A stretch of DNA of 64,000 nucleotides, from the NCBI GenBank assembly GCA_016786595.1, contig JAEUWB010000006.1, positions 50,648-114,647 of the forward strand, given 5' to 3'. This DNA comes from a bacterium. Its GTDB lineage: Bacteria > Bdellovibrionota_C > UBA2361 > SZUA-149 > JAEUWB01. The notes under the pieces are model-generated. The model saw only the letters and a list, made by a program, of their open reading frames with translations. It was not told where the DNA came from and made no database searches. How positions within the stretch are numbered: position 1 is the first letter of the stretch; each line of letters begins with the position of its first letter. Made by a program: the position numbers and the translations under genes. Shown piece after piece: positions 1 to 64,000 of the stretch.

Positions 1-280
1 GCGCCAAATCATTCGCTAAACAAGAAGTTGCAATCCCTGCACAGCCCCAAGCTAGGGCTTCAACTACATGCGCAGCTTGTAGATTCGTAAGCCCGATTCC
101 CCCATCTTGCTCGGGGATGATTAAATTTACCAATCCCTGATCGTAGGCCTTGGCGATAACTTTTTCGGGAAAACTCCCAGATCGATCAAAATCTGCCGCA
201 ATCGGCACAATTACTTTTTCGGCAAATTGCCGTGCTGCGGTTTTGAAGGCTAAGTCTACTTCAGAAATAATATTACTCAT
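1..280 (-). CDS. Acyl-CoA dehydrogenase, partial: the first 93 codons lie in the window (start codon = rc of 278-280) and the remainder of the gene lies beyond position 1
   Basis: Reverse-complement translation MSNIISEVDLAFKTAARQFAEKVIVPIAADFDRSGSFPEKVIAKAYDQGLVNLIIPEQDGG... resembles the ACAD N-terminal domain; the ORF runs off the window edge. Confidence 0.65.
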   Translation of the reverse strand, partial: MSNIISEVDLAFKTAARQFAEKVIVPIAADFDRSGSFPEKVIAKAYDQGLVNLIIPEQDGGIGLTNLQAAHVVEALAWGCAGIATSCLANDLA

Positions 281-303
281 GGATAACCTTAATACTAAAC
301 GTG

Positions 304-2604
304 TTACTTAAAATATAGTTCTTCTGCGCCGTCAGCAAAGATCAAGATCTGGCTAGGGGTTACCATGTAGACCTGTTGTCCGGGCTTACGCGTTTGCCAG
401 CGCGGGTGATACGCATAGTTAATCAGCACTGGACCTGATGCTTTAAAGCGCAGGCTTTCAGATTCTTTGACGATTTCAACTGGGTTCACTGCCTGATTGC
501 TCAACCCGAGCTCGTGAATAAGGTCAGCAAATAGCTTGCGTTCCTCCCGGCTCTCCAAACCAGTCACCTGGAAAAAAGGCTTTTTTGAACGGGTTACTGT
601 ACTATATTCGCCATTGATCACGATAATAGAACGATCATAAATTGACTCCTGCTCGTCAAGCCAATTTTGGTCAACTGGAAATTTACTGGGCACAGAAATA
701 ATCACAGCCGAAAGGTCTTTTTCACGCAGGTCGACGTTGTGCTGGTGATCGTAAATTACAGGATAATCGAGTAAGCGGTTATCCGTAAACCACTTTTCAC
801 TAAACTCACGAAAAGTCATCCCGCCTTGATCAACAAATAAAAATGGCTTGTGCTTAACGCTCAATACGAATTGATCCGGTCCATGAATTTCAAACAAACC
901 ATATTTACCTGAATAACGAACCAGCGAAAGGTTGGCATTTGGTTTGTTTGCATATCTTGCCCAGTAGCGTAGATAGCTTTTCGAGGAAGTTAAAATATAG
1001 CGTACGTTAAATAGGCGTAAACGTTCCAGGATCTCACCAGGTTTCATCCGGTTAAAAAAACTCGATTCAAGCAGTTTGCGTTCTCCCCAGCCTAAGGCAT
1101 TACTATTTAATAAGAGTAGCGGGGTAATTAGCTGGGCCGCTGGAGCAGATTCTGCCAAGAGGCCCGGCAATACTGGGCGGTCCAGTAGCAGCGGAATTAA
1201 GCTTGAGAAAAAATGCGGCGAGCCCAGATTAAAGTAAGACGCTGCAGTGCCCTCGATGGCAATTCTTCCAGAATCTGGCAGCGTTTCCAACTGCTGAAGA
1301 AAAGCCATGGCCTCCGTGTAATCGCGGTACTGTTCAATATGAAAATAGTAGGGCCGGCGCTCATGCGCATTAGCAAGATCTGAAGTGCGCACAGTCGCAA
1401 CCAGCATCGCCCAGGCACACAACATCGCTACTACCACGCGATATTTGGATTTGAGTAAAATTGTTAAACCATAGGCACAGACGAAAATATGCAAACAAAA
1501 GATTGGTGCAAGGAATCGATAATAGTGCAGCTTGATTGTTAAAATCTCAGCAAGCCAATTACGTGGAACAACTAAGACAGATAACAGATAAAACCAGGCA
1601 AATAATTGTAGCCTAAAATTGCCGGCTCGTAGAAGCTGCACAAAGCCAACGAGCGCAGCAAGCATGAATAAGCAACCAGTCACTGGAAGATTAAGCAAGC
1701 CAACAATGCTTGGAGCCCGCAGGAACTCCGTGATCAGGCCCGCTCCTACTTCAGGGAATAATGCAATCAATGGGTCGACCAAGTCGTAGCTCAAACCAAT
1801 TTTTTCGCCAGACGAAAGCCATAGATTCCTCGCTAAGGGAATCCACCACCAAGCACTGAGCACTAAGCCCAGAGCTGCCGAAGCTGCAATCCGCAAGCGT
1901 GTGGCTTGATCAAAAATAATCCAAATCAACAAAGTCAGTGCCGCAAATAACGCTGTCAACGGATGACAGAGAATTAATGCGGAAAAAATTATACCTCCGA
2001 AGACGATTCGCTGGCCATGTATCAAACCAAGTAAGACCACGAACAAAATCAAGCCAAGAAATGCAGTCACCTGCCCGTTGGCGATTACACTGACTAGGCC
2101 AATACCGGTATGTAAAAATTTCTCGCTGATTGTCAAAAACAAGCCGCCAAAAAGCAAGGCGCTGACTGCAACTTCACGCGATGAAAAAATCTTCCCTGCT
2201 GTCCAGTAGACCGCAGCTAGAAAAGCAAATGGCATTAAAAAAACTGTCAGATTAAAGCCGAACTCAGGGCTAATTTGCCCAGCCGATAAGTAGAAAAATA
2301 AATTCGAGATTAAATAAAAAAATGGGCCATAAAATGTAAAAGCAGAATAACCGGCAAACCAATTCGGGTCATAGCCATCGATTTTTCCGTGACTGATGTA
2401 TTTGCGCATTAATTCTGAAAGATAAAAATGCGGCGTTAGGTCCCAGCCAGCAGGAATTGTATCAGCCAACATACCGTGTAGGCGGTAAATTAGTAAAAAT
2501 ATTACCCACAAAAAAACAAATCCGCCCATACACTTAAATGCAGAGGTTCGGCCCGGGCCAGGTTTAGATTGAGAAAGCGAATTTTCTTGCGGGGGCAAAT
2601 TCAT
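304..2604 (-). CDS. Large polytopic integral membrane protein (>=12 predicted TM helices) with a ~350-aa C-terminal soluble domain; possibly a membrane glycosyltransferase-like / YfhO-like protein
   Basis: 766-aa ORF; the N-terminal 430 aa are almost all hydrophobic helices and the C-terminus is hydrophilic. The family assignment is a guess from architecture only. Confidence 0.55.
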   Translation of the reverse strand: MNLPPQENSLSQSKPGPGRTSAFKCMGGFVFLWVIFLLIYRLHGMLADTIPAGWDLTPHFYLSELMRKYISHGKIDGYDPNWFAGYSAFTFYGPFFYLISNLFFYLSAGQISPEFGFNLTVFLMPFAFLAAVYWTAGKIFSSREVAVSALLFGGLFLTISEKFLHTGIGLVSVIANGQVTAFLGLILFVVLLGLIHGQRIVFGGIIFSALILCHPLTALFAALTLLIWIIFDQATRLRIAASAALGLVLSAWWWIPLARNLWLSSGEKIGLSYDLVDPLIALFPEVGAGLITEFLRAPSIVGLLNLPVTGCLFMLAALVGFVQLLRAGNFRLQLFAWFYLLSVLVVPRNWLAEILTIKLHYYRFLAPIFCLHIFVCAYGLTILLKSKYRVVVAMLCAWAMLVATVRTSDLANAHERRPYYFHIEQYRDYTEAMAFLQQLETLPDSGRIAIEGTAASYFNLGSPHFFSSLIPLLLDRPVLPGLLAESAPAAQLITPLLLLNSNALGWGERKLLESSFFNRMKPGEILERLRLFNVRYILTSSKSYLRYWARYANKPNANLSLVRYSGKYGLFEIHGPDQFVLSVKHKPFLFVDQGGMTFREFSEKWFTDNRLLDYPVIYDHQHNVDLREKDLSAVIISVPSKFPVDQNWLDEQESIYDRSIIVINGEYSTVTRSKKPFFQVTGLESREERKLFADLIHELGLSNQAVNPVEIVKESESLRFKASGPVLINYAYHPRWQTRKPGQQVYMVTPSQILIFADGAEELYFK

Positions 2605-2630
2605 CAGCTTAGAGTTAACCAGTTTTTAGT

Positions 2631-3509
2631 ATGGAAATAAAATTCCTCAACAAGTTAATAGATTACTCTCAGAGATTTCGCCACGCCAAATATCTGAAAA
2701 TTATTATTGTGCTTTTTCTCGGAGTTATCTTAGCACTAACGATCACAAGTAGCTTGGGGCAACTTGGTCTAGCAGCACGCGTTCAGCCGGGCAAACTTTT
2801 GCAACTCTCACTTATTTCTTTAATTTTTTCCGTGCTCCGCGCAATCCAGTGGAATCAAGCTGCCTTAAACTATGGTCATCGCGAAGCGCTGAGCGCTTCG
2901 ATTGGCACGCAATTTCGTGCTACCTTTGTCGACCTGACAGTTTTTCCGGCACGAATTTCTTCCGATATCTATCGCTATCAAACTCTCAGCGGCATCTCCG
3001 CTCCGGCGAAATTACGAACTGTAGCCACATATCGACTTTCGACAATGATTCCTCTGATCTTAGTTATTTTTTATGCGCTATGCTCCGAGGTCACAACAGA
3101 GATTTGGTCGCTGTTCTTGGCATTACTTGGACTGAGTGTGGGGCTTGTGATCTATAGAATTTTTCGCCGTTATAATTTTTTCAATAGCAGTGATTTAATT
3201 TTACTCGCTAAGCTTGCCGCGCTTGGAGTGCTGGCCTTATTGGTTGATCTTTTTAGGTCCTATTTATTGATCTCAACATTTACGGTGATGCCTTTTGCTG
3301 AATACGCCACTAAACATTTAATCGCGCAGGGGATTGGCGCCCTGAGTGGCCTACCGCTGGGTATTGGCGCAAAAGATCTGAGCTTGATTTACTTTTTTAA
3401 AAGCATTTTGACTTCTCCTCAGGTTGGCGCATTTATCGCAGTGCAGCGGCTTACGGGAGAGCTTTTAGGAGCTTTTCTAGGATTCCTACTATCTCTTAAA
3501 CATAAGTAA
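2631..3509 (+). CDS. Flippase-like / lysyl-phosphatidylglycerol-synthase TM-region-like membrane protein
   Basis: 292 aa with multiple TM helices, divergent from the large membrane protein. The architecture is typical of LPG_synthase_TM-type partners of membrane glycosyltransferases. Confidence 0.45.
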   Translation: MEIKFLNKLIDYSQRFRHAKYLKIIIVLFLGVILALTITSSLGQLGLAARVQPGKLLQLSLISLIFSVLRAIQWNQAALNYGHREALSASIGTQFRATFVDLTVFPARISSDIYRYQTLSGISAPAKLRTVATYRLSTMIPLILVIFYALCSEVTTEIWSLFLALLGLSVGLVIYRIFRRYNFFNSSDLILLAKLAALGVLALLVDLFRSYLLISTFTVMPFAEYATKHLIAQGIGALSGLPLGIGAKDLSLIYFFKSILTSPQVGAFIAVQRLTGELLGAFLGFLLSLKHK

Positions 3510-3621
3510 TTCAGTTACTTAGAGCGCTTACTCGTTGCTACAGTTTTTTAATATTTCTTAAGTCACCCAGCTGCTCGTGAGGGGCATAACGGTGTTGGAG
3601 AATTTAGGATGTAAGGGAACC

Positions 3622-5184
3622 ATGCATAGCTTGAATCATCGGCTGAAAATCACAACTTTAATCGCAGCAGCATTGATTAATTTCTCTCTGACGAATCCTT
3701 CCTTTGCAGACGAGATTAAACGCTACATCGTGTTTAAAAACCAAAGCAGGTCAGTCCTAGCGGCAACTTCTCAGCGGATTCTCGCCCAGGCGCAAGAGCG
3801 AACAACCTTAGCTCATCTCTCCTCAGAGATTGTCAGCATCACAGCAGAGCAAGCAAGTGCTTTAGCTGGCGATGCAAATGTCACTGAAGTAATCGCCGAT
3901 CGCGAAATCAAACTAGTACGTGACCCCAACGACCCACTTTATATCAATGGCTACCAATGGGGGCTTTCACAAATTAATGCACAAGGTCTTTGGGATAGTT
4001 CGACAAATACCTCAAGTGTTGTGATTGCTAATCTTGATACTGGAGTGGATTATACGCATCCGGATCTTGCGCCGAGTATCTGGAGAAATACGGCCGAAAT
4101 TTCTAATAATGGCGTGGATGATGACGGCAATGGCTTGATTGACGATCTCATCGGGTTTGATTTTGCCGATAACGATGCTAATCCAATTGACCTCGATGGT
4201 CACGGCACAGGAACAGCGGGGATCTCTGCGGCACGTGGGAATGACGGCTATGGAATGACGGGCGTTTCGTGGCAATCGAAAATTATTCCGCTCAAAGTTT
4301 TTTCTGACAATGGGCAAGGTTTTCTTTCGGCCGTATTGCAGTCGATCAACTATGTCATTCATTTAAAATCTACGGGTAAGGCCAATATCGCGCTACTAAA
4401 TATGTCCTTTGGTTACCAGGGCTATTCCAAAGCCATCGAAAATGCCTTTGCTGCACTTGATGCCTACGGAATCGTAGCTATTGCTGCAGCCGGCAACGAA
4501 GCAGTTAATAATGATTCGAGCCGCCATGCGCTTTATCCTGCTAGTTTCGACTTACCAAATATGATCTCAGTCGCAGCGAGCACCGAGAATGGCACTTTGG
4601 CATCCTTTAGCAATTACGGCTTGCGTTCGGTTGACCTTGCTGCCCCGGGAACGAACATCGCAATGCCGGTGCCGCTGAGCTATGGTTGGCAGACTCCATT
4701 TGGGCTCGCCGATGGCACTTCATTTTCGGCACCGATTGTTTCAGGCGTTGTCGCCCATATGCTTTCCCAGAATCCAGGCCTTACTCCATTACAAATCCGG
4801 GCGATTTTAAATAAAACGGTGACCCAAACTCCATCATTTCAAGGTAAAACTGTATCAGCTGGGGTTGTCAACGCTTCCAGGGCAGTGCAAGCATCAGTTA
4901 ATCTTCCACTTGCTCGGGTCACCGGCAAGAGCACTGCGCGCGTTGGTCGACGCAACAAGAATTTAGCGGGAGTGAAGGTGCGACTTGTCAGCGAAGATGG
5001 GCGCCTTGCTTATGAAACAAAGACAAATAGCTCTGGGCGCTATACTTTCAGCAACATCCCGCCAGGAAACTATTATTTAAGTCCATCACGAAGAAACTAT
5101 CGTTTTACCCGTTCGAACTACACAACCGGCGATATTATGGGTGGCACAGTTGAGGTTAAATTCTCAGCACGTCGGCGCCGTTAG
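3622..5184 (+). CDS. Secreted subtilisin-like serine protease (peptidase S8) with a C-terminal carboxypeptidase-regulatory-like beta-domain
   Basis: Catalytic-triad motifs DTGVDYTHPDL, HGTGTAGI and GTSFSAPIVSG. Signal peptide MHSLNHRLKITTLIAAALINFSLTNPSFA. ATG at 3622 is preceded by AAGGGA; the listed ORF start at 3577 is a GTG. Confidence 0.85.
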   Translation: MHSLNHRLKITTLIAAALINFSLTNPSFADEIKRYIVFKNQSRSVLAATSQRILAQAQERTTLAHLSSEIVSITAEQASALAGDANVTEVIADREIKLVRDPNDPLYINGYQWGLSQINAQGLWDSSTNTSSVVIANLDTGVDYTHPDLAPSIWRNTAEISNNGVDDDGNGLIDDLIGFDFADNDANPIDLDGHGTGTAGISAARGNDGYGMTGVSWQSKIIPLKVFSDNGQGFLSAVLQSINYVIHLKSTGKANIALLNMSFGYQGYSKAIENAFAALDAYGIVAIAAAGNEAVNNDSSRHALYPASFDLPNMISVAASTENGTLASFSNYGLRSVDLAAPGTNIAMPVPLSYGWQTPFGLADGTSFSAPIVSGVVAHMLSQNPGLTPLQIRAILNKTVTQTPSFQGKTVSAGVVNASRAVQASVNLPLARVTGKSTARVGRRNKNLAGVKVRLVSEDGRLAYETKTNSSGRYTFSNIPPGNYYLSPSRRNYRFTRSNYTTGDIMGGTVEVKFSARRRR

Positions 5185-5524
5185 ACAATTTGGCCCTATC
5201 CTCGCCCGCACTTGGCAATTTCATCAGAAACTGGCATTTAGTATTTTTAAGTTGTTCTCTGTCATTTCCTAAACTCTAGGATCGTCTATTTCGAGTAGAA
5301 GATTTATTTCCCGATTGTTAGGACGGTTGCTGCATAGCTACGTTCTCGCAATTGGGATGACATGTATCAAGGTTTTACCGATCGCATTGTATCTAGAAAT
5401 TACGGCATCAAATTCATCTTGTAGCGATTTGAGTTTTTCCGCGAATTCAGGACGAAAAATTCAAACCGCCGCAAGGTGACGCCACGCTAACCCCATAGAG
5501 GGTGAGTGGCGGGAGAGCATCATT

Positions 5525-5947
5525 ATGTCTGAAGAAATACAAGAAAAATTTGACCCTAAAGCTACCCTGCGCCAAGCAGTTGAGTTCGTTGCCAAGCATG
5601 CTGACGGATACCCAACAGTCGAGGGCCAGCCGCATCTGGCGAGCTTGCTTCGAAGCGTCAAAAAGGCGATCGAGGGAAATCTCAAAATCGTCGAGGACCA
5701 AGCAACTCAAGGCGATTTTCCCAACCAGGCGACAACGCTGATGTTTGCCCTCGAAGGAATTATCGCGCGCGTCTCAAGTTACAGCCCGCTTAACGACTGG
5801 CTTAGAGTCGATACGGAACAGCAAGAGGCTTTTATTCTCCAATGTCAGCACGTTGTTGAATACCTGCGCAAACTCCACGCCTTTCTCAATGAAAAAGTTG
5901 AGCAAGGTTGGGTCGGCAAAGGCGGCGGCACGCCCGGTATCGGATGA
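5525..5947 (+). CDS. Hypothetical protein (140 aa)
   Basis: ATG preceded by GGGAGA; no recognisable motif. Confidence 0.5.
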   Translation: MSEEIQEKFDPKATLRQAVEFVAKHADGYPTVEGQPHLASLLRSVKKAIEGNLKIVEDQATQGDFPNQATTLMFALEGIIARVSSYSPLNDWLRVDTEQQEAFILQCQHVVEYLRKLHAFLNEKVEQGWVGKGGGTPGIG

Positions 5948-6088
5948 ATACCTTGCAAGGGCCGGAGGATTTACTTTCTTCGGCCCTCAAGGCCATTTTT
6001 ACTTAGCGTTTATCGCTGTCATCTCAATCTTTCACTATTTGAAATAATACCTTTCTCTATTCTTCTCGTAATATGTTAAAAATGCTCC

Positions 6089-6709
6089 ATGATAAAATCA
6101 CTCTATAAAGCTCATCCTTGGCACGGCGTTTCAATTGGGGAGAAAGCCCCCGAAGTGCTTAATGCCTATATTGAAATGATTCCAACTGACACAGTCAAAT
6201 ACGAAATCGACAAAGAAACCGGACATTTAAAAATCGACCGTCCGCAAAAATATTCTAACTATTGTCCAGCACTCTATGGATTTATTCCACGCACATATTG
6301 CGGAGAGAGGATTGGCAATTTCGCTTCGACTAAAACTAACCGCCCTAGCATTCAAGGCGACGGTGACCCAATGGATATTTGCGTGCTCACAGAGCGCACC
6401 GTGCAACATGGCGATATTTTAGTGCGCGCTGTTCCTATCGGCGGCTTTAGAATGCTTGATAACAACAAGGCAGACGATAAAATCATTGCCGTACTTTACG
6501 AAGATAACGTCTACGGCAAGTATCGCACCTTGAGTGAATGTCCAGCGAATTTAATTGACCGGCTCAAGCATTATTTTTTGACTTACAAAGAATTTCCGCG
6601 TGATGAAAAACGTGTGGTGGAAATTACGCACATTTATGATGTAAGCGAAGCTCATGAAGTGATTCAGGCTAGCGTTGAGGATTATAATTCGTCGATTGCA
6701 AAGTCCTGA
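6089..6709 (+). CDS. ppa: Inorganic pyrophosphatase (family I)
   Basis: DGDPMDICVL metal-binding signature; 206 aa. Confidence 0.85.
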   Translation: MIKSLYKAHPWHGVSIGEKAPEVLNAYIEMIPTDTVKYEIDKETGHLKIDRPQKYSNYCPALYGFIPRTYCGERIGNFASTKTNRPSIQGDGDPMDICVLTERTVQHGDILVRAVPIGGFRMLDNNKADDKIIAVLYEDNVYGKYRTLSECPANLIDRLKHYFLTYKEFPRDEKRVVEITHIYDVSEAHEVIQASVEDYNSSIAKS

Positions 6710-6744
6710 GATCCGCTTTCAAATCACACTTGAGCAAAATAGTT

Positions 6745-6925
6745 GCTTAGGCTTGAACTTGAACTTCCTCTAATCCTGCTTCAATTCTCACAACAAGATC
6801 ATCGGCTAAGTATCATGATTGCATGGTTGTCACGTAGTCAGTCTAAGAAAAAGAATAAGTTCAAGCCTAAGCTGAAGAATTTCCGTCACTTGCAATCACA
6901 GCCTAGTTCTAAGCCTAAAGCTAAC
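6745..6925. repeat. REP-like palindromic intergenic element (copy 1 of >=7): left arm 'gcttaggcttgaacttgaactt', right arm 'aagttcaagcctaagc' plus 'ctaagcctaaagc'
   Basis: Inverted arms read directly. Lies between the convergent ppa and S1-protease genes. The overlapping 62-aa ORF 6743..6931 is a translation artefact of the repeat. Confidence 0.7.
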
Positions 6926-7049
6926 ACTTAGCTCGCTACTACTTCTAGTTTCTTTTCCGTAAGCTTACTGTCACAAGCTGGCCTTGCAACAGTAAGCAAA
7001 CCCACTTGATTAAAGTGGGTTTGCTAATTGAGTAAAATCTAAAAAGTAA

Positions 7050-8483
7050 TCACTTCTTTTTGATCTTAATCTTTGTCTTTACTTCCGGGCTTAGATTACC
7101 AGCGTTGTCAGTTGCATGTAGCTTTAAACTATACGATCCAATCGCCCGTGGTCGAAGCTTAACTTCATAAATACCCGACCCAACATATTTGGCCGCTACG
7201 CGATTAATTTTCTTACAACCAGAACCTAATTTTCTGCACTCTGCTTTACTCATTTGATAGAGTGCTCGTCCAATCACGCGCGCAATGCCGAGCGAATAGC
7301 CCGGATCAATTGCTCGATAGCGCAGACTACATGAGCCAACCTTGCAATCAGCAGAAAGAAAAGATAGTTCAGGCGCCCTAATATCATTGATCACGACACG
7401 GTAAGACCAATCTGAATCAGCAGACACTTCACCTCCACCATTACTTGCTGTTACTCGACAAGAAATAAACTTCCCAAGAAGATTTTCGACGATAGTTAAT
7501 TGTGCCTGGTTTTGGCCATCAATTTTGGCCTCTTCAGAATTTTCATCATCTTGAAACCAGCTGTAGGTAAATTGGATATTTTCGCCAGTCCATGCACCGG
7601 AATCACACGTCAAAGTTTCTCCGACATATGGGTCGCCGAATAATGTAACATCAGTTTCAAGATATGGAGCTGGTGGTGGAAATGTATAGACCCAGTCGCT
7701 GTAGGCCGCGATACGCGTATAAACACCGTAGGCAAATGAACTTGCACAACCAAATCCCCAACTTGTGATACCTGCTATTTTCCATGATCCATTGCCATCA
7801 GGCACAACCAATGGGCCTCCGGAGTCGCCATTACAGGTATCAACTCCATTTAATTCGCCTGGATCGGATAAAATTCCAGCGCAAAGATGTTTTTGCGGAT
7901 TGAAAAATCGGCCAATACTATCACGACAGGTAGTATCATCTTTGATCGGAATTAGTGCTTGCTGCAGCGTATCTGGCAAAACTGGATAGTCTGGATTTTT
8001 TGTCCCCCACCCTAAAATCGTTGAAATTGTTCCAGCTGTCCATAAGGATTCATCGCCACTTTCGACCAAGGGCACTGCCGGATATGCTACAGGATTTTCA
8101 AGCTTGACTAAGGCAATATCATTAATCTTAAGATAGCTGTCATATAATGGATGCACTGAAATACCCGAAACATTCTCGATTGTTCCATTTTCATTGCTCA
8201 ACGTCGTGCGTCCGACAAGAACCTGGATGTCGCTTGGCCGAGCCCACGCGACACAGTGCCCTGCTGTTACAACATATTGCGGCGCAATTAGTGCGGCCCC
8301 GCAAAAGTGCGCATAGAATGGATTTGTTCCTTTATAAGAGATACTGGCCATCCACGGATACTCACCCTCCGGAGCATTTGACCCATTGATGATAAATGCT
8401 CCCCGGTCAGCAACCGCTGCGGATGCTCCACAGAATGCAAAAAAAGCTGCAAGAATTAATCGAAAAGTCCTATTTTTTAGCAT
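7050..8483 (-). CDS. Secreted trypsin-like serine protease (peptidase S1) with a C-terminal extension domain
   Basis: TAGHC histidine motif, GDSGGPLV serine motif, N-terminal signal peptide. Confidence 0.85.
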   Translation of the reverse strand: MLKNRTFRLILAAFFAFCGASAAVADRGAFIINGSNAPEGEYPWMASISYKGTNPFYAHFCGAALIAPQYVVTAGHCVAWARPSDIQVLVGRTTLSNENGTIENVSGISVHPLYDSYLKINDIALVKLENPVAYPAVPLVESGDESLWTAGTISTILGWGTKNPDYPVLPDTLQQALIPIKDDTTCRDSIGRFFNPQKHLCAGILSDPGELNGVDTCNGDSGGPLVVPDGNGSWKIAGITSWGFGCASSFAYGVYTRIAAYSDWVYTFPPPAPYLETDVTLFGDPYVGETLTCDSGAWTGENIQFTYSWFQDDENSEEAKIDGQNQAQLTIVENLLGKFISCRVTASNGGGEVSADSDWSYRVVINDIRAPELSFLSADCKVGSCSLRYRAIDPGYSLGIARVIGRALYQMSKAECRKLGSGCKKINRVAAKYVGSGIYEVKLRPRAIGSYSLKLHATDNAGNLSPEVKTKIKIKKK

Positions 8484-8589
8484 ATACCCCCCTTACTGCT
8501 TGGCGATAGTTAGATGTGCTTATTGCACATCTAACTTCCCAACGCAAACGTTCCCCCTTATGTTTTTCTCAATAAACTTTAAGAGTGGT

Positions 8590-9675
8590 TTACTGAACTA
8601 TATCTAGTTTCTTCTTCCGTGAGCTTTCCGTCACAAGCTGGCCGCAAGCGGCAGCAATATCCTGCCCTTTGGACCAACGAATCGTCGCGTTCATTCCCTT
8701 AGAAAGTAGCGTTTCTTGCCAGAGTCCAATGCGGTCTCGGTCGGGCGGATAAAAACCCAGACCTGTATTTTCGTTATAAGGAATCAAATTAATCTTTGAA
8801 GGAATATCACGCAACAATCCAGGCAAACGCTTGAGGTCTGCATCAGTGTCATTGACATCTTTCAAGAGCACATATTCAATCGTGATACGCTTGCCCGCCT
8901 TAAGCGGAAAACGCCTGAGCGCGCCGAGCAATGTCTCCAGTGGCCATTTCTTATTAATCGGAATTAATTTCTCGCGCACTTCATCAGTCGTAGCGTTGAG
9001 AGAAATCGCCAGATTTGCTGGGATATTTTCCTCCCCAAAACGATCAATTGCTGGCACAAGTCCAGAGGTAGAAATTGTTACTTTGCGTGATGAGAAATTA
9101 TGCCCGAGGTTATCATTCAAAAGTCGTGCAGCTTCAAAGACATTTTCGACATTATGCAAAGGCTCGCCCATGCCCATAAAAACGATATTGGAAAAAGAAT
9201 CCCTTTCCGGGTCATCCCCGCGCTCGACCACATCATCCTGCACAGCTAAAACTTGGCCAATAATTTCTGCAGCAGTCAGATTACGCGTCAGACCCATCGT
9301 TCCAGTCATGCAAAAACGGCAACCAATCGCACAACCAACCTGTGAAGAAATGCAAAGGGTGTTACGCTTTTCTTGCTTGATAAAAACACTTTCAACCTGC
9401 ATGCCATCGGTAAGCTTAAACAGATATTTGCGTGAGCCATCCTTAGAAAGCAGCACTTCGGCCTTTTCCGGCCGGGAAATCAGGCACTTTTCCTTTAATT
9501 CTTCGCGAAGTTTTTTTGAAAAATCCGTCATCGCATCAAAGTCGGTAACGCGCTGACGATGAATCCATTGAATCATTTGACGCGAGCGATAAGCTGGGAC
9601 TTGGAAGTTTGTCGATAAGTACTCACCGAGCTTAGCCCGCGACAAACCAGTAATGTCAGTTTTTTCAGTATTCAT
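8590..9675 (-). CDS. rlmN: 23S rRNA (adenine2503-C2)-methyltransferase RlmN (radical SAM)
   Basis: CAIGCRFCMTG radical-SAM cysteine motif and RlmN-like N-terminus; 361 aa. Confidence 0.85.
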   Translation of the reverse strand: MNTEKTDITGLSRAKLGEYLSTNFQVPAYRSRQMIQWIHRQRVTDFDAMTDFSKKLREELKEKCLISRPEKAEVLLSKDGSRKYLFKLTDGMQVESVFIKQEKRNTLCISSQVGCAIGCRFCMTGTMGLTRNLTAAEIIGQVLAVQDDVVERGDDPERDSFSNIVFMGMGEPLHNVENVFEAARLLNDNLGHNFSSRKVTISTSGLVPAIDRFGEENIPANLAISLNATTDEVREKLIPINKKWPLETLLGALRRFPLKAGKRITIEYVLLKDVNDTDADLKRLPGLLRDIPSKINLIPYNENTGLGFYPPDRDRIGLWQETLLSKGMNATIRWSKGQDIAAACGQLVTESSRKKKLDIVQ

Positions 9676-9708
9676 AGTTGCTTCAACGATACTACTATTT
9701 CTTTTTCA

Positions 9709-9786
9709 GCTTAGGCTTAACCCTACGCTTACGCCAAATGGGAAGGGTAAGGGAAAGTTCAAGCCTAAGCCTAAGTTTTCCTCGCA
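9709..9786. repeat. REP-like palindromic element (copy 2): 'gcttaggcttaa ... gggaagggtaagggaaag ... aagttcaagcctaagcctaag'
   Basis: Inverted arms with a purine-rich loop; lies between ndk and rlmN, which are co-oriented. Confidence 0.75.
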
Positions 9787-9887
9787 AGCCGATCTGTTGA
9801 ATTAAAGAAAACGACTAACAATATAATTGCGAGCGAATTACAACAGAGAAAAAATCCCCGCAACGACGTATTTAGCCAAAATCACAC

Positions 9888-10298
9888 TTAAAACTCTGGG
9901 AAGAAAAATTGGATTTCCTTGCGTGCGTTTTCCAAACTATCTGAACCGTGCACAGTATTGGCATCGATACTGGTCGCAAAATCCGCCCGGATTGTTCCTG
10001 GAGCTGCCTCTTTCGGGTTAGTTGCACCCATAATTTCACGGTTAAGCGCGACAGCATTTTCGCCTTCAAGCACGCTGACCACCACAGGACCAGAAGTCAT
10101 AAATTCAACTAAGTCTTTAAAGAATGGACGCTCGCGGTGAATATCATAAAATGATCCCGCCAGGTCCTTAGAAAGTGTCAGCATTTTTGTAGCAGCAATT
10201 TTCAGACCGCGATCTTCAAAACGAGTAAAAATCTTACCGATCACGTTCTTTTTAACGCCATCTGGTTTAATAATTGAGAGTGTTCTTTCAGTAGCCAT
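9888..10298 (-). CDS. ndk: Nucleoside diphosphate kinase
   Basis: [15 protein letters not shown] ... NAVHGSDS active-site His context; 136 aa. Confidence 0.95.
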
Positions 10299-10317
10299 TT
10301 TCCTTCCTTTCTATTCT

Positions 10318-10560
10318 TTTTGAGGCGCATTATTATACCAGTTTGCAAAAAGATTCTGAATAAAATCACGATTTTTGCAAACCGGTATAATAGTTGTGTC
10401 GGAGACGCAACTAGCCAATTAATAGCGTTCCCCTCCATTAAAAACATGCAGATGCAAAGTTCATACATATAGAAGGACTGCGTTTTGCGTTTTGTAGCTC
10501 AGATATGATGTTTGCTACAAAATACGAATATTTACGGGGAAAGCTATAATCTTTTTTGTC
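10318..10560. repeat. Copy A of a ~240-bp two-hairpin intergenic repeat (family 2): 'attataccagtttgcaaaaag...tttttgcaaaccggtataa' and 'cgttcccct...ggggaaagctataat'
   Basis: About 75% identical to 52905..53140; contains two internal inverted repeats. Confidence 0.7.
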
Positions 10561-10643
10561 ATAATCGGCAAGTATGGTTCAAAAAACTCATAAATGTTAG
10601 AAACTTAACAAAAATAACGCATCGATCATTAAGCAATAACTTT

Positions 10644-12488
10644 ATGAAATCTGTCTTTAAACCATCGCCACAAACTAGAGAGTTGATTGTCTTTGCCTTG
10701 CTCAACATGCTGGCTTTGCTGCTTATCGCTCGACGCTACAGTGCTGTTTCTAGTGAGCACACTAAGTTTAGCGCACAAGCGTTTTCATACTTAATGACAG
10801 TCGGGCATTTTTCGACTCTGAGCTTGATTGCTGTATTACCTAGTCTCGCGTTGTCTTCATTGAGGAAGATTCCCGCAGTAATCCCTTGGCTGCTCGCCCT
10901 AGCTTTGTGCTGGTTTTTAGACGTCTTTGTGATCATCGATAGCTACGCATTTCAACTTTTTCGTTTTCACCTCAATGCGGCAGTGCTGGGCATGCTCTTT
11001 GGCGACGCTTCCAGCGAGATTTTTATTTTCTCTGACAAAATGCTTTATAAATCACTACTGATTGTTCTGGCTTTATTAATTACACTACTAAGTTTTATTT
11101 GGCTGGCTCGGAAGATCGCCGCAATGCAATTCCAGCGGGGCACTAGCCGCGGCATTCTGACTTTAATTTGCCTGTCAGCAATTACACATAATTTGTTTTT
11201 TGCTTGGGCCGATGCTGTGGCTTATGCACCAGTGACAATTCAGGCTCAGCTTTATCCGCTTTATCCAGCGTTTACTGCAAGAAAGTTTCTTAAGAAACTG
11301 GGGATTAGCACCGATCTCGGTCAGCAAGATATTGTAATTACGCACACTGAAGGTAATTTACACTACCCATTAAGCCCTCTGATCTGCACGACAAATCCAA
11401 CAAGATTGAATGTGATTTTTATTGTGATTGACGCTTTACGTTTTGACGTAATCAATGAAATTGCAACACCACAAATCAAAGCTTTTTCCAGCCAAACTTC
11501 AAAGTTTACTAATCATTGGAGCGGGGGCAGCGCGACGCGCACAGGAATTTTCAGTATTTTTTATGGTATTCCTGGCACATACTGGCAAGCATTTTTACGT
11601 CACCAACAAAGTCCTGTGCTGATCGATAAATTCCTTGAGCAGGGTTACCAGATGGCAATTTTTGGTAGCGCGCCTTTAAGTAGTCCCGAATTTGACCGCA
11701 CAGTTTTTGCGAAAATTCAAAATTTGCGCCGCCGCTCTAGTGCTAAAACCCCGGATCAGCGCGACCAAGAAATTACTAGAGGTTTTAATAATTTCCTTGA
11801 GACGCGTAATCCAATAGAGCCCTTTATGGGATTTTTGTTTTACGACTCAACGCACTCTTTCGATTTTCCGGAAGATTCGCCGCAGGTCTTTACACCAAGC
11901 ATTACCGACGTTGATTACCTAGATTTAAATCAAGACTTTGACCCGCTTCCGCTTAAAAACCGTTATCTTAACGCTGTGCATTTTGTCGATAGTGAAGTTG
12001 GGAAAGTCTTAAACAAATTACGCGAGAAAAATTTAATTAATAATTCTATTATCTTCATCACCGGTGACCACGGCGAAGAGTTTAATGATACAAAAATGAA
12101 CTTTTGGCGCCACACTGGAAATTTCACTAAATTTCAAACACAAGTGCCCTTGCTGGTAGCCTGGCCAAATCAAGAAATCAAGGAGTATCCGCATTGGAGT
12201 AGTCACTACGACATCGCACCGACGCTTTTAAGCGAACTTTTTCAGTGCACTAATCCGCCGCGAGACTATGCTGTCGGTCACAACCTTTTTAGGCCTGAAA
12301 AAAGAAAATTCATGCTTGTTTCTAACTATGGAAACTCAGGAATTATTGAACCTGACCGACTGACGACGATATTTCAATTCGGCGGAATGCATATTACTGA
12401 CCCGCTAATGCAACCACTTACTGAGGCCGTTTCGCGCTCAGATATTTTGCAGCAGACTTTTGAGCAGCAAAGTAGATTTTACAAGTAG
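10644..12488 (+). CDS. Inner-membrane protein with an N-terminal multi-TM domain and a periplasmic sulfatase / alkaline-phosphatase-superfamily domain (DUF3413 / YejM-like)
   Basis: TM-rich N-terminus, then DALRFD and GDHGEEF metal-site motifs of the AP superfamily. ATG at 10644 is preferred over the listed 10512. Confidence 0.7.
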   Translation: MKSVFKPSPQTRELIVFALLNMLALLLIARRYSAVSSEHTKFSAQAFSYLMTVGHFSTLSLIAVLPSLALSSLRKIPAVIPWLLALALCWFLDVFVIIDSYAFQLFRFHLNAAVLGMLFGDASSEIFIFSDKMLYKSLLIVLALLITLLSFIWLARKIAAMQFQRGTSRGILTLICLSAITHNLFFAWADAVAYAPVTIQAQLYPLYPAFTARKFLKKLGISTDLGQQDIVITHTEGNLHYPLSPLICTTNPTRLNVIFIVIDALRFDVINEIATPQIKAFSSQTSKFTNHWSGGSATRTGIFSIFYGIPGTYWQAFLRHQQSPVLIDKFLEQGYQMAIFGSAPLSSPEFDRTVFAKIQNLRRRSSAKTPDQRDQEITRGFNNFLETRNPIEPFMGFLFYDSTHSFDFPEDSPQVFTPSITDVDYLDLNQDFDPLPLKNRYLNAVHFVDSEVGKVLNKLREKNLINNSIIFITGDHGEEFNDTKMNFWRHTGNFTKFQTQVPLLVAWPNQEIKEYPHWSSHYDIAPTLLSELFQCTNPPRDYAVGHNLFRPEKRKFMLVSNYGNSGIIEPDRLTTIFQFGGMHITDPLMQPLTEAVSRSDILQQTFEQQSRFYK

Positions 12489-12620
12489 GCTAGCGCGCAC
12501 TCACTATCTAGTGTGCAATCAAAGGCCGCGCCGACGACGAAAAAAAAATATCCCTAAAAGGCGGGCAAGGTAGAGGAGGAAATGTGCCTACAAAACCTTG
12601 CCCAGAACGATTATCGGAAA

Positions 12621-13142
12621 TTAGGCTTCAACCCCAACGTCATACTCTTCCATCCCTGCTTCGTGAGCCTGGATTTTTGCGCGAAGTCCTTCAACGAGGG
12701 CATCAATTTGAGCCTTCATATTAGACTCGAGCTCAGGTAGCGCTTGCGCTGCTTCGGCGATTGCCAGGCAATATGCAAGAAAAGCGCTGTGTCCTTCTCT
12801 CTGCCGCTCTCCATACGACGGCGAATGCTCGGCCCCGAGTAGAGCTTGCTGACAGCGCAGATACTCTTTATGCTTTTCAGCAACAGCTTCGGGTAATTCT
12901 TTGCCTGCCAGCAAAGTCGCGCAAATTGCAACCAGAAAGTTAACCGCATTGCGCTTCGAGGCTTGGTTTTCTTTTCGCAGCGCCTCACACTGTTCCTCTA
13001 GTTGTCCTAATTGTTTGTTCGTGAAAGCAAGAAGTTCCGCAAGTCTTATTTTGTCAGTCCAGATGTCAACAATCGCGATCAGAATTGCGAATAACAAAAC
13101 ACCGGATACTACGATCACTAGTAACCATTGCCACCAGTTCAT
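12621..13142 (-). CDS. Hypothetical membrane-anchored coiled-coil protein (173 aa)
   Basis: N-terminal TM helix, then heptad-rich sequence. Confidence 0.45.
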   Translation of the reverse strand: MNWWQWLLVIVVSGVLLFAILIAIVDIWTDKIRLAELLAFTNKQLGQLEEQCEALRKENQASKRNAVNFLVAICATLLAGKELPEAVAEKHKEYLRCQQALLGAEHSPSYGERQREGHSAFLAYCLAIAEAAQALPELESNMKAQIDALVEGLRAKIQAHEAGMEEYDVGVEA

Positions 13143-13339
13143 TATTTACTCCAATGCCCAGGTTGGGCAGCCTAAAGTCGCAAACACACCTTAAGCCACC
13201 TAACTCATGGCACTGGGAACAAAACCTTTAACTTCTCTACCTACCCATAAGTTGATTAGAGCTTGTCTAGATATCATTTCGGGCTTAAAAAATAAAGTCA
13301 TGGCTAGATGACAACCTGCGGCAATGCTAAAAACTAACG

Positions 13340-14395
13340 ATGTTTAAACTACTCTTCACACTTCTCTGGTTAATTGCTCTCCCCTGCATACTCACAGCAA
13401 CCTCCCTCTATGCGCGCATTGGCTGGACAGCAATTGCTTTTATCGGACTTTTTTTTGAAAAATTTTCCAGTCGTATGTTTGGAGCAGTTTGTGTGGCGGC
13501 AGCATTCTATGCAGGTCAAACCATGGTTCCGGCAATGCTCAATGTCGATACTTACCAGCCCAAAGTAAAAGTTGAAGACCGCTTCTTTAACTCACCAAAG
13601 GTCAAGGCACATCCGCTCTTGCCTGTAGCTGAAGCCGAGATCTCTCGTTTAGGTATGCTCTTCAGTCAGCCCTTACTTTTTGGTGGCACGCTGCAGCGCG
13701 GCTTTGATTTATTTTTAAAAACAACTGCTACGTATACAGGGTGCAATCTACAAAATATTTCCAGCCAAGGACTTGTTGAGTTGGTGCAAGATCGTTCTAG
13801 CAAGTTTGAGTACAATCACTACTACGAAATCGTCCCCACAGTAGCGCTGGACCGCTCAAAAGGCATTTTTGTCTTCAACCATGGAGCAATGGGAAATTTC
13901 AAGATTTACACCTGCCTTTTAACCGAATTAGCCGAAGAGTTAAGACAAGTTATTGTGGTGCCGAGCCGCGGAGTTGGGCCATGCGACCCTGAGGCAAGTG
14001 CAGAATTTATTTCTAAAATTGTTGATGCTGCCGCAGATCGTAACGCCATTTCTAGCGACAATCACGTCCTGATGGGTTTATCCAACGGAAATTGTGGTGT
14101 GCTTGCTGCGGCCGATCCTGATTTTTCTCGTGCTCAGTTTGCTCGTTCTAGACTGATTCTTTCTTCGCCTGTTTTACCTAAGCCATTAATTAATAACGTT
14201 AGAAATGCAGAAATCCTTGTTCTAACAGGGGAAGACGATAAGCAAACCGACTTTGAGTATGTTAAGCAAGGCGTTAACGACCTTAAAAAAGCCGGGGCAG
14301 ATGTAACTTTTCATCATTTCCCCAAAGAAGATCATTTCCTGATGCTCTCTAACTGGAGAGAGTTATTGCCCATCATCAAAAATTGGTTGGAATAA
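13340..14395 (+). CDS. Membrane-anchored alpha/beta-hydrolase-fold esterase/peptidase-like protein
   Basis: GLSNG nucleophile elbow, then downstream acidic (GEDD) and His (EDHF) residues in catalytic-triad order; two N-terminal TM helices. Confidence 0.5.
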   Translation: MFKLLFTLLWLIALPCILTATSLYARIGWTAIAFIGLFFEKFSSRMFGAVCVAAAFYAGQTMVPAMLNVDTYQPKVKVEDRFFNSPKVKAHPLLPVAEAEISRLGMLFSQPLLFGGTLQRGFDLFLKTTATYTGCNLQNISSQGLVELVQDRSSKFEYNHYYEIVPTVALDRSKGIFVFNHGAMGNFKIYTCLLTELAEELRQVIVVPSRGVGPCDPEASAEFISKIVDAAADRNAISSDNHVLMGLSNGNCGVLAAADPDFSRAQFARSRLILSSPVLPKPLINNVRNAEILVLTGEDDKQTDFEYVKQGVNDLKKAGADVTFHHFPKEDHFLMLSNWRELLPIIKNWLE

Positions 14396-14500
14396 GCAAG
14401 AAAGAAGAAATTTATAAATCTCAAAAAAATACTGCAAAAAAAATGCTGCGGGAAATGCTGTGAAAAAAGTAATGTAAAAAAAGTGCTGTGAGAAAGTTAT

Positions 14501-14531
14501 CTGGGGCAGTTACGACTGTAGACTGCCCCAG
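14501..14531. terminator. Perfect 10-bp stem hairpin 'ctggggcagt-tacgactgtag-actgccccag' between convergent genes (candidate bidirectional terminator)
   Basis: Read directly; it follows a phased A-tract / TGCTG repeat region at 14425..14497. Confidence 0.5.
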
Positions 14532-14546
14532 ATGATGTGTTAACGC

Positions 14547-15536
14547 TTACTTTCCCCGACCGACTTCCATGCGAACAAACAAGACAAGCCTGTCTCCGGG
14601 AGGCACCGCCCAAGGGCCGCCTACAAGTTCGTCTCCGAAATGCCTGTTGAGCCAGAAGGCGTTAGCCGGGCCAGTGCAAAGCTCGACAGCGATTCGCTGA
14701 GGATCGCCGTTGTAGACATGTGCAACTGGAACAGGCCTGCGTTTGGCCGAATCGAGTTTTTGACCAGGACCGACAAGTCCGACCCACGCCTTCATCAGGA
14801 CTGAAAACGTGCAATAATCGACAACCACAGGCTTCTTGGTCAGATCTACGTTGAACGAATGATCTAGTGTTCCAACTTCAGCAAAATGCGGGAACCAGGT
14901 AACCGGATTTTCGATAGCTTGAGCTAGGCGCTTTGACAAGGGGATACTCCCCTCATAACCGTATACTCCCGTAAGCGGCATCCGAATTTCTGGGCGATAT
15001 TGAGACTTGATCCGAAGATCAATCCCCCCGCGGCTGAAAGATGGGTGCCAAGCTGGTGCGTACCACCCGAGTTCATTGCCGATGTTTTCGATTTCTAGCG
15101 TCGCATAGAGGAAGTGACCACGCACTTCGTAGGTAACGGTGTAAACCGCTCGAAACGGATAGTGCGCGGTTTCGCGCATCTCGTGCCGCATCTGAACTAC
15201 GGATGGAGTTTGGCTAACAATCTCCCACTCGTAGTCGATCGCCGATCCGTGAAGGGCGTGAACATCTCCATGAGAGAGCCTGTAATCGGTTCCATCTGGG
15301 GCAGGCAGTACGCCGCCTTCTTGTCTGCCGAAAAACTCGCAGCAAAAATGAGCTCCGGCATTGCGAGCAGTCGGGTCAAACTCAAAAGCATTTCCCGGCT
15401 GAATCACAGGGTCACCAAAGCCTGGCCGATGAAGAGAAACAAGAGCAGCCCCAAGCGGGCTGATTTTAACGTCGAGACCCGGCTTAAGCGGGTTTTGCTC
15501 TCCTAGCGTGAGGAGTCGCGGTGTGATTGATACCAT
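14547..15536 (-). CDS. Hypothetical protein, possibly an aldose-1-epimerase (galactose mutarotase)-like fold
   Basis: 329 aa. Family call is tentative, from HG...H motifs and overall composition. Confidence 0.4.
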   Translation of the reverse strand: MVSITPRLLTLGEQNPLKPGLDVKISPLGAALVSLHRPGFGDPVIQPGNAFEFDPTARNAGAHFCCEFFGRQEGGVLPAPDGTDYRLSHGDVHALHGSAIDYEWEIVSQTPSVVQMRHEMRETAHYPFRAVYTVTYEVRGHFLYATLEIENIGNELGWYAPAWHPSFSRGGIDLRIKSQYRPEIRMPLTGVYGYEGSIPLSKRLAQAIENPVTWFPHFAEVGTLDHSFNVDLTKKPVVVDYCTFSVLMKAWVGLVGPGQKLDSAKRRPVPVAHVYNGDPQRIAVELCTGPANAFWLNRHFGDELVGGPWAVPPGDRLVLFVRMEVGRGK

Positions 15537-15786
15537 CGTGGTTAACTTTGACTCAGTGATTTGAGTCGAGAAAGCTTATCTCTCGACTCAAATCTAACTT
15601 AAATCTACGGCTAAAATTTGGAATCAAATAAAACCTTAAAATTTCTTCTTTCTCGCTAAAGTAGTTAGCGAGAAATTAAAGACTTCTACGAAAAATTAAA
15701 TGTCAAAGAACAAAAATGCAGGATACATAAATCCCAAGAAAATGAGAAGCGCGGAGCTTCTCTGAAGAACCTGAAACGACGAGATG

Positions 15787-16104
15787 CTAGCCCGGGTTTC
15801 CACCTCCAGCAAGAGATGTTCCAAAAAAGGCCTGCAAAATAGCATCAACAACAAGTGTGACGCGCCCGCGGAGATCACCTCCGTTTTCGTCAGCCAAAAT
15901 GGCAGAATCAACTCGCCATCGAGCTTCTCCAACTCGGCCGTTCCTGATCGCATACTGAGCGCTCCCGTATCGAATCACGATGCAGTCATGTGCTTGTGGA
16001 TGCGAATCTTCATGAGCAGTAACTTCGAGGTGACCAGCAAAGTCTTCCTTAAGTTCGTTGACGCAATCGATGACTTCTTTTACAAGTGCTACACACCTAG
16101 ACAT
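15787..16104 (-). CDS. Small hypothetical protein (105 aa) with a strong RBS and a C-terminal Gly-rich tail (...SLAGGGNPG)
   Basis: GGAGG lies 7 nt upstream of the ATG. The antisense ORF 15784..16218 is judged spurious. Confidence 0.5.
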   Translation of the reverse strand: MSRCVALVKEVIDCVNELKEDFAGHLEVTAHEDSHPQAHDCIVIRYGSAQYAIRNGRVGEARWRVDSAILADENGGDLRGRVTLVVDAILQAFFGTSLAGGGNPG

Positions 16105-16391
16105 TTTTTTCCTCCTGGAGCCGCTTGGCCCGCTTACTTGGAAGAATTATTTCCAACTAAGCAGGTCAAGACCGATCGAGAGGAGCCGATAAAAAACCGT
16201 TCTAGCTCCGCGCTTTAGCCGGCGAATTTAGGATTACGCCGATAAAACGAGCTAGAGTTACTTCTACCCCTGATTACTTTTCATTCCAGATAAGGTCAGT
16301 GATTATATAGGAAAATCAGCGGATTTCAAGCCGCTTATGGTACGGGGTTACTTTTTCTCAAATTCCCCACAAAAACACCTTGGATTTTAAC

Positions 16392-16940
16392 TCAGTTCTG
16401 AAAATAAACTGCGTAGAAAACGACCCAGAAAATGCAGAATACTAGCGTCTGGTGCTGGACAGAAGCGTATGGACTAAGAAAATTAGAAACTATCCTAGAT
16501 ACAAAAACACTCAAAATAAACCTAACAAACCTAGCCGGGACACTAACCAATAAAAACAGCAGCAAATCTAAAGGCCCCTGATGCAGAGCTCCGATATTTA
16601 CAGCGTAAATTTTATAGGGCACCCCGGAAAATGCTCCCTGAAGGAGTGAAAAATATCCGAGTTCTGCAATTTGTACCTGCACTAACTGGATTAACTTAAA
16701 ATCAATTGCAGGAATATTGCTCAGCAGATTAAAGGCCAAAGACTCGTCGTAAAATCCAAAGCCATACATCAGAACTCCACCGAAAGTAGCAAAGAGCGCG
16801 GCAATAAAACTTAATTTTAGTGCCAGTCTTAAATCCCTGAGTGCAACGAAACTCAGCAAAATGTCTGGCACAAGAAAAAATAGCGTCGCTTCACCAAAAC
16901 CCCAGAACGCTGCCAAATAAAAAATAGGATTTATTGTCAT
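16392..16940 (-). CDS. Small integral membrane protein (DedA/YqaA-like?), last gene of a phospholipid-synthesis operon
   Basis: 182 aa with 4-5 TM helices; its start overlaps the plsC stop. Confidence 0.5.
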   Translation of the reverse strand: MTINPIFYLAAFWGFGEATLFFLVPDILLSFVALRDLRLALKLSFIAALFATFGGVLMYGFGFYDESLAFNLLSNIPAIDFKLIQLVQVQIAELGYFSLLQGAFSGVPYKIYAVNIGALHQGPLDLLLFLLVSVPARFVRFILSVFVSRIVSNFLSPYASVQHQTLVFCIFWVVFYAVYFQN

Positions 16941-17572
16941 TCCGGGAAATGTCCAATTTTAACAAGCGCACTAAACGCTGCATTTAAATCTTGCATTAAT
17001 TGTTTCTTGTCCGTCCCTCCCGACAAAGCAGCGCCAATAAAAACATCGCAAAAGAAGGGCACTAAAATCGCTTCGCCTCGCGGCAAGGACTTACCCAGGC
17101 CATGCATAAAAATAGGAATGATTGGCACGTCAGGGTGCCTTGCCCCGAGATGCGCAATCCCGGTCTTAAACTCTTGTAGCTGCTCCGGCTCTCCACGTGT
17201 GCCTTCAGGAAATAAGATCGCAATCTGCCCAGCGCTAAGCGCTTGCTCAATCGGCTCGAGCGGGTCCTGCTTCACCGACCCCAGCTTACGATCAATCGGA
17301 ATAATATCGATAACATTTTGCGAAAAAAATTTGAGCCATTTGTTTTTAAAGAAATAATCTGCTGCCGCAACTGGACGAACAATTTTAAGCATCCTCAGCG
17401 GAAAAAGCGACAAAAGCACAAGCGCATCTAGGTGGCTATTATGATTAGCTACAACTAAAGCCGGCCCCTTTTTGGGCAGTTTGTCCCGACCGCTGATATT
17501 CAAGCCAATTACAATCAACACAAGTGGACGAACGATCAGCAGGAAAAAAAGTATTTTTAACGCCGCCCGCAT
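16937..17572 (-). CDS. plsC: 1-acyl-sn-glycerol-3-phosphate (lysophospholipid) acyltransferase
   Basis: HNSHLD (HX4D) and FPEGTRG acyltransferase motifs. Confidence 0.8.
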   Translation of the reverse strand: MRAALKILFFLLIVRPLVLIVIGLNISGRDKLPKKGPALVVANHNSHLDALVLLSLFPLRMLKIVRPVAAADYFFKNKWLKFFSQNVIDIIPIDRKLGSVKQDPLEPIEQALSAGQIAILFPEGTRGEPEQLQEFKTGIAHLGARHPDVPIIPIFMHGLGKSLPRGEAILVPFFCDVFIGAALSGGTDKKQLMQDLNAAFSALVKIGHFPE

Positions 17573-17573
17573 G

Positions 17574-18512
17574 TTAATAATAAAGATATCTTATATAGTG
17601 GAAAAATAGCGGCGCAGTATAAGTCAAACTGTCAATTCGATCTAAGATGCCACCATGTCCAGGCAGCAAGGTCCCGCTGTCCTTAATCCCTAAGTCGCGC
17701 TTAATCGCAGAGATTGTTACATCACCAATAAAACCAAAACCAGCAATGATTAATCCTGCGATAGCGCCTTCACTAGGAGAGAGTGGCGTTAGAAACGTAC
17801 TCAGCACAGTCGCTAAAACAGTTGTCGTCAATACTCCCCCACTAAAGCCTTCCCAAGTCTTCTTAGGACTGACTTTGGGGATAATTGGGGTTTTGCCAAA
17901 CATTTTCCCGGAAACGTATTGAGCCACGTCATTTAATTGCGTGAGCACGACTAGGAATAAAACCAACCCTGCTCCGCCAACTTGCCCCGCGCCATCAGGC
18001 GGCAAAACCAAAAGAAAACCAACGTGGCTGATACAATAAACTGTGACCATCAGGCCCCAGTGCAAAGTTGCCATGGCATTTAGATATCCACTTGTCTCAC
18101 CAATTGTCACAGCACGAAAAGGTAAAAATAAAAACACGTAGACGGGAATAAAAATTGCAAACATCCCATACCATTCGATCCCAATGAAATAATATTGAAT
18201 CGGGATTGCTAGATATGCCCAAAAAAGCACGCGATGGTCCGCGCGGCGAGTTGGGATCAACGAGAGGTATTCTTTAAGCGCTAAAAAACTAATCAGTGCA
18301 AAAAATACGATAGAAATCGTTTTATTGAGCGCGATCGCAACACTAAAGACCGCAACCATTATCCACCAAGTTTTAATTCGTGAAGCTAGTTCGTGGTAGT
18401 CTTTTTCTGGGTTTTGCTTGGTGAGAAAATAGGTAATTGCAGAGCTTATAATTAAGACTGCAAAAATCCCAATTAAAGAATATTTCACTACTGGGTCAAT
18501 GGCACTAAGCAT
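17574..18512 (-). CDS. cdsA: Phosphatidate cytidylyltransferase (CDP-diglyceride synthase)
   Basis: C-terminal signature SGKMFGKTPIIPKVSPKKTWEGFSGG; multi-TM. Confidence 0.85.
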   Translation of the reverse strand: MLSAIDPVVKYSLIGIFAVLIISSAITYFLTKQNPEKDYHELASRIKTWWIMVAVFSVAIALNKTISIVFFALISFLALKEYLSLIPTRRADHRVLFWAYLAIPIQYYFIGIEWYGMFAIFIPVYVFLFLPFRAVTIGETSGYLNAMATLHWGLMVTVYCISHVGFLLVLPPDGAGQVGGAGLVLFLVVLTQLNDVAQYVSGKMFGKTPIIPKVSPKKTWEGFSGGVLTTTVLATVLSTFLTPLSPSEGAIAGLIIAGFGFIGDVTISAIKRDLGIKDSGTLLPGHGGILDRIDSLTYTAPLFFHYIRYLYY

Positions 18513-18524
18513 TAACGGTCCCTT

Positions 18525-19121
18525 TTATTGTAAAGACTTTTTAGCGCGATTCCAAATCGTAAGCACCAAGAGAACAATTCCTACAATAAAAATCAGATTT
18601 AACCAAAAGTGCCCCAGGCCTTGAGTAACGAAAATTGCAGTTAGCCCGTACAAAAATGCTCGATCGCTTTTCCCCAACGGACCATCGTAGCGCCGCAGAT
18701 CGCCAACAACTTGGCCTAGAATTCCAACAAACTCAGTTAATATTGCTAGAATCACGCTCGTGATCACTAACGGTTGCCAAAGGCCAGACACAACCACAAA
18801 CGGTAAGTATAAAGCACTATCCGAAATTACGTCCCCTACTTCGTTCAAGATGCCGCCGAGTTTTGACTGCATCTGATGCTCACGAGCAAGCATGCCATCA
18901 ATGGCATTAAGTGCCATGCGTATAAAAAGCACTATCGGTAAAAGCCAAAAAATTCCGGGGTATTTCCCGCCAAGAAGATAAGCTAATAGACCTGTAAAAA
19001 TACTAATCACAAGCGCCAGGAGTGTAACTTGGTTTGCTGTCCAGCCGCGTTGAGCCAGAGTATTTGCAAGTGGTCTAAGTAGGCCCTGGAACTTCGGCTT
19101 GAAATCGTAAATTGACCCCAT
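18525..19121 (-). CDS. CDP-alcohol phosphatidyltransferase family protein (PgsA/PssA-type)
   Basis: DGMLAREHQMQSKLGGILNEVGDVISD = D-G-x2-A-R-x8-G-x3-D-x3-D motif. Confidence 0.8.
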   Translation of the reverse strand: MGSIYDFKPKFQGLLRPLANTLAQRGWTANQVTLLALVISIFTGLLAYLLGGKYPGIFWLLPIVLFIRMALNAIDGMLAREHQMQSKLGGILNEVGDVISDSALYLPFVVVSGLWQPLVITSVILAILTEFVGILGQVVGDLRRYDGPLGKSDRAFLYGLTAIFVTQGLGHFWLNLIFIVGIVLLVLTIWNRAKKSLQ

Positions 19122-20344
19122 TAGTTACTGATCATCACCTCAGATGGATTGCCAAACGCCAAGTTACGTAACTCCTGTAAACGGCGTTGAGACTTTGCAT
19201 CCAGATTCAAACCTGCGCTTCCCGAATATTGAAACTCGAGATAGCTTTGATACATTAGGAATGCGCGTTCCGCTTCGCGAGTATGTGGAAATTCTCTGAT
19301 CGTTTGTTCCAAATAAAGCTCGCGAAAGGCATCAAAGGTTTTAATCGGCAAATGGAAGTAGGCAAGTGCTAAAAGATAAGTCGCTTGACGACGACTTCTC
19401 AGATCCGCATTACCAGGTTGAAGCTTCCCAGCGCTAGCTTTAACTGCGCGGTCGATTAAAAGCTCTTGATGTAATAGTGAGCTGGCATAAAGAGTCTTAA
19501 TCAAATTCTCCTCATCAATTGTCAGTAGTTGCTGACCAGCAACTGGTTTTAATAAAGTCCGGGCACGCTCTAGGTTTGCGCCGCGGGCACTTATTCCAGC
19601 AAAATTATTAAGATCAACAATCCATCTTTCAACAAGTTTACGGTCGTCACTTGTTAGCTGCGCGGCTAGCAAAAACTGAGTTAATTTCTCTGCAGCACTA
19701 GTATAGGTATTCTTCACGCGCACTTGAATTACTAACCATAGCTTTATCGCCTGCAGCGCATGATGTGAAGTCTCAACCGCCTTCGCTTCGCCTACTGCTA
19801 GAGTGATTAAACTTTCTGAGGCTTGGTCAAATTGGCGAGTTGCAAATAGAAACTCGGCTTGCGCCATTTGCGCCTCGAAATCCTGCCCTAATTGGACAGG
19901 TAGTTTACCAACGAAATCAACCGGTACTTCATAGCGTGAGTGACAGGCCACGCAATTTGCGGTCAATCCACGTAGTTTCCAATTCGCATACTCTTTATCA
20001 CCCTTGGCAAAACTATCACGGATATCTTTAATCATTTCTCGATGAGTCTGTAATGTTACGCGAAAGCCTGGCTCAAACATCGTCAGTGGGGCAGCAATCT
20101 CAACCTTATGAAAATCATTACTTAGCTGCTCAAGCAGCGCCGAAATTTTCGCAGTATTCTTCTGATCCAAAAAAGCATCCGGGGACCAAACGTAAGGATA
20201 AAGTTTACGCGCAACGGCATAGACGTCGCGCATTTCCCCCTGCAAAGTAGTTGGCGCCGCATGTTCATTTGGCTTACGACAGGCAAAGATTACAAGAACT
20301 GTCAAAACTAATAGGAGAATTCTTAGATGGAGTTTTCTGTTCAT
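19121..20344 (-). CDS. Putative lipoprotein with a single CXXCH heme-binding motif (cytochrome-c-like) and a helical repeat domain
   Basis: Lipobox LVIFAC; NCVACH motif. Confidence 0.5.
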   Translation of the reverse strand: MNRKLHLRILLLVLTVLVIFACRKPNEHAAPTTLQGEMRDVYAVARKLYPYVWSPDAFLDQKNTAKISALLEQLSNDFHKVEIAAPLTMFEPGFRVTLQTHREMIKDIRDSFAKGDKEYANWKLRGLTANCVACHSRYEVPVDFVGKLPVQLGQDFEAQMAQAEFLFATRQFDQASESLITLAVGEAKAVETSHHALQAIKLWLVIQVRVKNTYTSAAEKLTQFLLAAQLTSDDRKLVERWIVDLNNFAGISARGANLERARTLLKPVAGQQLLTIDEENLIKTLYASSLLHQELLIDRAVKASAGKLQPGNADLRSRRQATYLLALAYFHLPIKTFDAFRELYLEQTIREFPHTREAERAFLMYQSYLEFQYSGSAGLNLDAKSQRRLQELRNLAFGNPSEVMISN

Positions 20345-20499
20345 AGCTAGAGTCAGTAAAATTTTTATGCTGAATTATGGAAGCTCCGATGAAGAGAACT
20401 TCCTTAAGTCCATAGATTCCCCTAGATAGAGCGCCCGCGCAAGTAGATTAAAACATTCTAGTCCTACAATCTAGCATAGAAAACTCAACTACACCTAAA

Positions 20500-21066
20500 T
20501 CAACGTTTAAAAATGGGCTGATCTGATAGTTCATTGATAGAACGTTTTACAGTCCCTGAATCGTTCGGAAAATGTTCAGCCAGAATTTTGCTGACTGAGT
20601 TAAGGCACTCAATAATCCCTTGAGTAAAATCACCAGACTGAAAAGTTGTCTTCGTTAGCTCGCAAATTTCGTGCCATTGTTGGTCATTAACTTTTGTAGC
20701 AATGCCACGGTCAGCAAGAATCTCGAGGGATCGATCGGCCAAATTAATGTATATGAGGACGCCAGCGTTTGTCTCGGTATCCCAAACTCGTAGCGAGCTA
20801 AACAGCATCTCGGCTTTTTCGCGAACCGTAATCCCACGTAAGAAATCTAACAGATCAAGTGCCGCTTCTACACAAATGCAAATCTCCCCGGTATGTTGTC
20901 TTTCAGAAAGAGAAATCGACTCGGCAATTCTTGCCCGGTTACTTTCAGGAAATATTTGATTTAATTCCCAGTAACCGAAGAAAAAGCATTTCAAGAAATG
21001 CACTTTAAAGAATTTCGAGAAAACTTCTGTGAAGAATTTAGAAAGTTCGGCTTGCATAGTTACCAC
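20500..21066 (-). CDS. TPM-domain (TLP18.3/Psb32/MOLO-1 phosphatase-like) protein, cytoplasmic paralogue
   Basis: Its sequence pattern parallels the upstream TPM gene. Confidence 0.55.
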   Translation of the reverse strand: MVTMQAELSKFFTEVFSKFFKVHFLKCFFFGYWELNQIFPESNRARIAESISLSERQHTGEICICVEAALDLLDFLRGITVREKAEMLFSSLRVWDTETNAGVLIYINLADRSLEILADRGIATKVNDQQWHEICELTKTTFQSGDFTQGIIECLNSVSKILAEHFPNDSGTVKRSINELSDQPIFKR

Positions 21067-21893
21067 CTGCCCGAGGCACCTCCTCCACCAAAACTCCCTC
21101 CTCCCCCACTAAAGCCGCCACCCCCTGAACTCCAACCTCCACCTGAACTTGTTGAATACCTGCCAGTCCCCCAAGTCCGGTTATTCTCCAGGGAGGAAAA
21201 AATGAAAACTATCAGGCCGGCAATACACGCTGTAAGAAAAGAGAGCGCAAACAATGAAAGCACGCATGTGACAAGCGCAGCAATTGTCGCGCCACGTTTG
21301 CGGCCCAGTGAATATTTGAGGATCGAAGCTAAAAACAAGCCAAGAACTACAAAGACCGGGAATAAGTCTACCAATGTTGAATCGTATTGGGGCAGAGGGA
21401 GTTTCTCGCCAGCAATGGCTTTCTGCATCGCCCAAACACCTTCCGTTATACCTTGTCCGAATTCGCCAGCTTGAAATCGGGGAGTGATAATTTCCGAGAT
21501 GATGCGTTTACAAATTGCATCCGGAAGTGCCCCTTCAAGGCCGTAACCAACTTCAATCCGCATACTACGGTCTTGCTTAGCAACAATCAGAATCACGCCA
21601 TCATTGATTTTTTCACGACCAATTTTCCAAGTTTCTGCAAGTCGGATCCCAAAACTTTCGATTGCCTCGCCTGCTGTAGTCGGAAGAATTAAGACAGCAA
21701 TCTGCGATCCTTTTTCTTTTTCAAACTGAGCAAGACCATTCTCGAGCACTGCTTTCTCAGGGCCAGTCAGCGTCGAGCTTAAGTCGACAACACGCCCAGT
21801 CAGTTCGGGAATTTCAATCAGTGCAAAGGCAGAGAGTGGTAGCGTGAAGCAAAGTGTGGCAAGAAACAATTTACAGATTAAACTACGAATCAT
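21060..21893 (-). CDS. TPM-domain protein (YgcG-like) with signal peptide, C-terminal TM and a Gly-rich tail
   Basis: GSQIAVLILP...DRSMRIEVGYGLEG TPM core; GGGGFSGGGGSFGGGG tail. Confidence 0.7.
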   Translation of the reverse strand: MIRSLICKLFLATLCFTLPLSAFALIEIPELTGRVVDLSSTLTGPEKAVLENGLAQFEKEKGSQIAVLILPTTAGEAIESFGIRLAETWKIGREKINDGVILIVAKQDRSMRIEVGYGLEGALPDAICKRIISEIITPRFQAGEFGQGITEGVWAMQKAIAGEKLPLPQYDSTLVDLFPVFVVLGLFLASILKYSLGRKRGATIAALVTCVLSLFALSFLTACIAGLIVFIFSSLENNRTWGTGRYSTSSGGGWSSGGGGFSGGGGSFGGGGASGRW

Positions 21894-21937
21894 TTCCTTT
21901 TCGCTTTATTTAGAACACGTCAGGGAAGTTTTGATTA

Positions 21938-22052
21938 TGTTCGAGGTTGAGACGAGTTCGAGGAACGGGAATTGCGAGCAGCAGAGTTTATTGTAATAAA
22001 TGAGCAGCGCAGCAATGTCCCGTTCTGAAGAAATCGGCCAAGATCGGACATA
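21938..22052. repeat. MITE-like structured repeat (family 3), copy 1, inserted between lemA and its TPM partner genes
   Basis: Shares 'tttattgtaataaatgagcagcgcagcaat' and 'aatcggccaagatcggac' with copies at 23372 and 28411. Confidence 0.7.
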
Positions 22053-22064
22053 AGCAGAGCTTCC

Positions 22065-22649
22065 TTAAAATGAAACCTTCGGCGGCACACTTACCGCTTT
22101 TTCATTTTCAACTGCAAAATTTTCTTTAGTCGAGTAACCAAAAATCTTTGCGGTTAAGTTTGATGGGAATTTGCGCACCAAAACGTTATAGGACTTGACG
22201 GCTTCGATATAACGCAAGCGCGCTACAGCAACGCGGTTTTCTGTACCTTCAAGTTGTGCCTGTAAATCTCTAAATACTCCGTCTGCTTTAAGCTGCGGAT
22301 AATTTTCAGAAACGGCAATCAAACGCGAAAGCGCCGAAGATAATTCACCTTGAGCTGCTTGGAATTTCTGCATGGCAGCAGCATCGCCAATTGAATCAGC
22401 ATTAACTTGAATGCCCCCTACTTTGGCACGTGCATTAGTGATTGATTCCAAAACCTCTTTTTCGTGATCGGCATAACCCTTCACGACATTAACGAGATTC
22501 GGAATCAAATCAGCGCGGCGCTGATATTGATTGAGAATTTCACTCCAGGCTGACTTTATTTCTTCGTCAAATAATTGGAAGCGGTTGTATCCACAGCCGG
22601 CTGTGGATACGATTAGGAATAACATTACTAATCTAATAATATTTTTCAT
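22065..22649 (-). CDS. lemA: LemA family protein
   Basis: N-terminal TM, then the conserved LemA region (...ENYPQLKADGVFRDLQAQLEGTENRVAVARLRY...). The ATG at 22649 with a GGAGG RBS is preferred over the longer ORF. Confidence 0.8.
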   Translation of the reverse strand: MKNIIRLVMLFLIVSTAGCGYNRFQLFDEEIKSAWSEILNQYQRRADLIPNLVNVVKGYADHEKEVLESITNARAKVGGIQVNADSIGDAAAMQKFQAAQGELSSALSRLIAVSENYPQLKADGVFRDLQAQLEGTENRVAVARLRYIEAVKSYNVLVRKFPSNLTAKIFGYSTKENFAVENEKAVSVPPKVSF

Positions 22650-22822
22650 AAAGAAAGCCTCCGAGAAAAGAATCACCTGAAAACAATTACGACAGATACA
22701 GATCGAGAAATCTGGCAAAATTATACATCAATAAGCAACAACTCCCGATAAGTGGCCGATAATTATGATGTAATTCAAAATTTTTCTAACCAGAAACCCA
22801 AAATAACTAAAGAGGATAATTT

Positions 22823-23092
22823 ATGCCAGTCATTTCAATGTTTTACGGCCTGATTGTTACGATGTATTTTTTAGATACCAAAAAGCACAATTTGCCCCAC
22901 ATACATGTACGCTATCAAAATTACGAGGCAGTGTATGGTATTGAAACATCAGAGTTGCTCGAAGGTTCCCTACCAATTAATAAAGAACGGATTTTATTAG
23001 CTTGGATTGAGCTGCACCGTGACGAACTATTGGCAAATTGGAGTTTAGCCATTGAGGCGCTACCACTGTTCAAAATCGACCCATTAAAGTAA
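22823..23092 (+). CDS. DUF4160-family small protein
   Basis: 89 aa; MPVISMFYG...LPHIHVRY pattern typical of DUF4160; strong RBS AAGAGGA. Confidence 0.6.
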   Translation: MPVISMFYGLIVTMYFLDTKKHNLPHIHVRYQNYEAVYGIETSELLEGSLPINKERILLAWIELHRDELLANWSLAIEALPLFKIDPLK

Positions 23093-23101
23093 AATACCTA
23101 C

Positions 23102-23350
23102 ATGAACCCAAGAGTTGTATCAGTCAAAGCAAATGATGATTATACCTTAGTATTGGTCTTTACTAACGGAGAAACTCGTATTTTTGACGCAGCTAATTTG
23201 TTAGATACTGGTGTATTTAAGGCACTAAAAGATATAACCCAATTCAGGCAAGCAGCTGTTGCTTATGGAACAGTAATCTGGCCCGGTGAGATTGATTTGT
23301 GCCCAGATACCCTTTACGAAGACAGTAAACTATTAGCGACTCTAGGCTGA
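23102..23350 (+). CDS. DUF2442-family small protein
   Basis: 82 aa, 9 nt downstream of the DUF4160 gene; this is the canonical pairing. Confidence 0.6.
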   Translation: MNPRVVSVKANDDYTLVLVFTNGETRIFDAANLLDTGVFKALKDITQFRQAAVAYGTVIWPGEIDLCPDTLYEDSKLLATLG

Positions 23351-23371
23351 GTGCCCAAATAAATACATATC

Positions 23372-23470
23372 CGTTGAGGTTCAACAAAAATCTCCCGCGA
23401 CGACTTGTCCGCCGTAGTCGGCGAAACTGCGTAGGCGGAAGAAATTTGGCCAAGAACGGACTTAAATACT
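23372..23470. repeat. MITE-like structured repeat (family 3), copy 2 (right-half variant), abutting the 3' end of sucD
   Basis: 'cgacttgtccgccgtagtcggcgaaactgcgtaggcggaagaaatttggccaagaacggac' matches 28508..28562. Confidence 0.7.
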
Positions 23471-24342
23471 TAGCGATTGAGCAACTCCCGCATAGCCACC
23501 CCAATCGTCGCCGGGGATCGCGTTGTTGCCACACCGGCTTTTTCCAGAGCTTTGAACTTTCCTTCGGCAGTTCCCGAACCACCGCTGATGATTGCACCAG
23601 CATGGCCCATGCGTCGCCCCTCAGGAGCTGTCGCTCCACCGATAAAACCAACAACAGGCTTTTTCACGTGAGACTTAATATATTCCGCGGCCTCTTCTTC
23701 AGCAGTTCCACCAATCTCACCAATCATCACGATCGCATCAGTGTCGCGATCTTCATTGAAAAGCTTCAAGCAATCGATAAAGTTTGTGCCATTTAATGGA
23801 TCGCCACCAATACCAATACAAGTCGATTGACCAATCCCGAGCGAAGTCAATTGATCAACAGCTTCATAGGTGAGTGTTCCTGACCTGGAAACAACACCGA
23901 CTCGACCAGGCAAGTGAATGTGGCCGGGCATGATACCAATCTTACAGGCGCCAGGTGTAATAATTCCTGGACAGTTTGGACCGATCAGGCGCGTGTTAGA
24001 ATTTTTAAGATAGGTTTTGACTTGGAGCATGTCACGCACGGGAATACCTTCAGTGATACAGACAACAAGCGGTACTCCAGCATCGCAAGCTTCAAGAATT
24101 GCATCTGCGGCGAAAGGAGGAGGGACATAGATCACGCTGGCGTTGGCCCCTGTGGCCTTAACAGCATCCTTAACTGAATCAAATACAGGGATGCCTTCTG
24201 CCGTTTCGCCACCTTTGCCGGGACTTACCCCCGCAACCATTTGCGTGCCGTACTCTTTACAGGCCTTGGTATGAAACATGCCGGTTTTGCCGGTCATGCC
24301 TTGTGTTAGTACTTTTGTATTTTTATCAACTAAAACAGCCAT
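23470..24342 (-). CDS. sucD: Succinyl-CoA synthetase alpha subunit
   Basis: Near-colinear with the E. coli SucD sequence ([27 protein letters not shown]). Confidence 0.95.
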
Positions 24343-24348
24343 TTTCTT

Positions 24349-25515
24349 TTATCCTTTCGCAACCTCAGCAACAATCTTCTTTGCCGCATCCGCCATATCG
24401 TCAGCTGGAATGATTTTTAATCCTGAATCAGCAAGCATTTTTTTGCCAATATCAACGTTTGTACCCTTGAGGCGCACTACCAGTGGAACTTTAATCGAGA
24501 GTTCCTTGGCCGCTTCAATAATACCCCCGGCAATTACATCGCAGCGCATAATGCCGCCAAAAATATTGACTAAAATGCCTTTGACACTTGAGTCGCTAAG
24601 AATCAGCTTAAAAGCTTCGGTCACCATTTCCTTAGTTGCACCACCACCGACATCGAGGAAGTTAGCTGGTGAACCGCCAGCCTGCTTGATGATGTCCATG
24701 GTTGCCATCGCTAAGCCTGCGCCATTTACCATACAACCGATGTTGCCATCTAAAGCGATATAGTTAATGCCTAGTTCGCCGGCGCGGATTTCACGCTCAT
24801 CGATTTCATCATAATCGAGGCGATCAAAGCCATCCTTTTGGCGATACAAAGCGTTATCGTCGAGTGCCATTTTAGCATCAAGACAAATGAAATTTCCTTC
24901 CGTAGTTTCAATCAAGGGATTAATTTCTAGCATCGAACAATCAAGCTCGAGAAATGCACGATAGAGGTTTTTTACAACCGGCGTTAATTTCTTTTGCAAA
25001 TCCTTATCAAGCTTTAAGAACTGACCAATCGAGCGGATATGGAAATCCTGTAGGCCCGTTTCGGGAAGCACGTTCACTGTCAAAACTTTTTCTGGATTTT
25101 TGTGGGCGATTTCCTCAATCTCCATTCCGCCTTCGGCGCTGATGATAAATGAAACACAAGTACTTTCACGGTTCATAATCAAACTGAGATAAAACTCACG
25201 TTTGATATCCGAAGCTTTTTCGACCCAAACCTTGCGCACTAAGCGACCTTGTGGACCAGTTTGTGGAGAGACTAGAGTCATGCCGATAATTTTTTCACCT
25301 AAACTGAAAGCCTCGTTAGGAGTTTTGGCAAGTTTAACACCGCCACCCTTTCCACGACCACCAGCGTGAATTTGGGCTTTGACCACAGTCAGTCCGCCAC
25401 CTAAATTAACCGCCGCCTTTTTAACTTCTCGCGGCGTATAACAAAGAAATCCTGGATTAACTGGTAATCCAAATTTTCCTAAAAAATCCTTGGCTTGATA
25501 CTCATGTAAATTCAT
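24349..25515 (-). CDS. sucC: Succinyl-CoA synthetase beta subunit
   Basis: [11 protein letters not shown]... ATP-grasp N-terminus; adjacent to sucD. Confidence 0.95.
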
Positions 25516-25538
25516 TGATTAGTACCTTAATTAATCAC

Positions 25539-26471
25539 TTACTTATTTAAACTTGCTACAAGATCACGCACATGCGAGGCGCTCACAGCTAGTTCTTGCT
25601 TTTCTTTTTCAGTCATTTCGATTTCAACGACTTTCTCTACGCCCTTCGCGCCGATAATTGTGGGAACGCCCATGTAGAGATCCTTAAACCCGTATTCGCC
25701 ACGGAGATAAGCTGCGCAAGGGATCACTTTCTTTTGGTCGAAAAGATAGCTCTCGGCCATTTCGATCGCTGAAATTGCTGGCGAGTAGAAGGCTGAGCCA
25801 GTCTTGAGTAGCGCTACAACTTCGCCACCCGATCCACGCACGCGTTTCTCGATAGCATCGAGACGATCTCCAGGAATCAGCTGCGCAACTGGAACGCCAT
25901 TAACAGTAGTGTAGGATCGGATCGGCACCATATCATCGCCATGTCCGCCAAGCACGAAAGCTGAAACCGATGTCGGAGAAATTTTTAATTCTTCGGCAAT
26001 ATGCGCACGATAACGCGCTGAATCAAGAACGCCAGCCATACCCACAACGCGCTCATGTGGGAAGCCAGTTTCCTTTTGGCAAAGAGTTACCATCACGTCT
26101 AGCGGGTTAGAGACAACAATTACAAAAGCGTTAGCGGCGTATTGTTTAACGCCTTGCGCTACGGTTTTCATGATGCCCGCATTTGTCGCAATTAAATCAT
26201 CGCGGCTCATTCCAGGCTTACGTGGAATTCCCGCTGTAATGATCACGACGTCTGCGCCTTCGATATCTTTATAATCTGTGGTGCCTTTGACTGCTACAGA
26301 AGTGCCAAGCACTGGTGCTGCATGCGTGAGATCGAGCGCTTTCCCGGCGGCAACTCCATCGGCAACGTCAAACATCACAACGTCCCCAAGTCCACGCTCG
26401 AGGGCAAATAAAGCAAGTGTTCCACCAATATTTCCAGCACCGATCAGGGCAATTTTACGACGTGTTTTCAT
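25539..26471 (-). CDS. mdh: Malate dehydrogenase (LDH-like family)
   Basis: KIALIGAGNIGGTLA Rossmann motif; ATG at 26471 preferred over the longer ORF. Confidence 0.85.
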   Translation of the reverse strand: MKTRRKIALIGAGNIGGTLALFALERGLGDVVMFDVADGVAAGKALDLTHAAPVLGTSVAVKGTTDYKDIEGADVVIITAGIPRKPGMSRDDLIATNAGIMKTVAQGVKQYAANAFVIVVSNPLDVMVTLCQKETGFPHERVVGMAGVLDSARYRAHIAEELKISPTSVSAFVLGGHGDDMVPIRSYTTVNGVPVAQLIPGDRLDAIEKRVRGSGGEVVALLKTGSAFYSPAISAIEMAESYLFDQKKVIPCAAYLRGEYGFKDLYMGVPTIIGAKGVEKVVEIEMTEKEKQELAVSASHVRDLVASLNK

Positions 26472-26785
26472 AATTATTTTGCAGTCTCCAATTAACGTAC
26501 AACGCCGGTTTGTATACAGAATTAGATCTGGCCGCAACTGTAGAGATAAATAGTCCGTAATTGCTTAATTTAAAAATCTTGAGTAATAATGAGCCCCTTT
26601 CGGGTAGTAGGGGATTATTAATAGGTTTTGAAACTGTTTTCAAAAGTTAATTTATTAACTTTTAGAAAACACTTCATCGCACCGTAGTCCCAATTTTTAA
26701 TTGGGCGAAGGCGGATAAGCCTTGCGAATCTGTTGGTTCAAGTTGCTCGCCATGATGCGGGCAAGTTCAACCAACAGGTGAAGTT

Positions 26786-27025
26786 ATGGGGAAATTTAAT
26801 CCAGAAGAAAGCCGTCTCTATCGGCAGTTCCGCACGGGCGGACTCGTTCTCGTCATTTGTGCAGTGCTAATTGGCATGCTTGGCATGAGTCCGATCGCCC
26901 AGCGACTTGATGCCTCAGTCTTTGGAATGCTGGCACTGCTATGCCTTTTTGGCGGGGTGATGCTGATCTTGATCGGCCTCGGGCTTTTCCTCCTGACAAT
27001 ACTCAAGGGGAGCAAAAGACTGTGA
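26786..27025 (+). CDS. Small hydrophobic protein (79 aa, 2 TM)
   Basis: ORF only. Confidence 0.3.
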   Translation: MGKFNPEESRLYRQFRTGGLVLVICAVLIGMLGMSPIAQRLDASVFGMLALLCLFGGVMLILIGLGLFLLTILKGSKRL

Positions 27026-27243
27026 AGTGCATCAGTTTAGCGCTACTCGTTGCTCTAACATTGAGCGCAATCGTTGCAACAAAGCTCAATCTTAACACGG
27101 TCGCAGAGTCTCTCTTGCTACTCTCTGCCTTGGGCTGGATTATCGTTTTGGCGATTTTTCATGCTCAGGCCAAAACCAAATTTTGGGAGGAAAACGCTGC
27201 GCGGCTGTTCCCTAACAGCTCCAAAGGCATTCCCAAAGACTAA
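27022..27243 (+). CDS. Small hydrophobic protein (GTG start overlapping the preceding stop; 73 aa, 2 TM)
   Basis: GTGA overlap with the previous ORF; hydrophobic. Confidence 0.3.
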   Translation: MKCISLALLVALTLSAIVATKLNLNTVAESLLLLSALGWIIVLAIFHAQAKTKFWEENAARLFPNSSKGIPKD

Positions 27244-27248
27244 ACACT

Positions 27249-27503
27249 ATGAACGATCAAGGAACGCAAGAAAACTTAAAGGCAGAGTCCGGTCACATTC
27301 CTGGCTGGCTTTTACTTTTGCTCGTCGTGGTGATGTTGTTGTGCTACCTTGATGGATCGATCTTGAACCTGGTCGATCCAAGCAATGCTCCACATCAATC
27401 AACAGGGGAAAAATTGATCGAGTCATTCGAGGCTGGAGCTAATCGATTTTCCCGAGACCCAAGTCTTGATGGCATCAGCCCAGAAGAAGCAGGTGAAAAG
27501 TAA
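27249..27503 (+). CDS. Small membrane protein (84 aa)
   Basis: ORF with one TM helix. Confidence 0.3.
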   Translation: MNDQGTQENLKAESGHIPGWLLLLLVVVMLLCYLDGSILNLVDPSNAPHQSTGEKLIESFEAGANRFSRDPSLDGISPEEAGEK

Positions 27504-27660
27504 CTGCGACTACGACCATGCTTGGGCCTAAGGTTGATCAAAATCCCCTACGGCCCTCTTTGAAAATTTTCTATAAACATCTTGAATGACCTGTTGCATT
27601 AATTTATAATCGTGAACTCGGGCAGTAGAGAGAATTAACCGGTTTTACGAAGGATGATAT

Positions 27661-27724
27661 CCTCGAGGTAATGATTTAAGTCGGCGGCGCTTTACTGTTG
27701 CCAGCTTAAATCATTGCCTCGAGG
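27661..27724 (+). promoter_or_regulatory. 20-bp-stem hairpin ('cctcgaggtaatgatttaag' / 'cttaaatcattgcctcgagg') whose 3' arm contains the GAGGT Shine-Dalgarno of the ORF starting at 27732
   Basis: One mismatch in 20 bp; loop of 24 nt; the ATG lies 7 nt after the stem. Confidence 0.5.
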
Positions 27725-27731
27725 TAAACTC

Positions 27732-27929
27732 ATGAAACGTAGCATCAAACTCGAAATCGCAGCAGCTGTAGTTCTATTTTTGGGCTTTGCTACAACAGTT
27801 GTTGCCCATCACTATCACGCCCCGTACGCGATCCAGCAGGCTTGCGGCAAGTTCGCCTTGCTCTGTATGATTTCTGCGGGAATCTTGTTCGGCATCTTTG
27901 CAGAAAAATTTCGCATAGCGGAAGACTAA
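27732..27929 (+). CDS. Small membrane protein (65 aa, 2 TM; contains an HHYH motif)
   Basis: ATG with GAGGT SD; hydrophobic. Confidence 0.35.
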   Translation: MKRSIKLEIAAAVVLFLGFATTVVAHHYHAPYAIQQACGKFALLCMISAGILFGIFAEKFRIAED

Positions 27930-28002
27930 ACGCAAAGGTCTAAGTTGGCAAAGGTTGCAAGCAATTCTCTCTACTGCCAACTTCCTTCCCCAGAGAACAA
28001 TG

Positions 28003-28311
28003 TTACTTACTATTAGGCGCAGCTTTTGTTGTCCGAGCAATTGAATCCACCTCGTACCCTGCGTCTGTGACATATTTTTTAATTTGCTCATCGGAAAGCG
28101 TCTGACCGTCTTTGATTTCAAGGTGCATATTCTTCTTTTCTAAACTGACTTCAACTTTAGAAACTTGGGGCATATCAGAGAATGTCTTGGTCAGTCCTTG
28201 CGAGCAAAATGAGCAGACCATGCCATTGACGCCGACCTCAATTGTCTCGGCCAAAGCTTGAGTAGCGCCTAAAAACAATAAACATGTGGTAAGAATTATT
28301 TTGTGTTTCAT
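28003..28311 (-). CDS. Periplasmic heavy-metal-associated (HMA) domain protein (CopZ-like metallochaperone with signal peptide)
   Basis: GMVCSFCSQG = MxCxxC metal-binding motif; N-terminal signal peptide. Confidence 0.75.
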   Translation of the reverse strand: MKHKIILTTCLLFLGATQALAETIEVGVNGMVCSFCSQGLTKTFSDMPQVSKVEVSLEKKNMHLEIKDGQTLSDEQIKKYVTDAGYEVDSIARTTKAAPNSK

Positions 28312-28410
28312 GGTTTATACCTCGTTATCTAAGTTAACAGATTGCCGCGGTCGCATGAAATAAAATTTCATGCTCCCTCGCAATGACTGACGGCCCCGTT
28401 CGCCATCTCT

Positions 28411-28576
28411 GAATACGGTTGAGATTGAGTCGATGTCGAGGAACGGACCTTAATACAGAGCAAGAAGCGCGCTTTATTGTAATAAATGAGCAGCGCAGCA
28501 ATCTCCCTGACGACTTGTGCGCCGTAGTCGGCAAAGCCGCATAGGCGGAAGAGATCGGCCAATCTCGGCCGTATTC
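28411..28576. repeat. MITE-like structured repeat (family 3), full-length copy 3 with 17-bp terminal inverted repeats 'gaatacggttgagattg' / 'caatctcggccgtattc'
   Basis: Contains both halves found separately in copies 1 and 2. Confidence 0.75.
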
Positions 28577-28577
28577 C

Positions 28578-29216
28578 CTAGAAATGCACCATCAAAGTCC
28601 CCATAACCTTACCTCGTGTCGTAACTCCCAATTCCCAAAAAACGTTAGATTTAAAAAATCTCAACAGTGGGCCGCCTTCGATTTCGTCCTCACTATCTGG
28701 TTTATAATTTATTTCGGCAAGTATCCAGGAATTTAACTCGTCAAATTCTGCGAGATATGGAGCAGCTCCCAGACGCAGCTTAAGACGATGTACATCGAGA
28801 CTTCCTTCACTTTGTAGTTCGTTGATTTCAAAAGCCGAATAAAGTCTGCGACTCTCGGCATCAAGTTGTAGACCAGCAAAGCTTGCGAGCTTAATGTCAC
28901 CATCAAAATCAGCAAGTCCGGCACCGGCCATCAGATAGAAGTTAGCTTGATAGTCAGGGGCATTTTCCCGGTAAATTAGAAAGTTAAAATGTGGATAGAT
29001 AAAATTTACGTCTCGGTCGGCGATTTCCACCCGCGATACTCCTAGGCCAACTGACTGCCGAGCGGAAAATGAATAATGCAGCATCAAGTCGTTACGACCA
29101 GGTGAGATATAATCCATTACGGCAATGCCCCCCTTGAAGGTAACCGGGTGCGCCTTAACGTATTGAGGCAGCAAAAAAATAGTCAATACAAACAAATTTT
29201 TTAAAGCACTTCTCAT
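28578..29216 (-). CDS. Putative outer-membrane beta-barrel protein (signal peptide, C-terminal Phe)
   Basis: 212 aa, alternating hydrophobic pattern, ends ...LMVHF. Confidence 0.45.
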   Translation of the reverse strand: MRSALKNLFVLTIFLLPQYVKAHPVTFKGGIAVMDYISPGRNDLMLHYSFSARQSVGLGVSRVEIADRDVNFIYPHFNFLIYRENAPDYQANFYLMAGAGLADFDGDIKLASFAGLQLDAESRRLYSAFEINELQSEGSLDVHRLKLRLGAAPYLAEFDELNSWILAEINYKPDSEDEIEGGPLLRFFKSNVFWELGVTTRGKVMGTLMVHF

Positions 29217-29227
29217 GCAGAAAGTTT

Positions 29228-32200
29228 CTATGTTCGATTAATTTTAAGAATGCCAAACAATTTGCATAAAGCAGGCAGCACCAGCAATGTCAATAAGGTA
29301 GAGGTAATCACCCCTCCGATTACCACCGTAGCCAGTGGCCTTTGCACTTCAGCGCCTGCGCCGGTTGCTAAGGCCATTGGCAAAAATCCTAACGCTGCCA
29401 CTAATGCTGTCATTAAAACTGGACGAAGTCTGGAAAGCGATCCTTGGGTAATTGCCACAACGAGATCCTCTCCGCGGTCAAATAAATTACGAATCACGGT
29501 TAACATCACCAAACCATTCAAGACTGCTACCCCTGACAAGGCAATAAAGCCTACTGCGGCTGAGACAGACAGCGGTATACCACGCAAGAGCAAGGCAAAA
29601 ACTCCCCCAGACAGTGCTAGCGGAACTCCAGAAAATACCAAAAGCGCCATGCGCAAACTAGCAAATGAATAATAAAGTAATAGCAAGATTAAGCACAACG
29701 TAATTGGAACAACGATTGATAAGCGCTTTTGCGCTGAGATCATTTGCTCAAATTGACCGCCCCAGACCAGCCAGTAACCTACAGGCAGTTTCAGTTTAGC
29801 GTTTAATAGCTCCTGTCCTGACGCAACAAAACTCCCTAAATCACGCTCCCGGACATTTGCGGTCACGACAACGCGACGTTTTCCATTCTCTCGACTAATC
29901 TGATTTGGCCCAGTAGTGAATTTAATTTCAGCAACACTGGAAAGCGGCACAAAAGATCGGAGCGGCTGATCTTCATGGTCAATCGAGACTGCTTGATCAC
30001 TCTGCCAAACTTCAGGAGGAAGCGGGATGGGCAGCCGCGACAAGGCATCAATATTTGAACGAAGATTCTCCGGCAGGCGAACAATGATTTGGAACCTTTG
30101 GTCACCTTGATATAACTCGCCAGCAACTTGTCCACCAATTGCAGCACTGATGGTATCTTGCGCCTGTTTCATATCAATTCCGAAACGGGCTAAACGTTGG
30201 CGACTAAGCTCAATGCTGATCATCGGCAGCCCAGTTACTTGCTCAATCTTCACATCCTGGGCACCGGGAACACTTTCAAGTAGCTGCGCGACCTGCGTGC
30301 CGCTCTGCAAAAGTTCCTCGAGATCCTCACCAAAAACCTTCACCGCAATGTCACTACGCACTCCGGCAATGAGCTCGTTCATGCGCATTTGAATTGGTTG
30401 GGTAAACTCGTAGTTATTACCAGGAATCTCCGCGACAACTTGCTCGACTTGTTCAACAAGCTCAGTTTTCGACTTAGCTGGATTGGGCCATTCACGGCGT
30501 GGTTTCATGATCACAAATCCATCTGCCACGCTCGGTGGCATTGGGTCTGTCGCAATTTCAGCCGTGCCGATTTTAGTAAATGTATGCGAAACTTCGGGTA
30601 TGGTGCGAATGCGTTCTTCTAGAATCTTCTGCATTTCAATCGCTTGCGTCAGCGAAGTGCCCGGAATACGCAGCGCATGCAAGGCCACATCACCTTCATC
30701 TAAGCTCGGAATGAACTCGGTGCCCAGACGTGATGCCACAAGTAAGCTAATCAAAAATAAGGCGGCGGCAACGATGATTACTCTGAGGGGCCGAGCAAGG
30801 GCATGCGTTAATACTCGGGCATAAACCTCGGAGATTTTCGAGATCAGTTTACCCTGCTGATGTTCGGGTGCTTTTTTAATAAAAATCGCAACTGCCGCAG
30901 GAATAAAAGTTAAGGAGAGCAACATTGCCCCAAATAAGGCAATCATCACCGTAATCGCCATGGGGTGAAACATTTTTCCCTCAACTCCAGTCAAGGCTAG
31001 AATTGGTAAATAGACAATCATGATAATCAGCTCACCAAACATCGTCGCCTGTCGAACCTCGATTGAAGCTTCGTAGGTTACGCGCATACGTTCAGTCAAA
31101 CTTAAAGCTCTCCCGAGCTGACGCTGCATTTGCGACAAACGCGTCATGCAGTTTTCTACGATAATTAATGAGCCATCAACGATTAATCCGAAATCTAGCG
31201 CCCCAAGACTCATTAAATTGGCGCTAACTTTAGAGTTGACCATGCCGGTAATCGTAAACAGCATCGACAAGGGTATGACTAAGGCAACAATTAGCGCGGC
31301 TTGAATATTGCCCAGAAATACAAAGAGTACCGCAATGACAAAAGCTGCACCCTCGAATAAATTCTTCTTTACTGTATCAATTGTCTTATCAACCAGCGTG
31401 GTGCGATCGTAGACAGCTTTAATTGTCATACCTTGGGGTAGCGATCTGACAATTGACTTAATTCGCTCTGAAACTTTAGTTGAAACAGTGCGGCTATTTT
31501 CACCGATCAGCATAAAAACGGTTCCGAGCACTACTTCTTGTCCGTTCTCTGTGGCTGCACCCGTCCTTAATTCTTGACCAAGGTCAACAGTTGCGATGTC
31601 CCGCACAAAGACCGGGCGACCTTCACGCGTAGTTACCACTAATGCTTCGATATCCTCGATTGAAGTGATCTGACCAGGTGCTCTGACTAAATATTGCTGG
31701 CCATTTTTCTCGATATACCCAGCACCGACGTTAAGGCTGTTCTCGCTAATCGTCTGCACTAAATCATTCAGGGTCAAGCCTAGTGAGAGTATTTTCTCGA
31801 CACTTGGAGTGACATGGAATTGCTTTTCGTAGCCACCAATCGAATTTACGTCAACAACTCCTGCAACCGTTCGTAGCTGTGGTTTAACAATCCAGTCTTG
31901 AGCGGTTCTTAACTCTGTTGGCGAATGCTCTGGCGTTAGTGGATCCTCATCATTCTCCACAGTGTACATGTAAATTTCACCCAGACCTGTAGCAATTGGC
32001 CCGAGTAGCGGATTAACCCCACTGGGAAGTTTTTCTCTAACTTCCTGAAGTTTTTCCGCAATCAACTGCCGTGCAAAGTAAATGTCAGTCTGATCTTTAA
32101 ACACTACAGTGATTTGCGATAAGCCGTAGCGGGAAAGTGATCGCGTATAATCTAACCTAGGCAGCCCTGCCAGTGCTGTTTCGATCGGAAAAGTCAGCCG

Positions 32201-32389
32201 CGTCTCAACTTCAAATGGCGTGTAGCCTGGAGCCTCTGTATTTACCTGGACTTGAACATTCGTAATATCGGGCACAGCGTCGATAGGCAATTGCTGATAT
32301 TTATATGCTCCTAATACGGCCATGCCTAGAGTTGCGACAAGCACAAGCCAGCGCTGAGCAATAGAAAATCTAATAATCCGCTCAAACAT
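29228..32389 (-). CDS. CusA/CzcA-family heavy-metal RND efflux transporter
   Basis: 1053 aa with a 12-TM RND architecture and a conserved HME-RND N-terminus. Confidence 0.9.
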   Translation of the reverse strand: MFERIIRFSIAQRWLVLVATLGMAVLGAYKYQQLPIDAVPDITNVQVQVNTEAPGYTPFEVETRLTFPIETALAGLPRLDYTRSLSRYGLSQITVVFKDQTDIYFARQLIAEKLQEVREKLPSGVNPLLGPIATGLGEIYMYTVENDEDPLTPEHSPTELRTAQDWIVKPQLRTVAGVVDVNSIGGYEKQFHVTPSVEKILSLGLTLNDLVQTISENSLNVGAGYIEKNGQQYLVRAPGQITSIEDIEALVVTTREGRPVFVRDIATVDLGQELRTGAATENGQEVVLGTVFMLIGENSRTVSTKVSERIKSIVRSLPQGMTIKAVYDRTTLVDKTIDTVKKNLFEGAAFVIAVLFVFLGNIQAALIVALVIPLSMLFTITGMVNSKVSANLMSLGALDFGLIVDGSLIIVENCMTRLSQMQRQLGRALSLTERMRVTYEASIEVRQATMFGELIIMIVYLPILALTGVEGKMFHPMAITVMIALFGAMLLSLTFIPAAVAIFIKKAPEHQQGKLISKISEVYARVLTHALARPLRVIIVAAALFLISLLVASRLGTEFIPSLDEGDVALHALRIPGTSLTQAIEMQKILEERIRTIPEVSHTFTKIGTAEIATDPMPPSVADGFVIMKPRREWPNPAKSKTELVEQVEQVVAEIPGNNYEFTQPIQMRMNELIAGVRSDIAVKVFGEDLEELLQSGTQVAQLLESVPGAQDVKIEQVTGLPMISIELSRQRLARFGIDMKQAQDTISAAIGGQVAGELYQGDQRFQIIVRLPENLRSNIDALSRLPIPLPPEVWQSDQAVSIDHEDQPLRSFVPLSSVAEIKFTTGPNQISRENGKRRVVVTANVRERDLGSFVASGQELLNAKLKLPVGYWLVWGGQFEQMISAQKRLSIVVPITLCLILLLLYYSFASLRMALLVFSGVPLALSGGVFALLLRGIPLSVSAAVGFIALSGVAVLNGLVMLTVIRNLFDRGEDLVVAITQGSLSRLRPVLMTALVAALGFLPMALATGAGAEVQRPLATVVIGGVITSTLLTLLVLPALCKLFGILKINRT

Positions 32390-32400
32390 AAAGCTCTTTC

Positions 32401-33663
32401 CTAGTGGTCGTGACTAGCCTGAGACTTTTCGATCTCAGCTTTAACAATAAAGCTATTCGTGCTGACATAACGATCCCTGGCATTAAGCCCAGCAAGGATT
32501 TCCACAAATTGTAAATCTTTCCTGCCTGTTTTGACCGGCATTGCTTGAAAGACCTCACCGTCAGTTAGAAAGACAACATCCCAATCGCGAAATTTTTGCA
32601 GTGCTTCGCGCTTAACTGCAACTGGAACGTCCTTAAGGTCACTACTCAGAGTCCCCGAAATAAAAAGACCCGGACGTAGGAGCCGATCGTGATTGTCAAT
32701 CACCGCACGAATTAACTTTGACTGTGTAGCCACATCTGTAAAGGGAGAGACATAGCTGACTCGGGCATTTATCGGGGGCAGGTCTTCTCCGGCATGAATT
32801 GAAATTTGCTGTCCCGGCTCAATCGTTGAGAAATCATCACGATAGACCTGGAAGTCCGCCCAAATCTCCGACAAATCAGCAATCACGAAAAGCTCCTTAC
32901 CTTCCGAGACAAATTCGCCGAGCGTTGCATGGCGCTTAACAACTTGCCCCTTAATCAGTGAGCGAATTTCATAAACTTGCAGTGATTGATTGCTTTCAAC
33001 AAGTGCAAGCACTTCATCCTTCTCCACTGTGTCGCCTAAGCGTTTTCTAATCTCTTTAATCACCCCAGGAAAACGCGGCATAATATGCGCTACGCGATCT
33101 TCATTCGGCAATAATCTACCAAAGACTTCTGTCGTAGTATTAATTTTCTCGCTTTGAGCCTGGTCGATTGATAATTTAGCCGCTGCCAACTCTCGCTCTG
33201 AAAATTCAGCGCGCCCTTCATAGCTTGTATACTCCCAGTCGTAGTGCTGACCGGAGTAATTTGCCTCGACTTTGACAACAAACGAGTGTGGTTCCTCAAC
33301 CACCCGATCTGCAGTCAGATAGTTATCTCTCGCAGTGAATTCAAATTTCTCTGGCGCGCGTAGAAAACGTTCTAAAGTTACTTTAGCCGTTACTAGCTTA
33401 GGATCGATTGGCTGTTGATCGTGATAGGCATAAATTCGATACTGCGGCGGAACTTGATCTTCAAAAATTGCTATCTCCAAGGCGAAATCAGCTAATTCGA
33501 GCAGGCGCCCTCCATGAGGTCCCTTTGCTAGTTCTGCTTTGTCCGTATCATGATCGTGAGCATGCCCGTGCTCGTCTCCATGATCATGACCGCCTCCGGC
33601 TAATGCGCTAGGAATAAAAACTGCCCAGAACAAGACTAAAACTGTGCGATAAAATAATTTCAT
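32401..33663 (-). CDS. CusB/CzcB-family membrane fusion (periplasmic adaptor) protein with a His-rich N-terminus
   Basis: GGGHDHGDEHGHAHDHD metal-binding tract; biotinyl-lipoyl and beta-barrel adaptor pattern. Confidence 0.85.
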   Translation of the reverse strand: MKLFYRTVLVLFWAVFIPSALAGGGHDHGDEHGHAHDHDTDKAELAKGPHGGRLLELADFALEIAIFEDQVPPQYRIYAYHDQQPIDPKLVTAKVTLERFLRAPEKFEFTARDNYLTADRVVEEPHSFVVKVEANYSGQHYDWEYTSYEGRAEFSERELAAAKLSIDQAQSEKINTTTEVFGRLLPNEDRVAHIMPRFPGVIKEIRKRLGDTVEKDEVLALVESNQSLQVYEIRSLIKGQVVKRHATLGEFVSEGKELFVIADLSEIWADFQVYRDDFSTIEPGQQISIHAGEDLPPINARVSYVSPFTDVATQSKLIRAVIDNHDRLLRPGLFISGTLSSDLKDVPVAVKREALQKFRDWDVVFLTDGEVFQAMPVKTGRKDLQFVEILAGLNARDRYVSTNSFIVKAEIEKSQASHDH

Positions 33664-33675
33664 AAATCCAGACCT

Positions 33676-34905
33676 CTAAATCTCTTTCCCAGTCATAATC
33701 GAAAGCTCTACGCGCTCAGACAAAGACTTGATGACCAGTTGAAGATACATATCTTGCGCTGCGCGAAGTTCAATTAAATTTTGCAATACCTGTTGCGGGT
33801 TTCCTTGCCCCGCCCTTAATTCATCAGTAGCTGCTTTGAGCGCAGCTTCTAGTGCCGGCAGCACTTTTTCTTTGTATAGTTTTGCTTGCTGAGTGGAAGC
33901 TTCGAGTGCCCTGAACACCAAGCTGACTTCTGCGTGGAAATTACCTTGATCAATCTGCTGAACTTCTGACTCGTGGAATTCCTCTTCGGCTTTGCTCTTT
34001 AACTTCGCTGCTTGATTGCGATCAAAAATCGGCAGATCTATTTGCAAGCCGAAATTAATGCGGTCGTCACCGTCAGCTGTATGTTCAAAGGCAATTTTTG
34101 GCGCAAACTTTGGGAAAGCATCAAGCGCAGCAAGTTCGCGCTGGGTAGCTGCAATTTTAAGCCGAAGTTTTTTCGCATCAGCCAGCGGAAGGTTTGCAGT
34201 GTCTAGACCGCCATCTAGATCGGGAAGTGGCGGCAGGTTGATGGATTTTAACAATCTTGTTTTATAATCAACGCCACTGCGCTTGATCAGTTCTGCTTTG
34301 GCGCGGTTACGATCTGCTGTGATGCCAATTAATTCAGCGTTTTGTTTTTCAATTTCGGCTAGGAATAATTGGGAAATCGAGCCAGGAAGGAGGCCTTGCA
34401 GATTGGCACGTTGAATAATCTCCGCAAGGCTTCGCGTGCGAGCAACTAAGTCCTGTGCGAGTTTTTCCTTTTCTTGCAGGGCCCAAGCTTTGGCATAAAT
34501 CAGTTGAAGATTTCCGCTAAACTCTAATAGTTCAAGCTTATTACTGAGCACTGTAGATTTTTCAATTAACTCACTGAGTCGCTGGCGAACTCCAAATGAT
34601 GACAAGCGTAAGGGCTGAGTCAGGCTAATTTCATATTCATCATCAAGATTATTTTCCTGAGTAGTATATTGACGAAATTCTCCAGCCAGCTCAGGGTTAC
34701 TAAGCGTTTTTAACTGAACTGCTTCAGCTTTTGTGGCTGCACTTTGCGCTGCGATTGCCTTGACAAAAGTACTGCTTTCAAGGGCTGTTTCAAGAACTTC
34801 TTCGTAAGCAATCTCTGCTGGTGCGCCTAGCGCTGCTTGGGCCGTAAAATCCAATAATAAGAGCATGCCGAAAATCGACAAGTGAATAAATGCTGCCTTT
34901 TTCAT
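33676..34905 (-). CDS. TolC-family outer-membrane efflux protein (CzcC/CusC-like)
   Basis: 409 aa, signal peptide, coiled-coil rich; first gene of the C-B-A efflux operon. Confidence 0.8.
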   Translation of the reverse strand: MKKAAFIHLSIFGMLLLLDFTAQAALGAPAEIAYEEVLETALESSTFVKAIAAQSAATKAEAVQLKTLSNPELAGEFRQYTTQENNLDDEYEISLTQPLRLSSFGVRQRLSELIEKSTVLSNKLELLEFSGNLQLIYAKAWALQEKEKLAQDLVARTRSLAEIIQRANLQGLLPGSISQLFLAEIEKQNAELIGITADRNRAKAELIKRSGVDYKTRLLKSINLPPLPDLDGGLDTANLPLADAKKLRLKIAATQRELAALDAFPKFAPKIAFEHTADGDDRINFGLQIDLPIFDRNQAAKLKSKAEEEFHESEVQQIDQGNFHAEVSLVFRALEASTQQAKLYKEKVLPALEAALKAATDELRAGQGNPQQVLQNLIELRAAQDMYLQLVIKSLSERVELSIMTGKEI

Positions 34906-35020
34906 ATTTTTTCCGTGCTAGAAACAATAAGAACTACATAATTTAGTTCTCAAACGCTTTCCGAAAATTTTGTCAGCTTGGAGCAAGCGCGTAAGAACGA
35001 GCGGGTATGCCAACCCAGAG

Positions 35021-35413
35021 TTAGATCGATTGCGGGGGAGAATTGGGACTAATCAGGCTGATTAATAAATGATCATGTTCGCGTTTGTATGAAACAACCA
35101 AACGCTTGAACGCTGGTGAAGTATCTCGGGTGATTCCTTGCAAGATTTCTTGTAGGAATTGCGTGCCCGCAAATAATAGCTGTGACTCAAGCTGCTTAGC
35201 ACTTTTCAAGCCATAGCTGATTGCAATATCAGACACTTCACATGCAGTGCCAGAGTCATGCGGATCTTCAACCGGCTCGGCTGAATTCTCTTGGTGGTGG
35301 TGATGAGTACGGTTATGGGTCTCTTCAATTACATAACACCCAGCGAGGCAATCACTGATGGCAAAAAGCCAAATTACTAAAACAAAAAGTTTAATAAATT
35401 TATTTGAGCGCAT
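35021..35413 (-). CDS. Small secreted His-rich protein (HNRTHHHHQENS), possible metal-binding accessory protein of the efflux operon
   Basis: Signal peptide plus a His tract; sits upstream of the OMF gene. Confidence 0.4.
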   Translation of the reverse strand: MRSNKFIKLFVLVIWLFAISDCLAGCYVIEETHNRTHHHHQENSAEPVEDPHDSGTACEVSDIAISYGLKSAKQLESQLLFAGTQFLQEILQGITRDTSPAFKRLVVSYKREHDHLLISLISPNSPPQSI

Positions 35414-35493
35414 CTTCGTATGATCATCAGTCTACAACTTCAATCAACTGTTAACAAGAAATGAATTAACAATCTAGATTTATTCAGCAATTG

Positions 35494-36543
35494 CTAGTAG
35501 CTCAATAATTTCTCAATAATATGCTGCCAAGTGCTATTGAAAGCTTGGCCGGAAGTCTTCGCGCCTTCACAAAGTTTAGTATATAAACTTGCGTCACTGA
35601 CCAGGCGGTTAATTCCTCGTGAAATTCCCTCTTCAGTTGGGTCACAGACCAGTCCATTTTCCTCGTGACGTACAAATTCTAAAACGCCACCACTATCGAG
35701 CGCCGTAATCACGGGCTTGCCACTCGCCAATGTTTCTAAAGTGACATAACCATAATCTTCATCATACGGTGCATAGTAGACAGCATAGGACCGGGCATAA
35801 AGCTCCAGAAGTTCTTGATCGGAAACCCGCCCCAGAAAATCAACACGACTTTGCATGTTATAAAGATCGAGTAAATCTTGAAAATGCTGTTCAATCCCCG
35901 GTTCATCTGGCGTGCCCACGATCTTAAGTCGTAGCTTATCTTGCACCCTCGAGAGGGATTTAATCATCAGGTCCACGCGCTTAATACTACAGAGTCTGCC
36001 AACTGAAAGAATATAACCTTCTTCGGGTGCATTCTGATAACGACCAGCAAGCGGTAACGGGGGCAAAAGCGGCGCACTTTCGATATTTAAGTAGCGCTTA
36101 AGGCGCTTACTCACATTCGTAGAAATCGTATAGCGATTCTTACACTCTTCAAGCGCTCTCGTATCTGCTTCCATGAGCATTTGTCGCAAGGCTTCATCGC
36201 GAGCCTCGGAACAAAAATCCCCAAAGCGCGTCTGATAAAGATCATACATTTGCCGATGCTGATGAATCAGCCACAAGCTTTTGCGTGGATGCTTGACGAC
36301 ATAGGACGGAAACTTAGTTGGGATTACGAGATCAACTTCTTTCCCACCAAAGCTGCGTAGATCAAGCGAGCGCCAGAGTGCCACACTTTTCAAGAGATCT
36401 TCCTTAGGGTCAGCAAAAAATGGCAGTTGCACTAGCTCCGTATTATGGCCCGCAGCCTTCAGTGCCTTAACCAGCCCATCAACGAGCACTTCCGCACCAC
36501 CACGCGAAAAAGGAACTTGCACTGCTGTAACGATAATATTCAT
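35494..36543 (-). CDS. Glycosyltransferase family 4 (GT-B fold)
   Basis: Conserved E-x7-E GT4 motif region near the C-terminus (...YDEDYGYVTLETLASGKPVI...). Confidence 0.75.
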   Translation of the reverse strand: MNIIVTAVQVPFSRGGAEVLVDGLVKALKAAGHNTELVQLPFFADPKEDLLKSVALWRSLDLRSFGGKEVDLVIPTKFPSYVVKHPRKSLWLIHQHRQMYDLYQTRFGDFCSEARDEALRQMLMEADTRALEECKNRYTISTNVSKRLKRYLNIESAPLLPPLPLAGRYQNAPEEGYILSVGRLCSIKRVDLMIKSLSRVQDKLRLKIVGTPDEPGIEQHFQDLLDLYNMQSRVDFLGRVSDQELLELYARSYAVYYAPYDEDYGYVTLETLASGKPVITALDSGGVLEFVRHEENGLVCDPTEEGISRGINRLVSDASLYTKLCEGAKTSGQAFNSTWQHIIEKLLSY

Positions 36544-36546
36544 CAG

Positions 36547-37932
36547 TTATTTTTTAACTACAATTGCAAAATCTTGAAAACCGTAGAGCTGCTTGTTTAA
36601 ACGGCGCAGGTTTTCGTTCAATTGATCAATTGCTTCCATAAAACGCGCTGGCAAATATTCTTCGAGGATTAATTCTTTAAGCATTGCCTCTTTGGGGTAA
36701 GGCGAACTGTAGAGAATTTGTTCGGGATTAAAACCTTTAATCTCTGCCATGAACTTCAAAGTTTCAGGGTGCAGTGGCCAAATATGTGTCGGGTCGCGGA
36801 AAAAATTCGAGGCCAAGGCAGTAAAGGACTCTGGATTAATTGTTTCCAGAATTAAGCGCGCTCCAGGCTTTAACTTCGCGTGCGCAAGTTCAAAAAACTT
36901 TTCTAACACTTTTCGCGGTAGGTGTTCGACTAATTGTGCAGCAAAAATTCCACCTGCAGAGTTGTTGGGTAGCTGTTCCAAGAACTTGATGCAATCCAGC
37001 GTAACTACATTTAAGCCCTTGGTTTTACAGATTTCTGTCATCGCTGGATTGAGATCGATGCCAATTGCCGGAATACCGCTGGCCTTAAGTAACTCTAAAA
37101 ATTCCCCGCGCCCACAGCCAAATTCAAGAACTTCAGCGGTAGCGTTACTAAAAAAATGTAAATATTCGCGCATCCTCTCGCGAATTAGATGCTCTGAACC
37201 GCGATAACGATCTTCAAGCACAAGATATTCTAAGTCAGACGGCTCAAAGCTTGTCGGCTGATCTTGACCTTGCTGAAGCATTGCAGCTGGAGTCTCGGAA
37301 GTATTTATTTTAGCACGTGCAATCATCAGCGTTGTGCGTTCGAGGGCATGTAATTCATCCCGTAAGCCTTCAATCCGGTCTTCAAAAACACGCAGGCTTT
37401 CCGTACGCACCAGCTCACGGCCAAGTGAGCGCATCTCTCCATGCAGCCGCTCCAAATCTTCACGCAGTAGCTGGTTCACGTCACGATCAATTTTCTGAAT
37501 AATTCTGGTCCAGACATCGGTATCCCGAGCATCGATATAGCGCGCAGTTTGATTGAGAAAGCGTACTAGATTCGACTGGAATTTACGCTCGCGCTCAAAA
37601 TACTCTCCCAGCACAGTGTTCCAGATCATATTAACGAAAAATTTCTTGAACTTTACAATCAGCCGACCAATGATTGGTCGATGCGATGAAATTTCTGACG
37701 GCACGGCCCAGTCATGCCAATGCGAATTGAGGTAATTTAACTCTTCACTTAAGATTACTGGATTATTCGCAGCCCGATTCTGCGACAATTGAATTGTTGG
37801 TGCAGCTGTTGGAAGTTGCTCTAAATCGCGCTTAATTTTTTCACGAATCTCTGCCATTAATGCTTCTACATTAACCGACGGTGTCGTGGGTTTCCGATCT
37901 TGCTCAGTATTATCTTTAACAGCTGCTTGCAT
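36547..37932 (-). CDS. Class-I SAM-dependent methyltransferase with a ~250-aa N-terminal coiled-coil region
   Basis: VLEFGCGRGEF motif I; overlaps the downstream GT4 gene by 4 nt. Confidence 0.7.
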   Translation of the reverse strand: MQAAVKDNTEQDRKPTTPSVNVEALMAEIREKIKRDLEQLPTAAPTIQLSQNRAANNPVILSEELNYLNSHWHDWAVPSEISSHRPIIGRLIVKFKKFFVNMIWNTVLGEYFERERKFQSNLVRFLNQTARYIDARDTDVWTRIIQKIDRDVNQLLREDLERLHGEMRSLGRELVRTESLRVFEDRIEGLRDELHALERTTLMIARAKINTSETPAAMLQQGQDQPTSFEPSDLEYLVLEDRYRGSEHLIRERMREYLHFFSNATAEVLEFGCGRGEFLELLKASGIPAIGIDLNPAMTEICKTKGLNVVTLDCIKFLEQLPNNSAGGIFAAQLVEHLPRKVLEKFFELAHAKLKPGARLILETINPESFTALASNFFRDPTHIWPLHPETLKFMAEIKGFNPEQILYSSPYPKEAMLKELILEEYLPARFMEAIDQLNENLRRLNKQLYGFQDFAIVVKK

Positions 37933-37983
37933 AGGCCCACACTAATAAGCTATAAAACGGTCAATTTCAATATCGCCAAGCTT

Positions 37984-38373
37984 ATGGATAATCTTTCCAG
38001 TAAAACCCTCGAGATCGCACGTAGAAACTTAGCTACGAGGCTAGCCCAGCACCCGTCATACACGAACCAGGAGATTCAAAGGGTGACAGAGCTTGAGCAC
38101 AAAAGTTTGTCCGGAAACGCCGCGCTGACGAGCGACGCGATTGACTTGCTACGAGCACTATCGAATCACGCTCAAGTTACAATTAAACCTGAAAATGATT
38201 TCAAATCTCACCGTAAATTGATTGGACCGCTAATCAGTTTCGCAAAAAAACTAAGCTTTCCACTGGTCAATTGCCACGTAAAAAAGAGCCTGACTACGCA
38301 GCAAGAGTTCAACCAAACCGTGGTTGAAGCTCTAGCAAAAATAGTTTCCAACCAAACTAGCGACAAGCGCTAG
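37984..38373 (+). CDS. Hypothetical protein (about 130 aa)
   Basis: ORF only; start uncertain (37900 or 37984). Confidence 0.3.
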   Translation: MDNLSSKTLEIARRNLATRLAQHPSYTNQEIQRVTELEHKSLSGNAALTSDAIDLLRALSNHAQVTIKPENDFKSHRKLIGPLISFAKKLSFPLVNCHVKKSLTTQQEFNQTVVEALAKIVSNQTSDKR

Positions 38374-38942
38374 AAAGAAGTTAGTAAGTTCAACAATTTA
38401 CCGTCAGCAGCCACTTGTTGCAGTGCTTGACTCATAGAAATCTGCAAGGCTTCGCGCACTTGAGCGTCCTCAATTTTTGGATTCTTAACGTTAGAAGAGC
38501 CACGATATGTGCCAATATACATTGCCTTGTTAGTTGGGTCTAAGATTGTGAGCTTAATTTCCGCAGCACTACTCACCGTGCGCATTGCCATTCCCGAACT
38601 TAATTCGGCAGTCCAATTCACAAGCTCAGCACGAATTACAATCGGCGCACCCTCAGTAACAGAAAAACCTTTATCGCTTAAGACGCGCTTTAAGGCCTGC
38701 TCAACTACCTGAGTGGCGCTACCCTCTGCTGTCACTTCAGAAGATCCACGCAACATTAAGACTGGACTTGTGCGCGCATCGCCCACTTGCTCAAGATAGA
38801 CTTCGTTGTCTTGGAGCGACGAATCACGCGTGACACTTATCCCTGCAATCTCTGGCAAGGCAATCTTCTGGCCAATGCGTGCAGAACCGCAAGCACTAAA
38901 AATTAATAGTAAGGTAATTGTTAGAATTAAACGAAAACGCAT
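38370..38942 (-). CDS. Hypothetical lipoprotein
   Basis: MRFRLILTITLLLIFSACG lipobox; ATG at 38942 preferred. Confidence 0.5.
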   Translation of the reverse strand: MRFRLILTITLLLIFSACGSARIGQKIALPEIAGISVTRDSSLQDNEVYLEQVGDARTSPVLMLRGSSEVTAEGSATQVVEQALKRVLSDKGFSVTEGAPIVIRAELVNWTAELSSGMAMRTVSSAAEIKLTILDPTNKAMYIGTYRGSSNVKNPKIEDAQVREALQISMSQALQQVAADGKLLNLLTSF

Positions 38943-39016
38943 AAAGTCTCCATCGCACAAGGCTAGTTTTAAGAGTCTGTCGCGAAACTAAATTTCGCGA
39001 CAGCCCCCTGAAAAAA

Positions 39017-40180
39017 CTAGCATGACTCAGTTTCTGGCGAAAGGGTCTGAAGTAACTGCTCGACCCGTTGTTTTTTGGACCGTTCTAAGCTGGGAAGTAG
39101 CTGATTCAGTGTCAACCGCGCTTGCTGGCAAATTAGCTGATCATTTTCAATGCTGACTAACTTTAAAATGTCATCTGTAGCATCAAGATAATTTGTGTTT
39201 GCAACTACAGCTAGTGCATTGCGAATTAAGCCACTGCGCTTGGTGCGAAGTAATGGCGTATCTTTAAACTTAGCATTAAACTCTGCGGCACTCTCCAAGG
39301 CTAAAACCTCCTTCAGCGAGAGATACGGCCCAGTTCCAAATTCAGGTTTGAGCTCTTTAAGCATGATCTCTTGCTCAGTGTGATTAAATGGGCACACTTC
39401 TTGGCAAACATCACAGCCGAAAATCCAGTCTCCGATGGCCCGGGATTCCCACTCCAGAAAAGCACTCCGCTTCTCGATCGTCAGATAAGAGATACACTTT
39501 CGCGCATCAAGCCTCCCGTCTTTTTGAATTGCCGTTGTCGGACAACTTTCGATGCAGCTTTGGCATCTTCCACAACCAGCTCCAGGCTCCGCCGACACTG
39601 GCAACTTCAGATTGCTTGTCGATGCTGCAATCTCAACTTCACGATCAAGTAAGATTTCACCGAGCAAAGCAAAGGACCCAATCCCTGGGCGAATCAGCAA
39701 AGTATGTCGACCAATAAATCCAAGCTTTGAGGTCTGTGCGATAACTCGTTCTAGGAGTGGCACTGCATCAGTAAAAACTCGGCCAGAAAGCCCTGGAAAT
39801 TCTCGCTGCATATCGCCAAGTAGCGTAACGAGCTTTTCACGTAAACACAGGTGATAGTCTTTGCCCCAAGCATAGCGCGCAACACGCCCAAACCCAGGAC
39901 GTGAAGGAAATTCCTGAATACTATTATAGGGCACGAAACAGGATAGAATTGAACGGATGCCAGGCAAGTAGCGATTTAACTCGGTTGCTAAGCTTGGGTC
40001 GCGCGCGAGATATTGCATTTCGCCGGCATAACCGCGCGCTTGAAATTCTTCGAGATAGGAGCGATTTAGCGACAATGCCTCTTGAGCGGAATCGACCGCA
40101 ACGATTCCAGAGATCTGGAGGCCACGACTCGCCGCAAGGGTTTTGATGTTGGTTTCAGGAATGATTCTCATACCACACAT
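39017..40180 (-). CDS. queG: Epoxyqueuosine reductase (tRNA queuosine biosynthesis; 4Fe-4S)
   Basis: Two ferredoxin-type cysteine clusters (CGRCQSCIESCP, CDVCQEVCPFN) plus C-terminal HEAT-like repeats. Confidence 0.8.
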   Translation of the reverse strand: MCGMRIIPETNIKTLAASRGLQISGIVAVDSAQEALSLNRSYLEEFQARGYAGEMQYLARDPSLATELNRYLPGIRSILSCFVPYNSIQEFPSRPGFGRVARYAWGKDYHLCLREKLVTLLGDMQREFPGLSGRVFTDAVPLLERVIAQTSKLGFIGRHTLLIRPGIGSFALLGEILLDREVEIAASTSNLKLPVSAEPGAGCGRCQSCIESCPTTAIQKDGRLDARKCISYLTIEKRSAFLEWESRAIGDWIFGCDVCQEVCPFNHTEQEIMLKELKPEFGTGPYLSLKEVLALESAAEFNAKFKDTPLLRTKRSGLIRNALAVVANTNYLDATDDILKLVSIENDQLICQQARLTLNQLLPSLERSKKQRVEQLLQTLSPETESC

Positions 40181-40203
40181 GGCGTATCTGAAAACGCGAT
40201 TTG

Positions 40204-40284
40204 GCTTAGGCTTGAACTTATACTTCCCCTTAAGCTTTTTTAAAAAAGGTTAAGGGAAAGGGAAAGGGAAAGTTCAAGCCTAAG
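40204..40284. repeat. REP-like palindromic element (copy 3): 'gcttaggcttgaactta ... ggttaagggaaagggaaagggaaag ... ttcaagcctaag'
   Basis: Read directly. Confidence 0.75.
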
Positions 40285-40298
40285 TTTGAAAAAAACAA

Positions 40299-41867
40299 CT
40301 AATACTCGCCCCAAAGCTCGCGAAAAATGTTAGATATTTCCCCCAAGGTCACACCACAACTAACAGCCTCAATAATTTCGGGCATAACATTTTGATTCTG
40401 ACTTGCAGCCTGTTTGAGCTGGGCAAGCTTGCTTGCAACAAGCTGCTGGTCACGCTTAGCCTTAAAGGCCTGAACACGCTCACGCTGATCTTGCTCAAGC
40501 TTGGCATCAACCTTAAATACCGGCACCTTGGCAGCTGCAGAGTTTTCATTGAATTTATTTAGGGCAACTACAATTCGCTCGTGGCTATCGATTTTCTTCT
40601 GATACTCGTATGCGCTACGCTCAATTTCTTGCTGTGGGTAGTTTTCTTCGATTGCCTGAAGCATCCCTCCCCGAGCTTCAATCGCTTCGAGAATAAGCTT
40701 TGTTTCTCGCTCAATTGTATCAGTTAAATTCTCAATGCAATAACTTCCACCAAAGGGATCAACCGTATTCGTTAGACCTGACTCGTAAGCAATTACCTGC
40801 TGAGTGCGCAAGGCCAAACGTGCCGCGTCTTCAGTTGGCAGACCCAAAGCTTCGTCATAAGAATTCGTATGGAGCGATTGCGCACCGCCCAAAACTGCAG
40901 CTAATGCTTCAATACTCGTACGCACGGCGTTGACAAGTGGCTCCTGTGGCACAAGTGAAGACCCCGCAGTTTGCACATGAAAACGCAACATCTGCGACTT
41001 GGGATCTTTAGCACCAAAGCGTTCCTTCATGATCTTTGCCCAAATGCGCCGCGCGGCACGAAATTTTGCAATCTCTTCAAGAAAATCAATCTGGCAGTTA
41101 AAGAAAAAAGCAAGCCGCGGGGCAAAGGCGTCGATGCTGATACCGCGCTGAAGCGCTTGCTCGACGTAAACAATCGCATCAGCGAAAGTAAAAGCAAGTT
41201 CTTGTGGGGCAGTCGACCCCGCCTCGCGGATATGATAGCCCGAAATACTAATTGTGTTCCATTGTGGAACTTCCTTGCTGCAAAATTCGATAATATCAGT
41301 AACAAGTTTTAATGCCGGTCGCGGTGGGTAAATATAGGTGCCGCGGGCAATGTATTCTTTAAGAATATCATTCTGCACTGTGCCGGAAACCTGGTCCCAA
41401 CTAATTCCTTGTTGGCGCGCTAGTGCCAAATAAAAACCAAGCAAAATCGCAGCAGTCGAATTAATCGTCATGCTCGTTGAGACTTGAGAGAGATTAATTC
41501 CGGCAAACAATGTTTGCATGTCTTCAAGTGTTGAGATTGAAACGCCAACCTTTCCGACCTCCCCCTTGACGATCGCTTGGTCAGCATCGCGCCCCATTTG
41601 CGTGGGCAAATCAAAGGCAACACTTAATCCTGTCGTGCCCTGTGAAAGTAAATAGTGATAGCGTTTGTTTGTTTCTTGGGCAGTGCCAAACCCTGCATAT
41701 TGACGCATCGTCCAGAATCGACTGCGATACATTGTCGAGTGAATTCCACGGGTATAGGGGAATTCACCTGGTCGCCCAATTTCCGGGCTTAATTTTGATG
41801 GCGCATAAACAGCTGCAAGCTCAATGCCGGAAATTGTTTGCTTAGTATCTTGCTGTTCTTTTTTCAT
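40299..41867 (-). CDS. Methylmalonyl-CoA mutase family protein, catalytic (substrate-binding TIM-barrel) subunit without a fused B12-binding domain
   Basis: N-terminal MCM signature ([16 protein letters not shown]..., [14 protein letters not shown]); 522 aa. Confidence 0.85.
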
Positions 41868-41880
41868 TGCTATTAGAGAA

Positions 41881-41986
41881 TCTTGAACTTTGGCTTGAGC
41901 TTGAGCTTACCTCTATTCCCATAAAATAACCAATAGATTTTGTTACTCAGATTAAGGTAAAGGATAAGCTTATATTCAAGTTCAAG
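41881..41986. repeat. REP-like palindromic element (copy 4, degenerate left arm) in the divergent mcm / acyl-CoA carboxyltransferase intergenic region
   Basis: 'tcttgaactttggcttgagcttgagctta ... aagttcaagcctaagcc'. Confidence 0.6.
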
Positions 41987-42037
41987 CCTAAGCCTATCAG
42001 CACAACACGCTTGAATGCTATATCGCTGAGATAAGAA

Positions 42038-43576
42038 ATGACGAATAAAAATACAAAACTTAATGAATTTTACGATCGTGAAGCAGCGGCAAAAATTGGC
42101 GGCGGCCAAGCTCGCATCGACAAGCAACATGCCAACCAAAAACTAACTGCCCGCGAACGCATCGAGCAGCTCCTCGATTCGGGGAGCTTCGCTGAATTAG
42201 ATCGCTTCGTAACTGCCCGGCAAGGTGAAGAAAAAATTTACGGCGACGGAGTTGTCGCGGGAAGTGGCACAATTGACGGAAGAAGCGTTTTTATCTTTGC
42301 CCAAGACTTCACCGTTTTTGGCGGTTCACTCTCCGAAGCAAACGCCAAAAAAATTGTAAAGATCATGGACCTTGCTGCAGAAGTAGGCGCTCCGGTGATT
42401 GGCTTAAATGACAGTGGCGGTGCGCGTATTCAAGAAGGCGTTGAAAGTCTCGCGGGCTACGCCGATATTTTCCTGAGAAATGTTTTATATTCCGGAGTAA
42501 TCCCCCAAATTTCTCTGATTCTTGGTCCCTGTGCGGGTGGCGCCGTTTACTCACCGGCTCTAACTGATTTTATTTTCATGACCGACAAAATCGGGCACAT
42601 GTTTATCACTGGGCCAGACGTAATCAAAGCCGTAAATAAAGAAGAAGTCACCAAAGAAGAACTTGGTGGAGCAAGAACTCACAACGAGGTCAGCGGTGTT
42701 GCCCATTTTTTCGCCGAGAATGAAGCAGATTGTTTTGCACAAACACGCAGGCTCTTAAGCTTCTTGCCGACTTCTAATCAAGCCAAAGCCCCACTCGTCA
42801 CAACAGCTGACAGTGACGACAGAGAAGACCCCGCGTTAAATACAATTGTTCCGGAGAACCCTGCACAGCCTTACGACATCAAAGAAATCATTACGCGCGT
42901 AGTCGACAAGGCAGATTTTTTTGAAGTCCAAGAGAGCTATGCCAAGAATATCAGCGTTGGTTTTGCACGCCTCGGCGGACAAAGCGTGGGAATCGTGGCT
43001 AATCAACCCAAGCAACTTGCTGGATGCTTAGATATTAATGCAAGCGTTAAGGCTGCGCGCTTTGTGCGCTTTTGTGACTGCTTCAACATTCCAGTTGTAA
43101 CTTTCGTTGATGTGCCTGGATTTCTCCCCGGCACAAGACAAGAATTTGGCGGGATTATCCGTCATGGCTCAAAACTCTTATACGCCTATGCCGAAGCCAC
43201 TGTTCCCAAACTGACAGTAATCACACGCAAAGCCTATGGGGGTGCTTACGACGTGATGAGTTCCAAGCACTTACGAGGAGACCTTAACTTTGCCTTTCCA
43301 ACTGCAGAAATTGCCGTAATGGGGGCTGAGGGGGCAGTCAATATTGTTTATAAGAATGAGATTGCCCAAGCTGTAAACCCCGAAGAAAAACGCAAAGAAC
43401 TAATCAATGAATACCGCGGAAAGTTCTTAAATCCGTGGGAAAGTGCAGCACTTGGCTACGTTGATGATGTGATCGAGCCAAAAAAGCTTAGATCAAAGTT
43501 GATTTGGGGCCTTAAACTCTTGGCGGCAAAACAGCAATCAAATCCGCAGAAAAAGCACGGGAATATACCACTTTAG
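42038..43576 (+). CDS. Acyl-CoA carboxylase beta subunit (propionyl-CoA carboxylase / methylmalonyl-CoA carboxyltransferase)
   Basis: 512 aa, conserved carboxyltransferase N- and C-domain pattern. Confidence 0.85.
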
Positions 43577-43678
43577 CATTAAATTGTTAATTGCTTAATC
43601 GTCTCTGCGAAACAGCCTTTACTACAGATTTATGAGGGGCTATACCCTTTGATCATCGATTATTACGACAGGAGAAAA

Positions 43679-44974
43679 ATGTCATCTGATTTCGCTGAAT
43701 TAAAGCTTCCCGACGGTAAAACAATTCAACTCCCAGTGATCGTAGGCAGCGAAAACGAGAAAGCTGTCGATATCACTCGCCTCAGGCAAGATACTGGCTA
43801 CATAACTTTTGATAGCGGCTACGGAAACACCGGGTCGTGCAAAAGTGCTATCACTTACATTGATGGTGATGCTGGAATTTTACGCTACCGCGGTTATCCC
43901 ATCGAGGAATTGGCTGAAAAGTCATCCTTCATCGAGACAAGTTATTTACTGATCTACGGAGAGCTTCCCACTAAAACACAACTCGAGTCTTTTTCTCGTT
44001 CTTTAAGTCTACACACTTTAATTCATGAAGACATGAAGCGCTTCTATGATGGATTTCCTCGTGACGCGCACCCAATGGCAATTTTGTCTTCTGTAGTCGC
44101 TGCAACATATACCTTCTATCAAGACTGGGAAGATCCGAAAGATCCACGCCAGCAAGAATTGAATATCATCCGCATCCTGGCAAAATTGCCAACGATGACA
44201 GCTTTTGCTTATAAGAAATCCCTGGGCCAGCCTTTTATCTATCCGCAAAATCGCTTGTCCTACTGCTCAAACTTCTTGAACATGATGTTTGCAACCCCGG
44301 CCGAGGAATATTTTGTCGATCCAGAAATTGAGCGTGCGCTAGATTTGCTATTTATTCTCCATGCTGACCATGAACAGAACTGCTCAACCTCAACAGTGCG
44401 CCTCGTGGGCAGCAGTCTCTCCAACCTTTTCTCCAGCATCTCTGCTGGAATTGGTGCCCTCTGGGGGCCGCTGCACGGTGGCGCTAACCAGGAAGTCATC
44501 GAAATGCTCGAACAAATTGTTCGCGATAAAATCGATGTGAGAAAGTTTGTCGAAATGGCAAAATCAAAGGACAGTAAAGCGCGCTTGATGGGCTTTGGCC
44601 ATCGTGTTTACAAAAACTACGATCCGCGGGCAAAAATCCTTAAAGAGACTTGCGCCAAAGTTTTACAAAAACTTCCACTGAAAGACCCCCTTTTCCAAGT
44701 CGCGCAAGAGCTTGAAGAAATTGCGCTGAAGGATCCATATTTTGTTGAACGCAAACTTTATCCGAATGTGGACTTTTATAGTGGTATAATTTACCGCGCC
44801 CTAGGAATCCCGATTAAGAGTTTTACAGCGATGTTTGCCCTGGGGCGATTGCCAGGCTGGATTGCGCAGTGGCGCGAAATGCATCTTGGTGGTGAGACTA
44901 AGATTGGTCGTCCACGCCAAATTTATACCGGAGAAGCCAAGCGTAGTTATACGCCACTTGAAAAACGGGGATAA
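43679..44974 (+). CDS. gltA: Citrate synthase (type II, GltA-like)
   Basis: GFGHRVYKNYDPRA signature; the N-terminus parallels E. coli GltA; GGAG RBS before the ATG at 43679. Confidence 0.9.
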   Translation: MSSDFAELKLPDGKTIQLPVIVGSENEKAVDITRLRQDTGYITFDSGYGNTGSCKSAITYIDGDAGILRYRGYPIEELAEKSSFIETSYLLIYGELPTKTQLESFSRSLSLHTLIHEDMKRFYDGFPRDAHPMAILSSVVAATYTFYQDWEDPKDPRQQELNIIRILAKLPTMTAFAYKKSLGQPFIYPQNRLSYCSNFLNMMFATPAEEYFVDPEIERALDLLFILHADHEQNCSTSTVRLVGSSLSNLFSSISAGIGALWGPLHGGANQEVIEMLEQIVRDKIDVRKFVEMAKSKDSKARLMGFGHRVYKNYDPRAKILKETCAKVLQKLPLKDPLFQVAQELEEIALKDPYFVERKLYPNVDFYSGIIYRALGIPIKSFTAMFALGRLPGWIAQWREMHLGGETKIGRPRQIYTGEAKRSYTPLEKRG

Positions 44975-45123
44975 TTCTCGAAAGCGCTGAACCAAACTTT
45001 GATTTTCGAAAGACTTACTGAGCTAGTTGAATTAAAAGCTGAGTCAGAGATCTTAGAAAAACTCAGAAAAATATTTAATAAAATTCATGATTAACGATTG
45101 CGCCAATAAAAAAGGAGATTGCT

Positions 45124-45726
45124 ATGGAAATCGAAAAACTGTTTAGTTACGCAGAACAAGCTCTCGGACCAGAAATTAGTTCCGTGCTTTCCGCACAAGG
45201 TATTGCTAATTCCAACTCTTCACGCGCTACTGCTGAAACAGTGGTGAACAGTCTTTTTCAGCAATTACAAAACGGCAATGCCAAGCCCTTTGCGGAAATG
45301 CTTTCTGGCATGGAAACAAGTCAAAATCATGAAGTCGTGCAAAATTTAAGCCCGACAATCAGTAATGATCTAGCAACTAAATTAAATATCGATAGCCGCA
45401 CCGCGCAACGGATCGCGATGGTCGCCTTGCCAATTGTGCTCAACATGTTCAACAAGCGCGCCTCGGGACTACATTCTCAAGGCGGCGATTTTGGTTCAAG
45501 CTTCGGTAAAATTTTCGGCAGCATGGTCGGTAAGCAACTTGGCCAAATGGCTGGTGGCCAACCGCAGCGTAGTGGCTTACCGCTAGGCAGTATCTTGTCC
45601 AAAATGATTTCTGTATTTTTTGGTGGAACTAAGTCAGCTGTCCCCGCCAACCGAATCGGCAATCAACCGAGCTCAGCAAACATGGAAGCTGTGGTCTGGG
45701 AGATGCTTAAGAAGGTGATGCACTAG
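45124..45726 (+). CDS. Hypothetical protein, DUF937 (YidB)-like
   Basis: Low-complexity Gly/Ser-rich protein; family call is weak. Confidence 0.45.
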   Translation: MEIEKLFSYAEQALGPEISSVLSAQGIANSNSSRATAETVVNSLFQQLQNGNAKPFAEMLSGMETSQNHEVVQNLSPTISNDLATKLNIDSRTAQRIAMVALPIVLNMFNKRASGLHSQGGDFGSSFGKIFGSMVGKQLGQMAGGQPQRSGLPLGSILSKMISVFFGGTKSAVPANRIGNQPSSANMEAVVWEMLKKVMH

Positions 45727-45736
45727 GCGTAGTTTA

Positions 45737-45801
45737 AGCTTAGGCTTGAACTTCCCCTTCCGTCTTCCTAGGATAAGTAAAAGTCTAAGTTCAAGCCTAA
45801 G
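45737..45801. repeat. REP-like palindromic element (copy 5): 'gcttaggcttgaactt-cccctt...-aagttcaagcctaag'
   Basis: Read directly; lies between convergent genes. Confidence 0.8.
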
Positions 45802-45820
45802 TAAATAGCTGATAATCTGC

Positions 45821-46972
45821 TTACGACCCCTTCGGCAGTCCAAGCACGCGCTCGGCGATAATCCCACGCTGAATTTCAGAAGTGCCCGCGGCAATGGTTC
45901 GTCCCCGCGAATAGAGATAGCGGTGCTCCGCGCTTAAGGCTTGATCCCCAATCCCTAGCACACCAGCTGAGCCGAGAATTTCTAGTGCAAATTTTGAAAT
46001 CTCTTGAAAGTTTTCACTCCAGAAAAGCTTATCCAGAGACCCCTCAGGCCCTGGATTTTTCCCGGAAGAATATTCCACTAAGTGACTTAGCGCCAGGGTG
46101 CGCACAGCCATATTGTTAGCAATCAAGCGACCGAGGCGGTCAAGTTCAAGCGCTGTCGCTCCACGGGCGTTCAACACTTCTACAATCTCTGCTAAAGCTT
46201 TTTCTGATTGCAGGTGCCGCGCGAAAGTCAAAATTACGCGCTCATACATTAAAGTCGATATTGCGATTTTCCAGCCATCGCCGGGCTTTCCCACAATCAT
46301 CTCACCAGGCACTTTAACATCTTCAAAGAAAACTTCATTAAACTCTTGGTCACCTGAAATCTGTGTAAGTGGGCGCACGCTAATGCCTGGTGTTTTCATG
46401 TCAACCAAGAAATAGGTCAGCCCTTTGTGTTTCGGAACTGTTTGATCGCTACGCGCTAAGACAAAACAAAACTGTGCATACTGAGCAAAACTCGTCCAAA
46501 CTTTTTGTCCTGAAATCGACCAATTTGAACCCTGCTGGACTGCCTGCGTTTTGAGTGAAGCTAAGTCACTGCCAGCCTGAGGTTCACTAAAGCCTTGGCA
46601 CCAGATTTCTTCAGCTAAGAGAATTTTCTGTAAAAATCTCTGTTGCTGCTCGGCCGACCCATGCTCAATTAATACCGGGCCAACCATGGTTAGGCCGAAA
46701 AGATTAATCAGCTGCGGGGCATCAGCCTTACCCAGCTCTTCTTGAATTACAGCCTCTTCGACTAAACTTAATCCGCGTCCGCCATATTGCTCAGGCCAGT
46801 GCACTGCGACCCAACGTGCCTCGGCTAATTTACGTTGCCAAGCGCGAGAGACTTCAACAAATTCCGAAAGATCTGCGTGCTGACTTAAAGCTGGAGGTCG
46901 GTTACTTTTTAACCAAGTTTTAATTTCGCTGCGGATTTTTTCAGCGCGATCGCTTAAAGTAATTTCAATCAT
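45821..46972 (-). CDS. Acyl-CoA dehydrogenase family protein
   Basis: ACAD middle and C-terminal domain pattern; ATG at 46972 preferred because the longer ORF overlaps zwf. Confidence 0.8.
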   Translation of the reverse strand: MIEITLSDRAEKIRSEIKTWLKSNRPPALSQHADLSEFVEVSRAWQRKLAEARWVAVHWPEQYGGRGLSLVEEAVIQEELGKADAPQLINLFGLTMVGPVLIEHGSAEQQQRFLQKILLAEEIWCQGFSEPQAGSDLASLKTQAVQQGSNWSISGQKVWTSFAQYAQFCFVLARSDQTVPKHKGLTYFLVDMKTPGISVRPLTQISGDQEFNEVFFEDVKVPGEMIVGKPGDGWKIAISTLMYERVILTFARHLQSEKALAEIVEVLNARGATALELDRLGRLIANNMAVRTLALSHLVEYSSGKNPGPEGSLDKLFWSENFQEISKFALEILGSAGVLGIGDQALSAEHRYLYSRGRTIAAGTSEIQRGIIAERVLGLPKGS

Positions 46973-46982
46973 ACTTCTACTC

Positions 46983-48503
46983 TTAAGATTTATACCAGCC
47001 ACGCCCAATACGACGTAGCAAAAGTTCATCGGCCATACTCGGTCCAGCACTACCAGCTTCATAACCGTAAACAGGTGGCATGCGTAGTTTACTTGTTTTC
47101 CAAGCTTCAAGAATTGGTGCTACTACCGCCCAAGCCTGCTCAATTTCGTCGTTACGAGTAAATAGTGTCGGGTCTCCCTTCATCGCATCAAGTAGGAGGC
47201 GCTCATAGGCTTCAGGTGGTTCCACTCCAAATGATTTTCCATAACTAAATTCCATGTCCACGCCCTGCAGCTTGACACTCGGTCCTGGAGGTTTACAGTT
47301 AACACGAAGAAAAATCCCCTCATCTGGCTGAATTTGGAAGGTGAGCACATTTGAAGCTACTTGATCGATACCAAACTTTTCAAAAAATAAGTGTGGCGCT
47401 TCGCGAAAAAAAACAGAAATTTCTGTGACCCTTTCACTCAAGCGCTTGCCAGCTCGCAGGTAAAACGGCACGCCGTTCCAACGCCAATTATCAATTGCAA
47501 ATTCAATGCCGACGTAGGTTTCAGTTTCTGATTTTTTATCAACTCCGGCTTCTCCGAGATATCCCGCTACAGCTTCATTACCAATTTTGCCGGCGAGATA
47601 ACGCCCCCGCACAACTTTATTGGCTACATCTTCCGGCGAAAATTTACGAATCGATCTTAAGACTTTAACCTTTTCATCACGCACTGCGTTAGCTTCAAAG
47701 CTCACTGGTGGTTCAAGCGCCACTAAGCAAAGTAGCTGCAAAGCATGGTTTTGCACCATATCACGTAAGATTCCGGATTTATCGAAGTAGCCCGCACGCG
47801 TGCCGACGCCAATTGTTTCCGCAACTGTAATCTCTACATGGCTCACATATTTATGATTCCAGAGCGGCTCAAAAATACCGTTGGCGAAGCGGAATACTAA
47901 AATATTTTGCACCGTTTCTTTGCCAAGGTAATGATCGATGCGGTAGATTTGTTCTTCGCGCATCGCATTCAGCAGCTCTTGGTTCAGTTTTTTTGCCGAT
48001 TCCAAATCATGGCCAAAAGGCTTTTCTACAATCACACGTGACTGCTTCCAGGCATCTGGATTTGTAGCGATAGCTTCGCCGCTCAAGAGTCCAACTTCCG
48101 ATAAATACTTCGCTGCAGGGCCAAAAAACTCAGGTGCAGTTGCTAAATAAAAAACAACGTCACGTGAAGTCGACCCAAACTGAGTCAAGGCCTGACGCAG
48201 TTTCTCGTAGCTTTCCTTGGCACCGAGATCCCCAGAAACGTAGGCAATCTTACTGGTAAATTTGCTCCAAAGCGCTGGATCAATTGGTCGGCGGCGCGAA
48301 TATGTATCAACAGCCTCACGTAAGAATTCAATAAATTCTTCGCGAGTAAATTCTCTTCGAGAAAAACCAACTAAAGCAAAATCGTCGGGCAAGAGACCGT
48401 CGAGTGCCAGATTGTAAAGCGCCGGCACGAGTTTACGTTGCGCCAAATCGCCAGTTGCACCAGCAATCACTAAAGTTGTGGGACTGACTGTTTTGGGCTG
48501 CAT
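46983..48503 (-). CDS. zwf: Glucose-6-phosphate 1-dehydrogenase
   Basis: AGATGDLA NADP-binding motif and the DHYLGKE active-site region. Confidence 0.95.
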   Translation of the reverse strand: MQPKTVSPTTLVIAGATGDLAQRKLVPALYNLALDGLLPDDFALVGFSRREFTREEFIEFLREAVDTYSRRRPIDPALWSKFTSKIAYVSGDLGAKESYEKLRQALTQFGSTSRDVVFYLATAPEFFGPAAKYLSEVGLLSGEAIATNPDAWKQSRVIVEKPFGHDLESAKKLNQELLNAMREEQIYRIDHYLGKETVQNILVFRFANGIFEPLWNHKYVSHVEITVAETIGVGTRAGYFDKSGILRDMVQNHALQLLCLVALEPPVSFEANAVRDEKVKVLRSIRKFSPEDVANKVVRGRYLAGKIGNEAVAGYLGEAGVDKKSETETYVGIEFAIDNWRWNGVPFYLRAGKRLSERVTEISVFFREAPHLFFEKFGIDQVASNVLTFQIQPDEGIFLRVNCKPPGPSVKLQGVDMEFSYGKSFGVEPPEAYERLLLDAMKGDPTLFTRNDEIEQAWAVVAPILEAWKTSKLRMPPVYGYEAGSAGPSMADELLLRRIGRGWYKS

Positions 48504-48527
48504 GCTGTTTTTCCTGATTTTTCAAGG

Positions 48528-49433
48528 CTACTGATCGGCACCGGACTTTACCGCATGTCCGCCAAATTGCTTACGTAAAATTGCCAGCACACGGTCAGAA
48601 AAGGTGTTTTCACGACGCGAGCGAAAGCGATTCATTAAGGACATTGTAATCACGGGAGTTGGAACGCTGAGCCGAATCCCTTCCTCAACTGTCCAGCGCC
48701 CTTCCCCAGAATCTTCAACAAAACCCTTGACCGTTTCCAGTCGTGGGTCGCTCTTAAAGGCATCGCCGAGTAATTCAAGCAACCATGAACGCACCACACT
48801 GCCATGCTGCCAGAGTCCTGCAACCTTTCCGAGATCAAGATTGAATTGACTTTCCTTTAAAAGCTCAAAGCCTTCGGCATAAGCCTGCATCAAGCCATAC
48901 TCAATGCCGTTGTGGATCATTTTCGTATAGTGCCCTGCTCCACTTGCACCGACATGCAAAAGCCCGCCTTCCTGAGCCAAACTCTTAAACGCAGGTTCAA
49001 CTTGGGCATAGGCTTCCTTTTCTCCGCCAACCATCAAGCAATAGCCTTTTTCTAAACCCCAAATTCCGCCACTGGTCCCAACATCAAGCATTTGCATGCC
49101 GTAGCGTGCCACCTTTTGCGCGCGTAAAACGCTATCTGAGTAACGACTATTTCCGCCATCAATTAAAATATCTCCGGCAGCACAAAGTGGCACGATATCG
49201 TTAATCATCTCGTCGACAATTTTCCCTGCAGGAACCATCAGCCAAATCACGCGTGGCGCGCTCAATTTGGAAACTAAATCTTCCAAAGAATTAGCAGCAG
49301 TCATGCCTTCTTTAGCCAGTACGGCACTGACCTCACTTGAGACATCAAAACCAACAACTTGGTGTCCTGCCTTAATCAAGCGGCGCGTCATATTGCCGCC
49401 CATTTTCCCTAAACCGATAAATCCAATTTGCAT
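48528..49433 (-). CDS. gnd: 6-phosphogluconate dehydrogenase (decarboxylating), short ~300-aa form
   Basis: GFIGLGKMG Rossmann motif; 6PGD C-domain. Confidence 0.85.
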   Translation of the reverse strand: MQIGFIGLGKMGGNMTRRLIKAGHQVVGFDVSSEVSAVLAKEGMTAANSLEDLVSKLSAPRVIWLMVPAGKIVDEMINDIVPLCAAGDILIDGGNSRYSDSVLRAQKVARYGMQMLDVGTSGGIWGLEKGYCLMVGGEKEAYAQVEPAFKSLAQEGGLLHVGASGAGHYTKMIHNGIEYGLMQAYAEGFELLKESQFNLDLGKVAGLWQHGSVVRSWLLELLGDAFKSDPRLETVKGFVEDSGEGRWTVEEGIRLSVPTPVITMSLMNRFRSRRENTFSDRVLAILRKQFGGHAVKSGADQ

Positions 49434-49436
49434 AAA

Positions 49437-50543
49437 TTATAAACTAGCCATTTTATTGTTGATTGTTGTGTTCAATGAATGAAAAGAATCGCTAAAAAGC
49501 TTTACGCCCTCGACCTGCAATTTTGTTAATAAGGGTGCTACCTCGACGCCAACTTCCTTAAGTAGCGCAGGGAAGTCTGAAACTTCCGAGAGCTCTTGCT
49601 CGATTGTAGCAGCAACTTTCCCGTGGTCGATGAAAGCTTTTAAGGTCGCAAGTGGCATGGTGTTAACCGTGTCTTGGCCAATTAACTGATCTACGTAAAG
49701 CGTATCTGGATATGCTGGATTTTTAGTGCCGGTCGATGCCCAGAGTGGTCGCTGGACCGCAGCCCCTTTTGCACTGAGTGCAGAAAATTCTTTTGCTGTG
49801 AAAAGCTTCTGATATTCAGCGTAGGCAGCACGAGAATTATAAACACCAAATTTACCCTTAAGCTCAGCCGCTTGAGGAAACTTCAGCGCGGCAGTATCAA
49901 GCGCTGCATCGACAATCGTATCAACACGGCTCACAAAGAAACTCGCAACGGAACGAATTGAATCGATCGGAAGTCCTTTAGCTGCACGTTCAGTCAACGC
50001 CGCAATGTAAGTTTTAGCCACGGCAACGTAATTTTCAACCGAGAATAGTAGAGTTACGTTAACGTTAATCCCGTCAAGCAAAAGTGCTTTGATTGCCGGA
50101 ATTCCTTCAGATGTTCCAGGCACTTTAATCATAATGTTAGGGCGACCCAGTTCTTTGAATAAACGCTTACCTTCTGTAATCGTTCCGGCCGTATCAGTCG
50201 CCAGTAATGGTGAAACTTCAATACTGACAAATCCGTCAGTGCCGTGGGTGCGTTCAAAAACAGGCAAGAAAAAATCAGCGGCTCGACCGACATCTTCAAC
50301 CGCAAGTCGTTCGAAGGCCTGTGCGGAATTTAAGCCTTGCGACTTAGCAGTTTTGATTGTCGCGTCATAAAGGGCGCTTGAGCTAATTGCCTTGTCAAAA
50401 ATTGTTGGGTTTGAGGTCATCCCCAAAATTCCCCACTCGTCGATCATTTTCTTGAGTTCGCCAGTCTCGAGCATGTCGCGGCTGAGATTATCGTACCAGA
50501 CACTTTGTCCGAGTTTGTGTAATTGTTTGAGCTTATCTGACAT
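49437..50543 (-). CDS. tal: Transaldolase
   Basis: ...VWYDNLSR...TSNPTIF transaldolase motifs. Confidence 0.9.
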   Translation of the reverse strand: MSDKLKQLHKLGQSVWYDNLSRDMLETGELKKMIDEWGILGMTSNPTIFDKAISSSALYDATIKTAKSQGLNSAQAFERLAVEDVGRAADFFLPVFERTHGTDGFVSIEVSPLLATDTAGTITEGKRLFKELGRPNIMIKVPGTSEGIPAIKALLLDGINVNVTLLFSVENYVAVAKTYIAALTERAAKGLPIDSIRSVASFFVSRVDTIVDAALDTAALKFPQAAELKGKFGVYNSRAAYAEYQKLFTAKEFSALSAKGAAVQRPLWASTGTKNPAYPDTLYVDQLIGQDTVNTMPLATLKAFIDHGKVAATIEQELSEVSDFPALLKEVGVEVAPLLTKLQVEGVKLFSDSFHSLNTTINNKMASL

Positions 50544-50555
50544 GTAACCGTATCC

Positions 50556-50667
50556 TTTGGCTTGAACTTATCTTTAACCTTCTGAATGAATGAAGGATAA
50601 AGAACTACAAGAGTTTAGGACAAGGATCAGGATCAGGTAAAGGGCAAGAGCAAGTTCAAGTGCAAGG
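50556..50667. repeat. REP-like palindromic element (copy 6, long-loop variant)
   Basis: 'ggcttgaactta ... aagttcaagtgcaagg' arms around a ~80-nt insert. Confidence 0.6.
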
Positions 50668-50674
50668 CACGAAC

Positions 50675-50836
50675 TTACTTATTCTCGTCTTTCTTTTGGT
50701 CTTTTTCCATTTCACGCAGTAATTCAATCGACTGCTTGATTAGACCAAGCTCAAAAGCCATCGAAGATGGGCCAAAACGATTAGTAAATGTTGGACGACG
50801 CTTTCTTTTGCGGCGGTTGGATTTCAGAGTTTCCAC
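50675..50836 (-). CDS. Possible small basic protein (53 aa, GTG start; VETLKSNRRKRKRRPTFTNRFGPSSMAFELGLIKQSIELLREMEKDQKKDENK)
   Basis: Below the 60-aa cutoff of the ORF track; found by manual translation; weak RBS. Confidence 0.2.
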   Translation of the reverse strand: METLKSNRRKRKRRPTFTNRFGPSSMAFELGLIKQSIELLREMEKDQKKDENK

Positions 50837-51027
50837 TGTCAATTCCCTGCTTACTAGTTCTACTACTTATTTGATGCCTAAACCACAGACCGGCATTCAA
50901 GTTTTTTGTTAAAACCAATATCTCTAATTAACAACCTACACCATTTATGCTACGAGTTGTGAAAAGTGTAACCTCTTATTTTTACATTATTTTTTGATTT
51001 TTAAGGTCAATAATTTCAAATACTTAC

Positions 51028-52830
51028 ATGAAGCAAGAAAACACCCTCAAAACTAGACAGGATCAGCTCGATTCAGACACATGGGATGCGTCCTCAATTT
51101 ATAAAAATATTGAAGCCTGGGAAAAGGATTTTAATGAAATTGCGGCCAAGCTACCGCTACTCGAGCAGGCCAAGGGCAAAATCAAAGTTTCTGCAAAATC
51201 CTGCCGAGAGGTTTTAGACCTCTTCTACGAGACCTATCGCAAAGCAGAACTTGTTTATACTTACACCAAGTGCTTGATCGACGTTGATACGACAAACCAA
51301 GCATCCTCGGCCTTAAGCCAACGTGCCATGCAGCTCTTTACGAGAATTAGCGCGGCAACAAGTTTCCTTAGACCTGAAATCATGGATTTGCCTGAGGCAA
51401 CAGCTCAGTCTTACCTCGAAGACAAAAGCTTGGAATCTTACCAACGAGTCCTGGCTGAGATCTTACGTTTTCGTCCGCATGTATTAACCGACAAGGAAGA
51501 GAAACTTTTAGCCCTCGGCAGCGAAGCCTTGAGCGGAGCAGAACGAATTTTTTCAAAATTGACAAACGCCGATTTTGATTTCGGGACAATTGCTTGGCAA
51601 GGTCAAGCGCTGCCGCTCTCGCATTCCACATTTTCTTTGTATTTAAAAGATCAAAATCAAGAATTAAGAAAACTTGCGCATCAAAGCTATTATGGCGTTT
51701 ATCGCGCGCACGAGAATTCAATTACCGAAATGCTTGTAGCCTCGATTGAACGTGACGTTTTTCATGCTCGTGCCAGGAATTACTCTTCTGCCCGCGAAGC
51801 TTCGCTCTTTAGCGACAATATCAAGCCAGAAGTTTATGATAATTTAGTTACTTCAGTTTCGACCGGAATTGCCTGCTTACATCGCTACTATCAATTCCGT
51901 AAGCAAACGCTCGGGCTCAAAACGCAAAATATTTATGACACCTACGTGCCAATTGTCGAAAAAGTCGAAACCAATATCGCTTTTGATGAGGGCATTGAGA
52001 TTCTGCTGAGCGCTTTAAGGCCTTTAGGCGAAGATTATGTCTCGGTCTTGTCGACAGGCTTGAAAGAAGCGCGTTGGTGCGACCGTTACGAGAATAAAGG
52101 AAAAATTAGCGGAGCCTATTCAGGCGGCTGCCACGACACCTATCCCTTTATTTTAATGAATTATAAAGCCACTGACATCCGTGATTTGTTTACGCTGGCA
52201 CATGAAGCCGGTCACTCAATGCATTCCTACTATGCCCGAAAAAATCAAGCATATCAGGATAGCGATTACACAATTTTTGTAGCTGAAGTCGCTTCGACCT
52301 TCAATGAGCAGTTACTCTTTAGGGAGCTAAAAAAACGCTACGCCCACAAACCTGAGATGCTCAAGTTTCTCACTAACCAGCAAATTGACGACATCAAGGC
52401 GACTTTCTTTAGGCAAACAATGTTTGCCGAATTTGAGCGCGATACGCACGCGACCATGGAACGGCATGAACCATTAACGCTTGAGGTGTTACGCAAGATT
52501 TATCGCAAGTTACTTGAGAAATATTTTGGTCCGAGTGTGACAATTTCGGAGTTAGACGAGCTTGAATTTTTACGCATCCCGCACTTTTATCATGCCTTTT
52601 ATGTCTACAAATATGCGACGGGAATTTCTGCGGCGATTGCGCTTTCGCAAAAAGTCATGCAAGGCGATGTTGTAGCGCGTGATCGCTACCTAAGTTTCCT
52701 TAAAACTGGTGGAGCAAAATATCCGCTAGAAGTGCTGAGTGAAGCTGGTGTAGATATGACTAAGTCTGACGCTGTAAATGCCACGATTGCTCGCTTTGAT
52801 GAGCTCTTGATCGAGCTAGAAAGCAGCTAA
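51028..52830 (+). CDS. pepF: Oligoendopeptidase F (M3B family zinc metallopeptidase)
   Basis: HEAGHSMH zinc-binding HExxH motif; 600 aa. Confidence 0.85.
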   Translation: MKQENTLKTRQDQLDSDTWDASSIYKNIEAWEKDFNEIAAKLPLLEQAKGKIKVSAKSCREVLDLFYETYRKAELVYTYTKCLIDVDTTNQASSALSQRAMQLFTRISAATSFLRPEIMDLPEATAQSYLEDKSLESYQRVLAEILRFRPHVLTDKEEKLLALGSEALSGAERIFSKLTNADFDFGTIAWQGQALPLSHSTFSLYLKDQNQELRKLAHQSYYGVYRAHENSITEMLVASIERDVFHARARNYSSAREASLFSDNIKPEVYDNLVTSVSTGIACLHRYYQFRKQTLGLKTQNIYDTYVPIVEKVETNIAFDEGIEILLSALRPLGEDYVSVLSTGLKEARWCDRYENKGKISGAYSGGCHDTYPFILMNYKATDIRDLFTLAHEAGHSMHSYYARKNQAYQDSDYTIFVAEVASTFNEQLLFRELKKRYAHKPEMLKFLTNQQIDDIKATFFRQTMFAEFERDTHATMERHEPLTLEVLRKIYRKLLEKYFGPSVTISELDELEFLRIPHFYHAFYVYKYATGISAAIALSQKVMQGDVVARDRYLSFLKTGGAKYPLEVLSEAGVDMTKSDAVNATIARFDELLIELESS

Positions 52831-52904
52831 CTGACAGTTTGAGCTAAGTGGAATGATCTGTTGACTTAGTTATTCACCCGTCATTGCGAACGAAGTAAAG
52901 CAAT

Positions 52905-53140
52905 CTGTTCACCGATATATTATACCAGTTTGCAAAAAGATTTTGGATCAAACACAGGGTTTTTGCAAACTGGTATATAAGTTGTGTCGTAGACGCAACC
53001 AGCCAACAAATCGCGTTTCCCCTTTATAAACAAGCCCGTGCAAAGCTTATGCACTCAAAGGCAATGTTTTTTATAACTCAGCTGCGTTTGCTATATATTC
53101 AAAATATTTAGGGGAAACGCTATAATATTTTTTCGTAATC
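52905..53140. repeat. Copy B of the ~240-bp two-hairpin repeat (family 2)
   Basis: Aligns with 10318..10560; flanked by the inverted 'gtcattgcga' / 'tcgcaatgac' sequences at 52876 and 53180. Confidence 0.7.
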
Positions 53141-53331
53141 AGTGAACAGATTGCTTCCTCGCCTGCGGCTCCTCGCAATGACAGCTGATTTGCAAAGTGA
53201 GCAAAAAGGCGATCGCAATGTCACGCAGTGCAAATAAATTGACGCAACCGCTGATAAAACTTTCAAGCTCCTGAACTGGTGCTTGAAACCTTGAAAAACA
53301 TCCGTGTCACGGGTGAAATACAAGATTAGAC

Positions 53332-54072
53332 CTAGGCCATAGTCCGCGGATCCGTGAGTTCTTGATCAGCGGGTTCTCGATCCCTAGGTGCCTCATTCTG
53401 GTCGACTTTGGGAAATGTTACCTGGACATTAAAGCCCGGACGCATTTCCTTCAAGGCTTGCGCATGGTCTGCCGCAGAATGCGAACTACCTAGAAACGCC
53501 GTGCCGATGATTGCAACAACGAGCTCAGAATTTTGATCTTGAATGAATCGCGCTTGAATCACACGATACTCAATCTTATCCCGATCTACGGATTTCAACG
53601 TGACGATTTTCTCGTAATAACGCATGCCATTGCTTACCTGACCATCCATTGTCCCGTTACTGACATCGATGATTTTCAGATCCTTTCGAATCTGGCGGTA
53701 AGCCCCAATGAACGCAGCAAAGTAAGTCAGAGCGCCATCTTTGAAGGAGCTACTGCCAAAATCAAGCTCCGAGTAATTGACTGTGATTGTCCCAGATCCA
53801 CTGCGTCGAGCTAAATCCCCAAAGGCGGGATCGCTCAGCCGATCTTGTTCCTGCTGATAGGAGCGCCGGATCGTGCCCCAATCACTAGCAAATCGACCCT
53901 CGACGACGATTCCGGCTGGCGATTCGAATGTGTAATTGCGATCGAACAGGGCCACTCGCTCGATCGTTATTATCAGTAGGCTCGTGAGTATGGCTACCAA
54001 AGGCCAATACCAGAGCGGTCGTCCTCGATATGTTGATGATGGTGGGTTAGTCCCCAGAGATTCTTCTTGCAT
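53332..54072 (-). CDS. Hypothetical membrane-anchored protein (246 aa)
   Basis: One N-terminal TM helix; no recognisable domain. Confidence 0.5.
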   Translation of the reverse strand: MQEESLGTNPPSSTYRGRPLWYWPLVAILTSLLIITIERVALFDRNYTFESPAGIVVEGRFASDWGTIRRSYQQEQDRLSDPAFGDLARRSGSGTITVNYSELDFGSSSFKDGALTYFAAFIGAYRQIRKDLKIIDVSNGTMDGQVSNGMRYYEKIVTLKSVDRDKIEYRVIQARFIQDQNSELVVAIIGTAFLGSSHSAADHAQALKEMRPGFNVQVTFPKVDQNEAPRDREPADQELTDPRTMA

Positions 54073-54275
54073 TTCAAAACCTTCCTTATTTTATTTTGCA
54101 CCAGTTCAGTGCTGGAGCTTAGCTTACACAAAGCAAAACTTGAGCACTGAGATGAAAGCGAAATACCCAAAGAAAAGGTTTTGAAAGAACTGCAAAAGAC
54201 TATAACGAAGAAAATATAGAAATAAAAGTGGAGGTTGGTAGCACCAAATAACAACCTCCTGAGACCTTGAGTTAC

Positions 54276-56102
54276 TTAAGCAACGTGCTCAGTGAAAATC
54301 TTCCACCGCACAAAACTGCTGACACCTTCACGATCCGCTCGAGGAGTGCTTCTGACTTTTTCTCCGGATTTAACTCCGTCGAGTTTAGACATAAAGCGTT
54401 CTCTCTGGAATCCACTCTTTGTGAGATCGGTAACCACAAAGTCAAACGTCAATGCATCACCATGGGCGACAATCCGCGTTCCATAGATCGCTTGATGTCC
54501 CTGCCAGTGCTCAATTTGGCCATCTCCCATGGCAATGATGTCTTCTTCAAGTTTGCTAAATGGAGTGCCGGCCGTGTTTTGATTGGCACGACGCCAGTCA
54601 ATGTCCATTCCATCTGCGATGCGTAAAAGCGCGCAAACAAAAGCGGCCTTAAGATCCTTTGGAAAGGGCATACCCCCTCCATGATAGAGGCAAATTTCGG
54701 CCAGTTGTCCGACTTCCTCATCAGTGAGGAGCCCCTCAAACTTGCCGTTCTTGGCCATTTCCAGAATCATGTCATGTGAATACTCGTAGTGGTGCTTACG
54801 AGCGTCCTCGGGCGACTTATTCTTCATGCCATGACCGATGTCGTGCAGAGCTCCAGCAAGACGTAACAGCAAGAGCGCTCGATCGTCGAGGTACTTGAAG
54901 TTACCACCTTTCCTTCCAAAGAAAAGCGAAGCCAAGGACTCGACAATCTTGAGGACCCTGATCACGTGACGTTGAGTGTGTTCGGTCATGTACCAGGGCG
55001 CATGAACGCGCGTCATGATGCCAAGCCCAAAACTCACCATATCCTTAGCAGTAAGTTCCGCCTCTTCCGGAATCGGCTGAGCGAGTTTACGAGCGATTTC
55101 TCGCATCAGCTCACTCTGATCTTGACCTTCTTCGAGTCGAAGCGTGACTGCATCCTGCTGACCGCGCAATTCATATTCCGACAAGCGCCAGCGCGGAGGC
55201 TGAGCATCTTTCTTCCAATGACGAAGCACAACGAGCTTTGTTACCCCGTTTTGCATTGCGCCGATCGCATAGTGGCAGTCATGCTTTTCCGCCAAGGCTT
55301 CCAGTTGCCGGTAACCCCAATTGGAATAGAGCGGTTCCTGACAAATCAGCACTCGGTATTCGCCAGCAACGACCTCGATCGCCGATTGCTTGACGATGTC
55401 CGGAAGCGGATTTGTTTCGGCAAGACCAAGCAGCCACTTCCAAGCGTCCTTATCCCTACGACGAGTATCGTTCGCGATGCAGACTAGTGCATTGAGAGGT
55501 GCTTCTCGCACGACAACGTCAAGGCCATGAGCAATACGGACCTCTGATGACTTGGCGTCTCTGTGGTAATTATCGCGGTCACAAATGGCCCCGATTCTTC
55601 CCCAACGCCGAGCATGTTTGTCGACTTGTCCATTCGACCCCCAAGCACCGGTAAAGCAAAGCGCAGGATTTGAGACAATCACAACCTTTGCCCCAGCCTC
55701 AACAAGCGGAGCCCAATTGATTTTCGTGCCCCGGTGATGGTCGATGATTTCAACCAAAGTACCTGTGCGCGTGAGTGCTTTGACTTTAGCCTGCACTTGT
55801 TCGACAAGCCCCTGGTCGGAGGACGGTAACGGTGTTTCGAGGATGATGATCCTACGAGTTCTGCCCGGATCAACTTGAAGTGCAAGGAAGGTGTCACGCC
55901 AGAAACTTTTGGGGTTCCCAGTTTGTTCTTCGCTGCAAACAACGTCTACGCGTTCCTTTGCCGCAAGAAGTTGCCGAAAGGTAATCGCCCCCATTGCAAC
56001 ACCATGAGCATCGGGACGCACGAAAAGAATCGTCTCTCGCCGATGGAATGGCAAGCTGCCATTTTGCTTTCGCTCCCGTGGAGCGCGTGTAGTTTTTTTC
56101 AT
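54276..56102 (-). CDS. DHH-family phosphoesterase fused to an HD-domain phosphohydrolase (unusual two-domain predicted nuclease/phosphatase)
   Basis: IIDHHRGT (DHH motif) in the N-terminal half; LAGALHDIGHG (HD motif) in the C-terminal half. Start taken at ATG 56102 (MKKTTRAP...). Confidence 0.65.
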   Translation of the reverse strand: MKKTTRAPRERKQNGSLPFHRRETILFVRPDAHGVAMGAITFRQLLAAKERVDVVCSEEQTGNPKSFWRDTFLALQVDPGRTRRIIILETPLPSSDQGLVEQVQAKVKALTRTGTLVEIIDHHRGTKINWAPLVEAGAKVVIVSNPALCFTGAWGSNGQVDKHARRWGRIGAICDRDNYHRDAKSSEVRIAHGLDVVVREAPLNALVCIANDTRRRDKDAWKWLLGLAETNPLPDIVKQSAIEVVAGEYRVLICQEPLYSNWGYRQLEALAEKHDCHYAIGAMQNGVTKLVVLRHWKKDAQPPRWRLSEYELRGQQDAVTLRLEEGQDQSELMREIARKLAQPIPEEAELTAKDMVSFGLGIMTRVHAPWYMTEHTQRHVIRVLKIVESLASLFFGRKGGNFKYLDDRALLLLRLAGALHDIGHGMKNKSPEDARKHHYEYSHDMILEMAKNGKFEGLLTDEEVGQLAEICLYHGGGMPFPKDLKAAFVCALLRIADGMDIDWRRANQNTAGTPFSKLEEDIIAMGDGQIEHWQGHQAIYGTRIVAHGDALTFDFVVTDLTKSGFQRERFMSKLDGVKSGEKVRSTPRADREGVSSFVRWKIFTEHVA

Positions 56103-56107
56103 TTTTT

Positions 56108-56173
56108 CACCTGTTCTCAGAACCGAAAACAAGTTGGGCGAATTGTTATTATTTGCGGTTAAGAGAACAGGTG
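56108..56173 (-). promoter_or_regulatory. 5'-UTR hairpin: perfect 11-bp stem ('cacctgttctc' / 'gagaacaggtg') that sequesters the AGGTG Shine-Dalgarno of the DHH-HD gene
   Basis: Loop of 44 nt; the stem ends 5 nt before the ATG on the minus strand. Confidence 0.5.
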
Positions 56174-56469
56174 AACTGGAAATGAAAAAGAAATTAAAAA
56201 AACCTAAATGTGCTACCAACTTCCTTCGCGAATTTTAGAGCCCAAATAATCCGCTCTTCCGCGAAGGAAAGGTATAAACTTCTACCCGTAATAGCCTATA
56301 AAAATCAGGCCATAATTTAGCATAATTTTAGTGCTTTTTCAAAGCGTGCCTTTTTAAGGGTTTTATGTTTAGTTTCAGGTGAAAAAATTAATACGGGTAA
56401 AGAATTAAATTACAGTCTCGTAGAGACGTTCGATTTGACTCTGTAAGACTGTAACTTACGATAATTCAG

Positions 56470-57029
56470 GTTTTATATTCGTTGAAGGCTTTGCGTTTAA
56501 GGAAACTTTCGTCACCTGATATGTATTTAGTTTACCATTAGCTTTGAATTTTTAATCTGAGAGTTCAAAGCTGACGGTGACTGAACTAACGAGAAGCGTA
56601 ACGCTCGGTGATGTAAAAAAAATCACCGAGTTTGCCCATACGCATCGTAGCCAGGAACGTGCCTCACTCTTTCAGCCTTCGAGAGCATAGGGGCAATTTT
56701 GTCAGCCATAGATGAGGAATATACCAATAGACTTGGTCTCATCTGTTGTCCCAGGCTTCAGCTTACCTCTCCACTGAAGTCTGGATTCTTTTTATTAACT
56801 GCGAGAGGAACTCATCCTCTCTCCTCCACTACTACCACCTCCCCTTGCTGTTGCACCCCCACTTCTAGCGAGTGGGAGGTTGGTAGACTAAACTGACGAA
56901 TTTCTGACCGCAATTCAACACCTAAAGGCCACGCAAAGATGGTCACGGTTAGTCAAGCAAACAAATAGGTGGGGGGCATCTCCCGACGGCTAGCTGCTCC
57001 TAACTAGCATGTCTCCCACCATTTTTTCC
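56470..57029 (+). ncRNA. Candidate ~560-nt structured non-coding RNA, class unknown
   Basis: The whole 1.37-kb region has no ORF of 60 aa or more in any frame. It holds a run of stable hairpins at 56745..56900, a candidate promoter (TTGACT 56435-56440, N19, GATAAT 56460-56465) and a strong plus-strand terminator at 56968..57029. Strand and ends are inferred. Confidence 0.3.
56968..57029 (+). terminator. Rho-independent terminator: GC-rich nested hairpin 'ggtggggggcatctcccgacggctagc...gctagcatgtctcccacc' followed by 'attttttcc'
   Basis: Read directly; the T-run is only on the plus strand. Confidence 0.6.
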
Positions 57030-57444
57030 GTCTTCTATCCTTGCAGTGAGCCCTCCGTAGCTCTCTTGCCATCTGCCTTTCCTCGTCGAGTTCACTTGAC
57101 TTTTGAGACGTGGCAGAACACGGCCCGTGGGTAGAGAAGCCATCTTACAGCTTCACTGGAGTGCTTTCCTCCGCTACCCCGGGTTCGTTTAAGGTTTATA
57201 AATTTTTCCTCCCTAGCCCTTTTTAACCGTCAAAGGGCAGTGTAAAGCCCGGAAGTAGCAGTGCTGGCTAAGTCACCTAGTCCAGATCACGAGGATCCCG
57301 CGGCAAACAGATCCTCAGCTACTCTCCGGGCCCGTTGAAAAAATTATGGTTATAAAATCGTACGTTACAGTCGCTTCCCTATTGACCATATCGCACTTGT
57401 AATTTTTTTTGCACCTCGTGTCGTTGGATTGCGAAAAGATTGAA

Positions 57445-57578
57445 GCTTAGGCTTGAACTTTTACTTAACCTTATCCTGCCCCTTCCTTTTTCAATTAGGG
57501 GTGGACTCTATTCGGGACAGGACAAGATCAAATTCAAATAGGGAGAAGGATAAGGTTAAGTTCATGCCTAAGCCTAAG
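57445..57578. repeat. REP-like palindromic element (copy 7, long nested-hairpin variant) 8 nt downstream of the TLP stop codon
   Basis: 'gcttaggcttgaactt' / 'aagttcatgcctaagcctaag' with an inner 'ttaaccttatcct' / 'aggataaggttaa' pair. Confidence 0.75.
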
Positions 57579-57585
57579 TCCCGAT

Positions 57586-58332
57586 CTAAATCACTTCTTC
57601 AAGCAGCTTGAGATAATCTGCATCAGACTCAGGCAATTTTGTCTCAACGAGGAATTTGCCATTCTTTTGAATTACTCCTGCGCCGCGCAAAATCCAACCT
57701 GGAGTTTTATCGGTGATCAATCCGCGCTCGCGGGCAAGTGACTCACGTTCTTCAAGTAAGAGGCGGCCAATTTCAGCGTTAATCTCTTGAGGAGATTTCC
57801 CTTCACGTTTTAAGCGATCACTGAGTAAGGCACCGGTCAAATTACGCATCGCAACTTTGCGCTGCCAAATAAAATAGTCGGCAACATGCTCCCGCGAGGG
57901 TAATTCTAGAAGCTTGGTATGAAAAAGCACGCAGAGCCCCAGGGCTTGTGCAAAATTCAAAGCCGCAGCACTAGCTAAGCCCGAGACTAGGCGGCCACGT
58001 TTACGCGGATTCAAGCTCTCGTTTAAATCAAAAAGTAGCGAGATTTCGTCGCCGTGAATGAAAGAGTAATTGATTTTATAGCCAACATCGTAAAGCGCTT
58101 TGGCGGTTTCAACTAAGGCATCAAATACTCGCTTGTCGTAAGGGTAGTCGATATCGGCTTTATCCCAGGCAGCGCCGTAACGCCTTCCATCCATGCGAAT
58201 GATTAGATGCGTATCAGGGAAAACTAAAGTATCGCCGTAGTTTTCAAAGCGTTCAAACAGGCGTTGGTATTCGGCTAACGTCTTTGGCCCATCTTGATCG
58301 GCTTTTGCATCGCGTTTACGTTTTTCTGTCAT
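57586..58332 (-). CDS. Thg1-like protein (TLP): tRNA-His guanylyltransferase family 3'-5' nucleotidyltransferase
   Basis: Thg1 hallmark motifs in the correct spacing: IIRMDGRRYG (hh-R-h-D-G-R) and FIHGDEISLLF (S/G-D-E-x-S-h-h-F carboxylate pair); 248 aa. Confidence 0.65.
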   Translation of the reverse strand: MTEKRKRDAKADQDGPKTLAEYQRLFERFENYGDTLVFPDTHLIIRMDGRRYGAAWDKADIDYPYDKRVFDALVETAKALYDVGYKINYSFIHGDEISLLFDLNESLNPRKRGRLVSGLASAAALNFAQALGLCVLFHTKLLELPSREHVADYFIWQRKVAMRNLTGALLSDRLKREGKSPQEINAEIGRLLLEERESLARERGLITDKTPGWILRGAGVIQKNGKFLVETKLPESDADYLKLLEEVI

Positions 58333-58523
58333 GGAATTGATCTCGATTATTTATTAACCTTTAAAGCACAGCTAACAACTAGCTCCGAGTTGCAGATCTT
58401 TCGGCTGGGCCGTAGTAAAACAAAGCTTTACTACGTGCTCGCTCAAGATGACAAGCAATTGATATTGGTGCAGTTTTGAGACGAAAACAAGGCGCAAAAA
58501 TTTTTTAGGGCCGACTTTATTAC

Positions 58524-58802
58524 AATAAACGTAAGATTTTTAGCCCAAAGACGAGGCGCGGGAATTTTTGAGGCTTTCCAATGTATGTAAATACATGAAA
58601 GACGAGAAAATTTCCCGTAACGACGTATTTGGCAAAAAGCGTAGATAAAAAGCTTAACAAACGCTAATAAACGTAAGATTTTTCGCCCAAAGACGAGGCG
58701 CGGGAATTTTTGAGGCTTTCCAATGTATGTAAATACATGAAAGACGAGAAAATTTCCCGCAACGAAGTATTTGGCAAAAAGCTTACGTTTATTAGCGTTT
58801 GG
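58524..58802. repeat. Tandem direct duplication of a 117-bp structured unit (period 142 bp, 3 mismatches) immediately 3' of rpsI; copy 2 is flanked by a 20-bp inverted repeat
   Basis: Units 58524..58640 and 58666..58782, with a 25-bp spacer. Each unit contains a 'cgggaattttt...aaaatttcccg' long-range stem. ORF 58443..58868 is an artefact. Confidence 0.8.
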
Positions 58803-59190
58803 AGAATTGCGTAGACTTACGAGCCTTATGCCGACCTGGCTTTTTACGCTCGACCTTACGCGCATCACGAGTAAGAAAGCCTGCTTTCTTCAAGGTAGCT
58901 CGTAATTCGGGCTCAACCTTAAGTAATGCACGGGCAATGCCAAGACGCACAGCACCAGCCTGTCCCGAAGCTCCGCCACCAGAAACATTAACTTTAAACT
59001 CGTAGCTATTTAAGCGCTCGGTAAGTTCAAGTGGTTGACGGATGATTAATTGAGAAGTCTTACGTGGAAAGAACTGTGTAAATTCGCGGCCGTTGACGAC
59101 GATTTTACCTTCTTTGCTTTTCTTGATGTAAACGCGAGCTGTTGCTGATTTACGTCTGCCAGTGCCTGTGATGTTTTGAACGCGTGCCAT
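58792..59190 (-). CDS. rpsI: 30S ribosomal protein S9
   Basis: Ends ...[14 protein letters not shown]; 132 aa. Confidence 0.95.
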
Positions 59191-59216
59191 GTAACTGCTT
59201 ATCTCTCCGGTAAAAA

Positions 59217-59654
59217 TTACTTAGTAGTAGAAATGATTTTTGGTTGCTGCGCAGTGTGCGGATGCTCAGCTCCCGCATAGACTTTAAGCTTCTTGATTTG
59301 TCTTTTGCCTTGTGCGGTTTTTGGCAACATTCCCTTCACGGCATCAATAATGATGCGGTCAGGATGACTGCTCAAGCGCGTGCGTGCGGTTTCAGATTTC
59401 ATGTTACCAACAAAGCCAGTGTGCTTGTGGTAAATTTTCTGATCAAGCTTATTACCGGTGAAGCGTGCCTTTTCAGCATTGATCACGACAACAAAGTCGC
59501 CAGAGTCTTGATAGCCAGCAAAATAGCTTTTGTCTTTGCCACGTAGTGTCGTTGCAATTTTAGAAGCTAGTCGACCAACTACTTGATTTGTTGCATCGAA
59601 TAAAACCCAGCCGCGATTCTTAATAACTTCTTGTTCAGTAAAAAACTTAGTCAT
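59217..59654 (-). CDS. rplM: 50S ribosomal protein L13
   Basis: [31 protein letters not shown]... is a canonical L13 N-terminus. Confidence 0.95.
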
Positions 59655-59738
59655 AAAGTGACCTTAAAATAAAATTCTTCAATAAACTCAGGATCTAACC
59701 GAGTTAGAAATCAGCCTGAGGGAGGGTAAGCGTATAGC

Positions 59739-60104
59739 TTAAGCGGCGGTTAGGTGCAATAAGCTGGAGATTTTTTCAGTAACTTGCTGTTCTGAAAGGC
59801 TTTTTCGGGAATTAGTATCGAGCAATTTAGCGCTTTGGTCAGCAATTTCTGCATATCCCTCAGAAATTAGCTTTTGCGCTAAAGCTAATGCTTCACTACG
59901 CACCTCGCGCAGTGCCCGTTGTAGGGCTAAATTATTTCCAGGATTTTCGCCCGCTTCGCTCAGTGCCAATAACGCCACGTGAGCAGATTTCCAATTAATA
60001 AAACTAAAAATCAAACTTTGTCTGGCCTGTTTTGCCTTGAGACTTGATTCGCAAAACGCAGCAAATTCATTTAATGCATTAATTTCAGTTTGTAGTTCTG
60101 ACAT
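59739..60104 (-). CDS. Hypothetical protein (121 aa)
   Basis: ORF downstream of the anti-sigma gene. Confidence 0.45.
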   Translation of the reverse strand: MSELQTEINALNEFAAFCESSLKAKQARQSLIFSFINWKSAHVALLALSEAGENPGNNLALQRALREVRSEALALAQKLISEGYAEIADQSAKLLDTNSRKSLSEQQVTEKISSLLHLTAA

Positions 60105-60117
60105 GCAAAGCTCTTAA

Positions 60118-60690
60118 CTATTTATTCTTGCTCTTACTATTATTACGTGCCGAGACAAACCGCAACGCTTCTTCGGGTCGGCTTTGGTCAATTTCTATTC
60201 CACCGACTCTGAGCATTTGAGAGTTCCCCTGAAAATTGCGCATCATTTCGGTTTTCACTGAACGTTCCAAAAATTCTCGATACTGGCGAATTTCCTGTTT
60301 GTCGCGTTCAACAGTATTACCAACCAGCACAAGACCAGAGTTAGCTGAAATGGTTTGCTGCACAGGCGACTGCTGACTGGATTGCTGATTAGTGGCAACT
60401 TGCAATTGCGCTGAACCAGTTCCGCTCACGCTAAAACGCCCTAAGGCAAAGGCAAAAAGTGCTACCGAGCCCAGCGCAAGACCAGCACGTAAGGGGGAAA
60501 AATTCTGCGCTGTAGCAGCACCAGAAAATAGCCCGGCAAACCACAGGCGTAAATTTGCGATGCGGCGTCTTTTGGCGGCAATAGTTTCGACTTCGGCTTG
60601 AATCGAACTCCAGACAGAAGGCAAGCCTTCGATACCAGCGCTAAGATGGCTGCGGAGTTGCTGTTTTGCTTGAGGTGATAATTCGTCCAT
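60118..60690 (-). CDS. Putative anti-sigma factor (single central TM helix)
   Basis: Immediately downstream of the ECF sigma gene; N-terminal cytoplasmic segment, then a TM, then a periplasmic domain. Confidence 0.5.
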   Translation of the reverse strand: MDELSPQAKQQLRSHLSAGIEGLPSVWSSIQAEVETIAAKRRRIANLRLWFAGLFSGAATAQNFSPLRAGLALGSVALFAFALGRFSVSGTGSAQLQVATNQQSSQQSPVQQTISANSGLVLVGNTVERDKQEIRQYREFLERSVKTEMMRNFQGNSQMLRVGGIEIDQSRPEEALRFVSARNNSKSKNK

Positions 60691-60713
60691 AACAATCTAC
60701 TTTCGCTTAATAG

Positions 60714-61463
60714 TTAATCTTCACTTTCCTCTTCAGCAGTTTGACCTTCAGGTCTAAATTCGCCGAGCGCGGCTTGGAGTTTTTTGCGGGCATGATGCAA
60801 ACGACTCATTACCGTACCCTTATTTACTTTAGTGACTTCACTAATCTCTTCATAGGAAAGCCCTTCGAGCTCCCGCAATACAATCACTGCTCTATGTTCT
60901 GGACTCAACTCAGCCAGAGCAAGTTCAAAAGACTTTCTAAATTCGCCACTCTGCGCCTTGTGCTCAGTCAAGGCAGTTCCTGACTGCAATTGTGGGGCCT
61001 CAGAGAATTCGCGCTCCTCACCAACCAGTGTTTCGACGTGTCGAAAGCGCTTTCTCTTCTCATCAATGGCAACATTATATGTAACGCGGTAAATCCATGT
61101 ATAAAAACTGGATTGCCCTTTAAATGAGCTAAGATTGCGAAATGCCTTGAGAAATGCCTCTTGAACAATGTCACGAGCGTCTTCGCGGTTGCGCATAATT
61201 CCAAAGGCTAAGCTTAAAAGTTTTGCCTCATAGCGCTCAACTAGCCTTTGATAAGCATCGACTTCGCCCAAAAGTGCGCGTTCAACAAGCCGCTCAGAAA
61301 CACGGTCATCGATTCCAGCCCCAGATTCGTTTGCCGATTCCTTAGCGGACGACTTTAGGGATTGGCGCGCAGTGTGCGCCTTAGCGTCGAGTGGTTCAGA
61401 TTTTGTGCTTAAAGCCATAGGATTTGCTACCACTCCTGAAATGCCAGCTGAAGTTATCTTCAT
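60714..61463 (-). CDS. ECF-type RNA polymerase sigma-70 family factor with a ~60-aa N-terminal extension
   Basis: Region 2 (IVQEAFLKAFRN...FYTWIYRVTYN) and region 4 (LSYEEISEVTKVNKGTVMSRLHHARKKL) motifs. Confidence 0.85.
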   Translation of the reverse strand: MKITSAGISGVVANPMALSTKSEPLDAKAHTARQSLKSSAKESANESGAGIDDRVSERLVERALLGEVDAYQRLVERYEAKLLSLAFGIMRNREDARDIVQEAFLKAFRNLSSFKGQSSFYTWIYRVTYNVAIDEKRKRFRHVETLVGEEREFSEAPQLQSGTALTEHKAQSGEFRKSFELALAELSPEHRAVIVLRELEGLSYEEISEVTKVNKGTVMSRLHHARKKLQAALGEFRPEGQTAEEESED

Positions 61464-64000
61464 AGCTCGCCCCAGTGCATGCCAATTTCTGCATCAACTC
61501 TAAGTGGCACTGTTAGTTCTACAGCATTTTCCATAGTTGTTTCAACTAATGTTTTGATCTCTGGTGCAAGATCTTCTCGGGCCTCAACGAGAATTTCGTC
61601 ATGAACTTGAAGCACGATTCTGGCCTTGTCAGCATAAGGTCCAAGCTTCGTATGCAGGTCAATCATTGCGCGCTTCATAATTTCTGCCGCGCTGCCTTGA
61701 ATTGCAGTATTAATCAGGGCGCGCTCTGCATAACCAGGGTCTCTTCCCTGACCTTCGACATCCTTAAGATAACGTCTGCGTCCAAACATTGTCTCGACGT
61801 AACCGGTTTGATTGAGTCCGACTGATAAGGCATCAAAATACTTACGCACGTTGGGATAACGTCCAAAATATCCCTCAATGTAAGACTCCGCTTCTGCGCG
61901 AGAGATTTTCAAATCGCGTGCTAAACGCGGCGCGCCAATTCCGTAGACAATTCCAAAGTTAATCGTCTTTGCCAGGCGGCGGTAGTGGTCGCGCTCCCCA
62001 CCCTGCATGGCAATGGGTCCAAAGATGTCCTCGGCCGTGCGTGTATGAATATCTGCTCCGGCCTGGAAAGCCTTAATCAAATTTTTATCTTCGGCAAGAT
62101 GCGCCAACACGCGAAGCTCAATCTGTGAATAGTCTGCACCAATTAATTTATACCCCTGCTCAGGAATAAAAGCTTGGCGGATGCGTCGTCCCTGTTCGCT
62201 GCGAATCGGAATATTCTGTAGATTAGGGTCACTCGAACTTAAGCGACCTGTGGCCGTAACTGTTTGATTAAAACTCGTATGCACTCGCCCGGTGCGGGTA
62301 TTGATCAACTGCGGCAGAGCATCAATATAAGTTGAGACGAGCTTAAAAAGGGTGCGGTACTGTAAAATTTCCTGAACGATCGGGTAATCTGCGGCAAGTT
62401 TTTCCAAAACTCCGGCATCAGTTGAAAAGCCACTTTGCGTTTTTTTAACACCTTTGGTGGGAATCGCTAAACGCGTGAAGAGCACTTCACTTAACTGCTT
62501 CGGCGAGTTTAAGTTAAACTGCTCCCCGCCTGCTAATTCATAAATACGTGCCTCGAGCAGTGTCAGTTCTTGGGAGAATTCAGCCTTAAGACCGGCTAAA
62601 ACATCGGAGCTAATTTTAATACCTGCAAACTCAATTGCTGCCAGTACAGGCACAAGGGGCATTTCGATTTTCTCAAAAAGTTTTTTGGCGTGTGCGTTTT
62701 GATCTAAAAGTTTAGCGAATTCAACTGTGAGGCGATGCGTTTTCTCGGCATCGTCACAGGCGTAATCTTTAACCTTCTCGACAGGAATTGCTTCGAGCGA
62801 ATCGGCTTCCCCGACTAACTCTTCGTAGGTTGTCATCTGCTCGCGTAAAATTTCACGAGCTAAGGACTTAAGTCCATGCTGACGCCCTTCACAGCGCAGT
62901 GCATAAGATGCGAGCAGTGAATCAAAAAATTCCCCGGAAACAACAATTCCTTGTGCAGCTAAGATTTGTAAATCAAATTTAAGATTATGGCCTGACTTTC
63001 TAATGTTTTTGTTGGCAAAAATCGGCGCGAAAGATTGTTTAAATTCTTCGAGATTAATTCCAGCTGAGCCGAGATCGGATCCGAGCGCAACATAAAAAGC
63101 CGCACCAGGCTGCCAAGCAAAAGATACTCCCAGTAATTTACAGCTATGTGGGTCGAGGCTTGATGTTTCAGTGTCAAAGGCAAATTCTTTGACTTGTGCC
63201 AGTGTTTCAACAAAACCCTGCAAATTTTCGCGTGTAATTAAGCGATAGTCACGCGCCACATGTTCCGTGGCTTTATTCCCAGAGCTCAGTTGAGCATGGC
63301 CTAAAACTTTTTCGACTAAGCGGTCGCTAAATTCCAAATCAGCAAAAAGGCTGGCACAAGCTTCAGTATTTGGCCCGGGCCAAAGAAATTCGTCGAGATT
63401 TGTGGTGGTCGCAAACGGCATCACGTCTGATTTGAGAAGAATTAAGCTCTGGCTTAGACGGATTTTATCTTGGGAGGATTCAAAGCTTTCGCGGACTTTT
63501 TTTGCACCGCGTAGCCCCGGAATTTCCTCAATCTTTTGCGGATCTTTCAGTGCAGTTTCAATGGAGTTTAGTGCGTTTAGCAATTGCGCTGCAGTTTTCT
63601 GTCCAATCCCTTGAACTCCTGGAACGTTGTCGGAGCTGTCGCCCAATAAGGTTAGATAATCAACGATTTGATCAGGTCGCACGCCAAATTTCTCGTTCAC
63701 TACTTTTGGCGTAAAATGTACTTCGCGCATTGCGTCATAAACTTCGATGCGTTCAGTTACGAGTTGGGTGAGATCTTTATCGCCACTGACGATCACAATC
63801 TTTTCAGCAGCTTCCCCGCAGGGGGCTTTGACGATTGTCGCGATAATATCGTCAGCTTCAACTCCAGGAAGTTTTAAGGCTTGAATGCCTAGGGCTGTTA
63901 CGATTTTTTCAAAGTAGGGCATCTGGGCGATCAGTTCCGGTGGGCGTTCGGTGCGATTGGCTTTGTAGTCGCTATACATTTCGTGGCGAAATGTTTTGTG
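61460..64000 (-). CDS. polA: DNA polymerase I, partial: the N-terminal part of the 5'-3' exonuclease domain lies beyond the window end
   Basis: 5'-nuclease (YKANR...), 3'-5' exonuclease and polymerase motifs (RRLAKTINFGIVYG motif B, VHDEI motif C). The reading frame remains open to position 64000. Confidence 0.95.
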   Translation of the reverse strand, partial: HKTFRHEMYSDYKANRTERPPELIAQMPYFEKIVTALGIQALKLPGVEADDIIATIVKAPCGEAAEKIVIVSGDKDLTQLVTERIEVYDAMREVHFTPKVVNEKFGVRPDQIVDYLTLLGDSSDNVPGVQGIGQKTAAQLLNALNSIETALKDPQKIEEIPGLRGAKKVRESFESSQDKIRLSQSLILLKSDVMPFATTTNLDEFLWPGPNTEACASLFADLEFSDRLVEKVLGHAQLSSGNKATEHVARDYRLITRENLQGFVETLAQVKEFAFDTETSSLDPHSCKLLGVSFAWQPGAAFYVALGSDLGSAGINLEEFKQSFAPIFANKNIRKSGHNLKFDLQILAAQGIVVSGEFFDSLLASYALRCEGRQHGLKSLAREILREQMTTYEELVGEADSLEAIPVEKVKDYACDDAEKTHRLTVEFAKLLDQNAHAKKLFEKIEMPLVPVLAAIEFAGIKISSDVLAGLKAEFSQELTLLEARIYELAGGEQFNLNSPKQLSEVLFTRLAIPTKGVKKTQSGFSTDAGVLEKLAADYPIVQEILQYRTLFKLVSTYIDALPQLINTRTGRVHTSFNQTVTATGRLSSSDPNLQNIPIRSEQGRRIRQAFIPEQGYKLIGADYSQIELRVLAHLAEDKNLIKAFQAGADIHTRTAEDIFGPIAMQGGERDHYRRLAKTINFGIVYGIGAPRLARDLKISRAEAESYIEGYFGRYPNVRKYFDALSVGLNQTGYVETMFGRRRYLKDVEGQGRDPGYAERALINTAIQGSAAEIMKRAMIDLHTKLGPYADKARIVLQVHDEILVEAREDLAPEIKTLVETTMENAVELTVPLRVDAEIGMHWGEL

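Follow-up and report, generated by a model that had tools for sequence, protein, structure and literature searches.

The analysed DNA is a 64-kb window (the whole stretch examined) from the genome of an uncultured Bdellovibrionota-like bacterium, and all copy counts refer to this window. It contains a family of seven related palindromic loci, each comprising a left and a right arm in inverted orientation, which are located as follows:

Copy 1, 6745-6872: between two convergent genes, ppa and one for a trypsin-like protease; interior of 96 nt.
Copy 1, left arm, 6745-6778: G CTTAGG CTTGAA CTTGAA CTTCCT ...
Copy 1, right arm, 6839-6872.
Copy 2, 9709-9775: inside the minus-strand ndk->rlmN junction, with the ATG of rlmN 33 nt downstream.
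Copy 2, left arm, 9709-9732: diverged, GCTTAGGCTTAACCCT.
Copy 2, right arm, 9743-9775: (NNNAAG)6, with a duplicated CCTAAG unit.
Copy 3, 40204-40285: minus-strand spacer from the mcm stop to the queG start; an 82-nt, near-complete palindrome.
Copy 4, 41882-41993: between the divergent genes mcm (ATG at a distance of 14 nt) and pccB (ATG at 44 nt).
Copy 5, 45738-45802: between two convergent genes, an orphan of 200 aa and one for an acyl-CoA dehydrogenase.
Copy 6, 50554-50667: divergent spacer, 10 nt upstream of the transaldolase ATG.
Copy 7, 57445-57578: 7 nt from the stop codon (57586) of the TLP (Thg1-like) gene; adjoins a 1.2-kb ORF-free region.

A search with the 16-mer GCTTAGGCTTGAACTT (both strands, no more than two mismatches) yielded 11 matches, compared with 0.05 expected from shuffled sequences, and 11 matches were obtained in none of 100 shuffles. 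An nhmmer profile recognised exactly 14 arms in the 64 kb, namely these 11 and three that are more diverged, and nothing else. These form seven inverted pairs, always convergent, and no singleton arm was detected in the window. The predicted dispersed family of at least seven copies, its consistent arrangement in inverted pairs and the placement of one copy close to the TLP stop were thus borne out, and the coordinates proposed for the copies agree with the profile pairs to within a few nt. The exception is the proposed extension of copy 1 to position 6925, which rests on a weak third arm-like stretch missed by the profile. The elements are 65-134 nt long (n = 7) and occur at a density of approximately one per 9 kb.

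At least five samples, assembled independently, contained identical copies (the sequence of copy 5 was identical in three further samples, and that of copy 7 in L092), and an assembly artefact was therefore rejected. Contigs of the same species (at least 99% identical) revealed neither presence/absence nor sequence polymorphism at any of the copies, and thus no sign of recent mobility.

The termini of the elements are near-identical 16-nt sequences in inverted orientation (G CTTAGG CTTGAA CTT), with 89% identity between arms over the first 16 nt. The arms are strictly 6-nt periodic, left arms being (CTTNNN)4-6 and right arms (NNNAAG)5-7, and runs of at least four such units were found only at the seven element loci. 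Beyond position 16 the CTT columns are 69% identical (with 11-13 of 13 arms agreeing at positions 20-22 and 26-28), compared with 31%, which is about random, for the intervening NNN columns. The vocabulary of units is small: CTTATC (five times) and CTTAAC (four to five times) recur in varying order, and unit duplications, i.e. (GGGAAA)3, (GGATCA)2, (GCTTGA)2 and CCTAAGCCTAAG, affect one arm only. What was originally taken for a polypurine/polypyrimidine loop is in fact this periodic inner part of the arms. The interiors are 30, 33, 50, 68, 82, 96 and 97 nt long and could not be aligned with one another. Instead of two copies with long nested inserts, as had been proposed, there are four with long interiors (68-97 nt), and comparison of these interiors gave no sign of nested insertion.

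A hairpin is predicted for all seven copies, with the conserved part forming its foot, and the RNA and DNA folds of six of the seven surpass those of shuffled sequences (z from -2.2 to -6.6). Copies 1, 3 and 5 have perfect basal stems of 16-17 bp. Copy 1, with exact 16-mers on both strands, contains inverted repeat I4 (34 nt, 76% complementary) and is predicted to fold as RNA with -38.1 kcal/mol (z -3.4) on a 17-bp perfect stem. Copy 3, with arms of (CTTNNN)6 and (NNNAAG)7 that include the (GGGAAA)3 run, corresponds to inverted repeats I2/I6 and has a predicted fold of -38.7 kcal/mol (z -5.4), and copy 5, the shortest element (65 nt, 16-bp stem), has the lowest z (predicted, -6.6). The longest hairpin is that of copy 7 (134 nt; inverted repeats I1/I3; predicted -53.6 kcal/mol, z -4.7), which has an inner stem formed by CTTAACCTTATCC/GGATAAGGTTAAG. 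The predicted folds of copy 2 (inverted repeat I12; z -2.2) and copy 4 (left terminus variant, CTTGAACTTTGGCTTGAGCTTGAGCTT, right terminus canonical; z -2.5) are less pronounced, and that of copy 6, the most diverged element, with termini CCTTTGGCTTGAACTT/AAGTTCAAGTGCAAGG and a long purine arm carrying (GGATCA)2, is weak (z -1.5). Complementarity of the interiors was no better within copies than between copies (permutation p = 0.17), so that selection for the upper stem is not demonstrated.

The family is confined to the intergenic DNA of the window, whatever the type of spacer. All seven copies are intergenic, as originally claimed, in a window with 14.3% non-coding DNA (chance P ~1e-6). They occupy 3 of 18 co-directional, 2 of 8 convergent and 2 of 7 divergent spacers, i.e. 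without bias by spacer type; this distribution, with two copies in divergent promoter regions, does not support the suggested preference for gene ends. The suggestion of terminator-like positions also failed, since no copy has a U-tract after the stem on the transcribed strand (the flanks are devoid of T-runs) and a start codon follows five of the seven at a distance of 10-44 nt. A terminator scan of the window reported none of the elements, and an intrinsic (Rho-independent) terminator, for which a GC-rich hairpin with a U-tract behind it would be expected at the 3' ends of genes, was rejected on these grounds and on the location of two copies in divergent spacers. Canonical intrinsic terminators are not enriched in the window (26 found, 22.9 expected).

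Among the nearest relatives available, two of the element-bearing junctions are tight and the family is missing: no such hairpin was found in approximately 68 kb of their DNA. A spacer of 118 nt, which holds the 82-nt copy 3, separates mcm from queG here, compared with a 17-nt overlap of the two genes in the syntenic relative L096. Likewise, the ndk-rlmN gap is 12 nt (L101) or 6 nt (L102) in the relatives and 212 nt, including copy 2, in the window. These empty sites come from distant relatives (65-66% protein identity), and the compared spacers also hold other extra DNA.

The family yielded no match in GTDB species genomes or JGI metagenomes, where the arm motif gave only single, chance-level matches, and the paired-arm motif was absent from IMG/VR. 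No Rfam covariance model matched at gathering thresholds, nor did any match the elements when E<=1 was allowed, and the element sequence appeared in no paper found by a literature search, in agreement with the original view that this sequence family is unrecognised. It appears to be a previously undescribed, non-coding hairpin repeat with arms of six-base (CTTNNN) units that resembles the REP/REPIN repeats of other bacteria.

REPINs are REP doublets forming hairpins, described in Pseudomonas fluorescens SBW25 and other Proteobacteria (Bertels & Rainey 2011; PMC3337134, PMC3116915); their inverted ends are conserved, while the spacer varies from copy to copy in both length and sequence and still folds (PMC3337134). 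The elements have in common with REPINs (i) an inverted pair of conserved repeats, (ii) a variable spacer (30-97 nt), with the whole unit predicted to fold into a long hairpin, and (iii) dense, extragenic occurrence. REPINs generate no target-site duplication, and the elements have no consistent one. The two differ in that each REP within a REPIN holds a short imperfect palindrome, whereas the arms described here do not self-fold: folded singly, the 34-nt arms paired in differing ways (0 to -6.5 kcal/mol) and showed no consistent hairpin, and only the arm pair folds, unlike a REP unit, which has its own hairpin in an imperfect palindrome of ~20-40 nt. Moreover, hexamer arms have not been described for REPINs, whose sequences are unrelated to that of the elements. 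The REPs of E. coli are ~35 nt long and possess CT cleavage sites as well as a guide tetranucleotide, GTAG, on the 5' side (PMC3479197). E. coli REP/BIME sequences and the elements are both intergenic palindromes with a conserved foot, often placed between co-transcribed genes, but the elements are longer (65-134 nt), occur also in divergent promoter regions and have no conserved outer tetranucleotide. The tetranucleotide 5' of the stem varies (AGTT, TTCA, TTTG, TTAA, TGAA), and no conserved guide of the GTAG type was found 5' of the hairpin foot. REPs are extragenic and number tens to hundreds per genome; all the elements are extragenic, with one per 9 kb of the window. Genomes with REPs also encode a RAYT, a Y1/HUH transposase (TnpA(REP) in E. 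coli), whose gene the repeats typically flank. The predicted REP/BIME-like character therefore holds for the inverted ends, the variable folding spacer and the intergenic location, and not for the GTAG foot or a mini-palindrome in the arms. Since both of these are missing and no RAYT is present in the window, membership of the REP class is not shown. Other short palindromic repeats, the Correia/NEMIS elements of Neisseria and the enterobacterial ERIC/IRU sequences, are 100-150 nt long, imperfectly palindromic and bounded by conserved terminal inverted repeats; they are inserted beside or between genes and transcribed into RNase-processable stem-loops. Their interiors are homologous, and Correia elements have a fixed TA target duplication, in contrast to the unrelated interiors and inconsistent flanking repeats observed here.

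It is probable, though far from firmly established, that the seven loci represent a single lineage-specific, non-coding and non-autonomous palindromic repeat, akin to REPINs/BIMEs. Its copies would have spread by duplicative insertion into spacers, most likely through a single-stranded hairpin intermediate whose conserved foot is recognised by a trans-acting enzyme (of the RAYT/HUH type or other) encoded elsewhere in the genome. Following insertion, slippage may have added hexamers to the arms or removed them as complete units, in line with the unit duplications on one arm only, and the palindrome may have decayed at its tip, with rapid turnover of the centre of the element. Elements placed in former operon junctions would be co-transcribed into stable RNA stem-loops, which could, as a secondary consequence, affect how the RNA is processed, its stability or translation downstream. 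E. coli REP/BIME sequences have side effects on mRNA stability and protein binding. Against this explanation count the missing REP hallmarks, the remoteness of the relatives with empty sites, the interior complementarity that is no better within copies, the lack of copy polymorphism and the finding that none of the ~50 window ORFs scanned with Pfam encodes a RAYT, transposase or integrase.

An unlikely alternative is a functional RNA hairpin selected by the host, i.e. an RNase III-type processing site, a protector of mRNA 3' ends, or a terminator/attenuator independent of a U-tract. The stable predicted hairpins and their 16-bp conserved foot are in agreement with such a role, as are the lack of enrichment of canonical intrinsic terminators and the combination of 89% identical termini with randomised interiors, which fits a constraint on the foot; furthermore, the elements lie between cistrons that abut in the relatives and so are probably co-transcribed. 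However, a structural role needs no shared sequence, other spacers carry their own, unrelated hairpins, and the same junctions are element-free in the relatives. Neither the missing U-tract behind the stem nor the two copies in divergent promoter regions, where there is no 3' end, suits this explanation. Less probable still is a classical MITE, i.e. a deletion derivative of an insertion sequence with a DDE transposase, mobilised via its 16-nt terminal inverted repeats. These repeats are near-perfect (0-2 mismatches), the element size is appropriate, and direct repeats flank copy 3 (TTTG) and copy 5 (TAA) at fixed boundaries and, after a 1-nt boundary shift, copy 2 (TTTTC), with a nominal p of 0.013 for at least 2 of 7 copies having flanking repeats of at least 3 nt. 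Such repeats are nevertheless absent from four of the seven copies and vary in length (3, 4 and 5 nt), whereas every copy of a MITE is flanked by a target-site duplication of one set length; this inconsistency leaves membership of the MITE class undemonstrated. In addition, the interiors share no homology, unlike those of typical MITE families, there is no transposase or IS in the window, and the database searches described above provided no other paired arms.

We attach hardly any credence to three further explanations: that the elements encode small peptides, that they are attC sites of integrons, or that they arose during assembly, the last being at odds with the independent assemblies. The (NNN AAG) frame would encode X-K repeats, and copy 7 is open for 52 codons in one frame, but the interior lengths preserve no reading frame and the other copies meet a stop within 15-21 codons. 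The attC sites of integrons have conserved ends and variable folded centres, a layout similar to that of the elements. They are defined by R'/R'' cores (GTTRRRY / RYYYAAC), co-oriented cassettes and a nearby intI; here, the right end (GTTCAAG) has C at an R position of the core, the neighbouring housekeeping genes do not all face the same way, and no integrase was identified, so attC sites were rejected.

A rather remote alternative, drawn by analogy, is a periodic protein-binding platform, in which CUU/AAG triplets placed every 6 nt would be bound by a multimeric RNA- or ssDNA-binding protein in competition with the hairpin, creating a switch. The Bacillus TRAP protein binds (G/U)AG repeats and HutP binds UAG repeats, both being oligomeric proteins acting on spaced triplets. 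As on these platforms, a 3-nt motif is repeated 5-7 times at a fixed short spacing beside an alternative hairpin; the likeness is one of pattern only, as neither the triplet (AAG/CUU) nor the exact 6-nt period is that of TRAP or HutP, and the elements form a dispersed repeat whereas a TRAP/HutP platform is a single leader. The conservation of the CTT over the NNN columns and the restriction of the periodicity to the element loci favour this explanation. On the other hand, whole-hexamer indels and a shuffled small vocabulary of units would generate the same pattern, the predicted hairpin has the triplets in base-paired positions, and there is no known candidate protein. With similarly low probability, the arms may be non-decayed CUU/AAG arrays, whose exact 6-nt spacing is kept for a multimeric RNA- or ssDNA-binding protein or an unknown mobilising enzyme. 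If a protein does read them, the elements would be dispersed, protein-controlled hairpin switches before or between genes of central metabolism (ndk-rlmN, mcm-queG, pccB, tal), a regulatory or mobile principle so far undescribed for REP-like repeats.

Hairpins unrelated to the family were also observed in other spacers of the window, e.g. at 6990-7030 and 27661-27724.

The sequence GCTTAGGCTTGAACTT, searched for with up to 2 mismatches on both strands of the window, gave 11 matches compared with 0.05 expected, and none of 100 shuffles came close to this number. The seven loci were also inspected directly in the sequence, and an arm profile was built. Using this profile, nhmmer detected exactly 14 arms over the 64 kb, all arranged in convergent pairs (the left arm on the plus strand and the right arm in reverse-complement form), with no singletons. 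These results confirm the original prediction that a 16-nt arm pair recurs at seven loci. The elements (copies 1-7) are located as follows:

6745-6872, copy 1
9709-9775, copy 2, between ndk and rlmN
40204-40285, copy 3, between mcm (methylmalonyl-CoA mutase gene) and queG
41882-41993, copy 4
45738-45802, copy 5
50554-50667, copy 6
57445-57578, copy 7

All seven copies are placed between ORFs, as had been stated earlier; with a non-coding share of 14.3% in the window, the probability of such placement by chance is approximately 1e-6. The elements constitute 7.7% of all non-coding DNA of the window. Counted over the spacers of at least 60 nt, an element is present in 3 of 18 co-directional, 2 of 8 convergent and 2 of 7 divergent spacers, so the 3′ ends of genes are not preferred. 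Element ends lie 10-44 nt from five start codons (rlmN, queG, mcm, pccB and the transaldolase gene tal). There is no U-run 3′ of the stems on the transcribed strand, and no consensus terminator or sigma-70 promoter overlaps any element (across the window DNA both types of signal occur at the level of shuffled sequences). The counts of spacer types and the missing U-tracts contradict the proposed location at gene ends, and on the same grounds a role as terminators was rejected.

What had been described as a purine/pyrimidine-rich loop is actually the inner portion of the arms, which has a strict 6-nt period: the left arms are built of (CTTNNN)4-6 and the right arms of (NNNAAG)5-7. When all 64 trinucleotides were tested, several runs of at least 4 units were found only for CTT and AAG, all at the loci of the elements. 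The arm consensus, in register, is G CTTAGG CTTGAA CTTnnn CTTnnn CTTnnn CTk. Pairwise identity of the arms is 89% within their first 16 nt; beyond these it drops to 69% for the CTT columns (CTT being retained at positions 20-22 and 26-28 by 11-13 of 13 arms) and to 31% for the NNN columns. The interiors, of 30, 33, 50, 68, 82, 96 and 97 nt, are unalignable among the copies. Hexamer duplications confined to one arm were identified in copy 3, (GGGAAA)3; copy 6, (GGATCA)2; copy 4, (GCTTGA)2; and copies 2 and 7, CCTAAGCCTAAG. In addition, a limited set of units (CTTATC, CTTAAC, CTTCCC, CTTTCC and CTTTTT) is reused in varying orders. Given these one-arm duplications and reordered units, the behaviour of the arms is that of degenerate hexanucleotide microsatellites in inverted orientation. 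A real puzzle is posed only by the conservation of CTT every 6 nt amid random-looking triplets. It could be a genuine constraint, e.g. a protein reading the spaced triplets, and could equally be a by-product of insertions and deletions of whole hexamers, which preserve the phase of CTT and shuffle the remaining positions; seven copies are too few to separate the two.

The predicted RNA folds outperformed dinucleotide shuffles in six of the seven copies (z from -2.2 to -6.6), with only -1.5 for copy 6, and folding with DNA parameters gave the same picture. Perfect basal stems of 16-17 bp were predicted at the RNA level in copies 1, 3 and 5, and the longest inverted repeats of the window are members of this family. 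Clearly paired upper stems are present only in copies 3 and 7. Complementarity of the interiors within copies did not significantly exceed that between copies (diagonal versus off-diagonal comparison, permutation p = 0.17), and the claim of upper-stem covariation was abandoned. The conserved portion of the predicted hairpin is its foot, i.e. the basal stem formed by the 16-nt termini.

Short ENA and Logan contigs contain DNA of 99-100% identity with no change in the elements, and five samples yielded same-species contigs in which the elements are identical. An assembly artefact is therefore excluded, this comparison having no bearing on mobility. Two contigs from independent assemblies (L106 and L107) both stop at position 6509, inside ppa, and another (L002) stops at 45777, inside copy 5; these ends may represent strain-variable or repeat-induced assembly breaks.

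The best non-self protein matches share only 65-66% identity. The named matches of RlmN come from Bdellovibrionota, Bdellovibrionales and Oligoflexia, and those of the mutase include Bdellovibrionales and several Acidobacteriota. Two orthologous junctions, mcm-queG and ndk-rlmN, could be compared with relatives. In a relative (L096) syntenic for mcm, queG and a lipoprotein gene, the first two of these genes overlap by 17 nt; in the window they are separated by 118 nt, of which copy 3 makes up 82 nt. The ndk-rlmN gap is 12 nt in L101 (GCA_046328905.1) and 6 nt in L102, versus 212 nt, including copy 2, in the window. Neither a hexamer-periodic hairpin nor an arm-profile match was detected in approximately 68 kb of the relatives' DNA. 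In both L101 and L102, mdh-sucC-sucD-ndk-rlmN form a single contiguous block; in the window ndk-rlmN (8590-10298) and sucCD-mdh (23470-26537) are approximately 13 kb apart.

The arm pattern CTTAGGCTTGAACTTNNNCTT gave 28 matches in 185,579 GTDB species genomes, every one of them single, and a chance-level 60 stretches in JGI metagenomes, 59 of them single and one (L046) with two matches not arranged as a hairpin. These GTDB and JGI matches fall mostly into lysine-rich coding stretches (K-F-K-P-K), and in no case is there a partner arm below 3 mismatches. In IMG/VR, a 15-mer produced only single, chance-level matches and the paired-arm pattern none. The elements had not been recognised as any known family, and this still holds: they match no Rfam family, their sequence strings are absent from the literature, and no report of REPs or MITEs in Bdellovibrionota was found. 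A Saprospiraceae MAG (JBGTQJ010000047.1, L006:7156-7232) carries an "inside-out" hairpin, (NNNAAG)6 - AT-rich loop - (CTTNNN)5, with a 21-mer in common with copy 1 and one instance in 8 kb. The similarity may be coincidental, or may hint that AAG/CTT hairpins with a hexamer period also originate elsewhere.

Pfam scans of approximately 50 ORFs indicate an ordinary chromosomal region, with no transposase, integrase or REP-associated Y1/HUH transposase (RAYT) among them. The genes identified include:

ppa, ndk, rlmN, queG
methylmalonyl-CoA mutase, propionyl-CoA carboxylase, citrate synthase
sucCD, mdh, pentose-phosphate genes
RND efflux pump, several peptidases
rplM/rpsI, Thg1-like protein (TLP), ECF sigma factor, polA

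We conclude that these intergenic hairpin repeats form a real family that is restricted to one lineage, has not been described before and is unusual in its arm architecture. The family works most like REPINs (REP doublets forming a hairpin) or BIMEs, without demonstrably belonging to either. With REPINs (PMC3337134) it shares conserved inverted ends, a hairpin, an extragenic location and a spacer whose length and sequence differ in each copy; to this extent the proposed REP/BIME likeness stands. It fails for the arms and the foot: no single arm contains a self-folding mini-palindrome, and the foot carries no conserved tetranucleotide of the GTAG type that defines REPs (PMC3479197). These two absences, together with that of a RAYT among the window ORFs, make assignment to REPs unjustified. 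The lack of target-site duplication was also counted as a likeness to REPINs; here, direct repeats of inconsistent length flank three copies (TTTG, TAA and possibly TTTTC) and none flank the other four. Such inconsistent repeats and the non-homologous interiors do not justify classification as MITEs with terminal inverted repeats. A small-peptide reading is ruled out, as the reading frame is not conserved, and attC sites are ruled out by the core motif and gene context.

The combination of REPIN-type features therefore favours a lineage-specific, non-autonomous palindromic repeat. We consider it somewhat probable that this repeat spread into spacers, including operon-internal ones, and is now co-transcribed, with any RNA-level effects being secondary. 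The copies would have entered spacers by duplicative insertion, possibly through a hairpin intermediate and by an enzyme acting in trans, and would be transcribed together with their neighbours. If so, dense REPIN-like repeats were acquired independently by a deep-branching, uncultured Bdellovibrionota-like lineage, whose conserved enzymes are only ~65% identical to those of its nearest sequenced relatives, and the repeat population pushed apart operon genes that formerly overlapped or abutted. A class of elements so far investigated almost exclusively in Proteobacteria (e.g. Pseudomonas and E. coli) would thereby gain a new phylum, and an unusual architecture of hexamer-built arms with neither REP mini-palindrome nor GTAG. 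Nothing is overturned by this reading, since new lineage-specific families of palindromic repeats are to be expected. The 16-mer may be used as a specific metagenome marker of the lineage, and the repeat is a likely source of contig breaks.

Several other features of the window were observed. The neighbour of copy 5 (45124-45726) is a 200-aa ORF that lacks Pfam domains and, among 5.8 billion proteins, has no homologue from any other species. A 1.2-kb stretch (56220-57445), bordered by an HD-domain gene on one side and copy 7/TLP on the other, lacks ORFs longer than 65 aa. Several hairpins form locally within it, along with a terminator-like stem (~56964-57044), and it matched no Rfam family even at E<=10. 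The longest ORFs of acyl-CoA dehydrogenase (45821-47110) and glucose-6-phosphate dehydrogenase (46983-48503) overlap by 128 nt, and the mechanical ORF call probably places one start codon too far upstream. Shine-Dalgarno-like sequences precede the called start in few window genes.

The interval from the rpsI stop to the TLP start carries a tandem duplication (58524-58785) whose period is 142 nt (120 nt at 97% identity). The minus-strand motif of this duplication, GCCAAATAC(G/T)TCGTT(A/G)CGGG(A/G)A(A/T)TTTT, is also present 3′ of the ndk stop (9850-9893), and constitutes a second, 3′-flank repeat family, unrelated to the hairpin elements. Two sites (10331-10433 and 52921-53021) share an 87-nt repeat at 77% identity, in which a near-perfect palindrome of 18-21 nt (TATACCAGTTTGCAAAAA / TTTTTGCAAACTGGTATA) precedes a small hairpin; the repeat looks like a common operator/promoter or a small-RNA gene. 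Finally, non-coding blocks with 78-87% identity occur in three spacers (21932-22021, 23399-23445 and 28410-28555), on the minus-strand side.

Follow-up and report, generated by a model that had tools for sequence, protein, structure and literature searches.

A paired intergenic repeat with outward promoter-like boxes in an uncultured Bdellovibrionota genome, tentatively read as a MITE-like or mobile promoter module

Two related intergenic sequences of about 225–232 bp, copies A and B, lie 42.6 kb apart in one orientation in a 64-kb stretch of DNA from an uncultured member of the Bdellovibrionota (the window). We read them, tentatively, as members of a lineage-specific, MITE-like dispersed intergenic repeat or mobile promoter module, an interpretation that is plausible rather than probable. 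Self-BLAST of the window aligned 10331–10557 with 52918–53133 on the same strand over 228 columns at 74.6% identity (E = 1.1e-31), the top-scoring non-tandem repeat pair in these 64 kb. A first-pass annotation had aligned 10318–10560 with 52905–53140 over their full length at about 75% identity. The homology itself is upheld (74.6%), but it starts at about 10331 and 52918, the first 13 nt being unrelated, and extends to about 10562 and 53139. The four shared strings quoted there were all found in both copies.

10331–10562, plus strand: copy A, whole homologous span (alignment and BLAST against copy B)
52918–53139, plus strand: copy B, whole homologous span (alignment and BLAST against copy A)

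Within the window, the 19-mer TATACCAGTTTGCAAAAAG and the 20-mer AGTTGTGTCGKAGACGCAAC are confined to A and B (chance expectation 0.01 and 0.00). The generic AT-rich, promoter-like resemblance envisaged in the first-pass annotation does not account for these words or for a 228-nt match at E = 1e-31. An nhmmer profile matched copy A at 10325–10567, and neither nhmmer with --max nor a covariance model with filters off detected a third copy in the 64-kb window. Copy B is identical in an independent Logan assembly and shows no differences among three independent samples, which possibly represent one population. Searches of relatives found no homologue of the element, and no match was obtained to plasmid, phage, and viral sequences.

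Two internal inverted repeats had been noted in each copy. At least three are conserved, the P1 palindrome, the P2 hairpin, and the long-range P3 stem, in addition to a 5-bp GCAAA/TTTGC pair.

10331–10392: P1 palindrome, copy A; arms 10331–10351 and 10372–10392 (21 nt, 95% complementary), spacer 20 nt
52918–52980: P1 palindrome, copy B; arms 52921–52938 and 52960–52977 (18 nt, 100% complementary), spacer 21 nt
10393–10411: P2 hairpin (8 bp), copy A; GTTGTGTC-gga-GACGCAAC
52981–52999: P2 hairpin (8 bp), copy B; GTTGTGTC-gta-GACGCAAC
10422–10547: P3 long-range stem around the variable core, copy A; arms 10422–10433 ATAGCGTTCCCC and 10536–10547 GGGGAAAGCTAT
53010–53123: P3 long-range stem, copy B; arms 53010–53022 ATCGCGTTTCCCC and 53111–53123 GGGGAAACGCTAT

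Conservation between the copies is significantly uneven (p = 0.005–0.008, permutation). A left block holding P1 and P2 is identical at 88 of 106 columns (83%) and a right block, GGGGAAA-GCTATAAT-T6, at 31 of 37 (84%), while the core of ∼90 nt closed by P3 falls to 56%. The longest stretch without a difference spans 25 nt. Conserved ends around a diverged core are the pattern expected if the ends are the functional parts. The P1 arms agree at 18/18 and 17/18 positions between A and B and the P1 spacer at 14/21, and each P1 arm of copy A holds the 8-bp palindrome TTTGCAAA. The arms of P3, 12–13 nt long and separated by 102 nt in A and 88 nt in B, gain in copy B one additional T-A pair and one repaired G-C pair. 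In this two-sequence comparison, compensated change is confined to P3, the arms of P1 and P2 being invariant. Six-frame translation revealed no ORF common to A and B in frame. Reading frames differ between the copies, which are offset by indels of 1, 2, 3, and 7 nt, and no relatives were found for peptides from the element's ORFs.

The ends of copy B match each other in inverted orientation at 23 of 32 positions (p < 0.0005), whereas the best score for copy A has p = 0.12. At the right end, the A/B homology runs ∼12 nt past the inverted terminal segment, and no conserved local hairpin is present there, P1 and P2 both lying at the left end. Besides the TATAAT-like box reported near the 3′ end, which is indeed present in both copies, an opposite-strand TGGTATAAT occurs at the 5′ end of each.

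10332–10360, minus strand: promoter-like site toward ndk, copy A; TTCAGA-17-TATAAT with TG extension, TGGTATAAT at 10340–10332 (consensus match)
52919–52947, minus strand: promoter-like site toward the pepF 3′ end, copy B; TCCAAA-17-TGGTATAAT
10545–10557, plus strand: right-end box, copy A; TATAAT 10545–10550, T6 10552–10557, weak -35 (TACGAA)
53098–53133, plus strand: right-end promoter-like site, copy B; TTCAAA-17-TATAAT (53098–53126), T6 53128–53133

Both ends of the element carry outward sigma-70-type -10 boxes, which are putative promoters. The number of sites in the promoter scan was not above that in shuffled sequence, and the calls are to be read as consensus matches. Of the three occurrences of TGNTATAAT in 64 kb, two form the left ends of the copies.

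Copy A lies in a divergent region, as first described, between ndk (minus strand) and a DUF3413/sulfatase gene (plus strand). The scan placed a sole promoter-like site in this 345-bp spacer, TTCAGA-17-TGgTATAAT on the ndk strand, within the element. Transcription from it is predicted to begin near 10325, which leaves 27 nt to the ndk ATG at 10298. On the other side, 87–94 nt separate the right-end box from the start of the DUF3413 gene (10644). Two relatives have ndk 30–40 nt after sucD inside an mdh-sucC-sucD-ndk-rlmN operon. In the window, the two parts, on one strand, are mdh-sucC-sucD at 26537–23470 and ndk starting at 10298, sucD and ndk being ∼13 kb apart, and the ndk-side junction of this lineage-specific synteny break is occupied by copy A. 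The spacer upstream of the DUF3413 gene in one relative is merely 66 nt, and the neighbors there are different.

The placement of copy B in a convergent 3′ region is likewise confirmed: pepF (plus strand) stops at 52830 and a 246-aa ORF (minus strand) at 53332. The bracketing gtcattgcga/tcgcaatgac pair is present, and an additional, inner 19-nt inverted repeat (18/19) directly abuts the element, its inner ends coinciding with the boundaries of copy B within ≤5 nt. When 52917–53137 is deleted in silico, the flanks join into a 38-bp palindrome with a second, 10-bp inverted repeat on its outside; B sits at the exact center.

52880–52916, plus strand: left flanking unit of B, forming the outer palindrome's left arm; GTCATTGCGA-N8-AAGCAATCTGTTCACCGAT
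53138–53182, minus strand: right flanking unit of B, in inverted orientation; GTCATTGCGA-N16-AAGCAATCTGTTCACTGAT
28333–28387, minus strand: third occurrence of the small unit, here solitary; GTCATTGCGA-N31-GCAATCTGTTAAC

Because the unit also occurs singly at 28333–28387, the flanks of B constitute a separate small repeat family. Judged by its boundaries, copy B looks like an insertion into a palindromic doublet of such units. Alternatively, the two units beside B could be 3′ sequences of the convergent genes, one for each gene, with no pre-existing doublet to be split. Several other small intergenic repeat families are present in the genome, indicating that invasion of spacers by repeats is general in it.

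Under our preferred reading, the dispersed repeat or mobile promoter module would be non-coding and act at the DNA level. The left -10 would be the minus-strand TGGTATAAT inside P1 and the right -10 the plus-strand GCTATAAT followed by T6, so that the module could start transcription into both flanks wherever it landed. Separation of ndk-rlmN from the ancestral mdh-sucCD operon would have come first, after which copy A may have been co-opted as a divergent promoter region, driving ndk-rlmN leftward and probably the DUF3413/yejM-like gene rightward. Copy B would have inserted at the center of the doublet between convergent genes, where it could yield non-coding or antisense transcripts only. 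Spread may have occurred by non-autonomous transposition or by recombination, and the P1 and P2 hairpins are putative protein-binding sites. Several observations sit poorly with this reading. Only two copies are present in the 64-kb window, and the terminal inverted repeats are significant in B only. Direct reading revealed no direct repeat flanking A or B, B being flanked by an inverted repeat. The window ORFs that were scanned include no transposase or integrase, and no related IS end was found. P3, with its partly compensatory differences, is not required by a promoter or terminal-repeat model.

Published MITEs include some whose promoters face outward in both orientations; one of these, the 113-bp MITEAba12, has clear terminal inverted repeats that match a resident IS, and its target duplications are 9 bp long (PMC6382973). 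The present element resembles this type in being small, non-coding (stops in all shared frames), intergenic, and strongly folding, with outward sigma-70-like boxes, and its size and lack of coding capacity are those of a MITE (< about 600 bp, no coding capacity). It differs from MITEAba12 in its length of ∼225 bp, in lacking a target duplication, and in its imperfect terminal inverted repeats. Further differences are its long subterminal palindrome with an additional hairpin, the lack of a known parent IS, and only two copies seen. The Correia/NEMIS elements of Neisseria are another comparable system. An IS200/IS605-derived PATE was rejected as a candidate, since similar imperfect subterminal hairpins are required at both ends and the element has P1 and P2 at the left only. 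Among "putative mobile promoters" (Matus-Garcia et al., 2012), 68% of families are two-member, the threshold being ≥50 nt at ≥80% identity and the typical length 50–100 nt (PMC3488235). The likeness lies in a homologous promoter-bearing sequence beside non-homologous genes of one genome, and the left block (88/106, 83%) lies within that threshold. However, the definition places each copy upstream of a CDS (PMC3488235), whereas B is downstream of both neighbors, and the element is longer and more structured than is typical. With its complex architecture, the 225-bp element is also far too long for REP or REPIN sequences, which consist of imperfect palindromes of 20–40 nt that are often paired in inverted orientation (PMC3116915). 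The units flanking B, a different family from the element with three units seen, fit REP/REPIN loosely: like a REP doublet, they form two inverted hairpin-forming units of about 40–55 nt, with the unit also found singly. IS1397/ISKpn1 and IS110-family elements target REPs, and the position of B at the doublet center, if it reflects insertion, is comparable.

The first-pass annotation had suggested either a MITE or a duplicated sRNA gene, and both survive as candidate readings. The mosaic of ends and core, the missing shared ORF, the palindrome around B, and the synteny break at A speak for a mobile, MITE-like origin, and the lack of a target duplication speaks against a strict MITE. The intergenic location, T6, and the partly compensated P3 speak for an sRNA, and the lack of an Rfam match and of a terminator speaks against one. 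That A and B are paralogous sibling small-RNA genes is an unlikely but credible alternative. P1 would then act as a symmetrical regulatory region that combines divergent -10 boxes with a pair of TTTGCAAA operators. A rightward promoter in its 3′ arm would produce an RNA of ∼160 nt, from P2 through the P3-closed domain to T6, with the conserved 5′ part (P2, AGCCAA, GCGTTYCCC) as a functional or seed region. The loci, one divergent and one convergent intergenic spacer, are typical of such genes. So are the conserved upstream region and 3′ end around a variable middle, and P3 is kept in both copies with T6 4 nt past the stem. Fold z-scores of -5.5 to -6.5 and the clustering of TTTGCAAA palindromes at two loci also favor it. 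Yet folding is equally strong on the plus and minus strands (z of -5.6 to -6.5 for both), so nothing indicates action as RNA. The non-Watson-Crick pairs disagree on strand as well, those of P2 pointing to the plus and those of P1 in copy A to the minus strand. The Rfam search suggested earlier yielded no family, even with the cutoff relaxed to E ≤ 10: the whole window gave no hit at gathering score, and the microRNA- or snoRNA-type matches on the P1 hairpin (E ≥ 0.016, far below gathering scores) are attributable to chance. A scan detected no plus-strand terminator-like site at A or B, P3 closing a loop of ∼100 nt apart from the T run. A full-length transcript finds no shared promoter upstream of P1. 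Within P1, the rightward -10 of A reads CGGTATAAT and that of B TGGTATATA; the accompanying -35 boxes match at 2–3 of 6 positions, and the predicted start would cut into P2. The lack of a homologue in relatives also counts against this alternative. Sibling sRNAs with conserved regulated promoters include Qrr1-4, PrrF1/2, and OmrA/B. A and B share with them the two paralogous intergenic loci, the near-identical upstream palindrome, and the conserved 5′ part and 3′ end around a divergent middle. Unlike them, the element lacks a canonical terminator, a promoter that would convincingly drive the putative RNA, and any strand preference in folding.

We regard as distinctly unlikely a second alternative, in which A and B are duplicated promoter/operator DNA of a small regulon under one transcription factor, with recombination, not transposition, as the copying mechanism. 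Its putative operators would be the TTTGCAAA palindromes, 32–33 bp apart (three helical turns), which are located between the -35 and -10 elements of the outward promoter-like sites. The P1 arms agree at 35/36 positions without covariation, which is more in keeping with recognition by a sequence-specific protein than with constraint on structure alone. The density of GCAAA/TGCAAA reaches its window maximum exactly at A and B (7–8 per 300 nt versus a mean of 1.5). Of the six TTTGCAAA occurrences in the window, five belong to the two loci, one of them being a third site near B at 53189, but the motif shows no overall enrichment (6 observed, 5.35 expected). B has no gene to regulate, since both neighbors converge on it, and no candidate regulator was identified. 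P2, P3, and the split palindrome around B would be left unexplained.

More improbable still is a neutral relic: one intergenic region would have undergone segmental duplication long ago, leaving B without a function and the similarity in decay. The two copies in the window, the almost saturated core (56%), and the location of B where no gene needs it are in keeping with this idea. Decay is, however, strongly non-uniform: the 25-nt identical run, the near-perfect P1 and P2 arms, and both intact -10 boxes stand beside a near-background core, an unevenness that uniform neutral decay does not give (p about 0.005–0.008). The identity of B in three independent samples, possibly one population, is a further point against it. 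Finally, attL/attR-like borders of a 42-kb integrated element, suggested by the shared orientation and 42.6-kb spacing, are effectively refuted by the uniform GC of the interval (0.41–0.48), its core metabolic genes (mdh, sucCD, citrate synthase, G6PD, 6PGD, transaldolase, and methylmalonyl-CoA mutase, besides an AcrB pump and cdsA), the absence of integrase or transposase among the ORFs scanned, and repeats that are ∼73% identical without an identical core.

MITEs with outward promoters can activate neighboring genes. It is doubtful, though conceivable, that A and B represent something new: a non-autonomous mobile module without classical terminal inverted repeats or target duplications that would insert at the centers of palindromic, REP-like doublets and deliver a ready-made bidirectional, possibly regulated promoter, or else a sibling sRNA pair under a common palindromic operator.

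Self-BLAST of the window placed the two copies of the element on the same strand, copy A at 10331-10557 and copy B at 52918-53133 (228 columns, 74.6% identity, E=1.1e-31), and they form the strongest non-tandem repeat pair within the 64 kb. The first-pass annotation had described a two-hairpin element present twice, 42 kb apart. Its existence and description were borne out: MAFFT aligned the two segments throughout, and all of the shared strings quoted for them were found in both copies. The boundaries were not; the initial 13 nt of the ranges given are unrelated between the copies, and homology runs from ∼10331/52918 to ∼10562/53139. The sequence TATACCAGTTTGCAAAAAG, with up to three mismatches, occurs four times, once in each arm of both P1 palindromes (the long palindrome at the left end of each copy), against a chance expectation of 0.01, and AGTTGTGTCGKAGACGCAAC occurs twice (expectation 0.00). 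No third copy was detected in the window, either by nhmmer (--max) with a profile built from both copies or, with filters off, by a covariance model covering the left 111 nt. Short, independent ENA and Logan contigs covering the same regions are identical in sequence to the window.

The P1 arms of 18–21 nt (TATTATACCAGTTTGCAAAAA / TTTTTGCAAACYGGTATAATA) are separated by a spacer of 20–21 nt and are 95% (A) or 100% (B) complementary, and the 8-bp palindrome TTTGCAAA lies inside every arm. Three nucleotides past P1 is P2, an 8-bp hairpin (GTTGTGTC-gNa-GACGCAAC), followed on its 3′ side by a conserved linker, AGCCAA...GCGTTYCCCC. The core of ∼90 nt is poorly conserved; a GCAAA/TTTGC pair is nonetheless kept within it. 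The right end has the form AATATTTA-GGGGAAA-GCTATAAT-N-TTTTTT. The core is closed by a long-range stem, P3, in which GCGTTYCCCC pairs with GGGGAAASGC, with arms of 12–13 nt and one mismatch each. Compared with copy A, P3 of copy B has one more T in the 5′ arm, with a C in the 3′ arm, and the two differences together add a T-A pair and mend the G·A mismatch of copy A, a modest compensatory signal.

Conservation of the segments of the element in the alignment of copies A and B (identical positions; identity)
P1 arms: 18/18 and 17/18; 94–100%
P1 spacer: 14/21; 67%
P2: 18/19; 95%
Left block: 88/106; 83%
Core: 51/91; 56%
Right block: 31/37; 84%

The uneven conservation along the element is significant, both in a permutation test on the longest identical run (25 nt, p=0.008) and for the sum of squared run lengths (p=0.005). 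Predicted fold energies on the two strands are far lower than those of shuffled sequences (z=-6.1/-5.9 for A and -6.5/-5.6 for B). Because both strands fold in this way, the signal reflects inverted repeats in the DNA and does not tell whether, or from which strand, the element acts as RNA. The non-Watson-Crick pairs point in opposite directions, the T·G of P2 to the plus strand only and the A·C in P1 of copy A to the minus strand only. GCAAA motifs are in local excess at the element loci, with two more beyond copy B (53201 and 53230). A third TTTGCAAA palindrome lies at 53189-53196, ∼55 nt past the right end of copy B, and the window has one other site, at 24993.

Relatives of the element were not found in the collections searched. 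Rfam gave no hit at gathering thresholds across the whole window, and at E≤10 the two loci gave chance matches of microRNA or snoRNA type, on the P1 hairpin alone and far under gathering scores. Distant blastn of both copies against phage and plasmid collections found no match, and scans of IMG/VR for the P1 and P2 patterns returned 0. A 19-mer searched against species-representative genomes, a collection from which the host genome is absent, had 13 single matches in unrelated taxa, with at most ∼25 nt in common, all of them chance matches. In metagenomes, the pattern GTTTGCAAAAA-N-TTTTTGCAAAC returned at least 120 loci, none of which, among the matches listed, resembles the element. That scan was dominated by an unrelated, very high-copy repeat (...ctctggtGTTTGCAAAAAATGCAGGAATACTGGTGGTATGTCGAGGCTTTTTGCAAACgcccagagcgcaaggag...) of marine or sediment metagenomes Ga0164313 and Ga0209344 (loci L017, L019, L020, L025, and dozens more), present in both orientations and at times twice per contig. 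A spurious 75-aa minus-strand ORF over the element matched only itself, and a spurious 70-aa plus-frame ORF of copy B had 0 matches among 1.84 billion representatives; the lack of relatives for these peptides is weak evidence against a wide distribution of the element. Judged by these searches, it has no counterpart among curated RNA families or known mobile elements.

Copy A lies, as the first-pass annotation had it, in a divergent spacer, and it fills ∼232 of the 345 nt between the following genes.

9888-10298, minus strand, ndk
10644-12488, plus strand, DUF3413/sulfatase (YejM-like) gene

Two relatives carry an operon, mdh-sucC-sucD-ndk-rlmN, with ndk in fourth place and starting 30–40 nt past sucD. 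In the window, mdh-sucC-sucD (26537-23470) and ndk-rlmN (8590-10298) are on the same strand, and ∼13 kb of other genes, among them the DUF3413 gene, cdsA, and genes for a CDP-alcohol transferase, TPM and LemA proteins, separate sucD from ndk. Since the operon is contiguous in the relatives and split here, copy A marks precisely the junction, on the ndk side, of a synteny break specific to the lineage, and gene order indicates that ndk-rlmN is without its former operon promoter. The DUF3413 gene of a relative has an upstream spacer of 66 nt and unrelated neighbors. As spacers and neighbors differ in the relatives, the element is no conserved leader of ndk or of the DUF3413 gene. An orthologous element was not found in the relatives: the spacer itself is missing, and their loci gave no hit with nhmmer or with a covariance model. 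The host is uncultured and belongs to the Bdellovibrionota. The best named relatives of RlmN (59–66% identity) are Bdellovibrionota, Bdellovibrionales, and Oligoflexia MAGs, and the closest DUF3413 homolog is only 45% identical. The rlmN-ndk spacer is 212 nt long, compared with 12–50 nt in relatives, and is packed with repeats.

A consensus scan of the ndk/DUF3413 spacer returned a single promoter-like site, at 10360-10332 on the minus strand and within P1, which reads TTCAGA-17-TATAAT and has a TG extension. From its position, transcription of ndk would start near 10325, with a leader of 27 nt that includes AAGGAAGG. The sequence TGNTATAAT occurs three times in the window, two of them at the left ends of A and B; the left-end −35 position of copy B reads TCCAAA. 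At the right end, GCTATAAT followed by T6 is kept in both copies, with a −35 of TTCAAA at 17 nt in B and a poor one, TACGAA, in A. With −10 boxes at the left and right ends, every copy carries outward-pointing −10 boxes at both ends. Consensus promoter matches in the scan are no commoner than in shuffled sequence, and the activity of its ends is a prediction from these motifs.

The convergent 3′ setting claimed for copy B was confirmed, with pepF on the plus strand (stop at 52830) facing a 246-aa ORF on the minus strand (stop at 53332) that carries its own pair of minus-strand terminator hairpins. The bracketing repeat GTCATTGCGA / TCGCAATGAC is likewise present, and inside it lies an inner inverted repeat, 52898-52916 / 53138-53156 (19 nt, 18/19 matched), within 5 nt of the element on each side. 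In-silico removal of 52917-53137 produces a 38-bp palindrome within a larger hairpin (-26 kcal/mol, DNA parameters). Each flank of copy B is one small unit, GTCATTGCGA-N(8-31)-(A)GCAATCTGTT(C/A)AC, with a variable middle (in short, GTCATTGCGA-N-AAGCAATCTGTTCAC).

52880-52916, small flanking unit, left member of the inverted pair around B
53138-53182, small flanking unit, right member of the pair
28333-28387, small flanking unit, solitary

Insertion of B at the center of an inverted doublet of this unit is the simplest reading. All three copies of the unit lie 3′ of a gene end, in constant relative orientation. Two contigs, L142 (ENA ERZ15185498; end at 52942) and L144 (Logan SRR10547829; end at 52965), both stop inside P1 of copy B, and contigs spanning copy A read through with no break. 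Low coverage or a hairpin effect could explain the stops, as could additional copies that complicate the assembly graph.

Several other repeat families occupy the spacers of the host genome. A hexamer-periodic palindromic family (CTTAGGCTTGAACTT... / ...AAGTTCAAGCCTAAG) occupies at least seven intergenic sites, most of them at the 3′ ends of genes. It is probably what the first-pass annotation counted as its first repeat family.

6736-6880, 9736-9790, 40195-40287, 41888-41995, 45734-45804, 50555-50681, and 57426-57581, hexamer-periodic palindromic repeats

A 142-bp unit stands in tandem at 58524-58643 / 58666-58785 (97% identical), the surrounding ∼270 nt (58524-58793) being itself palindromic, and a 44-nt relative of it lies in the rlmN-ndk spacer (9850-9893). 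Of the short modules, 21932-22021 resembles 28410-28507 (77% identity) and 23389-23453, directly downstream of sucD, resembles 28500-28562 (85%). The two adjoin at 28.4-28.56 kb and are apart elsewhere, which makes the spacers a mosaic of repeats. A Thg1-like gene (tRNA-His guanylyltransferase family, uncommon in bacteria) lies at 57586-58332, beside rplM-rpsI.

Most probably, the element is an ordinary intergenic repeat, specific to the lineage, whose ends are predicted to bear promoters. Conserved ends around a near-saturated, non-coding core, the synteny break at A, the split palindrome at B, and the other spacer families together point to a dispersed repeat whose ends are functional. It may be a MITE-like element, or a mobile promoter in the sense of PMC3488235, where families with two members are the commonest class; copy A would have come to serve ndk-rlmN, and perhaps the DUF3413 gene too, as promoter region. 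Outward promoters are documented in both orientations for MITEAba12 (PMC6382973). Of the earlier proposal of a MITE, the MITE-like character is favored, and formal MITE status is not assigned because there is no target-site duplication, the terminal inverted repeats are significant in B only, and there is no known parent IS.

The chief alternative has the copies as sibling small-RNA genes or, in broader terms, as a bidirectional promoter cassette under regulation. It accounts better for the kept P3 stem and T6 run, and agrees with how strictly the sequence of the TTTGCAAA-containing arms is conserved and with the local GCAAA excess, but neither promoter nor terminator is convincing for the candidate RNA. 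The mosaic conservation speaks against neutral decay of an old duplication. A protein-coding or type-I toxin gene was rejected since a 1-nt indel in the P1 spacer, with others of 2, 3, and 7 nt, leaves no reading frame common to the copies; a riboswitch or leader of the DUF3413 gene, since no gene lies downstream of copy B and the relatives' spacer is 66 nt; and genomic-island borders, as GC is flat, the 42 kb between the copies holds core metabolism genes, and no integrase or transposase was among the ORFs scanned. A sigma-54 promoter (TGGTAT-N5-TTGTG) would have the correct spacing, but GT stands in place of the −12 GC in A and B, and P1 is too near for an enhancer role; attC, dif, and IS200/IS605-end motifs misfit on inspection.

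The preferred reading, a dispersed repeat with promoter-bearing ends, is of modest interest on two counts, a predicted rescue of ndk-rlmN expression once its operon was broken up and the place of copy B at a palindrome center. If true, this would be a small example of operon rewiring, with ndk-rlmN severed from the mdh-sucCD promoter and now behind a repeat module that holds its sole recognizable promoter. Drawn from two copies, the observation is modest and local and would alter no general principle; it would supply one instance, in a phylum that has hardly been studied, of dispersed repeats as portable promoters.

Follow-up and report, generated by a model that had tools for sequence, protein, structure and literature searches.

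Modular hairpin-forming repeats behind stop codons in three unrelated operons of a probably Bdellovibrionota-like bacterium

What are the three related, hairpin-forming repeats, each set just behind a stop codon of a different and unrelated operon, that occur in a 64-kb stretch of bacterial DNA (64,000 nucleotides, analysed as a whole and called the window below), and how did they come to be there? They measure 95-166 bp and are non-coding, and their source is an uncultured, probably Bdellovibrionota-like bacterium. We moderately favour reading them as a family of small modular repeats, non-coding, quasi-palindromic and restricted to one lineage, of the same general kind as the miniature inverted-repeat elements (MITEs) represented by Correia and with a BOX-like architecture.

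Anatomy and folding of the three copies

All three copies have the same orientation and share their terminal arms, between which two internal modules, M1 and M2, are optional. Three layouts are found, namely arm-M1-arm (copy 1), arm-M2-arm (copy 2) and arm-M1-M2-arm (copy 3):

28411..28576, plus strand: copy 3, the longest form (166 bp), with left arm, spacer, M1, CAATCTCCC box, M2 and right arm
28411..28446, plus strand: left arm of copy 3, GAATACGGTTGAGATTGAGTCGATGTCGAGGAACGG; its first 17 nt pair with 28560-28576
28473..28502, plus strand: M1 in copy 3, TTTATTGTAATAAATGAGCAGCGCAGCAAT; folds as an apical hairpin and contains the near-palindrome TTTATTGTAATAAA
28509..28548, plus strand: M2 in copy 3, GACGACTTGTGCGCCGTAGTCGGCAAAGCCGCATAGGCGG, a self-contained branch hairpin
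28549..28576, plus strand: right arm of copy 3, AAGAGATCGGCCAATCTCGGCCGTATTC, adjoining the stop codon 28578-28580, 1 nt away
21933..22055, plus strand: copy 1, with left arm, M1 (21987-22016) and right arm, without M2; one continuous long hairpin
21938-22050, plus strand: homology core of copy 1, with TA at 21936-37 and 22051-52
23368..23464 (approximate), plus strand: copy 2, with short left arm, AAATCTCCC box, M2 and right arm, without M1
23399-23438, plus strand: M2 in copy 2, followed by the right arm of this copy (23439-23464)

The M1 30-mer occurs exactly twice, at 21987-22016 and 28473-28502, with 30/30 nucleotides identical between copies 1 and 3, a pair that repeat finding reports as 48 nt at 85% identity. 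M2 is common to copies 2 and 3 and about 87% identical (47 nt at 87% by repeat finding), with two occurrences of its 24-mer. The right-arm 23-mer is found twice at three mismatches or fewer, and repeat finding pairs the left arms over 37 nt at 78% identity. Dinucleotide shuffles gave 0.00 expected matches for each of these 30-, 24- and 23-mers, and the copies match one another with nhmmer E-values of 1e-9 to 1e-12. Conservation is lower in the arms, 72-78% identical between copies, than in the internal modules. The near-palindrome of M1 recurs in reverse orientation at 58516-58529.

The copies have the potential to form hairpins, and their arms co-vary. Indeed, each is an imperfect palindrome over its whole length, beyond its terminal inverted repeats (TIRs). 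In copy 3, all 17 TIR positions pair (15 Watson-Crick and two G.T), the terminal stem extends to about 23 bp with one bulge, and M1 and M2 each fold as their own hairpin. Copy 1 forms 14/17 of the TIR pairs in the same register, and its junction CCCGTTC pairs with GAACGGG of its own left arm, a partner that copy 3 lacks; the terminal stem of copy 2 has only 6 bp (TCCGTT/AACGGA) in a shifted register. The predicted RNA fold of copy 3 reaches -69 kcal/mol on the plus strand (z -4.5) and -57 on the minus strand (z -2.0); the corresponding z-scores are -7.7 and -5.9 for copy 1, and -2.4 and -3.7 for copy 2. Hairpins of the mRNA-sense (minus) strand range from about -37 to -59 kcal/mol. Copies 1 and 3 fold worse on this strand because their mismatches become C.A there. 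A strand-specific RNA reading was rejected, as the G.U asymmetry favours the plus strand in copies 1 and 3 and the minus strand in copy 2. Between copies 1 and 3, the 17-bp terminal stem carries three compensatory double substitutions (null P of about 0.006-0.03), and RNAalifold recovers the same three pairs.

A preliminary description of this locus had presented a family of structured, non-coding repeats that end in inverted repeats, including a 17-bp TIR in copy 3, and have two optional internal modules; the repeats are indeed there, far beyond shuffles, and this TIR pairs throughout. The sites that it gave hold, but homology places the limits of copy 1 at 21933-22055 and those of copy 2 at about 23368-23464. 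Similarly, TIRs are present at the ends, but the palindrome spans the whole copy and the arms are less conserved than the modules. The view that copies 1 and 2 are deletion derivatives of one element proved too simple, since copy 1 is a self-complete hairpin and the arms have diverged while M1 has not. With copy 1 complete in itself, the family is a mosaic like the BOX elements.

No fourth copy was found in the window, its other 57 kb included (blastn, nhmmer --max), and a possible degenerate M2-like site at 26682-26715 was discarded as not significant by local alignment against shuffles. An M1 22-mer probe gave 0 matches in 185,579 species genomes, M1 and M2 probes gave 0 in IMG/VR, and blastn gave none in plasmid and phage collections. 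A degenerate right-arm pattern retrieved 63 loci from JGI metagenomes, all attributed to chance because they share nothing past the 23-nt pattern (blastn, nhmmer). Rfam 15 produced no match at gathering thresholds over the whole window, and none inside any copy at E up to 5. A Hammerhead_1 match adjoining copy 1 (21892-21929, minus strand) scored 17.9 bits (E 0.66), where the threshold is 34, and, lacking the invariant CUGANGA core, was taken as chance. A coding signal is absent: the only shared short reading frame has three differences, all non-synonymous, and copy 3 has no start codon. No ORF is called in the copy-bearing gaps of public assemblies, and the concatenated six-frame translation of copy 3 retrieved no spurious ORF of another copy among 5.8 billion predicted proteins. 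Logan contigs end inside copies. A second, more abundant TIR-bounded palindromic family is present in the same window, so this genome does accumulate such elements.

Gene context and the lemA-TPM spacer

The flanking genes lemA, two TPM genes, DUF4160/DUF2442 and sucD were identified by Pfam, and in 3/3 copies the right end lies 4-12 nt after a minus-strand stop codon. Copy 2 lies in a 119-nt spacer on which two genes converge, DUF2442 from the plus strand (stop 23348-50) and sucD from the minus strand (stop 23470-72). Copy 3 is bordered by two minus-strand ORFs. One, of 212 aa (28578-29216), is the last gene after an OEP/HlyD/AcrB-type (RND) efflux operon, and its stop faces the copy; the other (28003-28311) encodes an HMA domain. 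Copy 1 is found between the lemA stop and the TPM start (21893), both on the minus strand:

22065..22649, minus strand: lemA, 194 aa in public assemblies, identical to MBL7661468.1; stop 22065-22067, 9 nt from the right end of copy 1
20500..21893, minus strand: two TPM-domain genes downstream of lemA (21060-21893 and 20500-21066); the 171-nt gap to lemA contains copy 1

A TPM gene is next after lemA in 73 of 80 homologous loci, and in these 73 operons the gap has an estimated median of about 14 nt and a maximum of about 123 nt, against 171 nt here; with copy 1 removed, about 46 nt would be left. The earlier statement that copy 1 sits inside a normally tight operon is thereby borne out, and copies 1 and 2 do, as stated there, bracket lemA and the DUF4160/DUF2442 pair. 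The further idea that copy 1 uncoupled lemA from TPM is unsupported, as neither strand of copy 1 shows a site resembling a promoter or a terminator, and the TPM gene retains a ribosome-binding site of its own, AAGGAA. Copies 2 and 3 were likewise free of promoter-like sites on both strands.

Origin of the family and competing explanations

From these features we infer the following course. A non-autonomous element most likely inserted, possibly at TA dinucleotides, into short gaps between genes, immediately 3' of stop codons; its partly complementary terminal arms would enclose optional, independently folding hairpin modules, which may have been reshuffled or lost after insertion while the two arms evolved in concert. 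The spacers behind lemA, sucD and the ORF of the efflux operon should be transcribed, and the copies within them show neither promoter nor intrinsic-terminator consensus; the copies are therefore probably co-transcribed and would form long hairpins. These could be 3' stabilisers or RNase processing sites, and expression of the downstream cistron would be modulated rather than abolished.

TA stands on both sides of the homology core in 3/3 copies (28414-15/28572-73 in copy 3, 21936-37/22051-52 in copy 1 and 23368-69/23463-64 in copy 2), which makes a TA target duplication possible, although two bases that are palindromic themselves may just as well belong to the inverted repeat. No consistent target-site duplication longer than TA was seen among the three copies, copy 2 alone having TAAATAC on both sides, and Pfam revealed no transposase, Y1 or RAYT domain among 40 larger ORFs of the window. 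No empty site or polymorphism was found in five metagenome assemblies, which carry copies at the same sites with at least 99.9% identity and represent the same organism only. The nearest relatives are distant (LemA 71-76% identical, PolA at best 54%), so that this comparison has little power as a test of mobility. Modules that are better conserved than arms are the opposite of what transposase recognition of TIRs predicts.

It is conceivable, if rather unlikely, that the copies are host-maintained structured RNA modules, that is, hairpins acting in cis in 3'-UTRs or between cistrons (as stabilisers, attenuators or RNase III/E sites) that are not and never were mobile, with selection acting on structure and on M1. 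The compensatory changes in the terminal stem would fit, as would the identity of M1 beside arms at 72-78% (0.77^30, or about 4e-4 per position by our own calculation), the right end always lying directly behind a stop codon, and the absence of both target-site duplication and transposase. However, neither strand is consistently favoured, copies 1 and 3 folding worse on the mRNA-sense strand and copy 2 the reverse, the three host operons are functionally unrelated, and Rfam families do not match at E up to 5. Moreover, compensatory change in quasi-palindromes can also arise by DNA-level template switching, without RNA selection.

The three copies fall within 6.6 kb of the window, and three random points in 64 kb would cluster this tightly with P of about 0.03 by our own calculation. 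Such clustering in one orientation, with none in the remaining 57 kb and no match in any collection searched, could reflect events confined to this 7-kb neighbourhood (duplication, gene conversion or recombination) rather than a genome-wide transposing family, and the perfect 30-nt identity of M1 is compatible with a recent conversion tract. We consider local generation unlikely. The intervening sequences are unrelated and consist of unique housekeeping genes, so that segmental duplication does not explain the precise placement in three intergenic spacers; the arms have diverged by 22-27%, indicating that the copies are old; and the collections searched do not sample the rest of this genome.

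It is quite improbable that M1 is recognised in a sequence-specific manner by a protein or RNA partner, the repeat delivering this module to the 3' ends of unrelated operons; were this true, the family would carry a small regulon, post-transcriptional or DNA-binding, and would not be selfish DNA. Such a role would fit the identity of M1 between copies whose arms differ by 22-27%, and its near-palindrome with the reverse-oriented recurrence at 58516-58529. Transcription of small or antisense RNAs from the plus strand of the elements is very improbable. The plus strand of copies 1 and 3 does fold more stably (z -7.7 and -4.5) and its G.U pairs (GGUUGA/UCGGCC) are conserved, and a terminator-like hairpin lies on the plus strand at 22081-22098, 25 nt downstream of copy 1, but nothing like it follows copies 2 or 3 and terminator-like sites are rarer in the region than expected by chance (3 versus 10.3). 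In addition, no promoter-like site precedes any copy on the plus strand, copy 2 favours the minus strand, and Rfam gives no match. Chance similarity or a low-complexity artefact is refuted by the exact 30-mer and 24-mer repeats, against 0.00 expected, and by the nhmmer E-values.

If confirmed genome-wide, the lineage-restricted modular family that we favour would document repeats of this type in an uncultured, deep lineage of Bdellovibrionota-like bacteria, for which descriptions of such elements are essentially lacking (a literature search with Bdellovibrio returned one incidental paper only). It would also offer a clean natural case of modular hairpins located within a normally tight lemA-TPM operon and directly after an RND efflux operon, in which the tuning of operon expression by hairpins between cistrons can be studied. 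No new kind of biology is opened by this family; in practice, such repeats break short-read assemblies.

Comparison with known repeat systems

Readings as REP, retron or tRNA-like elements were rejected by inspection, as were integron attC sites (RYYYAAC...GTTRRRY), since the GTTGAGA-like motif lies at the 5' (left) and not the 3' end, its partner is TCGGCC, and the flanks are housekeeping operons. REP units are GC-rich, measure 20-40 nt and usually form clusters of inverted units associated with a RAYT gene. Like REP/BIME, the present copies are extragenic palindromes downstream of genes, in mosaic combinations; however, their units measure 95-166 bp at about 50% GC, and neither a RAYT nor any other Y1 transposase was found in the 40 larger ORFs scanned.

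The ERIC/IRU elements of enterobacteria are imperfect palindromes that measure about 127 bp, or more where a variant has acquired an internal insertion. They are located at 3' gene ends that are transcribed, with an orientation-dependent effect on mRNA stability (PMC10969869). The present copies are likewise imperfect palindromes behind genes, but bear no sequence relationship, and ERIC is conserved across genera whereas this family is found in one species-level lineage only.

The Correia elements (CREE) of Neisseria have a full-length form of about 150-160 bp, an internally shorter one of about 105 bp, and TA at insertion borders. Their long TIR hairpins are cleaved in transcripts by RNase III, and one characterised copy sits in the mtrCDE efflux operon (PMC10969869), a situation resembling that of copy 3 after the RND efflux operon. 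By contrast, the TIR here appears unrelated, the copies have no sigma70-like promoter, there are three of them versus more than 100, and their arms are more diverged than the modules. Neither a WATCAR-N4-TTR motif in M1 nor an IHF-like motif in the copies was found by eye; the Correia combination of a 26-bp TIR, internal promoters and an IHF site appears to be absent from the copies.

In the BOX elements of pneumococci and other streptococci, pairing terminal modules flank independently folding internal ones (PMC3049150), so that modules may come or go with the overall hairpin intact, and copies tend to cluster (PMC10969869). Here too, alignment and folds show paired arms enclosing variable, independently folding modules, as in boxA-boxBn-boxC and in S. 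suis variants with several internal module types, and both are intergenic and, at least in BOX, often co-transcribed. The likeness is one of architecture ("works like", not membership): no sequence similarity is expected between different phyla, two different single-copy modules replace tandem boxB arrays, and only three copies are known, with no ISSpn2-like parent identified. More generally, prokaryotic MITEs are characterized by their size, their TIRs and their stable stem-loop transcripts (PMC10969869), and the copies match them in size, TIRs and stable predicted stem-loops. All copies (95-166 bp) fall under the 500 bp of MITEs and are without coding capacity, and their pairing ends (17/17 in copy 3, 14/17 in copy 1, a 6-bp stem in copy 2) fall within TIR lengths of about 4-30 bp. 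Although previously unseen, the family looks ordinary in kind, of the MITE/BOX/Correia type.

Modular copies of a hairpin-forming repeat

Three copies of a non-coding, hairpin-forming repeat family (c1 to c3, numbered along the window), all in the same orientation, were confirmed on reading the window where the preliminary description had placed them. They are built from partly complementary ends, the left and right arms, and two optional internal modules, M1 and M2.

Copies of the repeat family
21933-22055: c1, arms and M1
about 23368-23464: c2, truncated left arm and M2
28411-28576: c3, arms, M1 and M2

Repeat finding paired the M1 sequences at 21974-22021 and 28460-28507 (pair D9, 85% over 48 nt), the M2 sequences at 23399-23445 and 28509-28555 (D10, 87% over 47 nt) and the left arms at 21932-21968 and 28410-28446 (D17, 78%). 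In a MAFFT alignment, every copy presents a left arm (…TA-N-G[G/T]T[T/C]GAG[G/A]TTGA…), a central box ((A/C)AAT(C/G)TCCC) and a right arm (GAAGARAT(T)YGGCCAA-NNN-CGGMC-N-TA), the optional modules sitting between arms and central box. Sensitive blastn and nhmmer (--max) found no fourth copy in the 64-kb window. Upstream of mdh, 26682-26775 carries both M2 anchor motifs (CCGTAGTC-N19-AGGCGGA, compared with CCGTAGTC-N13-AGGCGGA in M2), with a 15-bp inverted repeat behind them (26733-26747 / 26761-26775). The site may be what remains of a fourth copy, but its similarity to M2 was not significant in local alignment against shuffles.

The copies had been described as bounded by terminal inverted repeats (TIRs), which are indeed present, but each copy is an imperfect palindrome along its full length and not at its ends alone. 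Copy c1 folds into a single continuous hairpin (RNA, plus strand, -52.6 kcal/mol, z -7.7; minus strand, -38.2 kcal/mol, z -5.9; with DNA parameters, z -7.6 and -4.5, respectively); when the 64 kb are ranked by fold stability in 130-nt windows, it comes fifth. In c3, a stem of ~23 bp closes a junction with M1 and M2 hairpins (-69 kcal/mol, z -4.5 on the plus strand; -57, z -2.0 on the minus strand), and the fold of c2 is weaker (z -2.4 plus, -3.7 minus).

Putative insertion sites and the lemA-TPM operon

Neighbouring genes, assigned by Pfam
20500-21066 and 21060-21893, minus strand: two TPM genes
22065-22649, minus strand: lemA
plus strand: DUF4160 and DUF2442 genes
minus strand: mdh-sucC-sucD
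28003-28311, minus strand: HMA-domain ORF
28578-29216, minus strand: 212-aa ORF, following an OEP-HlyD-AcrB efflux operon

In all three copies, a minus-strand stop codon precedes the TA flanking the right arm by 4-12 nt (lemA, 12 nt; sucD, 5 nt; 212-aa ORF, 4 nt); for this placement c3 alone is really informative, because its gap of 266 nt allows other positions. Homology between copies stops at TA on both sides. These borders are compatible with a TA target duplication such as that of Correia and IS630-type elements, although 2 bp are too short for verification. Pfam detected no transposase domain among the 40 larger ORFs of the window.

The lemA-TPM operon is normally tight, as had been proposed, and c1 widens its gap. 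In species-representative genomes, a TPM gene lies directly downstream at 73 of 80 LemA loci, with a gap of estimated median 14 nt and maximum about 123 nt, compared with 171 nt in the window (about 46 nt without c1), which supports c1 as an addition to the operon. The further suggestion that c1 uncouples the genes finds no support: promoter-like and terminator-like consensus is absent from both strands of all copies and the TPM gene keeps an AAGGAA ribosome-binding site, so that c1 is probably read through. Between c1 and the TPM start, a weak minus-strand match to Hammerhead_1 (21892-21929; 17.9 bits versus a gathering threshold of 34, E 0.66) is probably due to chance, since its core reads CUGACGU instead of CUGANGA.

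Evolution of arms and modules, and alternative explanations

The arms of c1 and c3 share only 72-78% identity (28/36 and 21/29 aligned positions). In their 17-bp terminal stem, three pairs are altered on both sides with pairing kept (A-T to T-A, C-G to T-A and G-C to T-A; P about 0.006-0.03 under a mutation null), the same pairs being recovered independently by RNAalifold, and a double G.T (GGTTGA/TCGGCC) is retained in all three copies. Thus, the complementarity of the arms is maintained, not their sequence, through what could be selection on the hairpin or DNA-level quasi-palindrome correction, an established process. In M1, identity at 30/30 positions on a 77% background (about 4e-4 per position by our own calculation) points to constraint on the module or to a recent conversion tract. 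As an alternative explanation of the family, we consider a non-mobile RNA hairpin module under selection unlikely.

The view of c1 and c2 as deletion derivatives proved too simple. Where M2 would be, c1 carries CCCGTTCTG, which pairs exactly with GAGGAACGGG in the c1 left arm, and is therefore a complete hairpin by itself; c3 has the left-arm half without the CCCGTTCTG partner, and of the M1 region c2 retains only the last ~10 nt (AAATCTCCC). The family is a mosaic. The host organism (LemA, NCBI MBL7661468.1) is without close relatives; its PolA shares at most 54% identity with anything in the protein collection, the named best matches being Bdellovibrionota or 'Deltaproteobacteria' MAGs. Five metagenome assemblies hold short contigs of this organism; these carry c1, c2 and c3 at unchanged positions with at least 99.9% identity, and none showed an empty site. 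Searches of GTDB species genomes (M1 probe), JGI metagenomes (right-arm probe; 63 matches, all chance), IMG/VR, plasmid and phage collections and predicted proteins (six-frame translation search) turned up no further copy, and Rfam gave no match. Local generation of the repeats would fit this confinement to one organism; we find it more doubtful still than the non-mobile RNA hairpin module. Position 27912 is an exact contig end in two independent ENA assemblies, without a repeat there in the window, and may be a strain-variable junction or a repeat with other copies outside the window.

The better-folding strand is plus for c1 and c3 and minus for c2; this asymmetry being inconsistent, no RNA strand is singled out by folding, and plus-strand small RNAs are highly improbable. 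Chance similarity is negligible: the M1 30-mer identical in c1 and c3, the M2 24-mer common to c2 and c3 and the 23-nt right-arm motif common to c1 and c3 (at most 3 mismatches) each had 0.00 matches expected in dinucleotide shuffles.

Other repeats of the window and affinities of the family

A second intergenic palindromic family, unrelated in sequence to c1-c3 and commoner, has conserved inverted ends of 15-16 bp (GCTTAGGCTTGAACTT ... AAGTTCAAGCCTAAGC), variable centres of 26-100 nt and AAGG/GGGAAAG-type periodic flanks, each of its seven sites in 64 kb (6736-6880, 9702-9783, 40195-40290, 41888-41995, 45733-45807, 50546-50681 and 57436-57587) forming a long hairpin (-28 to -63 kcal/mol). The genome therefore accumulates such TIR-bounded elements.

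Further structured stretches were noticed. The intergenic stretch 58516-58801 holds a tandem 142-nt duplication (58524-58643 / 58666-58785, 97%), with a 26-nt inverted repeat (58658-58683 / 58776-58801); directly before the duplication stands TTTATTACAATAAA (58516-58529), which is the M1 core palindrome in reverse complement, and a related 44-mer occurs at 9850-9893. An 87-nt repeat in two unrelated intergenic regions (10347-10433 / 52935-53021, 77% identity) holds a conserved 8-bp hairpin (GTTGTGTC-GGA-GACGCAAC) and may represent a small RNA with paralogous copies or a regulatory leader common to both sites. Within 27582-27734, the sigma70-like site that scores best in the region (TTGAAT-17-TATAAT, 27582-27610) has a near-perfect inverted repeat of 20 bp downstream (27661-27680 / 27705-27724); the 130-nt window here folds at -56.6 kcal/mol with 42% GC and, stopping just ahead of a small membrane-like ORF (ATG at 27732), looks like a structured leader. 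Finally, 56220-57585 (1.37 kb without an ORF of at least 90 aa, no Rfam match) includes two 130-nt folds (56521-56650 and 57211-57340) that are among the most stable in the window, and may represent a non-coding RNA or a gene in decay.

With moderate confidence, we interpret c1-c3 as members of a modular, quasi-palindromic repeat family of the MITE/BOX/Correia kind that is new and specific to this lineage. The repeats would have entered sites immediately 3' of stop codons and, through co-transcription, would form long hairpins, possibly modulating mRNA stability or processing. The copies share the size, TIRs and stable stem-loops that define MITEs (PMC10969869), and the mosaic family resembles the design of BOX elements, whose flanking modules pair around internal modules that fold on their own (PMC3049150).

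What the first reader, a model, noticed from the sequence alone, without database searches (positions are those of the whole stretch)
56470..57029. Predicted plus-strand structured ncRNA ending at a strong intrinsic terminator
Consecutive hairpins, with coordinates approximate to within a few nt: ggcttcag / ctgaagtc at about 56748-56775, gagagg / cctctc at about 56802-56820, and ctaccacctccc / gggaggttggtag at about 56838-56896. Then comes a GC-rich nested hairpin followed by 'attttttcc' (56968..57029). A G.U pair in the first stem is only valid on the plus strand. TTGACT-N19-GATAAT at 56435..56465 could be its promoter. The size (about 0.5-0.6 kb) is in the range of large bacterial ncRNAs. 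The RNase P, tmRNA, SRP and tRNA consensus strings that I checked by eye do not fit.
Basis: seen in the sequence. Interest (0 to 1): 0.65.

Follow-up and report, generated by a model that had tools for sequence, protein, structure and literature searches.

The report
Orphan hairpin-rich candidate RNA, unverifiable
A gene-free spacer in an uncultivated, very isolated bacterium holds a 560-base string of strong hairpins with a promoter-like start and a clear terminator, so it may be a new non-coding RNA, but no related sequence exists to test that.

Summary
The hairpins, the terminator and the promoter-like hexamers are all present, 3-6 nt from the stated coordinates. The stretch 56470-57029 lies in a 1483-nt gene-free spacer (56103-57585) between two minus-strand genes, an HD-CE/HD protein and a Thg1-like protein. 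It folds far better than shuffled sequence (plus z -7.5, minus z -3.6). Eight of nine local hairpins are more stable on the plus strand, mainly because of one 27-bp hairpin with six G.U pairs. It is not coding and not a repeat within the window. It matches none of 4227 Rfam families and has no tRNA or tmRNA.

The interpretation cannot be confirmed. The organism is so isolated (ribosomal protein L13 at most about 61% identical to anything public) that no homologous locus exists. The only same-species contigs are identical, so covariation cannot be tested. Other spacers in this genome are also hairpin-rich (z -3 to -5.6). The promoter match is no better than chance. The fold is a string of local hairpins, not an ornate architecture.

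Best reading, at about 0.4: an orphan, independently transcribed plus-strand regulatory RNA that converges on a possibly bidirectional terminator. Main rival: structured UTR or spacer hairpins with no discrete RNA gene. Interest is modest.

The parts
56435..56440 (+). -35-like hexamer TTGACT
   Evidence: It lies inside the inverted repeat H0.
56457..56465 (+). -10-like hexamers: TACGAT at 56457-56462 (16-nt spacer) overlapping GATAAT at 56460-56465 (19-nt spacer). The implied start is about 56469-56473.
   Evidence: The match is 9 of 12, and sites of this quality are no more frequent than in shuffles.
56470..57029 (+). Candidate transcript (about 560 nt), a string of 9-10 hairpins
   Evidence: z -7.5; minus strand z -3.6.
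56526..56585 (+). H1: 27-bp hairpin with six G.U pairs and a 3-nt loop. This is the strongest plus-strand indicator.
   Evidence: P 0.93. (plus -27.8 against minus -15.9 kcal/mol). (27 against 20 pairs). The only Rfam echoes are eukaryotic miRNA-precursor models, meaning a generic long hairpin.
56596..56643 (+). H2: 10-bp stem CUCGGUGAU / AUCACCGAG with an A-rich loop, on a 5-bp base, followed by UUUG (a weak internal terminator-like site)
   Evidence: P 0.98 for the inner stem.
56660..56695 (+). Hx: two-tier hairpin
   Evidence: plus -11.9, minus -7.7.
56708..56746 (+). H3: 9 + 5 bp hairpin
   Evidence: P 0.97 and 0.90.
56751..56796 (+). H4: 11-bp stem with G56755.U56780 and a 12-nt CU-rich loop CUUACCUCUCCA, followed by AUUCUUUUUAUU (a second internal terminator-like site). 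Two same-species contigs end at 56759, inside this stem.
   Evidence: (P 0.99).
56803..56821 (+). H5: 7-bp GAGAGGA / UCCUCUC hairpin, followed by single-stranded UCCUCCAC
   Evidence: P 0.99.
56832..56886 (+). H6: 19-20 bp C-rich / G-rich hairpin. Its loop segment CACCCCCAC is complementary to the 5' arm of the terminator.
   Evidence: (P 0.94). The complementarity is read directly from the sequence.
56904..56952 (+). H7: 7-bp outer helix (P 0.47) around a 6-bp hairpin with a GCAAA loop (P 0.89)
56968..57029 (+). Intrinsic terminator: 12-bp GC-rich stem with two G.U pairs plus an inner 5-bp helix, then A + U6. On the minus strand the same hairpin is followed by UAUUUGUUUG, so it may work in both directions.
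   Evidence: P 0.97; -24.7 / -24.2 kcal/mol.
56406..56458 (.). H0: inverted repeat TAAATTACAGTCTCGTAGAG / CTCTGTAAGACTGTAACTTA overlapping the -35 hexamer. It is more stable on the minus strand. It could be an operator, or a terminator for leftward transcripts.
   Evidence: (I5).
57357..57372 (-). Inverted second copy (15 of 16) of the 16-mer GACTGTAACNTACGAT, which at 56447-56462 covers the -10 region
   Evidence: (I7). The MFE of 56440-57380 closes with this pairing.
57216..57332 (-). D1 hairpin (57216-57238) and D2 three-way junction (57247-57332), both more stable on the minus strand. They probably belong to the Thg1-like gene's 3' UTR or to a leftward transcript, not to the candidate RNA.
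   Evidence: (D2 plus -39.6, minus -45.5).
57437..57587 (.). REP-like long palindrome immediately after the Thg1-like stop codon, a member of a family dispersed through the window
   Evidence: (I1).

Best explanation
A free-standing non-coding RNA of about 560 nt is transcribed rightwards from a sigma-70-like promoter. The promoter is TTGACT 56435-56440, a 16-nt spacer, then TACGAT 56457-56462, giving a start near 56470. Transcription stops at the intrinsic terminator at 56968-57027.

The unit sits between two leftward genes. It diverges from the HD-CE/HD gene and converges on the Thg1-like gene, whose transcript may use the same hairpin as a bidirectional terminator.

The RNA folds as beads on a string: nine to ten local hairpins with CU-rich loops and linkers. 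Weaker terminator-like stops after H2 and H4 could give nested products of about 165 and 325 nt.

By analogy with multi-hairpin regulatory RNAs, it would act in trans by base pairing or as a protein-binding scaffold, with the 27-bp H1 as a plausible RNase III entry site.

What is shown: the structure, its statistical excess, the absence of coding signal, and the terminator. What is inferred: transcription, strand, boundaries and every functional step.
For: - Folding excess on the plus strand is z -7.5, against -3.6 on the minus strand. The excess is sustained over 56400-57000, while coding flanks give z near 0.
- Eight of nine hairpins inside 56524-57022 are more stable on the plus strand. The summed difference is about -25 kcal/mol, of which H1 contributes -11.9.
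- The elements just outside the proposed boundaries (H0, U2, D2) prefer the minus strand. The strand preference therefore changes where the promoter and terminator predict it should.
- The terminator hairpin plus U6 is the strongest such site found in the window's spacers.
- No plus-strand gene lies upstream that would need that terminator.
- There is no coding signal. The longest stop-free frame is 81 codons, with no Pfam hit. The 65-aa ORF has only low-complexity hits and was never called as a gene.
- The stretch is unique in the window, unlike the neighbouring REP-like palindrome.
- H4 pairs across position 56759, which argues that the assembly is continuous there.
Against: - No homologue exists, so there is no covariation or conservation evidence.
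- The same-species contigs are identical over 56759-57585.
- Pair counts are almost symmetric between the strands except in H1: 135 against 133 pairs, and 16 against 11 G.U.
- The REP-like palindrome also shows a strand energy bias opposite to its gene, so such a bias can arise without function.
- Other spacers in this genome reach z -3 to -5.6.
- Long-range helices are weak (P 0.35-0.55), so nothing points to a complex tertiary fold.
- The genome makes little use of Shine-Dalgarno sequences, which weakens an anti-SD pairing mechanism.
Confidence: 0.4

Rival explanations
1. The stretch is a structured spacer, not an RNA gene. The hairpins would be a collection of independent elements, typical of this genome's hairpin-rich spacers. 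These could be terminators or RNA-stability hairpins of the Thg1-like 3' UTR, leader elements of the HD gene, decayed palindromic repeats, or protein-binding inverted repeats. Any plus-strand transcript would be incidental.
For: - Many other spacers have z -3 to -5.6 on one or both strands.
- A REP-like palindrome family is dispersed through the window, and one copy sits 400 nt away.
- The minus strand of the same stretch is itself significantly structured (z -3.6).
- Pair counts are nearly symmetric.
- The terminator hairpin is followed by a U-rich tail on the minus strand too.
- The promoter match is at chance level.
Against: - None of the nine hairpins is repeated elsewhere in 64 kb.
- The run of hairpins is longer and denser than in any other spacer.
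- H1's six G.U pairs and the 8-of-9 plus-strand preference are unexpected for DNA-level palindromes or minus-strand UTR elements.
- A 1.5-kb spacer is far longer than any other in the window that lacks small ORFs.
Confidence: 0.3
2. There are two convergent non-coding transcripts, or one RNA of about 925 nt. In the first version, the 16-mer GACTGTAACNTACGAT marks two similar promoter cores facing each other at 56447-56462 (+) and 57372-57357 (-). These would produce a plus RNA (56470-57029) and a minus RNA (about 57349-56960) that share a bidirectional terminator. In the second version, the two 16-mers pair to close a single large RNA precursor.
For: - The 16-mer is 15 of 16 identical in inverted orientation, and these are the only two zero-mismatch hits to the pattern in 64 kb.
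- D1 and D2 on the right side prefer the minus strand.
- 56955-57352 is structured on both strands (z -3.6 and -3.9).
- The MFE of 56440-57380 closes with the 16-bp pairing, at z -8.5.
Against: - The local alignment score of the two regions only equals the best of 300 shuffles.
- The minus-strand copy has no acceptable -35 hexamer and was not called by the promoter scan.
- A U6 terminator in the middle of a 925-nt plus RNA would truncate it.
- MFE programs will use any 16-nt complement that is available.
Confidence: 0.1
3. The stretch is a remnant of a mobile or strain-variable element, or an assembly artefact. The spacer, or the part to the left of 56759, would be a non-autonomous element or variable island bounded by short inverted repeats, or a chimeric join in the MAG contig.
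For: - Two assemblies of the same species both stop at exactly 56759.
- 16-nt inverted repeats flank about 900 nt.
- The neighbouring HD-CE gene is rare (only 2 distant homologues) and lies in the window's most GC-rich kilobase (0.53). Its homologue in L001 lies among Gad2, HicAB and GIY-YIG genes.
Against: - No target-site duplication flanks the repeats.
- There is no second copy in 64 kb and no match in the phage or plasmid collections.
- There is no transposase.
- H4 forms a perfect 11-bp stem across 56759, which is unlikely at a chimeric join.
- Coverage of those contigs is about 1x, so a shared read gap is possible.
- The HD gene is present in the same sample (L010).
Confidence: 0.08
4. 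The transcript is a small-protein mRNA, encoding the 37-aa ORF (56577-56690) and/or the 65-aa ORF (56699-56896).
For: - Both ORFs lie on the plus strand within the proposed transcript.
- AGGGG lies 5 nt upstream of the TTG start of the 65-aa ORF.
Against: - The start codons are GTG and TTG.
- There is no Pfam match.
- A search of 1.84 billion representatives gave only three low-complexity hits and no self hit.
- Neither the 65-aa ORF nor the 39-aa minus-strand ORF (56623-56742) is on record as a called gene; the 37-aa ORF itself was not looked up.
- Both ORFs run through the strongest hairpins.
Confidence: 0.04

Closest known systems
Multi-hairpin trans-acting regulatory RNAs such as Staphylococcus aureus RNAIII (514 nt, 14 hairpins; from my own knowledge)
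   Same: It is a stand-alone unit with its own promoter and an intrinsic terminator. It is about 0.5 kb long. The architecture is a chain of local hairpins, with C/U-rich loops and linkers such as CUUACCUCUCCA and UCCUCCAC.
   Different: There is no sequence or Rfam relationship. There is no credible embedded small ORF and no quorum-sensing context. This genome rarely uses Shine-Dalgarno sequences, so the RNAIII mode of pairing to SD regions is doubtful. Expression is unproven.
Large ornate bacterial ncRNAs (OLE, GOLLD, ROOL, HEARO, raiA)
   Same: The size range is similar, the location is intergenic, and there is no coding capacity.
   Different: No match to their Rfam models was found even at E up to 10. 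No multi-stem junctions or confident long-range helices are predicted. No conservation could be shown.
REP/BIME-type clusters of extragenic palindromes
   Same: The spacer is rich in hairpins, in a genome that does carry a dispersed palindromic family (57437-57587 and six other sites).
   Different: The hairpins of 56470-57029 are all different from one another and have no other copy in the 64 kb.
Bidirectional intrinsic terminators between convergent genes
   Same: The hairpin at 56968-57020 has a U6 tract on the plus side and UAUUUGUUUG on the minus side. It lies between a rightward unit and the leftward Thg1-like gene.
   Different: It lies 560 nt beyond the Thg1-like stop codon. The minus-strand version has two A.C mismatches in place of the G.U pairs.

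Membership tests
Any Rfam 15 family (including OLE, GOLLD, ROOL, HEARO, raiA, 6S, SRP, RNase P, riboswitches, T-box) | Covariance-model score at or above the family's gathering threshold | tested here: not met
   There were 0 hits in the whole window at gathering thresholds. At E up to 10, only generic long-hairpin echoes of eukaryotic miRNA precursors appeared on H1.
tRNA / tmRNA | Cloverleaf or tRNA-like domain with a tag reading frame | tested here: not met
   ARAGORN found 0 genes in 64 kb.
Intrinsic (Rho-independent) terminator | GC-rich stem-loop immediately followed by a U tract | tested here: met
   A 12-bp stem (6 of the basal 6 pairs are G-C or U-A) at -24.7 kcal/mol, followed by A + U6 at 57022-57027. 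The consensus scanner missed it only because the loop is longer than 8 nt.
Sigma-70-type promoter | -35 and -10 hexamers with a 16-18 nt spacer, occurring more often than chance | tested here: inconclusive
   TTGACT-16-TACGAT matches 9 of 12, but 3 such sites were found in 3 kb against 3.1 expected.
Structured ncRNA in the strict sense (evolutionarily conserved fold) | Compensatory base changes across homologues | not testable with these tools
   No homologous locus was found. Flanking-gene relatives have other synteny. L13 is at most about 61% identical to any public protein. Same-species contigs are identical.
Structured ncRNA (thermodynamic criterion) | Folding energy well below that of dinucleotide shuffles, on one strand preferentially | tested here: met
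   z is -7.5 on the plus strand against -3.6 on the minus strand. Eight of nine hairpins favour the plus strand. The preference is dominated by H1.
REP/BIME or MITE-type repeat | Multiple copies in the genome; for MITEs, terminal inverted repeats plus a target-site duplication | tested here: not met
   There is no second copy of 56470-57029 in 64 kb. A 16-nt inverted pair exists, but no duplication flanks it. Only 64 kb of the genome could be examined.
cis-regulatory leader (riboswitch or attenuator) | Same-strand gene downstream of the terminator | tested here: not met
   The next features downstream on the plus strand are non-coding, followed by the antisense of the Thg1-like gene.
Small-protein gene | ORF with homologues or a family match | tested here: not met
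RNAIII-like dual-function regulator | C-rich loops pairing with SD regions of targets, plus an embedded peptide gene | tested here: inconclusive
   CU-rich loops are present, but the genome uses few SD motifs. The duplex predictions were uninformative. No credible ORF was found.

The most novel reading that the evidence does not exclude
The stretch is the founding member of a new class of large structured ncRNA from a deep-branching, uncultivated bacterial lineage. It could be a precursor of about 925 nt closed by the 16-bp pairing 56447-56462 / 57357-57372. Alternatively, the terminator could be conditional: the H6 loop CACCCCCAC is complementary to the terminator's 5' arm, and read-through would run antisense into the Thg1-like tRNA-repair gene.
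Probability: 0.1. Interest if true: 0.6.

Novelty: new member of a known kind. Interest (0 to 1): 0.33.

Why it matters
If it is expressed, this would be one of the few large non-coding RNAs known from a bacterial lineage with no cultured or sequenced relatives. It would be a lead for RNA-based regulation next to a tRNA-repair-type gene (Thg1-like) and a rare HD-CE phosphohydrolase. As it stands, it is a single-sequence prediction. Its main value is as a target for transcriptome mapping once more genomes or RNA data from this lineage appear.

Tried and rejected
Searches for a known RNA family
- Rfam at gathering thresholds on the whole window, and at E up to 10 on three sub-regions, gave no real hit.
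- ARAGORN found nothing.

Searches for homologous loci
- A genome-contig scan with the Thg1-like protein found nothing.
- Homologues of the HD protein number 2, at 31-32% identity. The one whose locus was retrieved (P0002, L001) has only 333 nt upstream of its gene.
- Homologues of the Thg1-like protein reach at most 46% identity and sit in a different TsaD-RsmA-Thg1-methyltransferase context.
- L13 relatives have different synteny or lie at a contig end.
- blastn against the phage and plasmid collections found no match.
- A metagenome pattern built on the H4 stem gave six unrelated chance hits.
- Three viral pattern scans gave nothing, or hits I take to be chance: unrelated by nhmmer, and for the 15-base pattern about as many as I would expect at random.
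- nhmmer of the spacer against 1.29 Mb of fetched loci found nothing.

Same-species contigs
- They carry no variation in the region.
- The left half of the candidate could not be retrieved from other assemblies.

Other hypotheses
- Pseudogene or sORF: rejected.
- Replication origin: rejected, because cumulative GC skew falls almost steadily across the window with no reversal at 56-57 kb.
- CsrB-like GGA decoy: rejected by eye, because the six GGA triplets are about the number expected from composition.
- Anti-SD mechanism: weakened by the low SD usage.
- RNA-RNA target prediction with duplexfold: the first run timed out and the second gave unrealistic long duplexes, so it was discarded.
- Extended terminal-repeat alignment of the two 16-mer regions: not significant beyond the 16-mer itself.
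- PADLOC, NCBIfam and PDB sequence searches of the neighbouring proteins added nothing.
- A literature search for HD-CE returned nothing.

Full report
**Setting**

The finding lies in a 1483-nt gene-free spacer, 56103-57585. To its left is a minus-strand gene for a 608-aa protein with HD-CE/HD domains (54276-56102). The ATG at 56102 is the start used by the identical NCBI protein, whose source is labelled only "bacterium" on a 143,868-bp contig. To its right is a minus-strand Thg1-like gene (57586-58332), followed by rpsI and rplM. Any plus-strand unit here therefore diverges from the HD gene and converges on the Thg1-like gene.

**Checking the observation**

| Element | Coordinates | Note |
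|---|---|---|
| H4 | 56751-56761 / 56774-56784 | 11 bp, with the plus-only wobble G56755.U56780 |
| H5 | 56803-56809 / 56815-56821 | 7 bp |
| H6 | 56832-56850 / 56865-56886 | 19-20 bp with bulges |
| Terminator | 56968-56979 / 57009-57020 | 12 bp with two G.U pairs and an inner 5-bp helix, followed by A + U6 |

- Their pair probabilities are 0.94-0.99.
  - H1 at 56526-56585 (27 bp, six G.U pairs);
  - H2 at 56596-56643;
  - Hx at 56660-56695;
  - H3 at 56708-56746;
  - H7 at 56904-56952.
- TTGACT is at 56435-56440 and GATAAT at 56460-56465, which leaves a 19-nt spacer. The scan tool instead pairs TTGACT with TACGAT at 56457-56462, with a 16-nt spacer.

**Is it more than chance?**

- The 560-nt plus strand folds at -192.4 kcal/mol, against -145.1 +/- 6.3 for dinucleotide shuffles (z -7.5). 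The minus strand gives z -3.6.
- In 200-nt sliding windows, the coding flanks have z near 0. The stretch 56400-57000 stays between -3.0 and -7.3 on the plus strand.
- Two cautions apply. Other spacers of this genome also reach z -3 to -5.6. Promoter-like sites of this quality are as frequent as in shuffled sequence (3 found, 3.1 expected).

**Which strand?**

- Folded one by one, eight of the nine hairpins between 56524 and 57022 are more stable on the plus strand. The summed difference is about -25 kcal/mol.
- The elements just outside the proposed boundaries prefer the minus strand. These are H0 at 56404-56460, U2 at 56217-56273 in the HD leader, and the three-way junction D2 at 57246-57336.
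- That switch coincides with the promoter-like site and the terminator, and it is the best internal argument for a plus-strand unit.
- The argument is not strong. Almost half of the energy difference comes from H1. Total pair counts (135 against 133) and G.U counts (16 against 11) are nearly symmetric. The REP-like palindrome next door shows an energy bias opposite to the gene it follows.

**What it is not**

- It matches none of 4227 Rfam families at gathering thresholds anywhere in the window.
- With permissive filters and E up to 10, the only hits are eukaryotic miRNA-precursor models landing on the long hairpin H1.
- ARAGORN finds no tRNA or tmRNA.
- It is not coding:
  - the longest stop-free frame in the spacer is 81 codons;
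  - the ten longest frames have no Pfam match at E up to 1;
  - the 65-aa ORF finds only three low-complexity proteins, and not even itself, among 1.84 billion representatives;
  - neither of the two ORFs looked up, the 65-aa plus-strand ORF and a 39-aa minus-strand ORF, is on record as a called gene.
- It is not a repeat. Within the 64 kb, only the palindrome at 57437-57587 has other copies, at 6745-6873, 9737-9790, 40200-40290, 41960-41996, 45733-45801 and 50555-50583.
- It has no match in the phage or plasmid collections.
- There is no GC-skew turn that would suggest an origin.

**Comparative evidence is unobtainable**

- The HD protein has two distant homologues at 31-32% identity.
- The Thg1-like protein has none above 46%, and those sit in a conserved TsaD-RsmA-Thg1-methyltransferase context with no large spacer.
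- Ribosomal protein L13 is at most about 61% identical to anything among 5.8 billion proteins. It is 48-60% identical to 80 species-representative genomes scattered over many phyla.
- The lineage is therefore very isolated, and synteny gives no orthologous spacer.
- Three same-species contigs exist. They are identical to the window over 56759-57585, and the three SNPs lie elsewhere.
- Pattern scans of metagenomes and viral contigs returned only chance matches.

**Architecture and likely mode of action**

- The predicted fold is a chain of local hairpins. The few long-range helices have probabilities of 0.35-0.55. Nothing suggests the multi-junction, pseudoknotted architecture of OLE, GOLLD or ROOL-type RNAs.
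- The nearest functional analogy, from my own knowledge, is a multi-hairpin trans-acting regulator such as RNAIII.
- Features read directly from the sequence:
  - CU-rich exposed segments (H4 loop CUUACCUCUCCA, linker UCCUCCAC);
  - two weaker internal terminator-like sites (H2 followed by UUUG, H4 followed by AUUCUUUUUAUU), which could give nested products;
  - complementarity between the H6 loop (CACCCCCAC) and the 5' arm of the terminator (GUGGGGG), which would allow an antiterminator-like alternative.
- Only a minority of genes in the window carry any Shine-Dalgarno-like motif, so an anti-SD mechanism is doubtful.
- Simple duplex predictions against translation-initiation regions were uninformative.
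- On the minus strand the terminator hairpin is followed by UAUUUGUUUG. It may therefore also end the Thg1-like transcript, after that transcript has passed the REP-like palindrome, D2 and D1.

**Unexplained details**

- The 16-mer GACTGTAACNTACGAT covers the -10 region at 56447-56462. It recurs, 15 of 16 identical and inverted, at 57357-57372. These are the only two zero-mismatch hits to the pattern in the window.
  - The MFE of 56440-57380 closes with this pairing.
  - The similarity does not extend beyond 16 nt, and I saw no target-site duplication.
  - It could be a shared promoter or operator element, a processing stem, or chance.
- Two contigs from different ENA assemblies both end at exactly 56759, inside the 5' arm of H4.
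  - Coverage is about 1x, so a shared read gap is possible.
  - A strain-variable junction or a repeat boundary cannot be excluded.
  - The perfect H4 stem across this point argues against a chimeric join.

**Verdict**

- The interpretation as a plus-strand ncRNA is reasonable and is my leading explanation (about 0.4). It rests on single-sequence thermodynamics, one good terminator and a chance-level promoter match.
- The main rival (about 0.3) is that this is a hairpin-rich spacer or UTR region, of a kind this genome has elsewhere, with no discrete RNA gene.
- If real, it is a new orphan member of a familiar kind: an intergenic regulatory RNA with its own promoter and terminator.
- There is currently no sign that it belongs to, or founds, a class of ornate large RNAs. 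Interest is modest until transcript data or related genomes exist.

Noticed in passing
window 57437-57587; also 6745-6873, 9737-9790, 40200-40290, 41960-41996, 45733-45801, 50555-50583: A dispersed family of long REP-like palindromes (arms about AGCTTAGGCTTGAACTT... / ...AAGTTCATGCCTAAGCCTAAG) sits in spacers, often right after stop codons. The copy at 57437-57587 folds at -60 kcal/mol.
   Followed up: partly
window 58524-58782: A 142-bp tandem repeat (1.8 copies, 97% matches) lies between rpsI and the Thg1-like gene. The same-species contig L003 carries 100 extra bases there, so copy number varies between assemblies.
   Followed up: partly
window 56093-56192: A 96-nt near-perfect hairpin (-36 to -40 kcal/mol) spans the AGGTGA motif and the ATG start (56100-56102) of the HD-CE gene. 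In the mRNA it would bury the translation start, so it may be a translational control element.
   Followed up: no
window 56759 (ends of L002/L013 and L003): Two contigs of the same species, from different ENA assemblies, both terminate at exactly this base, inside hairpin H4. The cause is unknown: a coverage gap, a strain junction or a repeat boundary.
   Followed up: partly
window 56410, 56447, 57365 (and 20547): The 8-mer TTACAGTC / GACTGTAA has four copies in 64 kb, three of them in this one spacer. Two of them form the inverted repeat H0 around the -35 hexamer. This may be a binding site for a transcription factor.
   Followed up: partly
window 26538-28577: A second long stretch (2 kb) has no ORF of 120 aa or more. 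It holds several 71-102-aa ORFs, some hydrophobic, and one with a heavy-metal-associated-like GMVCSFC motif. Structure z-scores are mostly unremarkable.
   Followed up: no
whole window: The organism is very isolated. L13 is at most about 61% identical to any of 5.8 billion proteins, and 48-60% identical to 80 genomes spread over many phyla. Few genes have a Shine-Dalgarno-like motif.
   Followed up: partly
L001 (Logan SRR22387917 contig), 2958-4646 and neighbours: The nearest HD-CE homologue (32% identity) lies among genes for GIY-YIG, MJ1673, Gad2 and HicAB proteins. This is a defence-island-like context, which hints that the window's HD-CE gene may be an accessory or defence gene. PADLOC gives no hit.
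   Followed up: no
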